From positions 1-35,670 of the IMG/VR virus record IMGVR_UViG_3300012971_000044: a DNA stretch of 35,670 bases; one strand, written 5' to 3'. Position numbers and translations under genes: made by a program. The notes under the pieces were generated by a model. The model saw nothing but the letters and a program-made list of their open reading frames with translations. It was not told the DNA's origin and searched no databases. This DNA comes from a virus (lineage: Duplodnaviria; Caudoviricetes). How positions within the stretch are numbered: the first letter of the stretch is position 1; the number at the start of each line of letters is the position of its first letter. Positions 1 to 35,670 of the stretch are shown piece after piece.

Positions 1-1
1 C

Positions 2-160
2 AAGCCGATGGGCACTCGTACTAAGTGGCCGACAAACGGGACAGTTACAAAGACTCGCACAGGTTCGATAAGAATCAGGACAACGGGTGGTTCAATGAAG
101 CCTAAGACTGGTACGATTGAGCTTGTGACCACTGGTAACACTAACGGTTGGGGATCATAA
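2..160 (+). CDS. 3' end of an upstream virion-region gene (partial)
   Basis: Open frame from the window edge (KPMGTRTKW...GWGS*). Its TAA (158-160) overlaps the next ATG as TAATG. Confidence 0.55.
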   Translation, partial: KPMGTRTKWPTNGTVTKTRTGSIRIRTTGGSMKPKTGTIELVTTGNTNGWGS

Positions 161-882
161 TGTCAGTAGTCTCGTTCAACAACTATGAGGTATCACCACG
201 TTTCGACGGCACCAAGTGGACTAAGGCTAGAATCAACGAGTCTGCTGCTAATACAGGGCCGTGGACTGTCATAGATACAGTAGACATTGATCCTGGGCCT
301 GATCCTGCACACCCGCTTGATGTCTCGTTCACGACTGATAATGCTACGCTCACTGAGGGTTGGTATCTCGTTGAGTTTATGGATGCTGCGAATAACGTAC
401 TGGAGACTGATCCCGTACTTAACGCAACTCCTGAGTCATACGAGATACTTGCTGAACTCAATGACATCAACGCACACCTTGACGGTACGGTAGTTGAAGC
501 AGACGCACAGAATACTGCGCTAATTCAGGTCAGTGTAAACAGGATAGTCAAAGCCTACTTGTCGCGTGTCGTGGATTATGCAACAATGGCGACGTGGACT
601 ACTCCTGAGACTACGCCTGACACTGTACGTGAGGCTGCATCATTCCTGATAGCGTCTCAGCTTTACTACGATCAAACCGCGAAAAGTAGCACAGTCATAG
701 AACCTACCCACTATGCACAGTGGCTATACGATCATGGGATAGCACTACTCACTGGAATTGTTGAAGGCACCATCGAGTTGCCTGACACGGTGCCTGTAAC
801 GCCTTTGGAGTCTCTCACGGCTCTTGATTACTTCCCGGTTGATGCCACAGATCGTGCATTCACGATGGGACAGAAGTTCTAG
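160..882 (+). CDS. Head-tail adaptor (Mu gp36/DUF1320-like C-terminal domain) with an extra N-terminal beta-rich domain
   Basis: C-terminal half (TPDTVREAASFLIASQLYY...LYDHGIALLTGIVEGTIEL) resembles gp36-type adaptors, and the gene precedes the neck genes. Start moved to ATG 160 (TAATG coupling). Confidence 0.6.
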   Translation: MSVVSFNNYEVSPRFDGTKWTKARINESAANTGPWTVIDTVDIDPGPDPAHPLDVSFTTDNATLTEGWYLVEFMDAANNVLETDPVLNATPESYEILAELNDINAHLDGTVVEADAQNTALIQVSVNRIVKAYLSRVVDYATMATWTTPETTPDTVREAASFLIASQLYYDQTAKSSTVIEPTHYAQWLYDHGIALLTGIVEGTIELPDTVPVTPLESLTALDYFPVDATDRAFTMGQKF

Positions 883-883
883 C

Positions 884-1417
884 ATGATCTTTGAAATATC
901 AGAGGAAGGTGCGTTTCACGTAGCTGCGCTGCTTGATATAGGTGCCAAGCAGAGCCGTGATACGATGGTAGTCATGGAGAAAATCGTAGCTGACATGATG
1001 AGAGCGGAACGAGCTACGTTCTATGCTCAGGGTCGTCGTGGTGGAGGATCGTGGAAACCACTAAAGCCAGACACCATTAGAAAGAAGGGTGTTGGCTATC
1101 AGAACATACTCAGAACTGATTTGGCTAATCCTGGGTATTCCAAAATCGAAGGATCAAATAGCGTAGATACGCTGTTTAGATCACTCACCAGACCTGGGGC
1201 ACAGTATCAAATCCTCAACGTTACCAACACTAGCATCAGGTTCGGTACTGACAGACCATACGCAGGAGCGCATCAACACGGTAGTTGGTTGAGATTCATT
1301 CCTGCTAGACCTTTCATGACTTTCCTACCATCAGATCAGGAGCGATGGAGTCGTATGATTTCTGAACATCTAATGGCTCCGTTCATAGCTGATGAGGGTA
1401 AGAGTGGTGCTAAGTGA
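884..1417 (+). CDS. Phage virion morphogenesis / tail completion protein (Mu gpG / P2 gpS-like)
   Basis: Motifs WKPLKPDT, FGTDRPYAGAHQHG and IPARPFM are typical of the family. ATG 884 follows the upstream stop. Confidence 0.8.
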   Translation: MIFEISEEGAFHVAALLDIGAKQSRDTMVVMEKIVADMMRAERATFYAQGRRGGGSWKPLKPDTIRKKGVGYQNILRTDLANPGYSKIEGSNSVDTLFRSLTRPGAQYQILNVTNTSIRFGTDRPYAGAHQHGSWLRFIPARPFMTFLPSDQERWSRMISEHLMAPFIADEGKSGAK

Positions 1418-2034
1418 CTAGTACCATAAGCGATGTGTTCGGGAGAATGCTGTCTGCCTCACAAATTGAGGAAGCTGTAGTTGCATCTATGAGAAAGTGG
1501 TATCCCACGTATCTGAAAGAACAGGAAGCGCAGATGGGATTGCCAAAATCGACGTTCCCCATACCTGAGAACTACAGCGATAGAAACAAGTTTGACATGG
1601 AAGCTCCAGAATCGTTGCCTAAGATAGTAGTCATAGCTCCTGGCACAGTTGGTGCTCCGAGAAAGAACGGGAACGGTACATATAGTGCCGTGTGGAGACT
1701 CGGTATCGGTATAGCTATAGGTGCTGAGACTGAGGTAGAAGCGAATAGATTAGTGAAAGCTTTTGGTGCTGCTGCTCGCGGGCTGATGATGCAAAGCTCA
1801 GAACTTGGAGCTTTGGGTGCAAAAGACATAATCTGGACAGACGAGCTGTATGAGGATCTTCCGATACCTAACGCTGTTCAGCTAGTCAAGGCCGCAAGTC
1901 TCTACTTCAACATAGACTTCTATGATGTCGTAACTCGCGGTCAAGGCCCGGTTGTACCGGATCAGCCTCCGTACACAGTTGGTGAGTTTGAGACAGCAGA
2001 CGTCGTACTCAACAAGGTTCCGATTACAGGTTAG
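1414..2034 (+). CDS. Putative tail terminator / neck protein
   Basis: 206 aa, GTGA overlap, located between the neck gene and the sheath. Confidence 0.55.
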   Translation: MTSTISDVFGRMLSASQIEEAVVASMRKWYPTYLKEQEAQMGLPKSTFPIPENYSDRNKFDMEAPESLPKIVVIAPGTVGAPRKNGNGTYSAVWRLGIGIAIGAETEVEANRLVKAFGAAARGLMMQSSELGALGAKDIIWTDELYEDLPIPNAVQLVKAASLYFNIDFYDVVTRGQGPVVPDQPPYTVGEFETADVVLNKVPITG

Positions 2035-2048
2035 AGAGGAGGTTACAA

Positions 2049-2291
2049 GTGGCAGACCAAGAGTATTACTTTGCAGGCGATCATGCGGATACACTTATTC
2101 AGGGCGATAAGTGTATTCCCATAGGTTCAGGTGATACGTTCACGTTGTCTCAGGAGGATCTGAACAACGGAGAAAACTCGCATATGTTTGAAGGCGAGTT
2201 TCCAGCTATTGCTGTAGTTCCCGAGCCTCAGCCTGAGGTTGCTGTTGAGGACGATACAACAACTACTCCCCCGAAAGGAGGTAAGAAATAG
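2049..2291 (+). CDS. Small acidic hypothetical protein preceding the sheath
   Basis: Strong RBS GAGGAGG before a GTG start; 80 aa. Confidence 0.65.
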   Translation: MADQEYYFAGDHADTLIQGDKCIPIGSGDTFTLSQEDLNNGENSHMFEGEFPAIAVVPEPQPEVAVEDDTTTTPPKGGKK

Positions 2292-3733
2292 TGACGAACA
2301 GACCTGGCACTGATGTATTCCTGCTTGACACTCCGGGTACAATTTCTATTCCGACTAGTTCGGGTACTTGGTTTGTGGCAGGATTGTCTGATAGAGGCCC
2401 AGTAACTCCACAGCTTGTTCTGAGTCTCAATCAGTTCGTGCAGAAGTTCGGTACTCGTCAGTCGTACAGTGTTCTGTACGATTGCATCGAGGAGTTCTTC
2501 CGCGAGGGTGGCAACAGAGCATACATCGCAAGGGTTGTCGGCCCTGGTGCTACTAAGGGCTTTGTCAATCTAAACGACAATGCTGCTGCTATCTCACTAG
2601 TCGCAACTGCCAATGGCCCTGGTGCTTGGTCAGGCACATATAACGTAGCCGTCTATGCTGTAACAGGCGGTTTCGGTATTCAGGTGCTTGATCCCACTTT
2701 GGCAGTTGTTGAAGATTCTGGCCCACTTGTGGATCAGAATGCTGCTGTAGCGTGGTCTGCATACAGCAACTACATCACCATCACTAAGGGTGCATCTGCG
2801 AATAACCCGCAGGCTACTTCTGCAACTGGTCTAACGATGTCTGCTGGTAACGACGATAGAAACAACATCACCGATACTCAGTGGAACAACGCACTTCTGA
2901 CGTTTGGTGATAACCTCGGCCCTGGTCAGCTTTCTGCTCCTGGCCAGACTTCTACAACGAGGCACTCTCAGCTCGTTAGCGCAGCTTACTTGGGTGGTCG
3001 CGTTGCTCTACTTGACTTGGTAGACAGCGCAACTGCTGCTACACTGATCGCCAACATACCATCGTACTCTGTAAGCTCACGCTTCTCTGCTGCGTTTGCA
3101 CCGTGGGTCACAATTCCTGGTGTCACGGTTGGTTCAACTAGGTCTGTGCCTCCTTCGTGTGTGATCGCTGGCATGATTGCCTCTAACGATCCTAACTTCG
3201 GTGTAGATGCAGCAGCCGCAGGAAATCAGGGTGTGTCAAACTACGCGATAGATTTGTCACAAGCTGATTGGGATGACACTACACGTTCATCGCTTAACTC
3301 AGCGGGTATCAACGTCCTACGCAGAATGTTCGGTTCCATCAGAAACTACGGTTGGCGCTCGTTGGCCAATCCTGTAACTGATGCACAGTGGTTGGACTTT
3401 GGTAACGGTAGACTGTTCAGTGATCTACAGTCTGAGCTTGGTTTTATCGCTGAGAACTATGTGTTCAGGAACATCACACAGGATACCATCGACGAGTTTC
3501 ACGGTGATCTTGTGAGTAACCTGATGGATCATTGGGTTGCTGGTGATCTGTATGGTGCCACTCCTGGGCAGGCGTTTGTAGTGGATACGAGTGCTGCTGT
3601 GAATACTCCGCAGACGATCGCAAATCTGGAGCTACACGCGGTATGCCAGGTTAAGATGACTCCGTTTGCTGAGTACGTGCAGATACAAATCGTCAAGCGT
3701 CAGATCGCTGACAATCTCGCGCCAGCCGCGTAA
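2291..3733 (+). CDS. Contractile tail sheath protein
   Basis: Sheath motifs: RPG start, GLSDRGPVTPQLVLSLNQFVQKFG, EFFREGGNRAYIARV, PPSCVIAG, LNSAGINVLR, YGWRSL, PFAEYVQIQI. Confidence 0.95.
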   Translation: MTNRPGTDVFLLDTPGTISIPTSSGTWFVAGLSDRGPVTPQLVLSLNQFVQKFGTRQSYSVLYDCIEEFFREGGNRAYIARVVGPGATKGFVNLNDNAAAISLVATANGPGAWSGTYNVAVYAVTGGFGIQVLDPTLAVVEDSGPLVDQNAAVAWSAYSNYITITKGASANNPQATSATGLTMSAGNDDRNNITDTQWNNALLTFGDNLGPGQLSAPGQTSTTRHSQLVSAAYLGGRVALLDLVDSATAATLIANIPSYSVSSRFSAAFAPWVTIPGVTVGSTRSVPPSCVIAGMIASNDPNFGVDAAAAGNQGVSNYAIDLSQADWDDTTRSSLNSAGINVLRRMFGSIRNYGWRSLANPVTDAQWLDFGNGRLFSDLQSELGFIAENYVFRNITQDTIDEFHGDLVSNLMDHWVAGDLYGATPGQAFVVDTSAAVNTPQTIANLELHAVCQVKMTPFAEYVQIQIVKRQIADNLAPAA

Positions 3734-3750
3734 AAGGAGGTGGCTAATAA

Positions 3751-4194
3751 ATGGCTGATGGTGGAAGGCGTACCAATCCTACCCGTCAAGATACATTCAA
3801 GGTAACGTTGAAGGTTGATGGTCTTGGCTACGGTGTATGGGATAAGAAAACTGGTGGTGAACTCGACTCTGATGAGTTGAAGTATCATCCCGGTGGTATG
3901 GCTCCCGTTATCTCTCTCGGTGGTAAGAAGCTTCCGGGTAACATCACGCTACAGCGTGAGTATGACGGAGATAACGACGGTCTGAACGTTGCTGAGCTAT
4001 TTCCTAAAGTCGGTTCTGCGCGAGCTACCGTTACGCAGAACACTCTCGACTTCGATGGAAACAGCTACGGTAACAAGATCGTGTGGAAGGGCATTCTCAA
4101 GAAGGTGCAGGTGCCTGACGTTGATTCCGAGGGTAATGCTGCTGCACTGATGGAAATTGAAATCAGTGTAGATCAGTCGCCTGTTTCTTCATGA
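3751..4194 (+). CDS. Tail tube protein (T4 gp19-like)
   Basis: 147 aa directly after the sheath, RBS AAGGAGG. Motifs YHPGG...LGGKKLPGNITLQR and DVDSEGNAAALMEIEI. Confidence 0.88.
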   Translation: MADGGRRTNPTRQDTFKVTLKVDGLGYGVWDKKTGGELDSDELKYHPGGMAPVISLGGKKLPGNITLQREYDGDNDGLNVAELFPKVGSARATVTQNTLDFDGNSYGNKIVWKGILKKVQVPDVDSEGNAAALMEIEISVDQSPVSS

Positions 4195-4211
4195 GCTAGC
4201 TAGGAGAGAGC

Positions 4212-4796
4212 ATGGAAAATGATGAGCTAGTAGACGAGCCGAAAGAAGGTGAAGTCACCCCTGTGCGGGTTTCAGACAACGGGGACGCGCCTACACCTTT
4301 CGGTGATGCCTCAATCATGGATCTTCTGCAAGCTGATATACAAGAGCTTTCAGAAACCAAAGAGGTATTCATACCCGTAAAGGGTTACGAGCGTAGCGGT
4401 ATACAAATCTGCTACCACTTGCCAGATAGAGGCAAGGAGTTGAGTGACATCGCTCGTAAGGTGGAACGAGAGATAAAGGATCAATACTCTCGTAACATCA
4501 CTATCGCAATAGATACCATGATTCATCTGTGTTCGGGTATCTATTGTCAGCCAGGAGACACGCCTGAGCCTGTAATGCTTGATCCTGATGAAACTGGTGA
4601 GCCTGCACAGTTTGACGACAAGTTCGCTAAGCTGATGGGCATTGAAGGTCAGGTACATTCAGCAAGACAGGTTGTGCGTCGGTTGTTTAACAACAACGAT
4701 ATGGCAATCATTTCACACGCTGAGAAGTTGCAGCGATGGTTGCAGAACACCAAGGCTGACGTATCTCTCGAAATCTGGCAAGTTCAGGGGGAATGA
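4212..4796 (+). CDS. Tail assembly chaperone (gpG-like)
   Basis: Acidic 194 aa between tube and tape measure; RBS GGAGAGAG; ends in the slippery sequence GGGGGAA. Confidence 0.75.
   Translation: MENDELVDEPKEGEVTPVRVSDNGDAPTPFGDASIMDLLQADIQELSETKEVFIPVKGYERSGIQICYHLPDRGKELSDIARKVEREIKDQYSRNITIAIDTMIHLCSGIYCQPGDTPEPVMLDPDETGEPAQFDDKFAKLMGIEGQVHSARQVVRRLFNNNDMAIISHAEKLQRWLQNTKADVSLEIWQVQGE
4787..4793 (+). promoter_or_regulatory. Programmed -1 frameshift site (GGGGGAA)
   Basis: CAG GGG GAA TGA. The -1 frame continues into ORF 4793-4990, the classic G/GT chaperone layout. Confidence 0.7.
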
Positions 4797-4990
4797 CTGA
4801 GCGGATCAAGGAAGCCGCACAAATGGCTGCTCTCGGCCTTGATCCGTTCAGATTCCTTGAAACGAGAGATATGAACGAACGAGTGATGCTCACAACTCTG
4901 TATAACGAAGTGTACGAGATAAGAAAGATCATGGATCACAACCTCGCTGTTGAAATCGCCAACATGGTAGGTCAGCTCTTTAAGAGATAA
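4793..4990 (+). CDS. Tail assembly chaperone C-terminal extension (gpT-like)
   Basis: 65 aa in the -1 frame immediately before the tape measure gene. Confidence 0.7.
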   Translation: MTERIKEAAQMAALGLDPFRFLETRDMNERVMLTTLYNEVYEIRKIMDHNLAVEIANMVGQLFKR

Positions 4991-7017
4991 TGTGGGGTAG
5001 TCTCTCATCCGCGCATCAAATCATGGTGCTTCTCTCTTTGAGAGGAACAGCAGAATACGATGCTAAAATGGCGGCTGCTTCTGCCGAGACTAATGCGTTC
5101 GCAAGGTCTTTGTTGCGAACTGGCAAAGCCATGACTGTCGCCACAGAACGAACGTGGATGCAAAATCAGGCATTGTTCACGGCTAGACGTTACCTGTTCT
5201 ATGCAACTCTAGCCGTGACTGGCCTGGTTTTCGCTGTAGCTAAGCTTGGCTTCCAATACGACAGTACCGTACAGTCAGCTAGGGTGGCACTAAAAACGAT
5301 ACTACCGCAGAGACAGCTTGATGATGTAATCAACCGTCTATACAAAATATCAACCCTGTCACCGTTCTTGTTCCAAGACACGCTAGGTGCATTCAGGATG
5401 CTTTATCCCGCGTTCCACGCTGCTGGTATTAGCGCGAAAGACGCGATGGACACGATTCAAGCATCGGCCAATGCTTTGTCTGTTCAGGGTAAGTTGTCTG
5501 CCGGACAGCTAACTCGTGTAGCTGTACAGATGCAGCACTTGGCTAACATTGGTAGACCAACTGGTCAGATCCTAACTGCACTAGCTCGCGATGGTTTGCC
5601 AGTCTATTCTGCGCTGCGTAAAGAGCTGCACTTGACTGGTACATCGCTTACTGATCTAGCTTCGTCGGGCTACTCAGCCAAGCAGATAATCGAAGCTTTG
5701 AACAAGTATATGCTTACTACGGCTCCGTACAAAGGTGCGGCTGAGCGAATATCGCTACAAACTCTGCAAGGCAACTGGCAGATGTTCAAAGATATTTTGG
5801 CACAAGCCGCTGGTCGTGCGGAAGGTGGTCTGTTCTCAGGTCTGACCGCTAGGATAAAGAAAGTTAATCAGGCTCTAATACCTGCGTTTGCAGCAAACAA
5901 GCCAATCGGTATCTACATGATAGCGGATGCCATAGATCGTGCGCTGACTCCGAGAACTCACATAATCATCAACCTGTTTGTCCTGTTTGCTTCTACCCTC
6001 AAAATGGTGCTTTTCCTGTTTGGATTGTTCTTCGGTATACTGCAACTGGTTCTGTTCCCACTAGACTACTTTGCGAGTCTACTAGGACAAAACTGGGTAG
6101 CCATGAAAATACTGGGCGCAGCACTTGGTGTGCTTTTGTTCTTGTGGGGCTTAGCGAAAATTCGCTTAATGGCTCTCGCTGCACAGGAGGAAATCCAGAT
6201 ATTCCTAGTTTGGGCTAGTGGCGCTTCTGTTAAGGCACTAGCGTTTGCGACGTGGCTTTGGAACGCGGCTATGGACGCTGCCAACATAGCATTGATTTGG
6301 CTAAACACGCTGCTCACTTGGGAGAACGTTAGGATATGGGCTGCGACCGCTGCCGTGATTGCAATGATGGCTGCTACTTGGCTTTGGAATGCAGCTACAG
6401 ATGCAATGACTGGCGCGATGATTGCGTTGGACGCTGCTATGTGGGCCAACCCAATAGGACTCATAATCCTAGCTGTTCTAGCTCTCACGGCTGGACTTGT
6501 CGTTCTGTATTTCAAGTGGAAAGCTTTTCACGATCTAGTGAATAAGACGTTTGGTTTCTTGTGGTCGCATCCGTGGGCTGCTACACTAATACCTATAGTC
6601 GGACAGCTCATACTCATGGCTAGAGTTCTACTTGCAATCTACAACAACGCGGCTAGAATAGCAGACCTCGCTAGTCACCCACTCAGACACGTAGAGAATG
6701 CTATTCATGGAAGAAGTGCACTCGGTACTGCTTCCAGTGTAGCTGGCTGGATTACCAATCCTTTCGGTAGTCTTGCTGGTGTATTAGGTTTCCAGCATGG
6801 TGGTTTTATCGGTCGTGGTGGTCTAGCATTAGTTGGTGAGCGTGGACCTGAATTGGTACATCTACCAGCAGCGTCAGTTGTGCAGCCATTCTCACGAAAC
6901 ATGATGGGTAGTGGCGTACTCGCCATTCATGTATATCCGCAGGACATATACCTAGACAGCAAGAAGATAGGGTCTGTGCTTGCCACAGCAATCACTGACA
7001 AGGAAGCAAGGCGGTAA
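4990..7017 (+). CDS. Tape measure protein
   Basis: Ala-rich helical 675 aa. Tape-measure N-domain (SPFLFQD...TLQGNWQMFKD), hydrophobic Trp-spaced repeats, ANPIGL, C-terminal FQHGG...LVGERGPELV. Confidence 0.92.
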   Translation: MWGSLSSAHQIMVLLSLRGTAEYDAKMAAASAETNAFARSLLRTGKAMTVATERTWMQNQALFTARRYLFYATLAVTGLVFAVAKLGFQYDSTVQSARVALKTILPQRQLDDVINRLYKISTLSPFLFQDTLGAFRMLYPAFHAAGISAKDAMDTIQASANALSVQGKLSAGQLTRVAVQMQHLANIGRPTGQILTALARDGLPVYSALRKELHLTGTSLTDLASSGYSAKQIIEALNKYMLTTAPYKGAAERISLQTLQGNWQMFKDILAQAAGRAEGGLFSGLTARIKKVNQALIPAFAANKPIGIYMIADAIDRALTPRTHIIINLFVLFASTLKMVLFLFGLFFGILQLVLFPLDYFASLLGQNWVAMKILGAALGVLLFLWGLAKIRLMALAAQEEIQIFLVWASGASVKALAFATWLWNAAMDAANIALIWLNTLLTWENVRIWAATAAVIAMMAATWLWNAATDAMTGAMIALDAAMWANPIGLIILAVLALTAGLVVLYFKWKAFHDLVNKTFGFLWSHPWAATLIPIVGQLILMARVLLAIYNNAARIADLASHPLRHVENAIHGRSALGTASSVAGWITNPFGSLAGVLGFQHGGFIGRGGLALVGERGPELVHLPAASVVQPFSRNMMGSGVLAIHVYPQDIYLDSKKIGSVLATAITDKEARR

Positions 7018-7709
7018 TGCCCGTCGATGATCCCAAAAATAGTGCAGCACACGTAACAATCAAGGGTGGAGGCATAACGCTGACTGTTCTGTTAGGCGAT
7101 GGTTCTCCTGTTCTCACAGGTGGTGTGACTACGTGGGATACGGTGACTAGACCAAAGCGTACGTCTATGACTAGATTCTCTGGTAGAGCACCATTCGGCC
7201 AGGATATTCCAGTCATGTTCGATGGTCTTACGAATGATCCTCCAAACGATAATCAGGAGGATCGCATATCTAAGCTGGAGACTCTAGCTAGAGGCCCACA
7301 CGTGGTTTCTCTAGGTGGAGTGGCTCTACACCAAGAACTTGATTGGGTGTTCTCTGGCATAGATTGGGACAATCAGCACACTATCTGGAGACGAGGAAAA
7401 AACGGGGCTTTCAGAATTAGACAGGCTGCCACTGTTCACCTGCTTCAATACATCAAAGATGTTGTCAGGAAAACACCAGCAGAACCTAAAGTCGGGAAAG
7501 ATCCTAGTACGAAAACTACAGTACCAAAGGGCATGACTCTGAAACAGATAGCGAACATCGAGTTTGGTGATCCTGACAAATGGCACAGACTGGTGATTGA
7601 CAATCCCATACTGACTATCCTGGGTCTTGACAATCCACGATCTTTCCTGCCTGCTGGTTTTGCACTAACAGTGTATGATGGTGCTATTCCGTTCTTCACG
7701 GTGCCTTAA
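7017..7709 (+). CDS. Tail tube initiator / baseplate protein with C-terminal LysM-like domain
   Basis: C-terminal KGMTLKQIANIEFGDPDKWHRLVIDNP...LPAGFALTV is LysM/gpX-like; follows the tape measure gene. Confidence 0.75.
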   Translation: MPVDDPKNSAAHVTIKGGGITLTVLLGDGSPVLTGGVTTWDTVTRPKRTSMTRFSGRAPFGQDIPVMFDGLTNDPPNDNQEDRISKLETLARGPHVVSLGGVALHQELDWVFSGIDWDNQHTIWRRGKNGAFRIRQAATVHLLQYIKDVVRKTPAEPKVGKDPSTKTTVPKGMTLKQIANIEFGDPDKWHRLVIDNPILTILGLDNPRSFLPAGFALTVYDGAIPFFTVP

Positions 7710-9679
7710 TGCCTAAGACATCAGCCGTAGACTCCCTAGATCCTTCGCATCTCGATACTGCGAAGCAAATGCAGTTGCTTGGTGGGGACGTTGATGTAGA
7801 CGACTTCCACTTGCAAATGCGTAGAGGCGCAGGGATTCAGATTGAGTCGTCTATAACGAGTGCCATTATAGACCGCACGATTGATGGTGCCAGCTCTTTG
7901 ACTGTTACGGTTGATGATGAGGTTAATAGGACTATCCAGCTCAGTGGTATGCTTGGTCATGGTGTGGACGTGAATCTTGATGGGCTTTACTTCACTCTTG
8001 TAGGAGTGAAGAAAACGGGACGCGCTGTGACTCTCACGTTTGAGGAACGTGAAGTCAATCTGCTGCGGAAATACAAGAGTTTCATCATGGCGCAACGTTG
8101 GAGCAAAAACAACCCACAGGGAATAACTCGCGCTCAGTTCGCTTTACGCATGATCCGCGAAGTGAAAGAAGTGGATCTAAAGTGGACTATCCCTGAGCTA
8201 CACATACATCAGGCAGTAAGCGATCTTACCGCTAATCAGTATCTTATCGGGCCTGATCTACAGCCTACGCCTGGTAGTAATCAAGTGCAAGATGCCACAA
8301 CTGCCATGCAGGAACGTTCAAAGGGAATAGCCCTAGATAACAGTCAGTTGAAGGTTAGGGGCGCTTCTGCACAAAGGTGGCAAATCAAGAACGCGAACAT
8401 CATACTCCAAACGGGTGATGCTGCGAACGCTTCTCGTAAAGTCATGATTGCTTCAATGATGACTGCTATTGATGAGTCCAGCTTCTACAACTATCCCAAG
8501 GGTTATCCTAGTGGTACGGGGATATTCCAACAGAATCCTGCTTACTGGCCTGCCACAGCAAACATAGCCACTGATGCTGCTGCTTTCTTCAAGCGTTGCA
8601 AGCAGATGAATGCAGACTTCCCTAACGTGTCTCTAGCTACTCTGTGCTATCTAGTCCAACACAACAAAGCTGGTGCTTCTGCCTACGCTCCGTTCGAGCA
8701 GGAGGGTACTGCGTTCGTGAATGCTTACGATCATGTTGTAGGTGATAGCCAAGCCACACAATATGCACAGGGAGCGCAGATAGACCAGGGCACAAATCTG
8801 TTCATTCGTGGACAAATTTCAAAAGCTAAAGGTATGTCGGGTCAGTATATCATGACGCCCGAGAATAGCTGGAATTGCTTGCAGCGTATCGCGCAGGAAG
8901 TGAACTGGCGGTGTTTCATCGTAAGCGGGAGAGTCTACTTCATCAGTGAACACTGGCTATTCAAGAGCAAGCCGTTCATGACCATAAGTGAAGATTCTGA
9001 TGGGATAGACTGGATTGACTACGACTACGATGAAGGCAAGCATAAGGCGACTTGCACGATTACCGCGCATTTGAAGCGTTGGTCTGCGCCCCCTGGTAGT
9101 ACCATAGATATAACGGATATGGGGATCATCGACGGGAAGTATCTAGTCGAGGAAATCAGCAGATCGCTGTATGACACCATAGCTACGATCACAGCAAGTA
9201 AGCCACTACCTATACTTCCTGAGCCTGTGTCGCTAGGTGGTGTTCCTAGTGGTTTGGCTGGTGGTGCTGGTACATCTGTTCCACGCGATAGCTTGACTAA
9301 CGCGAATCAAGTTCAAAAGACGGTTGTGGCGTTTGCTAAGTCTCAGCTTGGTGTACCTTATCAGTGGGGTGCTGATAGTCCTGGCGTTGCGTTCGATTGT
9401 TCAGGGCTAACACAAGCTGCGTATGCCGCTGCTGGTATCTATCTACCACACTACTCAGGACACGGTGGACAGTGGGATAGAGGACAACGGATTAAGGACA
9501 GAAGCGACTTGATTCCCGCTGATCTTGTGTTCTTTGAGGGTGCCACTGATCCTCAACACGTCGGTATTTATATTGGTGGTGGCAAAATGATAGACGCACC
9601 ACATACGGGAGCTAATGTCAGAACTGAACCTGTGTGGGATTCGTTCGTAGGTGGCACACGACCGTGGGTCAGTAGGTAA
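7709..9679 (+). CDS. Baseplate hub with internal lysozyme-like domain and C-terminal NlpC/P60 peptidase
   Basis: Hub-like N and C segments; internal TAIDESS...GIFQQ; C-terminal QLGVPYQWG...FDCSGL...HVGIYIG. Confidence 0.85.
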   Translation: MPKTSAVDSLDPSHLDTAKQMQLLGGDVDVDDFHLQMRRGAGIQIESSITSAIIDRTIDGASSLTVTVDDEVNRTIQLSGMLGHGVDVNLDGLYFTLVGVKKTGRAVTLTFEEREVNLLRKYKSFIMAQRWSKNNPQGITRAQFALRMIREVKEVDLKWTIPELHIHQAVSDLTANQYLIGPDLQPTPGSNQVQDATTAMQERSKGIALDNSQLKVRGASAQRWQIKNANIILQTGDAANASRKVMIASMMTAIDESSFYNYPKGYPSGTGIFQQNPAYWPATANIATDAAAFFKRCKQMNADFPNVSLATLCYLVQHNKAGASAYAPFEQEGTAFVNAYDHVVGDSQATQYAQGAQIDQGTNLFIRGQISKAKGMSGQYIMTPENSWNCLQRIAQEVNWRCFIVSGRVYFISEHWLFKSKPFMTISEDSDGIDWIDYDYDEGKHKATCTITAHLKRWSAPPGSTIDITDMGIIDGKYLVEEISRSLYDTIATITASKPLPILPEPVSLGGVPSGLAGGAGTSVPRDSLTNANQVQKTVVAFAKSQLGVPYQWGADSPGVAFDCSGLTQAAYAAAGIYLPHYSGHGGQWDRGQRIKDRSDLIPADLVFFEGATDPQHVGIYIGGGKMIDAPHTGANVRTEPVWDSFVGGTRPWVSR

Positions 9680-9684
9680 CACGT

Positions 9685-11163
9685 ATGTCTACACTCAAAG
9701 ACCTCATATCACGTAACGGCTCAGAGCAAGGCTTAGACGGAATCGGAGCAAACTCATGGTTTGGTACTGTCGCTGCTCCTGTGCCAGTCACGATAAATGA
9801 TGAACTGTGGGTAATCATCCCTGACTTGAATATGGGTACTGAGTTTAAGTGGGGGCCTTGTCATTGGAGCAGTAACGTCATACCAAGCCTGGGCGATCCT
9901 GTTTTGGTGATATTTGATAACAGGAATCAACTGTGGGCTTCACTAGGTATACCTGAAACAGAGATGCCCATTGTATTTCCAGTAACCAGTGTGTTCGGCA
10001 GAACGGGAGCTGTCGTTAAACAAGCTGGTGACTACGTTGTAGCTGACATCACTGGTGCAGAGTCAGCAGCACACGCTGCCGCTACATATGCGCCCATCGC
10101 TAGTCCTACATTGACTGGTGATCCTAAAGCTCCCACAGCCGCGCCTGGTGACAATGATACGTCACTAGCTACAACCGCGTTTGTCCAAGCTGCTATAGCT
10201 GCATTGGCTGCGGCTGGTCTTACGACGCCTAGCGGTGTTGTGTCAGAATTTGCAGGTACAGCAGCACCGGCAGGTTGGATGCTTTGTAATGGTGCTGCTA
10301 TATCGCGTACTACGTATGCTGCTTTGTTTGCTGCGATTGGCACAGCGTATGGAGTAGGCGACGGCTCTACCACATTCAACCTACCTAATCTACAAGGACG
10401 TGTTCCTGTAGGTAAAGCAGGCTCAGGGACGTTTTTGAATCTCGGTGCTACTGGCGGTGAAGAAACACACGTCACTACAATCGCTGAAATGCCATCGCAC
10501 GATCATGGTGCCTCAGTTAGTGCTGTTTCAGCAGGAACACCAGCAGGCACAGTTTCACAGCCCACGTTTACTGGAACAGCTTCCCAGGTAACAAGCACAG
10601 AATCACAGAGCCACACGCATACGACTACAGCTACAGGCACAGTATCAAAACCAGGTATATCAGGTACAACTGCTAACGAGTCACCTGCTCATTCTCACTC
10701 AGTTACGGCGGCAGGCTCTCTTAGCGGTGGTGAGGCGTTGTTTGCTATCAACTACGCCACCAACTATACGCGCTCCGGTACAGGTATTGGTATTGCTGAC
10801 TTGAACAGCTCTACAGGGTGGCTTTCAGGTGCTACTGGTGGCACTATCGCACAGATGCACGCAGCTATTACTACCGAGCCAACTTTCACTGGTAGTGCTG
10901 TAACGTCTAGCACTTCTGCACATGGACACGGAGTGGGTACGTTAGATGTATCGCAACCTACTTTTACGGGTAATGCTGTAGCATCAGGTAATGCTTCACA
11001 AACTCATACTCATACGATTACGGCAACAGGTACAGTGTCGCAGCCTACGTTTACTGGTAGCGCGTTGGGTACACACTCACACACGGTTACTGCACAAGGT
11101 GGCGGTGGCGCGCACAACAACCTACAGCCGTATCTAGTAATGAACTACATCATCAAGACGTAA
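9685..11163 (+). CDS. Putative baseplate spike N-domain fused to a tail-collar and needle-type fibre
   Basis: N-terminal WVIIPDL...PSLGDPVLVIFD resembles the gp5/gpV OB-fold and sits in the spike position. It is followed by a collar domain (APAGWMLCNG...TTFNLPNLQGRVPVG), HxH repeats and HNNLQPY..NYIIKT. Confidence 0.75.
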   Translation: MSTLKDLISRNGSEQGLDGIGANSWFGTVAAPVPVTINDELWVIIPDLNMGTEFKWGPCHWSSNVIPSLGDPVLVIFDNRNQLWASLGIPETEMPIVFPVTSVFGRTGAVVKQAGDYVVADITGAESAAHAAATYAPIASPTLTGDPKAPTAAPGDNDTSLATTAFVQAAIAALAAAGLTTPSGVVSEFAGTAAPAGWMLCNGAAISRTTYAALFAAIGTAYGVGDGSTTFNLPNLQGRVPVGKAGSGTFLNLGATGGEETHVTTIAEMPSHDHGASVSAVSAGTPAGTVSQPTFTGTASQVTSTESQSHTHTTTATGTVSKPGISGTTANESPAHSHSVTAAGSLSGGEALFAINYATNYTRSGTGIGIADLNSSTGWLSGATGGTIAQMHAAITTEPTFTGSAVTSSTSAHGHGVGTLDVSQPTFTGNAVASGNASQTHTHTITATGTVSQPTFTGSALGTHSHTVTAQGGGGAHNNLQPYLVMNYIIKT

Positions 11164-11183
11164 GTGCGACAAGGAGAGAGCCT

Positions 11184-11495
11184 ATGACAGCCGTTGTTCC
11201 GCACTTGAAGTTTCCGCCACAGTTGGCGAGTGATGGTCATTTGCAAGCTGTGGAGCAAGACTCCTACGATGACATACTAGGCTGTGTCTACGTGGCTCTC
11301 AAAACTCAGTTGGGTACGAGGCTTTACGTGCCTGACTTCGGAATCACCGACTATACGTTTATACAAGCTCCTATCCCCAATCCTCAACTCTACTCAGAGA
11401 TTAGGAGTAGCGAGCCTAGAGCTACAGTCGATCTTTCCGAACAAGTCGATGATCTAATCGAAACCGTAGTCGTGGGAGTAAACAATGTCGGGTAG
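11184..11495 (+). CDS. Baseplate wedge subunit (gp25/gpW-like)
   Basis: LKTQLGTRLYVPDFG and SEPRA motifs; RBS GGAGAGAG. Confidence 0.85.
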   Translation: MTAVVPHLKFPPQLASDGHLQAVEQDSYDDILGCVYVALKTQLGTRLYVPDFGITDYTFIQAPIPNPQLYSEIRSSEPRATVDLSEQVDDLIETVVVGVNNVG

Positions 11496-12678
11496 CCAAT
11501 ACATAGATTACCCGCTAGTAGCAGACGCCAGGGATTTGATGCAGCGTGCGTTTGACTACATGGCAAACAAGTTTCCCGGTTGGGAGCCTTCTGAGGGTCA
11601 GCTAGATACAGCTATCTTGGAAGCTACATCAAGCGAAGCAGCAGACATAGCTTCGCTGACTACCGGAGTACCGAAGTCTATCTATAGATACTTCGGTGCT
11701 ACGATGATGGGCATAATCCCACTAGATGCTGTAGCAGCTACTTGTACGGCAACGTTCTATGCTGTGGATACCAACGGTTACATCATCCCCGATGGTACAC
11801 AAGTTTCGATACTCGATCAGTCTGGCAACGCTGTACCGTTTGTGACACTAGGCGATGCTCAGATACCCGCTGGCGCTAGTCAAACCAGCACAGGTGGTGT
11901 GACATTGGTAGCGGTCGTGCCTGGGGCTGATTCGTCGGGTATCGGTTCTGTCGGTGGAGTAGTGAATCTGCTAGATATTCTAGCGTGGATAGATCACGTC
12001 ACTCAGTATACTGTCACCATCGGTGGGCAAGATGCAGAAAGTGATGATGCCTACCTAAACCGTCTTACCATTCAGTTGCAGCTTGCGGCAAACCGCCCAA
12101 TTCTGCCAAGAGATTTCGGTCTTATGGCATCGAATGTAAGTGGTGTGCAACGCGCAGTTTGTGTAGACGGTTACAACACAGCAGATTCCACGTATAACAA
12201 CCAGCGAATGGTTACTATGGCTGCTGTAGATTCGCTAGGCAACGCAGTCAATTCCACGGTTCGTGGCAATATGCAGACTTACCTAGACGGCATGAGAGAA
12301 ATCAACTTCGTGGTAAATGCGACTGACCCAACTTACACGAATGTTGATGTCACGACCAACGTGTTGGTTGCCCCAGGCTTCTCAGGCACAGATGTTCAGT
12401 TTAGAGTGCAGCAAGCTATACAGAACTTCCTCAGTCCAGCAACGTGGGGAATTGATCCTTCTGATGATCCCAACGATCCTGTGACTTGGAATAACTTGCC
12501 GAGTATCAAGTATCTGGACGTAGCTGCTGCTATCGGTGCTGTTCCTGGTGTGGCTTATCCTATCTCAGTTGCTACAGGACTAGCTGGTGGCGCACAATCC
12601 ACTACTGATAAGACCCTCACAGGTGTGGCACCGCTTCCCCGCCCCGGCACAATCGTTGTAAACTACAGCCTCTCGTAA
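11485..12678 (+). CDS. Baseplate J-like protein
   Basis: IPDGTQV, GGQDAESDDAYLNRL, DFGLMASNVSGVQRA, GAVPGV. Confidence 0.9.
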   Translation: MSGSQYIDYPLVADARDLMQRAFDYMANKFPGWEPSEGQLDTAILEATSSEAADIASLTTGVPKSIYRYFGATMMGIIPLDAVAATCTATFYAVDTNGYIIPDGTQVSILDQSGNAVPFVTLGDAQIPAGASQTSTGGVTLVAVVPGADSSGIGSVGGVVNLLDILAWIDHVTQYTVTIGGQDAESDDAYLNRLTIQLQLAANRPILPRDFGLMASNVSGVQRAVCVDGYNTADSTYNNQRMVTMAAVDSLGNAVNSTVRGNMQTYLDGMREINFVVNATDPTYTNVDVTTNVLVAPGFSGTDVQFRVQQAIQNFLSPATWGIDPSDDPNDPVTWNNLPSIKYLDVAAAIGAVPGVAYPISVATGLAGGAQSTTDKTLTGVAPLPRPGTIVVNYSLS

Positions 12679-13938
12679 ATGGCAAACAAGGCTATAACAC
12701 CAACTACTCCGGTTCTAGCTACCTCCACTGTAGGTGGAAGGATAGCACTTGTATGGCCTGGTTTTGGGCCATACTTGGTACCATACAAAGCACCAACTGC
12801 ACCAGCCACACCAGCTCTACCTAGTACAGATGACTTCGCTCACGCTGTTTACAATCAGCTGAACCTCGACAATCTAGTCGGTACTGACGACTGGATAAAC
12901 TTGCTGACAGATCCGTTGTTCTTGAACGGTGTTGATGGTTGGACTTGTGATGCTAACTACACTCTTGCACAGTCCACTGAGCAGAACCTGTTTGGTCAGT
13001 ATTCGCTGAAAAGCTTAAAGGCATCAGCCGGTGCTACTAACGGTAATGTCTACTGTCCTGTGCAGGTTTTGCAACCGGGTACTGTCTATACAGCGAGTGT
13101 CTACGTGTATATCCCATCTGCCTTCCCTGGTAGCTTTGTGTCGGTTGGTGCAGATACTACGTTTACGGGTGCTGTTATAGACAGCACGAATGCCAATGCT
13201 AACATGGCGACACGTAATAAATGGCAGAGGATATGGATTACGATACAAGCGGCAGTTGGAGACGTATCAGGACAACCGATCATAGTACGCTCCGACAACT
13301 CGATAATCTCTGGCGCCAGTAGTGCTATCTACATAGCTAGCCCACAGCTAGAGATAGCACCTACGCCTAGTGCATTCACTGATAACGTACTGTTCGCGCC
13401 AGCCAAGGTAATCACGCAATCGTTCATCGGCTCTATTGGTGCAGCTTTCGAGCAGATGGATGATCTTGCACACGCTAATCCTCAGTGGTCTAGCCTGCTT
13501 GACGTGAACAGGATACCTGACGAGGGATTGCCGTGGTTTGGTCAATTCACTGGTACGATAGTTGATCCTAATCTCGGTTTCAACGATCAAAGACAGCAGA
13601 TACGTGCTAACCCAGGTTGGCATCGTGGCACGAAGGACGCTATCGCACTTGCTGTGCGGCCTTTGCTAACGGGAACCCAAGCCGTACAAATCGTAGAAAG
13701 AGATACAACCCCGTATCACTTCAACATCGCTACTTATGGTGCCGAAACGCCTGATCCCAACTTGGTAACGGTAGCCGTAAACAGAGTCAAACCAGCAGGT
13801 CTACAGTTTTCCTATACTGTGATACCTGGCTCGCCTGGAACAGCTACGACATACGCTAACCTATACTTCGACTTCCTATCGTATCAGGTAATCATGGATG
13901 AGAAGACGACGTATCAGGACGTTTACCTGCATCCGTAA
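12679..13938 (+). CDS. Baseplate wedge (P2 gpI-like) with inserted carbohydrate-binding-like module
   Basis: C-terminal LDVNRIPDEGLPWFGQFTG...HRGTKDAI...VKPAG is gpI-like. Middle NLLTDPLF...PGTVYTASVYV...WQRIWIT...PQLE is CBM4/9-like. Confidence 0.75.
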   Translation: MANKAITPTTPVLATSTVGGRIALVWPGFGPYLVPYKAPTAPATPALPSTDDFAHAVYNQLNLDNLVGTDDWINLLTDPLFLNGVDGWTCDANYTLAQSTEQNLFGQYSLKSLKASAGATNGNVYCPVQVLQPGTVYTASVYVYIPSAFPGSFVSVGADTTFTGAVIDSTNANANMATRNKWQRIWITIQAAVGDVSGQPIIVRSDNSIISGASSAIYIASPQLEIAPTPSAFTDNVLFAPAKVITQSFIGSIGAAFEQMDDLAHANPQWSSLLDVNRIPDEGLPWFGQFTGTIVDPNLGFNDQRQQIRANPGWHRGTKDAIALAVRPLLTGTQAVQIVERDTTPYHFNIATYGAETPDPNLVTVAVNRVKPAGLQFSYTVIPGSPGTATTYANLYFDFLSYQVIMDEKTTYQDVYLHP

Positions 13939-13954
13939 AGGAGGTTAATGTGAG

Positions 13955-15607
13955 ATGCTAACAAGCGCAAGACGTTCAATCTCTTACCCGAATCCTGATA
14001 GGTCTGATAGACCTGACGTTCCGTTGCATATCGGGAACATCATTACTGCTATTGATAATGATGTTATGTTTGTCAATGGAACGGATGCAGCTAGAGTAGC
14101 TGCTTCTCATCAGGTGGGTGGCGGTAAGTTCTGGTGGGCGACTGATACGCAGCTTATGTGGTATGATGATGGTACTACATGGAGACAGCTTGGCTACGCA
14201 GCGTTGGCATCACCAGCTTTCACTGGAACGCCTACCGCACCCACAGCAGCGACCGCTACCAATACAACGCAGATTGCCACTACTGCGTTTGTCAAGGCGC
14301 AGAACTATGCTGCTACAGTATTCGGCAGGAGCGGCCCAACTATAACGGCTCAGGCTGGTGACTATACAGCGGCACAAGTAACTAACGCTGCTGATAAGTC
14401 GAGTGCCGCTATTCAAACCTTCACAGGTGAGGTTGATGCAACTGCCCACGGTGCTACTGGTTTAACTGGTGCTACAGCCGCTAGTCGTTACGTTGGTGGT
14501 ACAGCAGCTAGTGCTCCCGTAAGCGGAACGTTTGCTAAGGGTGACTTCGTTGTCACGCAAACGGGACATTTGCTCATATGCACTACTGCTGGTACTCCCG
14601 GTACATGGACTGATGCTGGTAGCGTGTCGAACTCAGTTAATACGGTGTTTGGACGTGGTGGAGCAGTAGTCGCGCAGACTGGTGACTATACAGTAGCTCA
14701 GGTAACTGGCGCTGCTCCATTAGCATCACCTGTATTCACTGGTGATCCGCAAGCACCAACTCCTGCGGCTGGTGATAACGATACGAGTATCGCTACGACA
14801 GCGTTTGCTCGTAGCCTCATGCCTGCTGGTGTAATTCTACCATATGGTGGTACTGCTGCACCTAACGCAGAATGGTTGCTGTGTGATGGTACTGCTAAGT
14901 CACGCACGACTTACGCAGCTTTGTTTGCAGCCATAGGTACAGCATATGGAGCGGGTGACGGCAGCACAACGTTTAACATACCAAACCTGCAAGGCCGTGT
15001 GCCTGTTGGTAAAAACACAGGAACGTTCGCTACGTTAGGTGCTACAGGTGGCGAGGAAGCTCACCAACTGACTAGTAACGAGTTAGCTGCTCACACGCAT
15101 ACGTTCACTGGTACGGCTATGGGTACGCATAACCATACTTTCACTGGTTCAGCTATGAGTGCACATCATCACGACATTTCGGTTGGTGCAGTTCCAACGC
15201 ACTCACATACAGTGAGCGGTACATTTGAAAACCACAGGCACCATTTCAGCTATCTGCAAACTCCGACATTCCTCACCTATCGTACTGATGTGACAATGAC
15301 CGCCGGTAATAAAGCTCTCACTGACATCGGTGGATTCACAGGAGCTTCAGGTGGTATTACGGGGCCGATCTATACGGGTACTGTGGATACTGGCGCTTCT
15401 GGCCTTTCAATATCAGGAACAGCAGGGCCTGTTTCAGCACCAATGCCTACTCTTACCATTCCTGATGTTTCAGCCGGTACACCCGCTGGTACTAATACGG
15501 CTGTTTCAGCAGGAACGCCCGCAGGTACAAACAGTCCAACAGGAAACGATCTAGCACACAATAACCTACAGCCATACGTAGTCACGAACTACATCATCAA
15601 GACATAG
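13955..15607 (+). CDS. Tail fibre with collar domain and HxH needle tip
   Basis: Repeated ASPxFTGxPxAPT...IATTAF and VFGRxG..AQxGDY modules, collar domain, multiple HxH motifs; RBS AAAGGAGG. Confidence 0.88.
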   Translation: MLTSARRSISYPNPDRSDRPDVPLHIGNIITAIDNDVMFVNGTDAARVAASHQVGGGKFWWATDTQLMWYDDGTTWRQLGYAALASPAFTGTPTAPTAATATNTTQIATTAFVKAQNYAATVFGRSGPTITAQAGDYTAAQVTNAADKSSAAIQTFTGEVDATAHGATGLTGATAASRYVGGTAASAPVSGTFAKGDFVVTQTGHLLICTTAGTPGTWTDAGSVSNSVNTVFGRGGAVVAQTGDYTVAQVTGAAPLASPVFTGDPQAPTPAAGDNDTSIATTAFARSLMPAGVILPYGGTAAPNAEWLLCDGTAKSRTTYAALFAAIGTAYGAGDGSTTFNIPNLQGRVPVGKNTGTFATLGATGGEEAHQLTSNELAAHTHTFTGTAMGTHNHTFTGSAMSAHHHDISVGAVPTHSHTVSGTFENHRHHFSYLQTPTFLTYRTDVTMTAGNKALTDIGGFTGASGGITGPIYTGTVDTGASGLSISGTAGPVSAPMPTLTIPDVSAGTPAGTNTAVSAGTPAGTNSPTGNDLAHNNLQPYVVTNYIIKT

Positions 15608-15624
15608 TTTAACAAGGAGAGAGA

Positions 15625-15909
15625 ATGGAGCCTGAATACTTCAACAGCGATGATGAGAATAGGACGGCAGTTATCGCTGACGCTATCAAGGAATACTTTG
15701 ACTGCCCTGACGATGAAATCACTACGTTCGTGCTTTGCTGCGAACGACGTAATTCCGAGGGGCACTTGTCAATCTCGTCTGTGTGGTCTGCTGTACCTCA
15801 TTGGCATCTTAGAGGCTTTGTCGAGGAACTCGGAAATCACATAGAACAGCAGAAGAATCAGGAAGCACTAGCACAGATGCTAACGAGAGGTGAGGAACAG
15901 CCTGAATGA
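15625..15909 (+). CDS. Hypothetical protein
   Basis: RBS AAGGAGAGAG; 94 aa; ATGA overlap with the next gene. Confidence 0.7.
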   Translation: MEPEYFNSDDENRTAVIADAIKEYFDCPDDEITTFVLCCERRNSEGHLSISSVWSAVPHWHLRGFVEELGNHIEQQKNQEALAQMLTRGEEQPE

Positions 15910-16151
15910 GAAGTAGGTTCAGACCACATGATTGGGTAGCTCTTGTTCTTGCTATCGGTTTAGTGGTGATAACCGTAGAGATTGGCATTGCTATAATTAG
16001 CAATGTTTTAAAAGCACACAACCCTACGCCAACCCTTAGCGAAAATGCCACTCAGGTTCTTGTTGGCACAATAGGTGGACTCATCGGTGTGCTTGGTAGT
16101 TACTTAGGCTTCTCAATCAAAGAGAAGGGAAGCGATGAACGGAGTGATTGA
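15906..16151 (+). CDS. Two-TM membrane protein, holin candidate
   Basis: Two hydrophobic segments and a charged C-terminus, upstream of the endolysin. Confidence 0.65.
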   Translation: MRSRFRPHDWVALVLAIGLVVITVEIGIAIISNVLKAHNPTPTLSENATQVLVGTIGGLIGVLGSYLGFSIKEKGSDERSD

Positions 16152-16371
16152 TCGTCTTAGGGAATTATTCTCAAGAGGAGGTAAGAAAGTGTCTGCAACA
16201 GAAGAACCACCTCAGCAGCCCGAACCTGCGCCTGAGCCTGGAACTGATATTGAGCATGATGAGGTACAGGAAGGTGCTCCACCTGATGCGGTAGAAGGCC
16301 CAGAACCACTAGATGAACCAACCCACGATGATCTGCCAGAAGATGAGGATGATGGGGATGAAGAACTATAG
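16135..16371 (+). CDS. Acidic Pro/Glu/Asp-rich hypothetical protein
   Basis: Open frame. An alternative GTG start at 16189 has the stronger RBS GAGGAGG. Confidence 0.55.
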   Translation: MNGVIDRLRELFSRGGKKVSATEEPPQQPEPAPEPGTDIEHDEVQEGAPPDAVEGPEPLDEPTHDDLPEDEDDGDEEL

Positions 16372-17116
16372 ACTTACCTCACCACCTATGCGTGGTAGCG
16401 AGGTAAAGACGATACAAAGCCGACTTGCTGGTCACAATCACTTCAAGGAGAACTACAAGCCAGGTAAGCTAGACGGCATTTTCGGTGAATCAACCGCTGT
16501 CGCATCTTACAGAGCTAAGTATGCACTCGGTTATCCGAGGAAAGACTTGACTCGCACGTATGGGCCTACGCTGGATCGTTACCTAACTGGTAAGGCTAAG
16601 CTTCCAGACGCATTTGTCCAGCGTCGTCGTGAACGCAAGAAGGCTGCTGCTGCGACACCCATAGGCGTTAAGGCACTTAACCGAGCTAAGACAAAGATCG
16701 GTGTTAGAGAGTCACCTGCTGGCACTAACCGCTGTGAGTTCTCTGTTTGGTACGGAGTCATTGGCCCGTGGTGTGCCATGTTTGCAACGTGGTGTTTTGA
16801 TGGTGTAGGTAGCCAAGTCTTTGCCAGAGGTAGGCGGTTCTCTTACGTGCCTAACATCATCGCTGCTGCAAGAGCTGGTGGACAGGGACTATACGTTACT
16901 AACGCACCAAAGCCGGGTGATCTTGTCTGTTACGATTGGGACAGGAATGGTCTGTATGACCACGTTGGCATCTTCGAGAAGTGGGTAGGCGGCGGTAGTT
17001 GGAGTGCTATCGAAGGTAACACAGGTCACTCTAGCTACTCAAACGGTGGCCAGGTGATGCGTGCTACACGCAACCGTGGAATGGCTAACGTCGTCTTCAT
17101 ACGAGTAGTAAGATAA
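16358..17116 (+). CDS. Endolysin: N-terminal PG-binding domain plus CHAP peptidase
   Basis: MRGSEVKTIQSRL...DGIFGEST (PG_binding_1-like); PWCAMF...HVGIF...IEGNT (CHAP). Start moved to ATG 16358. Confidence 0.9.
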   Translation: MKNYRLTSPPMRGSEVKTIQSRLAGHNHFKENYKPGKLDGIFGESTAVASYRAKYALGYPRKDLTRTYGPTLDRYLTGKAKLPDAFVQRRRERKKAAAATPIGVKALNRAKTKIGVRESPAGTNRCEFSVWYGVIGPWCAMFATWCFDGVGSQVFARGRRFSYVPNIIAAARAGGQGLYVTNAPKPGDLVCYDWDRNGLYDHVGIFEKWVGGGSWSAIEGNTGHSSYSNGGQVMRATRNRGMANVVFIRVVR

Positions 17117-17202
17117 TGACCACGCATACTGCGATCATTCTACTTGCCATAGCTCCGGTGTGGCTACTCGTCGGTTTTCTCATCGGACAGAGAATGAAAT
17201 GA
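17116..17202 (+). CDS. 28-aa single-TM peptide (below the ORF-track cutoff)
   Basis: MTTHTAIILLAIAPVWLLVGFLIGQRMK*. TAATG overlap upstream and ATGA overlap downstream. Confidence 0.7.
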   Translation: MTTHTAIILLAIAPVWLLVGFLIGQRMK

Positions 17203-17399
17203 CTTCTTTCAGAAACGTGCTCGCTTTCTCGGTGTTCGTCCTGTGGTCAGTCGTGATAGGTATCTCACTATTCACGAAAAACTATACGATCCTGGGAGTG
17301 GTAACACCAACGATTCTGACGGTGATTGGCTACTACTTCAGCAAATCACTGAATGGCAACGGAAGGAAGAACGGTGGCTCAAACCCATCTGCCAAGTAA
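17199..17399 (+). CDS. Two-TM membrane protein, second holin candidate
   Basis: MTSFRNV... with two hydrophobic helices; start at ATG 17199 by ATGA coupling. Confidence 0.65.
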   Translation: MTSFRNVLAFSVFVLWSVVIGISLFTKNYTILGVVTPTILTVIGYYFSKSLNGNGRKNGGSNPSAK

Positions 17400-17796
17400 C
17401 TTCACTCACCGACTCCTATGGACACTCGGTGCCAAAGATAACAAGGAGAACAACCGATTCATCAACGCACAGATACGTTGTGAGGGTGGCACAGCTAAGT
17501 GGAATCCTCTCAACTCTACCATGCGGCTCAGTGGCTCGTACTCATGGACAGAGGAGAAGAACTACAACACCACGGGAGTTTGCAACTACCGCTATGGTAT
17601 TGCAGGTGTTTGTGCTACAGCCCTAACGTTCAATCTACGTGACTACCAGGGCAATCTGTTGTTCCCAGGACTTCTCGCAGATTTCAAGGCTGGTACTAAA
17701 ACGGCTGAACAGATAGTGAACGACAACATAGCTGAAATCAAGCTGTGGGGGACTAATCCAGACTTGATGCTACAGGTTCTAAAGTCAATGCCGTGA
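17374..17796 (+). CDS. Putative lysozyme-fold cell-wall hydrolase
   Basis: CEGGTAKWNPLNST...NTTGVCNY...GVCATALT resembles glucosaminidase/lysozyme-like proteins. GTG start after AAGGAAG (ATG 17353 also possible). Confidence 0.55.
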   Translation: MAQTHLPSNFTHRLLWTLGAKDNKENNRFINAQIRCEGGTAKWNPLNSTMRLSGSYSWTEEKNYNTTGVCNYRYGIAGVCATALTFNLRDYQGNLLFPGLLADFKAGTKTAEQIVNDNIAEIKLWGTNPDLMLQVLKSMP

Positions 17797-17809
17797 AAGG
17801 GGGTGTAAT

Positions 17810-18061
17810 ATGGGAATGGTAGAGGATGCTGCTAACAGACTAGAGGAAGCTGCTTTGGCTGTTAGCGAGCTTGACTTCTCACAGGAACAGGATGCTATCG
17901 CAGGATGCTTGAATTCGATTGCGTCAGCATTGAATTCAATCTCAGACGCTGTAGCGGCTGCTGCTAACGCAGCGCGTGAATCACTTGCTCAGTCTGCTGC
18001 TGATGCTGCACAACCGGCTGAACCACCGGCAGAGGGTGAACCGCCTGCTGAGCCAGCTTAA
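17810..18061 (+). CDS. Ala/Glu-rich coiled-coil hypothetical protein
   Basis: RBS AAAGGGGGTG; last gene of the + strand arm. Confidence 0.7.
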   Translation: MGMVEDAANRLEEAALAVSELDFSQEQDAIAGCLNSIASALNSISDAVAAAANAARESLAQSAADAAQPAEPPAEGEPPAEPA

Positions 18062-18065
18062 AAAT

Positions 18066-18086
18066 GCTAGTTAGTATATAACTAGC
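18066..18086. terminator. Small hairpin at the arm junction
   Basis: GCTAGTTA/TAACTAGC stem flanked by A runs (T-tail on the - strand). Confidence 0.5.
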
Positions 18087-18087
18087 T

Positions 18088-18143
18088 AAAAATGTTGAGG
18101 CCCACATCGCCGTACTCTCTCCCGGCTTCCGTGGGCCTCAACA
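18088..18143 (-). terminator. Intrinsic terminator between the convergent arms
   Basis: 13-bp stem TGTTGAGGCCCAC/GTGGGCCTCAACA with an inner GCCG/CGGC stem; TTTTT follows on the - strand. Confidence 0.75.
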
Positions 18144-18222
18144 CTTTGTCCATCCTACTCAGAAGTACGTAGCCTGTGTTTTACTCCCTCCCCGTTTCAC
18201 CTCCTTTGTGTTTTGTTGGTGG

Positions 18223-18552
18223 TTAAATCAAACCACACAGATGAGCAGTTCTAGGCCAAGGATTCCAACCACGCGCATGATAACCATTCCTGCCAGCTTG
18301 TAGTTGTGCCCACTTAGGCCAATGATCTGCTGTTCCCCATCTTCTGTAGAACCTTCTACCATATGCTTTCATGAAGTTTCTGTCCATTTGTAGTCCACCC
18401 CAGTAAGGCCAACCATGATCGTTCCATGCACCTTCGTAGCGGTGGATGCACAGTAAACCTCTTGTTACGTAATCTGATGCTTGGGCTGTCGATGTCGCCG
18501 CCAGTGTCGCTAGTATAAACACTAGCGAGCTTAGTGCGAGCAGCTTACGCAA
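18223..18552 (-). CDS. Secreted resuscitation-promoting factor (Rpf)-like transglycosylase
   Basis: Signal peptide ending TAQA; CIHRYEG..W...YWGGLQM...Q...RGWNPWP..C; RBS AAAGGAG before TTG. Confidence 0.82.
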   Translation of the reverse strand: MRKLLALSSLVFILATLAATSTAQASDYVTRGLLCIHRYEGAWNDHGWPYWGGLQMDRNFMKAYGRRFYRRWGTADHWPKWAQLQAGRNGYHARGWNPWPRTAHLCGLI

Positions 18553-18610
18553 GATTGACTCCTTTGTAGCTTACTAGGTGCCCTCAGACCAAGAGGGTAG
18601 AGCTAGTTGT

Positions 18611-18784
18611 CTATCTTATCACCTTCTTTCCTATAAGGTTTTTCTCGCGATTGACGAGCATGGGCTTGGTGTATCTACAATTCTCCCGTTTACACCAAGC
18701 ATAATCATCTACTGTCCAAGGCGTTACATCAGTTCTGATGCCCCACCTATGAAACCCTAACTTGCAGAGTATATGCCCAATCAT
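18611..18784 (-). CDS. Small Cys/His protein
   Basis: MIGHILCKLGFHRW...CKRENC; start 18784 by ATGA overlap. Confidence 0.65.
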   Translation of the reverse strand: MIGHILCKLGFHRWGIRTDVTPWTVDDYAWCKRENCRYTKPMLVNREKNLIGKKVIR

Positions 18785-19005
18785 TTTCTTCCCATTTTTT
18801 CCCACGTCCATCCTGTTCCGCCCGGATTGTCGTAGTAGCTAGGATAGCCAGACTTGATCTGTTCTGATTCTGGCCTGGTATTACCACCCAAGTAAAGCTT
18901 TTCTCCTGACAGAGTTCTAATCCAAGTACGACGAGCGCGGTATTCCTTAGGACGCTGTATAGCTGAGATTAACTGCCTCAGCCGTATGCGTTCCTCGTAT
19001 GTCAT
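18781..19005 (-). CDS. Hypothetical protein
   Basis: 74 aa with ATGA overlaps at both ends. Confidence 0.6.
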   Translation of the reverse strand: MTYEERIRLRQLISAIQRPKEYRARRTWIRTLSGEKLYLGGNTRPESEQIKSGYPSYYDNPGGTGWTWEKMGRK

Positions 19006-19505
19006 TCTTCTGTGTTACGCCAGTATTCGTGCATTACGGCGAACGGTTCCTTAGCTAGAGCCTCGTTGTGTTTGTATCCTGGCCCGAAAGTAAACCACTG
19101 GAACAGATGCCTTAACGCATCTATGCCGTGAGGTACTTTTGTAGCCATACCTCGCACTATATAGCCATGCTGCTTTAGCATCAGGTTCGTATAGTAGCCC
19201 TTGCCCTGTGCCGGGGTTTGTAAGAAACAGGCGCATTGGTGATCTGCGATTTCTGCGTACAATCGCGCAACTCCGATTAGCTGAATTGGGAAGTATTCTA
19301 TTCCCGTTGCAGCCTTTTGATGTCCTCCCCGAAACTCGAAACTCTCTATAACGATGTATCTCGGTTCCAGTTCTTTGAGTCGTCTCCATAGATCATCTAC
19401 CTCGTCCGTTGCTTGAAAGACTATGTAGTGAAGTTTCCCGTGTTTGATCCTCGCTTGTGCGTACCCCGTCATTATCCCCGGATCTATCGCTATTACTGTC
19501 GTCAT
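19002..19505 (-). CDS. RuvC-like Holliday junction resolvase
   Basis: VIAIDPGIMTGYA, IVIESF, HGIDALRH: RNase H-fold acidic residues. Confidence 0.8.
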   Translation of the reverse strand: MTTVIAIDPGIMTGYAQARIKHGKLHYIVFQATDEVDDLWRRLKELEPRYIVIESFEFRGGHQKAATGIEYFPIQLIGVARLYAEIADHQCACFLQTPAQGKGYYTNLMLKQHGYIVRGMATKVPHGIDALRHLFQWFTFGPGYKHNEALAKEPFAVMHEYWRNTEE

Positions 19506-19708
19506 TCACCACTTCCCGCGCTAGCATGAGGTCGTGTACGGTGTGCAACTTCTTCTTCGGAAAGTCCTGCCTTACTTTTAGTAATGCTTCTCCCACTTGT
19601 GTAGGATCTGTGTTCTGCATCTCCACCTCCCAAGAATATCAGAGCCAACACAAAAACTAGTGCGGCATACACGATCCCCAACACCAATACCACCACTTGC
19701 CAGCTCAT
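19502..19708 (-). CDS. Single-TM membrane protein
   Basis: Hydrophobic N-terminus of about 25 aa; ATGA overlaps at both ends. Confidence 0.65.
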   Translation of the reverse strand: MSWQVVVLVLGIVYAALVFVLALIFLGGGDAEHRSYTSGRSITKSKAGLSEEEVAHRTRPHASAGSGE

Positions 19709-22197
19709 GCGTACTCACTCATGTGTCCCCAATCGTGTCCGATTGATAGGTCTGCTGTATATGGGAAGTCCCAACCTAGCGACTTCTTTGGTGCAAGCTG
19801 CATTAACTCTAGAACCTTCTCAGCTACCTCAGTCGCGTACTTCTTCTTGACGTTGATGAGGATAGAATCGTGGACAGTTACGCGAGGCTGCGCGAACTGC
19901 CACATATCGGATTCTACCAACCAGTCCACAAGATCACACAATGCCCAGTTGGTGATGTTGGCTGCAATGTTCTGGGGCTTGAAGTTGATGAATTGTTTGA
20001 CAAGGTGATCACGTGCGGATTCATCAGCGGGTATGACATAGCAGCGTCTTTTGTGGCCGAAGGGAGATTGTATCTCTCCTTTGGTAAGACACTCATTCTC
20101 TATCTCCTTCGTCCAAGCCCAAACGTCAGGAAAACGATCCCACCAGAAGTCAATGTATTCTTGCGCTTCCTTCTGGGGCATATGGTATAGTTGAGCAAAA
20201 CTGTATGCACTTTGCCAGTAGGCGACACCGAAGTTGATGTTCTTCGCTCTAACGTACTGCTCATACGTGTAGTCCTCTCCATAGAACTGAGCCGCTACTT
20301 CCTTATGGAGTGATCTATCAGTGTCGAGATAAATGGACTGAAGATTGGTATCTCCTGAGAGTACGGCAATCGTTCTAAGCTCCGCTTGAGATAAGTCTGC
20401 GCTAAGGAATACGCACCCGGAGTCAGGGACAAATGGAGTTCTAATGTTTGGGAGTCCTTCTTTTGGTCTGGTGATGTTTTGGAGATTAGGGCGACTTGAT
20501 GAGAGCCTGCCACTTTCCGTTCCGTGAATCTTAAAGTCAGAGTAAATTCGTCCATTGTAAGCTTTTAACACCAGCCCTTCTAGGTAGTTACCACGCTGCT
20601 TATCGAGAGCCTTGAAGTCATCGTAAAGCTGCGTGACTTGCACTACGCGCTTAGGATGCACGACGGTGGTATCTACCTTGTACGTTCCCGTTTGAAGTAT
20701 CTGCTCACGAACGAACTGATCCGTCGATTGCTTACCTTGTCGCTCAACCTTGGGACGCATCAGTTGATGCTCTAACTTCCACTCGTCGTAATACAGCGTG
20801 TTCATCTGCTTAGGCGAATTGAAGTTGATCGCACGTCCTACCAGACCTTCAACGTCCCTCCGATAAGCTTCAAGTTTGGGCCAGACTTCCGCTTCAAGGA
20901 TATTGCAAGCGGCTTCTGAATCGTAAGCAACACCTTCCAGTTCGATCCTAGCGAGAGCTTCTGAGAGTCGTATGAGCATAAGTCTATACGGCTTATCCCA
21001 AACGTTATCGTTCTTTGCCCTAGCCGCAAGGATTTGGAAAAGACTGATCGTTCCAGCTGTATCAAATCCGTTGTATTCGTAAAGATCAAGCTTTGCCCGT
21101 TTGATAGATCCAGTTGCGCTTTCAAGGAACTGTCCCGTTTTCTTGAAGTGTCTGACAGATTGCGGTTCATATTTAGGCCACCCTAACTCGTCTTTTAGCA
21201 GCCACTCTAGTGAGTGACCACCTGCTCCACTTTCAGGATCACCTGGACGTTCATCCAAGCACCACGAAAGCAGCATACTATCTTCGTCTACTCTTGCCGG
21301 GATTCCATGTGATCTGAGAACTTTAACATCATACTTTCCATTGTGCCAAAGATACGAGGCTTCCGAGGCTTGAAATCCGTAGAGTTCACGAAGATATTGT
21401 AGCCTCCATTCCACATTTCCACAGGGCACAACGCCGAACACCACTGACCGCTCAGGTCTAATACTGAAACCAGCGCATGAGATTCTGCCGGTATGACTCG
21501 GATCTTTAGCTGAATCTCTACTGACTTCGATGTCGGATCCAATGATAACTCCTTTACCGAGGTTTGAGATTTCATTAAGAACCTTCTCAGCCAATTCATT
21601 AGCTTCCTCCAAGTCATCTACCCACTTCACCTTAGGCATTTTAGGCTCAGGTAGCGGATCAATGGCTAGACGAAAATCTCTCACAAGCTCGGGAAATGTA
21701 TGATCGTCACGAAGCACAACAGCGGGATTATTTGTGATAATCACCCGTTGTCTCTTTCCACTCCCGTTCACTCGTTCATGCACGTAGCCGCGATTGGCGC
21801 TAATGTTCGATTCACCTTGAACCGTCCAAGCTGCCTCACGACCACAAGCAATCACGGTGTCACAGTCTTTAATCTCATGTTCAAGACGTGGCTGACAGTG
21901 CATTATAGCCTTAGCAAATCCCTGCTCAGTACCATCTGATTGACAGAGAACTGCATTTGTGGCTAACACGTCATCCCTGGACGTTCCATGAAGCTGTAGT
22001 AAGTGGTCTAATACTCTACCCGACGGGCCTGCAAAGCTTTTGCCGTTTAACCCCTCGTAATAACCGGGTGAGCGACTTACGACCGCTGTACGGGCCTGTG
22101 GTGGCCCTGTGGTGGCTGCAAACGACCTATTGTAGAGCGGGCATCCGTCGCATTCAGCGTATGGTGCCTTAGGTGTGACTTTATTCTTAGCCGACAT
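19705..22197 (-). CDS. Family A DNA polymerase with N-terminal uracil-DNA-glycosylase-like domain and 3'-5' exonuclease
   Basis: UDG-like: CDGCPL, FAGPSGRVLD, TNAVLC, NPAVVLR. Exonuclease: DIE, HNGKYD, YNGFD. Polymerase: TESGRLSS, DLSQAELR, AKNINFG, VHDS. Confidence 0.95.
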   Translation of the reverse strand: MSAKNKVTPKAPYAECDGCPLYNRSFAATTGPPQARTAVVSRSPGYYEGLNGKSFAGPSGRVLDHLLQLHGTSRDDVLATNAVLCQSDGTEQGFAKAIMHCQPRLEHEIKDCDTVIACGREAAWTVQGESNISANRGYVHERVNGSGKRQRVIITNNPAVVLRDDHTFPELVRDFRLAIDPLPEPKMPKVKWVDDLEEANELAEKVLNEISNLGKGVIIGSDIEVSRDSAKDPSHTGRISCAGFSIRPERSVVFGVVPCGNVEWRLQYLRELYGFQASEASYLWHNGKYDVKVLRSHGIPARVDEDSMLLSWCLDERPGDPESGAGGHSLEWLLKDELGWPKYEPQSVRHFKKTGQFLESATGSIKRAKLDLYEYNGFDTAGTISLFQILAARAKNDNVWDKPYRLMLIRLSEALARIELEGVAYDSEAACNILEAEVWPKLEAYRRDVEGLVGRAINFNSPKQMNTLYYDEWKLEHQLMRPKVERQGKQSTDQFVREQILQTGTYKVDTTVVHPKRVVQVTQLYDDFKALDKQRGNYLEGLVLKAYNGRIYSDFKIHGTESGRLSSSRPNLQNITRPKEGLPNIRTPFVPDSGCVFLSADLSQAELRTIAVLSGDTNLQSIYLDTDRSLHKEVAAQFYGEDYTYEQYVRAKNINFGVAYWQSAYSFAQLYHMPQKEAQEYIDFWWDRFPDVWAWTKEIENECLTKGEIQSPFGHKRRCYVIPADESARDHLVKQFINFKPQNIAANITNWALCDLVDWLVESDMWQFAQPRVTVHDSILINVKKKYATEVAEKVLELMQLAPKKSLGWDFPYTADLSIGHDWGHMSEYA

Positions 22198-22759
22198 ATT
22201 GTGAGTAATGTTCGATCATCACATCTACTCCACTACCTAGTTCATCCAGTGATCCGTTGTTGAAGATCGTGTAGTCTACCAAGTCAGGATCTATACCATC
22301 CTCACTCCTGTGCGGGTCTTTGCTAACAGCGGTCGCTCGTGATACCTCAACGTTTATACCATCAAGCAACGTGATACGCTTAGCCTCATTGTCAAAGCGT
22401 ACATCACTTATGACAATGTTGCGCTCCGCATAGTAACCCCGCACAGGCAGTAGAAGCTCCACCCAAAAGTCATGACCCATTTCAGGAACATCACGATGAG
22501 CCTCAGTACCATACCGTTGTAGAAAGGTGCGAAACGTTAGATCGTGTGTCTCACCAGTCTCATGCACCGTTAAGCTGACTATCGCGTGTGGATCATTCTT
22601 CAACTTATCAACATGGTGGAACGGTATGTCAAACAGTGCAGCGACCGACTTCTTTAGCGGATCGGCGAACGCGCGTCTCTCGAAACCATGCTGCTTTACG
22701 AGAAATGCAGCGACCGTATCCTTACCAGCACCTTTGAGTCCTGTAAGTCCTATCAGCAT
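22187..22759 (-). CDS. Deoxynucleoside monophosphate kinase
   Basis: IGLTGLKGAGKDT, AFADPLK, RTFLQRYGTE, ISDVRFDNE, HRSE. Confidence 0.92.
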   Translation of the reverse strand: MLIGLTGLKGAGKDTVAAFLVKQHGFERRAFADPLKKSVAALFDIPFHHVDKLKNDPHAIVSLTVHETGETHDLTFRTFLQRYGTEAHRDVPEMGHDFWVELLLPVRGYYAERNIVISDVRFDNEAKRITLLDGINVEVSRATAVSKDPHRSEDGIDPDLVDYTIFNNGSLDELGSGVDVMIEHYSQYVG

Positions 22760-22971
22760 TCTATCAATTCACCAATCGCTTCTTCGATCTTGTTGTGTGC
22801 CCGATCTAGGGACATAGTTATAGCACTGTTTCTAGCATCTACTTCTTCTGGAAGTGGGCCGATAGGCAAAATAATAAAAGCATCGTTTATACTGTTTTGT
22901 GCTGCTGTTAGTGACCACTGGATTTCCTCGACTTTCCTCCAGTGTATCAATCTATAGCGGCCAAAAAGCAT
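22753..22971 (-). CDS. Hypothetical helical protein
   Basis: ATG 22971 preceded by AGGAGG; 72 aa. Confidence 0.6.
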   Translation of the reverse strand: MLFGRYRLIHWRKVEEIQWSLTAAQNSINDAFIILPIGPLPEEVDARNSAITMSLDRAHNKIEEAIGELIEC

Positions 22972-25117
22972 CCCCGCCTCCTGCTGTTTTTGTTTTTTGT
23001 GCCAGTCCACGTTGAACTATCGTAATCAACACATCATCGGCTTGCTTCTGACTAAGCCTAAAACGTGTCATTAAGCGCGACCGCATGATGCCTGGGTTTT
23101 CTTCTATTGTAGAGACAATCTTCTGTAGCTTCTTCTCTGCGGCTCCAACACCAGCGTGCATGATTAGATCAACTGAGTTAGGCGCCCATCGTTGGACATA
23201 GTACGCAGCGTTGGCTACGTCGTCAGAGTTGATCGTTATGGTATTTTTCTTGCTAGGATGCTGTCTTGAAGCTCCTAGCAATACAGCCATTTTGAGAACA
23301 CTATCGGATATGCGCTCAAACGTGGCGAGCGCGGCAGGTCTGCTAGGTTGATAACTAGCAGCTTCGCGCCTCATACCATCTTCTATTGAAGCAGATAGTT
23401 TCCAAGCTCTATCGTCAAGATCAGCGACGATGCGTGGAGATTGCATGACTGTCTGCCCACCGATCTTAGTGGGAACATCAGCAGCGTACAGTTCATACAT
23501 ATCAGCTACTTTATTTCTGAGCGCACTATGCTTATCGAGTATGGTTTGAATTGGCCTCTGCGTATTCCTGATGTTATCGAGATTAGCCTCTCCTGTGACG
23601 ACCAGGAATCTAGGCAGAAAGCCAGAGATTACGTAATCTTCGGTGGTGTTCTCATAGACGTGATCTGTGATACCTCCACAGAACATGATGAATAGCGGAG
23701 AGTTCACCATGATTTCTTCCTTGCGAAGTGTGCGCTTCAATACTTGTGGAGCGTCATACAACTTCGTGAGGAACTCTCGCATACCAGCATGATACTCCTT
23801 CTTGTTGATTGAGGCAAAGAATCCACTTACCTCATCAATGAAGAATACGCTGGTCTTACCAGGACGTTGTTCAAGCGAAGTAACCAAACCTTCTGCTGTA
23901 CCGTCAGTAGCTATGATGGTATCGGTATCAGCCAACATAATCAAGTCCCTAGCCATATCCATAGCTGTCGTCTTGCGAGACAGTGTTGAGTCTCCGAGAA
24001 TCAAGCCATATAGATTAGGCACGATACCACTTGCCTTATGACGCGCTGGCAATCTCACAGAAGTTGAGACTACAGATGAAAGAATCATGAAAGCGGCAAG
24101 TTTGTGGTATTCGGGAACTGCGTCTGTAGCGTCTTGTGCCCAATCGAGATACTCGTCTACAAATGTCTCGCTTGCTGGCTCATCTATGAAGTGTGGCATC
24201 TTCAATGGCTTCCACTCATCAGGGAGATTCATGCCATTACGTGATGCCTGTGCCTTTAGTATCTCTTGCCAAAGATGTTCGTCAGGTCTACCGTCCCGAG
24301 CATACTTATTGCTGGGAGCAGACTTAGCTACGACAAATGTTTCTTCCACTGACATACCGGCAGTTAGACAGATGTGGTGTAGCTTCCACAATATGCTAGA
24401 CCAATCTGCACCATCGTCAGGCTCCTGAGTGTAGGTAGCCTCAAAACGAGTACCACGTAGCTGATTCTGATAGTGATACATAACCTGCTCGACAGTGGGA
24501 AGATCATCGTCTGTAGGGAGTGCAATATCTACTGGTTGCGTAGGAGCCAACAGCTTCTCAAACAGCAGCGGTGGTGCCTTGACTTCTGACGCATGACGTA
24601 GATGTATCAGTTGTGGAGGATCGTGCTTGTAGTTGTACGTCAGTGGTACACGTAGAAGTTGTACCATATCCCACCCTGATGTATCTGAGCCAGTGTGGTA
24701 AGCCAGCCTTCTACTGTATTCCTCAGCTTGTAAGGGGGCGATAGTAACTGACAAACGCCAATAAGCCTGCCAACGTCCCTCGCTACTCTCAACTGAGATA
24801 GGAGGCGTGAAGTTGTCTAACGACCCAGGATCAACGTTATCTAGGTCAGCCCACAGAAACGAGGATTCCAGGCAGTTTTCCTTCTTACGTTCACGTTTGT
24901 TTAGCAGCGACACGCAGAAATAGAGATTGCGCTTGTTCTCATTGACGAGAATAAACTTCTCAATCTCTCGCCAATCACCTGGCCACTCGAAGAACCTCTG
25001 TTTGAATGAAGCTCTTGGTGAAATCATTTCAGTAGTGGCTAAACACAAAAATCCCTGTTGATCTTCAAACAGAAGTTCAAAGAATTTTGCGCGAATCTCT
25101 GATTCACTGGGCTTCAT
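22952..25117 (-). CDS. Primase (RepB-like AEP) fused to a DUF3987-type helicase domain
   Basis: LWADLD, VESSEGRWQAYW and LLRVPLTYNYK in the N-domain; NLYGLILGDSTLSRKTT, IDEVSG and SGFLPRF in the C-domain. Confidence 0.85.
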   Translation of the reverse strand: MKPSESEIRAKFFELLFEDQQGFLCLATTEMISPRASFKQRFFEWPGDWREIEKFILVNENKRNLYFCVSLLNKRERKKENCLESSFLWADLDNVDPGSLDNFTPPISVESSEGRWQAYWRLSVTIAPLQAEEYSRRLAYHTGSDTSGWDMVQLLRVPLTYNYKHDPPQLIHLRHASEVKAPPLLFEKLLAPTQPVDIALPTDDDLPTVEQVMYHYQNQLRGTRFEATYTQEPDDGADWSSILWKLHHICLTAGMSVEETFVVAKSAPSNKYARDGRPDEHLWQEILKAQASRNGMNLPDEWKPLKMPHFIDEPASETFVDEYLDWAQDATDAVPEYHKLAAFMILSSVVSTSVRLPARHKASGIVPNLYGLILGDSTLSRKTTAMDMARDLIMLADTDTIIATDGTAEGLVTSLEQRPGKTSVFFIDEVSGFFASINKKEYHAGMREFLTKLYDAPQVLKRTLRKEEIMVNSPLFIMFCGGITDHVYENTTEDYVISGFLPRFLVVTGEANLDNIRNTQRPIQTILDKHSALRNKVADMYELYAADVPTKIGGQTVMQSPRIVADLDDRAWKLSASIEDGMRREAASYQPSRPAALATFERISDSVLKMAVLLGASRQHPSKKNTITINSDDVANAAYYVQRWAPNSVDLIMHAGVGAAEKKLQKIVSTIEENPGIMRSRLMTRFRLSQKQADDVLITIVQRGLAQKTKTAGGGDAFWPL

Positions 25118-25125
25118 AATAAAAC

Positions 25126-25162
25126 AGGGAAGCTAGGAGGAGGGCACCTGTCTAACTTCCCT
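25126..25162 (-). terminator. Hairpin between the tRNA and the primase gene
   Basis: On the - strand AGGGAAGTTAG/CTAGCTTCCCT (11 bp, one G-U), followed by GTTTTATT. Confidence 0.6.
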
Positions 25163-25164
25163 AA

Positions 25165-25237
25165 TAGGCCCGGTAGGAGTCGAACCTACGACCGTCGCAT
25201 TATGAGTGCGCTGCTCTAACCACTGAGCTACGGGCCT
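25165..25237 (-). tRNA. tRNA with CAT anticodon, probably tRNA-Ile2 (lysidine type); CCA not encoded
   Basis: Acceptor AGGCCCG/CGGGCCT; D arm GCTC-AGTGGTTA-GAGC; anticodon loop CTCATAA; T arm GTAGG-TTCGACT-CCTAC. It lacks the initiator GGG/CCC anticodon stem. Confidence 0.9.
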
Positions 25238-25280
25238 AACCAACCTGTTTACTCTCTCCCTACAGGATTTGTACCTCTAT

Positions 25281-26915
25281 CTACGGATCAACCACCACGA
25301 CACAAGTGTACGTACCGGGCTTCAATCCGTTAGCAGTTACAGTTGCATCCTCGACGTTCCCACTTGGGGAATCACCGATGTTTGCAGGAGTGCTGTCCTT
25401 ACAAGTGATCTGACTCTTAGTGCCACCACTCGCTTCGGACTTCGCCTCAATAGTCAAGTCAGTCAGAGGCGTATCACTTGCAGCGAACGTTTCACCGATA
25501 TACGGATCAGCCGCACAAGTGGTGTTGGTATCCACCGTGACCGAATGACCACTACTGTCATCAATGGAGTATCCAGCAGGTGCAGCAGTTTCCGTTACAG
25601 TGTAACTACCGAATACCAAACCATCAACACAGACGGTTCCATCAGCACCGGAGGTTACACTATTGGAATAGCTACCAGGGCCAGTAATAGAGAACGTGGC
25701 TCCTGCAAGCGCCGTACCCTTGCTAGAAGTCTTACTGATCTTGATAGCACCCAACTGCTGGTTATTGACATACGTACAGGTAATGTCATCACCAGGATTG
25801 ATGTTAGCAGTAACCGTTCTACCGCTAGTGCTAGCATCAGCCGCAGCACCAGTACCCGTACAACTCACACTATCGAATGCGAATCCCGAAGGATCTGCAC
25901 CTTCAGTGACAGTATAAGTACCAGTGTGGAGATTGTCATACACCTGCGTATTACCAGCCGAGTCACCACTGGAGTTACCTGCGTCATTCAAACTGAACGA
26001 TGCACCATCCAATGCTGATCCTGCTGGCCCTGTACCAGTGTAAGTAAACGACTGGTCAAGTCCTCTAGGAGCAGTATGCTTGATGATCGTCAGCTTACCA
26101 CAGTTGCTGAAGTGCAACGACACTGGTGCGATGAAGTCCTTAATCTCAGACGTAAACGAAGTCGAAGAACGTGACTTCACATACGCAGAGTTGAAGGACT
26201 CACAGGAGTTAGGTGGAATGATATTGGCACACGCCATATCAATCGCAGCCTCACCAAACTGTTGTGCGGGACGATTAACAGCAGGGTTGCCACCGAGATT
26301 CTCGGAAACCTGCGCTGCGTTAGTCTGACCCTCAGAACAGCTAGATGAGATAACTCCATCATTCGTCCAGCTACTACCATTCCAGTGGTACTTAGTCAGC
26401 GTCGGAGTATTCGATCCACCCTGGAATGCATAGTTAATGAGTAGATCGTTTACAGTACGAACAAGCAACTTCGGCCCTGGTGTAGTGAGATCAGGCTGTG
26501 CTTTCGCATTGATCTCAAAGTCGAAGTTTACCGTACCCGACTGATTCTCGCGTGACCATGCAAGATACAACATCTGATGACCATTAGCGAGAGTCTCGCC
26601 CGCGATTGCAAAGCGAGCTAGATCGGCCTTTGAGTTAGGAATAGAACCGGAGACAACGGTAGTTGCTACGTTATCTTCCTTTGCACCCTGACCAAAGGAG
26701 TTATCTGTAGTGCCTGTTGGCTTATCTACACCAACAGAAAGATTGGGCGCGTTTACCCAATCGTGATTGCCTGCTGTGTTCACCACGAGGTTTCCATCAT
26801 TTCCCTCGAAGTTTGAACCAGTGAGATTAGCACTCGCACTAGTGACATAGAACACCACAGCAAATACCGCAACTGCTGTGATCGTTGCCAACGACAACCA
26901 ACGTCGTTTACGCAC
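25281..26915 (-). CDS. Secreted protein with SpaA/prealbumin-like (pilin-type) Ig repeats
   Basis: Signal peptide; GKLTIIKHT, GAIKISKTS..LAGATFSI, E-box-like YTVTETAAPAGY; RBS AAGGAGG; no LPxTG anchor. Confidence 0.8.
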   Translation of the reverse strand: MRKRRWLSLATITAVAVFAVVFYVTSASANLTGSNFEGNDGNLVVNTAGNHDWVNAPNLSVGVDKPTGTTDNSFGQGAKEDNVATTVVSGSIPNSKADLARFAIAGETLANGHQMLYLAWSRENQSGTVNFDFEINAKAQPDLTTPGPKLLVRTVNDLLINYAFQGGSNTPTLTKYHWNGSSWTNDGVISSSCSEGQTNAAQVSENLGGNPAVNRPAQQFGEAAIDMACANIIPPNSCESFNSAYVKSRSSTSFTSEIKDFIAPVSLHFSNCGKLTIIKHTAPRGLDQSFTYTGTGPAGSALDGASFSLNDAGNSSGDSAGNTQVYDNLHTGTYTVTEGADPSGFAFDSVSCTGTGAAADASTSGRTVTANINPGDDITCTYVNNQQLGAIKISKTSSKGTALAGATFSITGPGSYSNSVTSGADGTVCVDGLVFGSYTVTETAAPAGYSIDDSSGHSVTVDTNTTCAADPYIGETFAASDTPLTDLTIEAKSEASGGTKSQITCKDSTPANIGDSPSGNVEDATVTANGLKPGTYTCVVVVDP

Positions 26916-27037
26916 AGTACCTCCTTGTGATCCCCCCTGGGATTGAGGTGTGATACTGGGCGAATTAAAATGGGCGCACTACTAAGCCGTGTCATTTAAG
27001 TATCCCGGCGTTAAAAGGAATACCCCACATCATCATC

Positions 27038-27532
27038 TTAGAGTACGCTGTCTCCTGCCGTGACAGCCTCACCAGCAGGCTTCACAGACTTGACAGGATT
27101 GTTATACTCACCTTCGATGATGTTACCCTGACGATCCTTCTTCGGCTCCTTGCCGATAGTCACGACACACGGAGCTTCGATGAAGTTATCGAAGTCAGGA
27201 TCGAACGTCTTGCTTAGCACTTCTTCCTCAGGCACACCAAGAGCGATGAAGAAGCGAGCAAGCATACCCTTCATCTTAGCTGCCTTACCCTTGTCGTAAT
27301 CCTTCGGAGGAATTACGAACTGTACCCACACACGACGGTTCTCGTATTCCTCATCAGTGATCTTAAACTGGCACTTAACGATCGGAGTACCAGCAGGCAT
27401 CTTACCCTCACCACTGAGATTCTTTACTGCATCCATCGTGATTTCTACAACTTCTGCGTTGTAGCGTCCAGGCTCCAAAGGATCAAAGCCTTTCATATCA
27501 GCATCGCTGAGATTCAGCGGCCCTGACATCAC
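27038..27532 (-). CDS. DUF669-like single-stranded DNA-binding protein
   Basis: FDPLEPGRYNAEV...YENRRVW...YNNPVKSV; follows the AAA ATPase. Confidence 0.8.
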   Translation of the reverse strand: MMSGPLNLSDADMKGFDPLEPGRYNAEVVEITMDAVKNLSGEGKMPAGTPIVKCQFKITDEEYENRRVWVQFVIPPKDYDKGKAAKMKGMLARFFIALGVPEEEVLSKTFDPDFDNFIEAPCVVTIGKEPKKDRQGNIIEGEYNNPVKSVKPAGEAVTAGDSVL

Positions 27533-28362
27533 TCACCTTCTTTCTTCTCGTCTTTAGTCTCAGGCTCTAGTTTCACGCCTTCTACGATGTCCCACATTGA
27601 AGTGAGACTTGGGTTCTCTAGTGAGTTACCGAGAACCTTTGTCCTATCTTTACCTAGGACACGATCCGAACCTACAACTTGTAGCGTTCGTGTTATATCA
27701 CCTCCCCGATTTCGGGCACGATAGTAGCCCACAACGTCAAAGAAACCTGGGACTTCGCGCACAAGTTTGCCAGCAAAGCCCGGACGATACTTGTCAGGTT
27801 CGTTGTCCCGTTGATCTATACCCAAAGCACCTGTGCAAATGAAGTGGCATGGCAAGTCTTTGAAAGCGCGGGTGATGAGGCGGATATGATTTCTGACAAT
27901 TCCCCACTCTCTAGGCGAGGGAACGTCAATATCAACACGATCCGGGTTACGGTTATACGCATCTTTCATCACCTTCCGCATATCAAGATCAGCTAGCTCA
28001 GTCAATGAATCAATGCCCATTGACTTCCACGGCAGTTTCCCGTTTTCTATGCTATGGTACAGCATATTGTATTTGTCCTCAACCTCAGAGATTGAGCGTA
28101 CCTTGATGATGTCGATACCTGGCTTATCACGCAACGTCATCATGCCACCCTCAACGTCGAAGATAAGCATAGGTCGCAAACGCTCATCATCCTCTGCTGT
28201 ACCAAGAAAATACGTCTTACCTACACCCGGTTCACCGTAGAGAAATATGTTCATCCACTCGACAATCTCCACAGGTGATGTAACTTGCAGTTTCGCACGT
28301 AGCTCGTCACTACCAGCATCTTTCACCTGTGCGGGTTTTCTAGTTCGAGCCGCTGTTGCCAT
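27529..28362 (-). CDS. Sak4-like AAA ATPase (recombinase)
   Basis: FLYGEPGVGKT, FDVEGG, IDSLTE, FFDVVGY, KDR; ATG 28362 after GGAGG. Confidence 0.87.
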   Translation of the reverse strand: MATAARTRKPAQVKDAGSDELRAKLQVTSPVEIVEWMNIFLYGEPGVGKTYFLGTAEDDERLRPMLIFDVEGGMMTLRDKPGIDIIKVRSISEVEDKYNMLYHSIENGKLPWKSMGIDSLTELADLDMRKVMKDAYNRNPDRVDIDVPSPREWGIVRNHIRLITRAFKDLPCHFICTGALGIDQRDNEPDKYRPGFAGKLVREVPGFFDVVGYYRARNRGGDITRTLQVVGSDRVLGKDRTKVLGNSLENPSLTSMWDIVEGVKLEPETKDEKKEGE

Positions 28363-28624
28363 TCGTTTCCTCCACTCTACCCGCAACTTGAACGTGGTAT
28401 CCGTTGTCCACACAAATCTTTGAGAGTTGATACATAGCGTGTGGAGTGCAGAGAGCTATCCCGTTTACAGTATACATGGCTTTAGCGATGTTACTAGGAC
28501 AGAACGTACAATAGCCAGGACGTGTGAGTACGCCAAGCGGCCCTTTGTGTTCAAGTGATTGCGTCGTCCTGTTCTGTATCGCTTTCAGGCGTTGTATCGT
28601 CTTGTCGTCCAGCGGCACTATCAT
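28340..28624 (-). CDS. Hypothetical Zn-binding protein
   Basis: CTFC...CTPH; start preceded by AAGAGGGG. Confidence 0.6.
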   Translation of the reverse strand: MIVPLDDKTIQRLKAIQNRTTQSLEHKGPLGVLTRPGYCTFCPSNIAKAMYTVNGIALCTPHAMYQLSKICVDNGYHVQVAGRVEETNGNSGSN

Positions 28625-28817
28625 CCCCTTCTTCCACTAGTTTACCATCCTCGTAGATTGGCACATCGCTGAATATCTTTCTTGATGTTGCTATCGCATC
28701 GGCGTGATTTTGATAGCCTTCTGAGCTAGACACAATCTCGTTGTTTCCAGCGATACGATGGAAATACCACAAACCTTCTACACCCCTGAAAATCTCCACT
28801 CTTTCACCAGTAGGCAT
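28551..28817 (-). CDS. YegP/DUF1508-like protein
   Basis: EIFRGVEGLWYFHRIAGNNEIVSSSEGYQNHADA fits the family pattern. Confidence 0.75.
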   Translation of the reverse strand: MPTGERVEIFRGVEGLWYFHRIAGNNEIVSSSEGYQNHADAIATSRKIFSDVPIYEDGKLVEEGDDSAAGRQDDTTPESDTEQDDAIT

Positions 28818-30083
28818 TTACCTGTCCTTTGCGTGGTGGTAGTTGTTCTCTACGAGAAACTCCCAATCTTCGCCAGCCTCCATAGCCATGCAAGGTGGGC
28901 GGAATTGACAGTTGATGCAATCCCACGACTTTCTAAGATTGGGATATATCCTGATGTCAGGATTGAGCATATCAAGTGCTTCAAGATATATTCTCTCACC
29001 TGCCGATCGAAGTTGGTGCCTGTTACGACGGACGAGTTTACGTACAAAGAACTGCTCGTCTCCAACTTCTCTAACCCAATCGAAATATCCCTGGTGTTTC
29101 TCGTCAAGATCCATGTAAGATATGTCTGCGTCACGCATCCATTCCTGCAACATCTCAAACGTGGTCGATTCGTTGTTTCTATCGACACTGAACATACCTC
29201 CACGAACTGTCGTAGGAGGTTTTGGTGAAGCTTTACGAAGAACGTTGTAGATCAGTTCTTCCATAGGTTCACCCGCATGAGGCAAGTCATAGTAGGATGC
29301 TTCTATCTCAGCAGCCCACAAATACGTAGTAACTTGCTCGTCACTCTCTAGCTTCAAGTCAAGCTCGGAATCCATCTTGTCTGCGGTCTTATGATCTATC
29401 AAGCCAAGCCTACCATTAGGCTTAGCATAGAACGCATCAATACGACCGCGACTATGGACTTCCAACATCTTGCCATAGTTGGGTGACTGTTCTCTTACGT
29501 CTCTAGCTTTGAGGATACAGTCATTCTCGTAGTCCCATATAGGAACAGAGAAATCATGCTCGGCTACGATAACCTCGAAGCCGTCATACTCATTAGCGAA
29601 ACGTTTGTAGTTCTCCAACATACCGATACCAAGCTCACGCATCTCAGTAAACTCATACTCGTCAGCATCGGGAAGTATCTCCTGCAAACCTCGCACCAGA
29701 AACACGTCCAATCCCGGCGCATTATCTGCGTCGGGCACCCTTATGGGTGATAGATCGTAAACCTTATCCAACCAATCAGCGGTAACTGTACCGCCCATCC
29801 ATTGAATATCAAACCATGTCTTGAAAGCCTCTACAGGATCACGACGTAAGCCTGGAGTATACCAGCATTCCAGTCCGTAGTGAATACCTGTACCTAAAAA
29901 GAACGGGTGGTATACACCACCAACGTCAGCCTTAATAGTTAGGCTTTGTCTTGCTGGACTAGACCAATCCCACTTACGTCTACAAGCTTTGAATGTCGCC
30001 CTATCCGAGTTGTGAATAGGGATGACATCATACTTGCTAGGGATTTCTGGCGGAGTCCAGACTGGTGCTATTTCGGTGGAAAT
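28818..30083 (-). CDS. Cas4/AddB-like PD-(D/E)xK exonuclease (about 421 aa, non-canonical ATT start)
   Basis: The frame is open 95 codons upstream of the track's ATG 29798 and holds HNSDRATFKACRRKW and LGTGIHYGLE. Core GRIDAF...IDHKT; C-terminal CINCQFRPPC. Confidence 0.85.
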   Translation of the reverse strand: MSTEIAPVWTPPEIPSKYDVIPIHNSDRATFKACRRKWDWSSPARQSLTIKADVGGVYHPFFLGTGIHYGLECWYTPGLRRDPVEAFKTWFDIQWMGGTVTADWLDKVYDLSPIRVPDADNAPGLDVFLVRGLQEILPDADEYEFTEMRELGIGMLENYKRFANEYDGFEVIVAEHDFSVPIWDYENDCILKARDVREQSPNYGKMLEVHSRGRIDAFYAKPNGRLGLIDHKTADKMDSELDLKLESDEQVTTYLWAAEIEASYYDLPHAGEPMEELIYNVLRKASPKPPTTVRGGMFSVDRNNESTTFEMLQEWMRDADISYMDLDEKHQGYFDWVREVGDEQFFVRKLVRRNRHQLRSAGERIYLEALDMLNPDIRIYPNLRKSWDCINCQFRPPCMAMEAGEDWEFLVENNYHHAKDR

Positions 30084-30138
30084 AAAAACTTCTCCCGTTC
30101 CTGCGATTTCCCGCTAATTGGCGGGACGTGAATGGACT

Positions 30139-30167
30139 ACCCTATCACACGCGGGAAGCCGTGTCAA
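30139..30167 (-). promoter_or_regulatory. Sigma70/HrdB-type promoter for the recombination operon
   Basis: TTGACA-17 nt-TAGGGT with an extended -10 TG. Confidence 0.75.
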
Positions 30168-30352
30168 GCACTAGTTTTCTCAAAAGCTACGACTCTGCTA
30201 GGATCTGGTGAAACGGCATCAAGTAGAGCATGAGTAGCTTCGGCATCTGACTCATACGTACCGTACAAGTGCCAGCCAACGAATACCTGGAAATCAGTCT
30301 TACCAGTGATCGGATCGTAATGCGGCTGAGTATAGTTACCGCCCAACTTCAT
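30164..30352 (-). CDS. Hypothetical protein
   Basis: 62 aa, RBS GGGAGG. Confidence 0.6.
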   Translation of the reverse strand: MKLGGNYTQPHYDPITGKTDFQVFVGWHLYGTYESDAEATHALLDAVSPDPSRVVAFEKTSA

Positions 30353-30354
30353 AG

Positions 30355-30537
30355 CTACGCCCTCCCTGCTAGCTTACGAAACATATTGCGCCACTTCTGC
30401 TCACTGTGAATTGCCGCCTTTAACATCTTACGTGCCAACGTATCGTTATGGCGCAACTTCCACAATGCAGCGATCGTGCCTTTAGCCTCGGGTGTTAGAC
30501 CTGACGGCTTAACGTTTAATGGAGCCTGATTCGACAC
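30355..30537 (-). CDS. Hypothetical basic protein
   Basis: 60 aa, GTG start, fills the gap between neighbours. Confidence 0.5.
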   Translation of the reverse strand: MSNQAPLNVKPSGLTPEAKGTIAALWKLRHNDTLARKMLKAAIHSEQKWRNMFRKLAGRA

Positions 30538-30673
30538 CGTACAGTAGCCTCATCTGTTTGTTAGCGGTTTCTTTGTCAGGCATACAACCGTGAATTTTAC
30601 CAGTGTCAGTATTGACAACGGCATACGGTTTGCCTGCTGGACACTTGCTAGATTTCATTACCTTGTAAGGCAT
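30509..30673 (-). CDS. 54-aa phage protein (missed by the ORF track)
   Basis: MPYKVMKSSKCPAGKPYAVVNTDTGKIHGCMPDKETANKQMRLLYGVESGSIKR*. Resembles a recurrent small phage family; RBS AAGGCGGTG. Confidence 0.75.
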   Translation of the reverse strand: MPYKVMKSSKCPAGKPYAVVNTDTGKIHGCMPDKETANKQMRLLYGVESGSIKR

Positions 30674-30692
30674 CATCACCGCCTTAACGATT

Positions 30693-30735
30693 ATCGGGGG
30701 AGTAGCTGGCTAGGTGACTACTCCCCCGATTTTTT
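30693..30735. terminator. 13-bp perfect hairpin
   Basis: ATCGGGGGAGTAG/CTACTCCCCCGAT; the T run lies on the + strand. Confidence 0.65.
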
Positions 30736-30804
30736 AGTTACTTACGAGTGCCCGCCGATAACACCAGATCCAAGCCGCAGTTTCTTTGTCATTCAACCAC
30801 CCCC

Positions 30805-31005
30805 TCAACAAACACAATGGTTGGTAAGCTCAAGAAAGTATGCGCTAGGTTCTTTCTCGTTGGAATATCGAACAGAAGTCCAACCCCGCATAGTACCAGC
30901 AGGTTCCAATCTCACGACTAGTTTGACACCACGCGCTCCTGCACGTCGTCGCATAGACTGTAACGTACAGAAACTACACCTAGTCAGTTCACTCAAAGGA
31001 ATCAC
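30805..31005 (-). CDS. Hypothetical Cys-containing protein
   Basis: CSFC...HCVC; overlaps the upstream gene end. Confidence 0.55.
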   Translation of the reverse strand: MIPLSELTRCSFCTLQSMRRRAGARGVKLVVRLEPAGTMRGWTSVRYSNEKEPSAYFLELTNHCVC

Positions 31006-31186
31006 TTTCCATCCATCTTGTGTAGGCTGCTACGTGTTCAGGATATACCTGACTGATGATCGTGCGGTTACGTTCATCAGCTTTAGCGATAAGCCTCAGA
31101 AGCTGTGCGCTAAAGTTACTACCACGACCAGCCATTATCTGAGCAACGTGCAATCTATCGTATTCAGACAGTTTACCAAAGATCAC
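30989..31186 (-). CDS. Hypothetical phage protein
   Basis: GSNFSAQLLRLIAKADERN...YPE; GTGA overlap. Confidence 0.65.
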   Translation of the reverse strand: MIFGKLSEYDRLHVAQIMAGRGSNFSAQLLRLIAKADERNRTIISQVYPEHVAAYTRWMESDSFE

Positions 31187-31407
31187 GAGTAATCTTCCAT
31201 GTGTCGCTTGGCTACCATATCAGCCAGCTTCACGATCAGCCTGCCACCAAGCGAACCAGCAGCAACACTGATAGTTCTCTGACCTCTGCCACTTACGGCA
31301 TAGAACAGTTGAATGGCGTGACGCCGATCGCGTGGAATGGTCAGATGTATGACATTGATGTCTTTGCCTACAACCTTACGATGTCGCATAGCAGGGTCAG
31401 GATACAT
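31183..31407 (-). CDS. Hypothetical protein
   Basis: 74 aa; RBS region AAACGGGAGAAAAATG. Confidence 0.65.
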   Translation of the reverse strand: MYPDPAMRHRKVVGKDINVIHLTIPRDRRHAIQLFYAVSGRGQRTISVAAGSLGGRLIVKLADMVAKRHMEDYS

Positions 31408-31618
31408 TTTTCTCCCGTTTCTTTTGTTCTATCACTTCGATCAATCCTGTGCGGCGGTTATGTTGAAAGAGGCGCCAAGCAAGATAACGTGTAACTTCTC
31501 CACGATTATTGATGTTGCCTTTGAATCCATCATTGAGAACGAGAGTCTTAACCTCATGCCATTCTAGCATCCCTGACATGAAGTTAGCCTCATCTACGTT
31601 ATCTTGCTTAGTCGCCAT
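31397..31618 (-). CDS. Hypothetical protein
   Basis: MATKQDN..., ATG 31618 after GGAG, overlapping the helicase stop. Confidence 0.6.
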   Translation of the reverse strand: MATKQDNVDEANFMSGMLEWHEVKTLVLNDGFKGNINNRGEVTRYLAWRLFQHNRRTGLIEVIEQKKREKNVS

Positions 31619-33311
31619 TTTGCAGCTCCGCATCGTCAGTCTCGTCAGCACCGAAGATTGACTTGAACCAGCTACCCTTCTCTTGCACCGTACCCAAGAC
31701 ACGATAGTCCACTGTGCCTTCTGCACGAATGTAGATTAGCTGTGATGCTCCGGTCTGACCAGGACGATAGATACGACCGATAGCCTGCTTGTTCTTAGCT
31801 GGCGACCAATCTTGATCTAGGAAGATAGCCCTGTGAGCCTTAGACAAGTTGATAGACTCACTACCAACCCCCAACGTACAGAGAAACACCTGATAGTCAC
31901 CAGTCCACCACTTCTCATGCCATAGATCGTAACGCTGCGTCTCACTCATATCCGCAGTTAGATGCAGATACGTGATACCAGCTTTCTCCAATCGCTTCTT
32001 GAGCAACTGTAGTGGCTGCTTGAAGCAGGAGAATACGACCACTTGATCCTTACGCTCACTATCCCACTCTAGCGACTCGATGATTTCCATAGCCGCATCA
32101 AGCTTTGAGCTAGGCTCAGTTAGTTCGACTTCAATCACACGACGTTCTTCCTTATCAGACCACTCATCACGCAGAACCTTAGGAGTTGCCACACTGATCT
32201 GCCTCAGTCTAGTTAGCGCAGACAGAACAGTAGGACTATGCAACGGAACACCCTGAGCATCCAACGCAGACAGATACTTCACGATACCGTCATACATCTT
32301 CTGCTGTGCAGGGCTGAGACTTACAGGAACGACAGTCTCAATCGGTTCTGTAATGTCAGGGAAGCATTCAATCATCGTGCGACGAATGCCGACACGTCTG
32401 ACAAGTGCCTTAAACTCATCTTCCTTGTCAGGCTTGATACCCACGATCTTCTTGTAACCTCCTACGAAGTCCTGTTCGCAGAAGTAATCGCGGAATGCCC
32501 AGTAACCAGTCCCACCCACGATTTCAGCATGAGGACTGTTCTTACGACCACTGTACGTGAAGTCAAGCAGACTCCAGATTTCAGCGGGATTGTTCACGAA
32601 TCCAGTTCCAGTCATCACAAACTTGTGAGCAGACTTTAGCTTCTTGATGTTGCGAGTCCACTGACTGTCAGGATTCTTGATCCTGTGTGCCTCATCCACG
32701 AAGATAGCATCCCAATGCTTAGTCATCAGAATCTCGTTTAGTGGGTGAGTCATCTCATACGTACCATCTTCTTCACCAGTCTCAGGATCGACGTGCATCA
32801 CGTTACGCATCATAGGCTTACCCTTACTGTCAAGCCTAGGCTCGCCATTCTCCCTAAAGACCTGTTCTTGAACAGGCTGTGGTAGACACTGACGATTGGT
32901 GAAGCAGTTGTAGTGAGCAAGCACTACAACCGGACGGAAGTAGAGAGGATCAGGAAGCTCAACCTTCTTGTTGTATCGGGTAATCACCTTACCACCCAAT
33001 ACCATCTGGAATCCTTTAGCTGTAGCAACGAACGTATCCCACTCAGGTAGGACTTCGTGCAACGACTCCAGATATGCTCCCTTACCAGTCTTAGTGGTAA
33101 TCACCAAGACGCGAGGATTAGGGATATGCCTTAGCTTTGTCTCCCAAAGCCACTCAGCAGTAGTAGTTTTGAAAGTACCCATTTCATTCCATAGGGCACC
33201 TTCATCCTGCTCTGCCAGAATCCCAATGTCATTGATTTGGAACTCTGCCTTCTGAAACTTGCCAGAGGGCTTAGGCTTCAAGATTGGCTGTCTTGATAGA
33301 CTTGCCTCCAA
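31608..33311 (-). CDS. SNF2-family DNA helicase
   Basis: NEMGTFKT, VDEAHRIKN, MTGT, SESINL, QAIGRIYRPGQ. Confidence 0.92.
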   Translation of the reverse strand: MEASLSRQPILKPKPSGKFQKAEFQINDIGILAEQDEGALWNEMGTFKTTTAEWLWETKLRHIPNPRVLVITTKTGKGAYLESLHEVLPEWDTFVATAKGFQMVLGGKVITRYNKKVELPDPLYFRPVVVLAHYNCFTNRQCLPQPVQEQVFRENGEPRLDSKGKPMMRNVMHVDPETGEEDGTYEMTHPLNEILMTKHWDAIFVDEAHRIKNPDSQWTRNIKKLKSAHKFVMTGTGFVNNPAEIWSLLDFTYSGRKNSPHAEIVGGTGYWAFRDYFCEQDFVGGYKKIVGIKPDKEDEFKALVRRVGIRRTMIECFPDITEPIETVVPVSLSPAQQKMYDGIVKYLSALDAQGVPLHSPTVLSALTRLRQISVATPKVLRDEWSDKEERRVIEVELTEPSSKLDAAMEIIESLEWDSERKDQVVVFSCFKQPLQLLKKRLEKAGITYLHLTADMSETQRYDLWHEKWWTGDYQVFLCTLGVGSESINLSKAHRAIFLDQDWSPAKNKQAIGRIYRPGQTGASQLIYIRAEGTVDYRVLGTVQEKGSWFKSIFGADETDDAELQNGD

Positions 33312-33745
33312 CGTTCACCATCCAATCTCCCGTTAGGATATATGATTGTGTGTGGTACTTTACGCTTTCGCGCAAACCTGTACGTTGCCCAAGTACCTGA
33401 ACGTAATACCTCAGTATCATTCTTTGGGCCAACTATGATATAATCGCTTGCTCGCACAATGTCCTGATTACGAACAGAGTAGGTCTGTGGTGTTTCCATT
33501 AGATCACCACGACATAACGCACGATGCTTACTCTGGACAGGTGGGAATATGCGAATCTTGTAGCCGATACCCTTAGCTACGTCGTGACAGATTGCATCCC
33601 AACCTTCACAATCACCATGTGCGAGCCAGCACTCACCCTTAGGAGAGTACCGATTGTAAATCTTTTGGAGTAGGACACCAAGTTGTCTAGCCTGTGCGGG
33701 TGTTATCTTCTGGACGCTTCGCGTACCAGTCACACCTACCGTTAT
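33278..33745 (-). CDS. SLOG/DprA-like Rossmann-fold protein (possible ATA start)
   Basis: (I)TVGVTGTR, HGDCEGWD, RNQDIV, RSGTWAT. Confidence 0.75.
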   Translation of the reverse strand: MTVGVTGTRSVQKITPAQARQLGVLLQKIYNRYSPKGECWLAHGDCEGWDAICHDVAKGIGYKIRIFPPVQSKHRALCRGDLMETPQTYSVRNQDIVRASDYIIVGPKNDTEVLRSGTWATYRFARKRKVPHTIIYPNGRLDGERWRQVYQDSQS

Positions 33746-34131
33746 TGCGACAACTCGCTTAGCACTATCGCTAGTGCTGTCGTCTTGGTGTGTCCTTTCT
33801 TCTGATACAGGTATATGTAGCGACGACTGTATTTCCTACACTCCTTTGTCTTACGACAAAACACAGACGCGCGTGGGCCGTGTTTGATAACACCGCCGCA
33901 TACTACACACGTAGGTCTGTGCCCGTTTTTGGGATCAGCAAGAATGCTAATCGCTTGTGATACATTATCTGCTTGTCCCGTTACTATATAGTGTTCTAGC
34001 GAGTTAGCATTTATCGCTAGATACCCTACGTGTGGATTGTTAAAGACGACTGGCTTACTACAGTTCTCACACCAGCCTGTAAACTCGTCTAGTTGATCTA
34101 CTGACGTACCACAGTTCGGACATACTTCCAT
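33742..34131 (-). CDS. Multi-CxxC zinc-finger protein
   Basis: CPNC, CENC, CVVC, C..C. ATG 34131 is preferred because TTG 34164 lies inside a hairpin. Confidence 0.65.
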   Translation of the reverse strand: MEVCPNCGTSVDQLDEFTGWCENCSKPVVFNNPHVGYLAINANSLEHYIVTGQADNVSQAISILADPKNGHRPTCVVCGGVIKHGPRASVFCRKTKECRKYSRRYIYLYQKKGHTKTTALAIVLSELSQ

Positions 34132-34143
34132 CTGTGATAACTG

Positions 34144-34245
34144 TGGCGGGTAGGGGGAGCGCAAATGCCGCAGCTTCTGCGCTACTCCCCTAATCCGCCA
34201 GGGTCAGCATTTCGGTGGAAACGGGAGAAACCACCGAGCGCGACG
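34144..34245 (-). ncRNA. Putative two-hairpin small RNA or leader RNA
   Basis: Begins just after promoter 34251-34279. Hairpin 1: TCGGTGG/CCACCGA with loop TTTCTCCCGTTT. Hairpin 2 (34144-34200): TGGCGG, TAGGGG and AGCGCAGA stems. Confidence 0.55.
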
Positions 34246-34453
34246 AACTGATGGTAGCACAAAAGTTCGTCTGCGTCAAGGGGATATTCGTGACACTTTC
34301 ACGACTTACGTTATCAGTGTCAAGTCTCCACCACCAACGAAGCTCACCATCAACGATAAGCTCCACAGGAATATAGCCACGATCGAATAGACTATCTACA
34401 TAGTCCTCGCCCCAAGTGGCTATTTCCTTCTTTATGTATTCTTCTGCTGTCAT
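34190..34453 (-). CDS. Hypothetical protein
   Basis: RBS AAGGGGG; the N-terminal half looks protein-like, the tail overlaps the promoter and RNA element. Confidence 0.6.
   Translation of the reverse strand: MTAEEYIKKEIATWGEDYVDSLFDRGYIPVELIVDGELRWWWRLDTDNVSRESVTNIPLTQTNFCATISSSRSVVSPVSTEMLTLAD
34251..34279 (-). promoter_or_regulatory. Sigma70-type promoter overlapped by an 8-bp inverted repeat
   Basis: TTGACG-17 nt-TACCAT with TG extension. GACGAACT (34242-34249) and AGTTCGTC (34264-34271) flank the -10. Confidence 0.7.
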
Positions 34454-34469
34454 ATTAACAGCCCCCTTA

Positions 34470-34669
34470 GTAGAACGGTCATGTTATTGAGATACGCATT
34501 CTTCCTGATAAGAGGTAACGTAACTCATCCGGCCCGTTCTACACTTTATGGGTGTTGTGTCCCATACTGATACTCACTATTACTTAGGTTCCTATGCCTC
34601 ATGGGGAGAATAGGAGAATAGTGAGTATCAGTATGAGAGTCACGCAGGTGCCCTACGTGACTCCCATAC
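34470..34669 (-). ncRNA. Highly structured intergenic element (three long hairpins)
   Basis: Stems 34631-34669 (18 bp, two G-U on the - strand), 34563-34581/34617-34635 (19 bp perfect) and 34470-34478/34534-34542. Confidence 0.55.
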
Positions 34670-34684
34670 CTTAACTGAGTTAGA

Positions 34685-34984
34685 TCACTCAGCCTCAGCA
34701 CCGACAAGCTCGCGCACCATCGCGGAGTTGATGAGGAACACATCATCACCATCCACGATAACGTCGATCATATCGGCACCATCAGGAGCTTCCTTCTTAT
34801 CCTTCGCATTCTCGAAGCCCTGCTTGATAGTCGTAGCCTTCTTATCCTTCAACTGAGGCCACGTTTCCTTCACGTCCACGCCGTTCTCACCAGACTCCAG
34901 AAGCTCTGCGAGAAAAGCAGTATACAGACCCTTCGTGCGCCGCTTGGCATAGATTGCGGCGATCTTATCACTATCGAGTGCCAT
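34685..34984 (-). CDS. Hypothetical protein
   Basis: ATG 34984 after AAAGGAAG; an alternative TTG 35071 follows AACGGGAGG. Confidence 0.7.
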   Translation of the reverse strand: MALDSDKIAAIYAKRRTKGLYTAFLAELLESGENGVDVKETWPQLKDKKATTIKQGFENAKDKKEAPDGADMIDVIVDGDDVFLINSAMVRELVGAEAE

Positions 34985-35042
34985 GAACTTCCTTTCGTTT
35001 TTGTTGTCGTTGTGTGTTGCTTGTGGTTCTGTAGCTGGTTTG

Positions 35043-35522
35043 CTACTTGGCTTTCGTCTTTGACGTGCCAATCCTTCTTACCTCCCGTTCTAGTCGAGTT
35101 ATACGTAACTCGAAGTCTTGCAATACCTTCGCTACGTCTAATCCTCCCTTCTCTAGCGACTCTCTCCAGGCTGCAAGAGACTTGACACGCCTCTCAACCT
35201 CTACCACCATTGTAGCAGACGAGGTGCGTTCTGTCAAGTGTTCCGGCGGGAGAAGATCACCCGCTGGCAATTCTCCCGTTATCTCGATTATGGTAGGTTG
35301 GTGTCTATTGCCAACTTGAATGATACGTACAACATCATACGCTAGCAGTAACCGTTTGATCCGCGTATAGCTTGCGTTACTCGCTCCCGTTTGTTTAAAC
35401 AGGTCGCCGATCTTACCAGTGAATACCTGCTGACCATGCTCATTCATTTCGGACTGATCCCGCAGTAGCTCAAACATCATACGAGCCTGAGCAAGCCAAG
35501 CAGGTTCAGTTGCGTTAGCCAC
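35043..35522 (-). CDS. Putative winged-HTH protein with C-terminal coiled coil
   Basis: IGDLFKQTGASNASYTRIKRLL...VVRIIQVG resembles a winged HTH; the C-terminus is heptad-like. Confidence 0.55.
   Translation of the reverse strand: MANATEPAWLAQARMMFELLRDQSEMNEHGQQVFTGKIGDLFKQTGASNASYTRIKRLLLAYDVVRIIQVGNRHQPTIIEITGELPAGDLLPPEHLTERTSSATMVVEVERRVKSLAAWRESLEKGGLDVAKVLQDFELRITRLEREVRRIGTSKTKAK
35209..35237 (-). promoter_or_regulatory. Near-consensus sigma70-type promoter inside a CDS
   Basis: TTGACA-17 nt-TACAAT with TG extension. Confidence 0.75.
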
Positions 35523-35670
35523 TTGCTTCTAGCGTAGTTTGGTCAGGGTTGCTAGCAAGCCAGCCGTCGAGGAAACAATAGCGACACATGAATACCCCGT
35601 TTACCTCGCTTACCATAATGCCGCTTTGTCGAGGATCTACACAGTTAGGATTCTCACAACGAAACAACTC
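35515..35670 (-). CDS. 3' end of a Zn-finger protein (partial)
   Basis: ELFRCENPNC...MCRYCFLDGW...SG* open from the window edge. Confidence 0.6.
   Translation of the reverse strand, partial: ELFRCENPNCVDPRQSGIMVSEVNGVFMCRYCFLDGWLASNPDQTTLEASG

Follow-up and report, generated by a model that had tools for sequence, protein, structure and literature searches.

The Caudoviricetes soil phage record IMGVR_UViG_3300012971_000044, analysed here over its whole stretch of 35,670 nt (the window), probably encodes a trans-acting small RNA (sRNA) that represses early phage mRNAs by pairing a loop seed with the heptamer AACGGGA. To judge from its sequence, a promoter-led element of two hairpins is likely expressed as an RNA of about 107 nt that pairs with the phage's own mRNAs. 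Loop and word change together in related phages, and thus one RNA likely turns down many early messages.

AACGGGA occurs in the window at exactly the 23 positions given in a preliminary description of this DNA, with none missing, and the sense bias reported there holds: 21 of the 23 copies lie on the locally coding strand (binomial p = 6.6e-5), 17 of these 21 inside genes. About two copies per strand had been expected; dinucleotide shuffles give a mean of 2.45 (maximum 6; n = 100), and a sense-strand order-3 Markov model predicts 3.3 copies against the 21 present. The enrichment survives codon- and dipeptide-preserving null models. In 54 hand-picked ORFs, 20 sense copies compare with a mean of 2.15 (maximum 7) in 300 genome-wide synonymous-codon shuffles and of 3.08 (maximum 10) in 300 per-gene shuffles; both preserve every protein, and therefore all dipeptides, and AACGGGA is the top-ranked heptamer under both, which rules out a codon or dipeptide artefact as the source of the excess. 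Antisense copies are not enriched in these ORFs (2 vs 0.9–1.2 under the two nulls), and automatic gene calls give 18 sense copies vs 1.7. The word is read in different frames, as had been noted (AAC GGG, n = 6; ACG GGA, n = 10; CGG GA, n = 4). The pooled count is 244 copies vs 47.1, and none of the 21 one-mismatch neighbours, G.U variants included, exceeds about 1.3-fold in the same pool. Late-arm coding regions are also enriched (36 vs 14.6). Coding positions turn over fast, the window's site being kept in only 2 of 124 aligned positions.

The two antisense copies had been counted correctly, and the one at 34220 now appears to be the source of the pattern rather than a stray. All nine word-rich records first examined have an orthologously placed antisense copy, which sits in a hairpin loop 15–30 nt downstream of a TTGAC...TGnTAnnnT promoter. 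This first loop of the predicted RNA complements AACGGGA(G) exactly, and CTCCCGTT is found in the hairpin loop of 15 records. The -35 TTGAC and the TGnTAnnnT are invariant in the 15 aligned records, 4 of which were found using a pattern containing these elements. As expected of a trans-acting base-pairing sRNA with its own promoter, 32 of 37 records examined by sequence have a consensus SigA promoter at this position. When viral contigs were scanned for promoter plus seed, 119 loci matched, most of them unrelated; the analysis kept only loci that had family proteins or shared the layout.

The predicted RNA folds at -53.9 kcal/mol (z -5.63; equally stable shuffles 0/200) into two hairpins that are predicted to fold independently, a layout that recurs in relatives (Table 1). 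Promoter, both hairpins and loop seed recur in 15 records with a 5' stem arm identity of only 32%, and the stems covary: a record's own arms average -13.9 kcal/mol vs -6.4 for swapped arms, the own mean being reached in 2 of 210 swaps. RNAalifold found no consensus pairs on a MAFFT alignment of the records, and the covariation therefore rests on the per-sequence folds and the swap test, which also indicate a conserved structure with an unpaired seed. Hairpin 2 is modelled as likely a terminator or 3' stabiliser; the predicted 3' end has a long stem and a weak U tail, with only 2–7 U in the next 10 nt. The only Rfam match at the gathering threshold is a tRNA, generic hairpins falling far below it; no DNA similar to the RNA region was found among cultured phages, and a sequence-only model of the RNA gave merely weak matches in other clades.

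Table 1. Predicted regulatory RNA, neighbouring genes and sense AACGGGA sites in the window.
Feature	Position	Strand	Remarks
SigA-type promoter	34251..34279	-	TTGACG, 17-nt spacer, extended TG, TACCAT; -35 at 34279
Predicted small RNA, two hairpins	34138..34244	-	~107 nt; ends inferred
Hairpin 1, seed-presenting	34207..34241	-	Predicted fold and arm-swap test
12-nt loop UUUCUCCCGUUU with seed CUCCCGUU	34219..34230	-	Antisense copy at 34220-34226
Hairpin 2, long stem	34138..34206	-	Contains in-frame start codon 34164 of downstream Zn-finger ORF
Zn-finger protein gene, downstream of predicted RNA	33742..34164	-	
Small conserved ORF	34190..34453	-	Variable 3' end overlaps promoter and hairpin 1
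Target at ribosome-binding site	35083..35089	-	11 nt upstream of TTG 35071, conserved winged-helix-like protein; predicted loop duplex -15.2 kcal/mol; site also within end of ORF 35043-35522
Target upstream of SNF2 helicase	33328..33334	-	16 nt before start TTG 33311
Target at ribosome-binding site	31413..31419	-	5 nt upstream of ATG 31407; predicted duplex -17.8 kcal/mol
Target at likely exonuclease ribosome-binding site	30093..30099	-	Probable ATT start 30083; predicted duplex -17.7 kcal/mol
Coding site, winged-helix ORF 35043-35522	35385..35391	-	
Coding site, winged-helix ORF 35043-35522	35274..35280	-	
Coding site, Zn-finger ORF	33976..33982	-	
Site in small ORF 28340-28624	28459..28465	-	
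Coding site, Sak4-like annealing protein	28038..28044	-	
Coding site, Sak4-like annealing protein	27806..27812	-	
Coding site, DNA polymerase A	21762..21768	-	
Coding site, DNA polymerase A	21133..21139	-	
Coding site, DNA polymerase A	20686..20692	-	
Coding site, resolvase-like ORF	19302..19308	-	
Coding site, small ORF 18611-18811	18684..18690	-	
Coding site, tail fibre (late arm)	14560..14566	+	
Coding site, tail protein (late arm)	13668..13674	+	
Coding site, collar/tail protein (late arm)	10002..10008	+	
Coding site, NlpC/P60 tail protein (late arm)	8014..8020	+	
Coding site, ORF 1414-2034 (late arm)	1666..1672	+	
Sense site, contig edge (late arm)	35..41	+	

The promoter strand of the hairpin region folds better than its complement (13/15 and 10/10 records) and contains more G.U pairs (59/544 vs 23/503). 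The sense-strand bias and Shine–Dalgarno overlap of AACGGGA would fit an RNA-binding protein like T4 RegB or CsrA reading the mRNAs, with the opposite-strand hairpin as its decoy. Such a reading is nevertheless highly improbable: the conserved promoter yields the complement rather than the word, the G.U pairs favour the promoter strand, a decoy would need opposite-strand transcription, for which a weak promoter-like match exists in only 2 of 15 records, and five or more unrelated seeds would each demand a re-specified protein.

Seed and word covary across the family. Of 31 distinct related RNAs, 24 have a loop that matches their most enriched complementary word, with at least six seeds represented, as expected of an sRNA seed that is complementary to its target mRNAs and changes with them; the other seven (G009, G010, G013, G016, G019, G021, L111) have no enriched loop complement. 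Besides AACGGGA, the seed words are AAACCGC (G015, 17 vs 3.0), GACGACA (G017, 20 vs 5.3), TACGGGA (G012, 11 vs 3.4; G033, 10 vs 3.4; G028, 8 vs 3.6), AAGGGAG (G018, 16 vs 5.2), AACCGCT (G029, 7 vs 1.4) and AGCACAG (G011, 40 vs 12.3, a case weakened because this word is elevated family-wide), and AACGGGA stays at background (0–5 copies) in all of these records. The seeds follow the primase tree (a quick tree), so that the 24 records amount to some five or six changes that arose independently. Each clade's own word is found in orthologous leaders (helicase, exonuclease, primase and ORF 34685), and 8 of 24 records have the cognate word in the helicase leader. Where the loop predicts A immediately 5' of the word, that base is A at 100 of 186 sites, vs 16 of 58 at other sites (p = 0.0005); other flanking positions show no covariation with the loop.

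This covariation also bears on AACGGGA as a polar DNA signal, which could be a Chi-like site, a site where the RepB-like primase-helicase starts priming, or a stoperator bound by the winged-helix protein; winged-helix-like proteins are present. The word's polarity tracks both GC skew and transcription, PF16793 is present in the primase family, AEP primases are described as able to read short words (PMC8718748), the seed classes follow the primase tree and Chi-rich phages are described (PMC12315714). A DNA signal is still very unlikely, since it leaves the complementary promoter-led RNA loop in six seed classes unexplained, the word occurs in 0 of 66 extended -10 promoters and its orientation does not flip at the 34220 hairpin. 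Gaps of 12.5–20.7 kb between AACGGGA copies in six near-complete relatives are not the Okazaki-compatible spacing of a primase recognition site. Chi is disfavoured by the same gaps, the lack of a flip and the hairpin-loop copies, and perhaps by the counts in candidate hosts, which show 1.4–1.6 times a reversed-word control and no evident strand skew among the contigs listed; over four genomes the range is 0.6–1.6. A search of 151 genomes from the order of G024 gave no match to the primase profile, and host assignment accordingly rests on a single auxiliary gene. The preliminary description had proposed selection on the nucleotide word, as an sRNA seed site, an RNA-binding-protein site or a polar DNA site. 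Such selection is supported, and the first option has the best support, agreeing with the RNA at the 34220 hairpin and the covarying loop, while the other two fit poorly with the promoters, the gaps and a word that tracks the loop.

The position of the word at gene starts suggests how the sRNA may act. Within the AACGGGA clade, 90 of 699 early-arm starts have the word in the 24 nt upstream, vs 0 of 283 late-arm starts and, in other-seed genomes, only 2 of 973 starts. Among pooled sites, 82 of 244 sit 3–14 nt upstream of a called start; start calls relied on a Shine–Dalgarno score, which inflates start proximity for GGGAG-containing seeds, and for seeds unlike the Shine–Dalgarno sequence the excess near starts is small (2/17, 3/20, 2/11 and 0/7). 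The exonuclease start in the window was placed at ATT 30083 because the frame is open and without ATG, GTG or TTG upstream of the conserved region. Host SigA polymerase would make the RNA alongside the early mRNAs, so that it would build up during infection. At ribosome-binding sites a duplex of 8–12 bp would cover the Shine–Dalgarno GGGAG and block 30S binding, while pairing at coding-region sites would favour breakdown of the polycistronic message. On balance, early and replication genes would come under a delayed brake, serving as a timer or a check on over-replication, and by analogy with the mycobacterial 6C RNA the pairing is probably Hfq-independent.

Coding-region sites, which are the majority, count against this model, because a bare 7-bp duplex (only about -11 kcal/mol, predicted) should not stop ribosomes; the enrichment of late-arm coding regions also tells against it. 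Coding-region sites suit a different arrangement, in which the RNA guides a protein (a nuclease of phage or host, or a termination factor) that recognises a strict 7-nt Watson–Crick seed, microRNA-like, and cuts or terminates seed-bearing transcripts: the pooled excess is confined to the exact word, and most sites are coding, with rapid turnover. This arrangement is unlikely, however, as no RNase-, Hfq- or Argonaute-like Pfam match was found among the 54 window ORFs and 26 proteins of relatives, the two modelled neighbours gave no informative fold match (best Z 3.1 for the Zn-finger ORF; best Z 5.7, to winged-helix and R3H chains, for ORF 34685), and helper-free loop-seed pairing has a described precedent (PMC6486639). 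The hairpins might instead form the 5' leader of the Zn-finger gene and sense total AACGGGA-bearing phage mRNA through the loop, binding altering translation of, or read-through into, that gene. An in-frame Zn-finger start within hairpin 2 in 13 of 15 AACGGGA records, the weak U tail and the poor retention of coding positions would suit a sensor that needs site density rather than position. It is quite unlikely all the same: the two hairpins fold independently, the Zn-finger gene, directly behind the RNA in the AACGGGA clade, lies 0.7–1.6 kb downstream in other-seed clades, and the contrast between early and late starts is left unexplained.

As a trans-acting sRNA, the element invites comparison with described systems. 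The 6C/B11 sRNA of Actinobacteria pairs through C-rich loops without a chaperone (PMC6486639). Like mycobacterial 6C/B11 and S. aureus RNAIII as described there, the predicted RNA sets a C-rich unpaired loop against G-rich ribosome-binding sites, and it shares with 6C/B11 a large number of targets and a Gram-positive, high-GC background that lacks Hfq (PMC6486639). Unlike 6C, it is phage-encoded and targets the phage's own genome, its seed is replaced wholesale between clades, including by seeds that are not C-rich, and it has a single CCC loop rather than two C6 loops and no Rfam match, which places it outside the 6C family. In the C4 antisense RNA of P1/P7, too, the loops of a phage RNA bind a ribosome-binding site on phage mRNA, and loop changes shift specificity between relatives (PMC5320573). 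C4 alone is described as a three-stem, RNase P-processed RNA with two loops that governs immunity in temperate phages (PMC5320573); the RNA here, with two independent hairpins and no Rfam match, is not a C4 RNA, its one loop matches 10–30 sites genome-wide, mostly intragenic, and no integrase was seen among the shared proteins.

The SAS of cluster K mycobacteriophages is likewise an asymmetric word at the ribosome-binding sites of non-structural genes in one orientation, with one opposite-strand copy in K1 phages (PMC3203893), and the lone antisense copy in Adephagia sits in a 10-nt hairpin loop. SAS is described as 13 bp long and almost only at starts (PMC3203893), whereas the word here is a different one of 7–8 nt, mostly intragenic, with 82 of 244 sites just before a start; the two systems have no sequence similarity, and of 7 cluster K phages checked, only 2 have an exact SAS-complementary loop. 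Stoperators in L5 and further phages of cluster A also number more than twenty asymmetric sites oriented with transcription, and are described as 13-mers in DNA that a repressor binds, located in promoters and in short gaps between genes (PMC9283540); the sites here are 7-mers with a complementary RNA loop, absent from the 66 promoters and mostly coding. Chi-rich lambdoid phages such as LLS resemble this phage in carrying about one polar word per 2 kb, mostly intragenic and denser in one genome part (PMC12315714). Those phages are described as without recombination genes of their own (PMC12315714), whereas the phage here encodes a Sak4-like protein, SSB and an exonuclease; unlike Chi, its word changes with the phage RNA loop, and the candidate hosts have no evident polar excess in the contigs listed.

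The phage antisense RNAs reviewed in PMC12197685 are described as acting on one phage gene or on host genes. No report of a phage seed-switching sRNA system of this kind was found in the literature, consulted mostly as main texts of freely accessible papers, and the switching of the seed between clades is new here. One RNA seems to have shaped the phage's entire coding sequence, regulator and targets changing together across a large soil-phage family, and the covariation of loop and word is evidence that seed predictions usually lack. It is possible, if doubtful, that this amounts to microRNA-like silencing in phages, in which a short RNA of the phage, probably aided by a protein, recognises a strict 7-nt Watson–Crick seed written 10–30 times into the phage's mRNAs. 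If so, there have been at least five reprogrammings of the seed, each followed by the genome, and seed classes could therefore serve related phages as RNA-based immunity groups; such a design may also explain the cluster K SAS. The predicted sRNA offers a concrete explanation for polar over-represented phage words otherwise filed as Chi-like or primase sites, for which inspecting the lone antisense copy is a simple check. What reads the cluster K SAS, a question from 2011, becomes testable in M. smegmatis, the antisense copy in the hairpin loop of Adephagia offering a laboratory test.

The 35.7-kb tailed-phage fragment carries tail, baseplate and lysis genes on the + strand (late arm) and replication genes on the - strand (early arm), the latter encoding PolA, a RepB-like primase-helicase, SSB, Sak4, an exonuclease and an SNF2 helicase. 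Its relatives are metagenomic records of 55-61 kb, and in cultured phages the polymerase and primase share less than 30% identity with its own across most of their length. The gene for tRNA-Met(CAT) adjoins that of a SpaA/prealbumin-fold surface protein, which has its best match (65%) in a Gaiellaceae MAG; this auxiliary gene, the only host clue, weakly hints at a Gaiellaceae host. Among 19 near-complete records, the family replication arm and its RNA are combined with contractile-tail genes in seven; in 11 the tail module is another one, of non-sheath type. The likely start of the exonuclease gene is a non-canonical ATT (30083), with the first ATG about 95 codons further downstream; homologues in relatives begin with ATG or GTG at about the same place.

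AACGGGA occurs 23 times in the window (mean 2.45 expected, maximum 6 in 100 dinucleotide shuffles), exactly at the positions listed in the preliminary description, with none missing. The sense-strand bias and use of different reading frames reported there also hold, with 21 of the 23 copies on the coding strand and all three frames represented. Set beforehand as the refuting test, two synonymous-codon shuffles that leave every protein unchanged did not remove the enrichment: ORFs contain 20 copies against 2.15 (maximum 7 in 300) or 3.08 (maximum 10 in 300), making AACGGGA the top-ranked heptamer. The word is used at 18/94 peptide-permitted coding positions in the window compared with 36/1920 in relatives of other seed classes (records sharing one loop/word pair). 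It is present in 16-33 copies in all five records of the first relative set, and in 17-22 copies in three of the 18 records of the second (0-7 in the other 15); copies in rich records are concentrated in the early arm, often directly before start codons. A second sense-strand word, ACAGCAG, occurs 20 times against 4.0-5.7 expected, and no loop matching it was seen. Restriction-like words are strongly avoided in window coding regions, including GGTCC (0 vs 25 expected), GGACC (1 vs 22), CTGCAG (0 vs 19), CAGCTG (2 vs 23) and ATCGAT, GATATC, TTCGAA and GAAGAG (each 0 vs 11-14).

In each of the nine rich records first examined, an antisense copy lies at the same place, adjoining the ORF 34190 homologue and within a hairpin loop. 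Along the early-arm strand, a TTGAC-N17-TGnTAnnnT promoter precedes this seed hairpin (hairpin 1) and then a second, longer hairpin (hairpin 2). The hairpin 1 loop of the window RNA is UUUCUCCCGUUU, and CTCCCGTT is present in that loop in 15 records; four of these (G032, G034, G035 and G036) were found with a seed-containing pattern and provide independent evidence through their target counts alone. The 5' stem arms are only 32% identical among the 15 records, and own arms fold at -13.9 kcal/mol compared with -6.4 when swapped, the own mean being reached by 2/210 swaps. RNAalifold returned no consensus pairs on the sequence alignment because MAFFT left the divergent stems unregistered. The promoter strand folds better than its complement and has more G.U pairs. 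The Zn-finger start codon is buried within hairpin 2 in 13 of the 15 AACGGGA records, so a less likely alternative is that the hairpins serve as a leader or sensor of the Zn-finger gene. A further long hairpin, with generic hairpin matches, lies between ORF 34685 and ORF 34190, and relatives also carry long hairpins in this gap. Three related records (G003, G008 and G037) share a hairpin 2 loop sequence, the complement of which is not among their top enriched words.

Features of the window and of the Adephagia stretch (L376)
Feature	Position	Strand	Remarks
Promoter of predicted RNA	34279-34251	-	consensus match
Predicted RNA	34244-34138	-	fold z -5.63; as stable in 0/200 shuffles
Initiation-region sites	35083, 33328, 31413, 30093		among strongest predicted duplexes
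Strong conserved promoter	35209-35237	-	inside winged-helix gene; drives downstream ORF 34685
Further long hairpin	34546-34660
Exonuclease gene	28818-30083	-
SpaA/prealbumin-fold protein gene	25281-26915	-
tRNA-Met(CAT)	25164-25238	-
Opposite-strand SAS, Adephagia	L376:28683-28695 (JF704105.1 about 58682-58694)		in 10-nt loop of long hairpin

An orthologous promoter-led RNA is predicted in 32 of 37 records examined (31 distinct); the five others comprise three fragments ending near the region, one record without the marker gene and one complete record (G020), in which GACGACA is raised (25 vs 9.5), yet no RNA was found. A loop complement is the most enriched word, or among the most enriched, in 24 of the 31 distinct RNAs, with seeds AACGGGA (15 records), TACGGGA (3), GACGACA/ACGACGA (2), and AAACCGC, AACCGCT, the SD-like AAGGGAG and AGCACAG (one each); the AGCACAG case is weaker because this word is raised family-wide. 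In some clades it is hairpin 2, the longer one, that has the seed in its loop. The other seven RNAs gave no such signal, among them that of G016, which has a related loop and AAACCGC at 12 vs 4.0. The loop-by-word cross table is near diagonal (AACGGGA 10-31 in its own clade, 0-5 elsewhere), and a record's own loops outscore every other-class RNA in 18 of 31 cases; in six more, a single other-class RNA is not outscored. Seed classes correspond to clades on a quick primase tree and therefore represent about five or six independent changes. Of the readers first proposed, the sRNA seed site is best supported, by this complementary, covarying loop, while the polar DNA site fits poorly: the copies leave gaps of 12.5-20.7 kb in six near-complete relatives, 0/66 promoters contain the word, its orientation does not flip at the hairpin and, above all, the loop covaries with the word. 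Separately, CACAG-containing words and complements (GCACAGG, CCCACAG, CCTGTGC), possibly a DNA-level site, are enriched in many of the relatives G001-G019 irrespective of seed.

AACGGGA precedes 90/699 early-arm and 0/283 late-arm starts in the 15 AACGGGA records, and 2/973 starts in ten other-seed genomes; start calls relied on the SD score, of which the early/late and clade contrasts are independent. The clade's own word occurs in orthologous leaders of the helicase (8/24), exonuclease (6/23), ORF 34685 (5/25) and primase (4/23), and in none of the SSB or Sak4 leaders (0/23 each). The small early genes richest in start sites in relatives fall beyond the window's contig end. Non-SD seeds have few sites near starts and a strong early-arm bias (13/17, 15/20, 11/11). 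Coding-region copies in ten records number 87 vs 15.8 expected (early) and 36 vs 14.6 (late), with antisense copies at background, and sites turn over, the window's site being retained at 2/124 aligned coding positions. The seed is strict (244 vs 47.1 pooled; every one-mismatch neighbour at most about 1.3-fold); the base at -1 tracks the loop (p 0.0005) and other flanking positions do not. The RNA might alternatively guide a protein acting on seed-bearing transcripts, a less likely reading that would fit the majority of sites lying in coding regions and the absence of wobble variants; protein-family searches and fold comparison identified no candidate helper.

The predicted RNA resembles 6C and RNAIII (PMC6486639) in its proposed loop-seed mode of action, and C4 (PMC5320573) as a phage RNA aimed at phage mRNA; an Rfam search placed it in none of these families. 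The literature searches turned up no phage sRNA with self targets across the genome. The cluster K SAS (PMC3203893) has a similar layout. In the 29.6 kb of Adephagia (JF704105.1) that was examined, SAS matches number 16; the only one on the opposite strand lies in a hairpin in an unannotated gap behind promoter-like sequence. The structured region around this loop recurs in 193 mycobacteriophage records. Of seven cluster K phages checked, two (Adephagia, Mdavu) have the exact loop, Amohnition and Tierra have a partial version of it, and Pharb, Pixie and Oscar lack it; the parallel is therefore only a lead.

The AACGGGA feature is real, and its best explanation is that the phage encodes an sRNA to which these words are seed matches. 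Computation shows the promoter consensus and the fold, the complementarity of loop and word, their covariation, and the placement of the targets. Judged from sequence, this sRNA probably acts through a specific repression mechanism, in which it would be expressed and pair with phage mRNAs in vivo. From the example of 6C RNA, which according to PMC6486639 requires five or more G-C pairs and works without a chaperone, one would expect pairing across the SD to be repressive. Pairing at ribosome-binding sites would lead to repression and pairing at coding sites may lead to mRNA decay, and the RNA would overall act as a brake that slows early and replication genes after a delay.

Follow-up and report, generated by a model that had tools for sequence, protein, structure and literature searches.

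RsaE and its relatives, the C-rich-loop small RNAs of Firmicutes, use an unpaired UCCC-type motif as a short seed for the Shine-Dalgarno sequences of many targets, and the unpaired UCCC loop of RsaE was shown to block translation initiation (PMC2790875). The RNA predicted here in a 35.7-kb fragment of a soil phage (the whole stretch of DNA that was analysed, referred to as the window; CheckV 59%) resembles them in having a short unpaired loop motif and conserved complementarity to the Shine-Dalgarno regions of many putative targets. As described in that source, RsaE is encoded on the host chromosome and acts on ordinary ribosome-binding sites (RBSs), whereas the predicted RNA is phage-encoded, has a single loop and faces a private tag that changes together with the loop. 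A fixed C/U-rich loop on a highly variable stem is also found in the cuckoo RNA family of Alphaproteobacteria (PMC4615179). Cuckoo RNAs are described there as two to four hairpins, each with CCUCCUCCC, whereas here one hairpin with CUCCCGUU is joined to an unrelated long hairpin; two to four adjacent hairpins with CCUCCUCCC are not present in the window RNA.

Over-conserved start-associated sequences (SAS) of phages have been without a partner since 2011, and their role is still called unknown in the 2024 Adephagia paper (PMC11373665). In cluster K mycobacteriophages they are oriented motifs at the RBS position of non-structural genes only (PMC3203893; PMC11373665). The SAS of cluster EF Microbacterium phages likewise occupy the RBS position of non-structural genes (PMC7302621). 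The authors who described SAS noted that four K1 genomes contain a single inverted copy, and did not decide between an RNA and a protein partner (PMC3203893). The tag of the phages studied here behaves like a SAS: it is oriented, lies a few nucleotides before early starts and is conserved beyond the needs of 16S rRNA pairing. This is an analogy only. The cluster K consensus is the 13-bp GGGATAGGAGCCC, the tag is the 8-nt AACGGGAG and the phages are unrelated.

The C4 RNA of phages P1 and P7 is a small leader RNA that pairs with the phage's own transcripts. The P4 CI RNA and the IsrK RNA of Gifsy-1 are also small phage RNAs from the leader of a replication-side operon, and they resemble the predicted RNA in pairing with transcripts of their own phage (PMC4825925). 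As far as these accounts go, CI, IsrK and C4 are lysogeny-maintaining RNAs with one or two target sites within a single transcript, whereas 4–24 tags are present on the early strand of each genome here. All five near-complete relatives of the window are devoid of a tyrosine integrase (PF00589), and none was detected among 72 ORFs scanned; these phages may have a non-integrating carrier state. Class-wide control of early mRNAs via the GGAG of the RBS is known from T4 RegB, which is a protein endonuclease, whereas the specificity factor here would be the predicted RNA (PMC1702504). No description of a tag-and-loop pair or of an RNA partner of SAS was found in the literature searched, in which subscription papers, figures and supplements were mostly out of reach, and the parts covered of a 2025 review of phage small RNAs mention no such tag-and-loop pair (PMC12197685). 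The predicted RNA is uncatalogued and would be a new kind of variant among anti-Shine-Dalgarno small RNAs; the comparative evidence that links it to its putative targets is unusually direct.

The predicted RNA and its genomic context

Tail-sheath, baseplate and lysis genes are located on the plus strand of the window. The minus strand encodes the helicase, an exonuclease, a Sak4-like protein, SSB, primase, polymerase and resolvase. A tRNA-Met (CAT) gene (25164–25238, minus strand) lies directly upstream of the primase. The replication module also contains a gene (25281–26915, minus strand) for a 544-residue protein whose N-terminus resembles a signal peptide and whose domains are SpaA prealbumin-like (pilin-type). 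There are 387 homologues of the exonuclease at E ≤ 1e-20, many of them from contigs of 55–62 kb. None of the 15 best helicase matches listed is a cultured relative with more than 30% identity. A helicase search of prokaryote genomes yielded only two short contigs from unrelated bins, and no host was assigned.

The predicted RNA is preceded by a sigma70-type promoter (TTGACG-17-TACCAT with an extended −10 TG; 34251–34279, minus strand). The letters of the −35 and extended −10 elements are invariant in 18 of 18 aligned homologues. The pattern alone is no better than chance, with 12 sites in positions 24000–35670 compared with 14.8 expected. The RNA itself (34144–34244, minus strand) would comprise about 100 nt with two hairpins, both ends being predicted. 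The 101-nt sequence folds with −53 kcal/mol (z = −4.83), a stability reached by none of 200 shuffled sequences.

The core of hairpin 1 (34212–34237, minus strand) consists of a 7-bp stem with arms 34237–34231 and 34218–34212, enclosing the 12-nt loop UUUCUCCCGUUU (34230–34219). Within the loop, the seed CUCCCGUU (34220–34227) is the complement of the tag AACGGGAG. It is identical in all 18 distinct close loci, in which the stem arms differ freely. The unpaired probability of the seed is 0.86 in the window RNA and 0.67 on average across 32 loci. Both sides of the stem have changed in seven of seven pairs. An ungapped alignment of the 18 close loci has 81% of its cells paired, compared with 49.7% after shuffling and at most 59.5% when the alignment is slid; four rows with a 13-nt loop are out of register and lower the value of 81%.

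Related loci were collected by exonuclease and helicase similarity, and 32 of them contain the same unit: a TTGAC-17-TG.TA promoter, a hairpin with a C-rich anti-RBS loop about 15–30 nt past the −10 box and then a second, long hairpin. Fold stability favours the promoter strand in 29 of the 32 loci, and G-U pairs account for 60 of 417 pairs. For comparison, a loose promoter-plus-loop pattern was found at 119 loci, seven in the family and the others by chance, of which 95 distinct ones served as the control set. The mean energy of the hairpin is −16.4 kcal/mol in the family and −5.7 kcal/mol in these controls. At least seven enclosing pairs are present in 29 of 32 family members and in 48 of 95 controls; energy is thus the discriminator and pair number a poor one. 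The exact hairpin pattern had no match in the viral contigs searched. In Rfam 15 the window has matches only in its tRNA region at E ≤ 1, and six homologous loci gave only two sub-threshold chance matches. Judged by this comparison, from which promoter, hairpins and strand are read, the predicted element is a conserved, structured, strand-specific RNA element in no catalogued family.

Hairpin 2 (34144–34200, minus strand) is a long stem which often spans the start region of the next gene and is likely a terminator or processing site. It has at least 15 pairs in all 32 loci and a mean energy of −34.7 kcal/mol. A T-rich tail follows it in just 8 of the 32 loci, so that a discrete 3' end of the RNA is not assured. 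We infer that the RNA is transcribed from the promoter by the host polymerase and ends or is cut at hairpin 2. The preliminary description had proposed a promoter-driven hairpin RNA with a loop antisense to RBSs of the same phage. This proposal is now backed by conservation, by covariation within the stem and by loop–tag covariation between clades, and the promoter, arms, loop and two shared oligomers (a 13-mer and a 9-mer, see below) that it listed all proved correct.

Directly behind the RNA lies a gene for a cysteine-rich protein with two predicted zinc sites (33742–34164, minus strand; start TTG 34164 or ATG 34131). In many close loci its likely start codons are contained in hairpin 2. The conserved protein has 130 residues, a basic C-terminal helix and 18 homologues. 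It has no Pfam or PHROG match, and its model (pLDDT 86) matched nothing in PDB or BFVD at E ≤ 0.001. The gene is absent beside the RNA in seven of eight loci of the UUG/UGG clade. An upstream ORF (34190–34453, minus strand) reads through the promoter and hairpin 1. Its homologues do so in 9 of 12 loci, in differing frames; ribosomes on this ORF would melt the loop on read-through transcripts. The gap upstream of this ORF contains an inverted repeat with 22-nt arms (95%; 34560–34638), with several changes and insertions in run X5.

The tag at early ribosome-binding sites and its joint change with the loop

The tag AACGGGAG occurs eight times on the early strand of the window, compared with a mean of 0.58 and a maximum of 4 in 200 third-order Markov simulations. 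Two of these sites had been named in the preliminary description, which missed the other six and the family-wide pattern. In 399 kb from 29 loci, over-representation among 7-mers is strongest for AACGGGA, AAACGGG and ACGGGAG (z scores of 31.7, 26.1 and 25.2; next-ranked 13.0). A start codon (counted for ORFs of at least 40 residues) lies 2–14 nt downstream of 112 of 177 copies of ACGGGAG, with a peak at 4–8 nt. The corresponding values are 2 of 22 for its complement and about 20–45% for one-letter variants. The remaining 65 of the 177 copies are away from any start, and only three or four of the eight early-strand copies in the window sit at one. Among the RBSs of five near-complete genomes, the 8-mer is present at 32 on the early strand and at a single one on the late strand, compared with 31 early and 17 late copies of the canonical RBS motif. 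Many early genes retain canonical RBSs.

Predicted duplexes of the loop in the window reach −15 to −18 kcal/mol at four early start regions, and −11.1 kcal/mol or weaker at the other 40 starts, including all 20 late ones. Inspection of the letters flanking the 8-nt seed and those flanking the tag revealed no match.

The best duplex (−17.8 kcal/mol) is formed with the RBS of gene 31183–31407, where the tag (31412–31419, minus strand) places the ATG 4 nt past GGGAG. The 12/12 match of the loop to this site (31409–31420) and the 9-mer common to the RNA and the start of this gene are both present as first described. This tag is kept in the variant L001 despite a different upstream sequence: L001 has a different gene between helicase and gene 31407 (31410–31633 in the window; L001:1735–1985). 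Run X5 has a joint at 31410–31633. Nearly as strong (−17.7 kcal/mol) is the duplex with the RBS of the exonuclease, whose tag (30092–30099, minus strand) lies 8 nt before an ATT codon, with the same spacing in the relatives L030, L031 and L070. The 10/10 match of the loop at this RBS (30090–30099) is likewise found. For ORF 34685–35071 the tag (35082–35089, minus strand) lies 10 nt before a TTG, the true start being uncertain. The helicase tag (33327–33334, minus strand) is 15 nt before a TTG (33311), a nearer ATG being out of frame; in the relatives L007, L013, L051 and L127 the tag directly precedes the helicase ATG. The out-of-frame ATG opens a 16-codon frame that overlaps the helicase TTG (33271–33334, minus strand), as it does in L001. 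A further copy is internal to ORF 35043–35522 (35273–35280, minus strand), and three on the early (minus) strand have no clear start beside them (35384–35391, 21761–21768 and 18683–18690). A host with an unusual 16S tail was ruled out as the origin of the tag, as canonical motifs serve the late genes and different clades have different tags.

More distant phages (helicases 39–45% identical) contain the same promoter-two-hairpin unit with the seeds CUCCCGUA, CUCCCUUG, CUCCCUGG, CUCCGUUA and CUCCCAAA. All loci with these other seeds except L243 were recovered by a promoter scan that ignored RBS motifs but required CUCC. A matrix of 32 loci contains 119 RBS hits of the cognate tag, compared with 30 for the five non-cognate classes taken together. 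Of the 30 loci with any hit, 26 have the cognate tag as their strict best, and the true labelling ranks first of 720 permutations. Loop and tag have thus changed jointly between clades. The 5' letters of the tag are AAC in the window and TAC, CAA or CCA in other classes; GGAG is kept in every class. As the matched classes correspond to about four well-supported clades in a quick helicase tree, the independent evidence amounts to about four matched states and not 32.

Exceptions are L282, in which the RNA is present and no cognate tag was found in 17 kb, L234 and L227, with none at an RBS, and L068 with a tie. The near-identical L267 and L268 were each counted. L287 (a copy of the L288 RNA) was dropped, as were promoter-scan hits in L237, L247 and L258 and a second hit in L214, in which CUCC is not enclosed by a stem. 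Seventeen loci in which the RNA was not detected have at most one hit per class, and L017, nested in the main clade, has neither RNA nor tag. Some loci scored as lacking the RNA may hold variants invisible to the scan, as in L256 and L247. L256 has a long hairpin with UCCUCCUU in its loop (L256:8950-9040), and the commonest RBS motif there is the canonical AAGGAGG. A matching promoter was not found for this hairpin, which is possibly a variant aimed at ordinary RBSs. L247 has an RBS motif of its own, ACAGGAG, with six of six copies at starts; no antisense hairpin was found in 19 kb of this locus.

Inverted SAS of cluster K phages were compared with this arrangement. Of 15 cluster K stretches, five have an inverted SAS as part of a long hairpin, which exposes it in its loop and varies in its stem: Anaya (L292:29840-29905), Adephagia (L293:6655-6720), Validus, Peanam and Amelie (the last three in L296, L297 and L299). 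The Adephagia loop is CCUCCUAUCC and is located in the gap from gene 92 to gene 93, the reported origin of late transcription (PMC11373665). This position would suit a shut-off of the early genes late in infection. In the remaining 10 of the 15 stretches, such a loop is missing or altered (altered in Bryler, DarthP, Shandong1 and others), and SAS persist in Bryler, DarthP, Pixie and TM4 despite this. AnnaSerena has ten SAS and no inverted copy. SAS therefore do not generally need such an RNA, and the extension of a loop-RNA partner to all SAS failed for Bryler, DarthP and AnnaSerena.

The AUU start of the exonuclease

The PD-(D/E)XK exonuclease gene (28818–30083, minus strand; phrog_1218, E = 1e-35) begins with an ATT codon (30083–30081), the position at which the N-termini of its homologues begin. 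As proposed earlier, ATT is the start: it is conserved in four lineages, the window and L030, L031 and L070 (79–85% protein identity; short contigs and possibly not independent samples). In the latter three the ATT lies 8 nt past the tag with a TTGACA promoter upstream, letters of the spacer unrelated and no alternative in-frame start. The corresponding promoter-like site of the window is TTGACA-17-TAGGGT (30139–30167, minus strand), and TTGACA is similarly placed in the three relatives. An assembly error was ruled out, as the ATT is identical in L001 and in contigs of three of four sequencing runs, one of which may be the source sample; the fourth has no coverage. Gene callers truncate the exonuclease, P0001 and P0008 being short by about 95 residues.

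A weak 6-bp hairpin, TATTTC-NACY-GAAATA, covers the ATT (30069–30084, minus strand; L030:618-633, L031:692-707 and L070:440-455). It has a variable tetraloop and −2.6 to −4.6 kcal/mol in the four ATT lineages, and is kept in all of them although just 57–59% of other synonymous codons are identical. In the window it contains the 13-mer shared with the RNA (30070–30082 and 34209–34221).

This 13-mer had led to the idea of a clamp, in which the 5' arm of hairpin 1 pairs with CCACCGA after loop binding and loops out the exonuclease AUU. Some features of the window favour it. The 13-mer is the longest of 122 cognate arm–target matches, the non-cognate maximum being 9 in 2074 comparisons, and the clamp is the minimum-energy co-fold of the RNA and the exonuclease message (−9.5 kcal/mol net, compared with −4.8, −5.4 and −1.9 kcal/mol for the other three). 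It would also disrupt the hairpin over the AUU. Across the family, however, arm–target runs of at least 7 pairs are as rare in cognate comparisons (1 of 122) as in non-cognate ones (16 of 2074). CCACCGA is not retained in L030, L031 and L070, in which third codon positions are free to vary. Furthermore, the 13-mer is partly self-complementary, which lowers its information, and the clamp pairing is seen in 1 of 18 genomes. A pattern search for RNAs of the ATT-clade genomes found only the L001 contig and none of the RNAs of L030, L031 and L070. We therefore regard the clamp as doubtful; it is possibly an add-on for one target, compatible with repression in trans.

Probable repression of tagged early genes and alternative readings

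With moderate confidence we favour a trans-acting anti-Shine-Dalgarno RNA that represses the tagged early genes. A stable RNA of about 100 nt would be made, and its open C-rich loop likely pairs in trans with the tag over early Shine-Dalgarno sequences, so that ribosome loading would be blocked on these genes as a set. The pairing would amount to 8–12 bp on tagged messages and to about 5–7 bp on late genes with their ordinary AAGGAGG sites. With rising amounts of the RNA, genes for host takeover, recombination and replication would be damped and structural genes left untouched. The exonuclease would likely be kept low in three ways, by its AUU start, the small hairpin over it and the tag.

The position of the tag at RBSs, its early-strand bias and its joint change with the loop come from comparison of the loci; we infer the in vivo pairing and its repressive sign. 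As the tag keeps GGAG, the host ribosome can still read it. GGAG stands at normal spacing in all tag classes, and the site of ribosome binding should therefore be hidden by pairing. Covariation, on the other hand, is evidence of pairing and silent on its sign. Timing is the main difficulty for repression: an RNA behind a host-type promoter inside the early region is expected alongside its targets, and a delay must be assumed.

An early promoter suits an activator. The RNA could be a positive guide, a second anti-Shine-Dalgarno which joins the ribosome or a phage protein in recruiting messages with the tag and enables initiation at weak starts, among them the AUU of the exonuclease. The tagged genes include ATT and TTG starts, loop–tag covariation is compatible with either sign, and activation of translation through pairing is described for Gifsy-1 IsrK (PMC4825925). 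We nevertheless consider such a guide unlikely, since GGAG at canonical spacing in all tag classes makes an adaptor unneeded and would be masked by the pairing. There is also no sequence conservation outside the loop and no conserved partner protein, the cysteine-rich gene being missing beside the RNA in seven of eight UUG/UGG loci.

A helix of 8–12 bp between loop and tag, as in a kissing complex, is short for RNase III. This and the absence of a candidate nuclease tracking with the RNA make it rather improbable that the RNA would guide a nuclease to tagged messages or trigger their cleavage (or protection), as an RNA-guided counterpart of T4 RegB. About a third of the tag copies are away from starts, which would suit cleavage, but amino-acid sequence accounts for some of the internal ones. 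RegB provides the precedent, as it inactivates early mRNAs at GGAG (PMC1702504).

Equally improbable is a cis-acting leader of the replication operon, in which the loop either binds tags further downstream on its own long transcript or responds to tagged RNA by opening hairpin 2 over the start of the next gene. The element does head the helicase operon, in many loci likely start codons of the following gene are buried in hairpin 2, T-rich tails are uncommon and the P4 CI RNA is cut from such a leader (PMC4825925). Many tags, however, lie upstream of the RNA promoter or behind other promoters, and the gene behind the RNA differs from clade to clade.

The inverted copy of the tag, about 17–25 nt downstream of the predicted transcription start, could be the operator of a phage protein for which the tag is a DNA site; this is very improbable, given that the tag has a fixed spacing at RBSs and a strict strand sense, and that the stems covary, are rich in G-U and fold in a strand-specific manner. 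A fusion of ORF 34453 with the exonuclease at the 13-bp repeat, whether through recombination or through joining of RNAs, was proposed earlier, and the repeat is in frame in the window genome. This fusion can practically be dismissed: 15 of 25 joints listed include no such joint, contigs (which drop rare variants) are continuous across both repeat sites, a separate promoter and a tag at constant distance accompany the ATT in four lineages, exonuclease homologues require no extra N-terminus and the read-through frames of the upstream ORF differ between loci.

The predicted RNA is a candidate partner for a start-associated motif, tied to it by joint change across clades, the comparative counterpart of compensatory mutation. 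Phages without tyrosine integrase may thus have a translational switch in which one RNA acts on many genes. The conserved AUU start documented here had been overlooked by gene callers. Five natural matched RNA–tag pairs are usable for orthogonality and synthetic control, and the cultured K1 phages of M. smegmatis are an accessible testing ground. More tentatively, and with doubts as large as those about the clamp, the system may be an RNA-only self-recognition code, in which a clade barcode on early RBSs is read by one RNA that, as a second anti-Shine-Dalgarno, steers ribosomes to the messages of the phage (licensing AUU starts) or excludes superinfecting phages of the same barcode without any protein. 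If true, this code would account for at least part of the start-associated sequences of actinobacteriophages.
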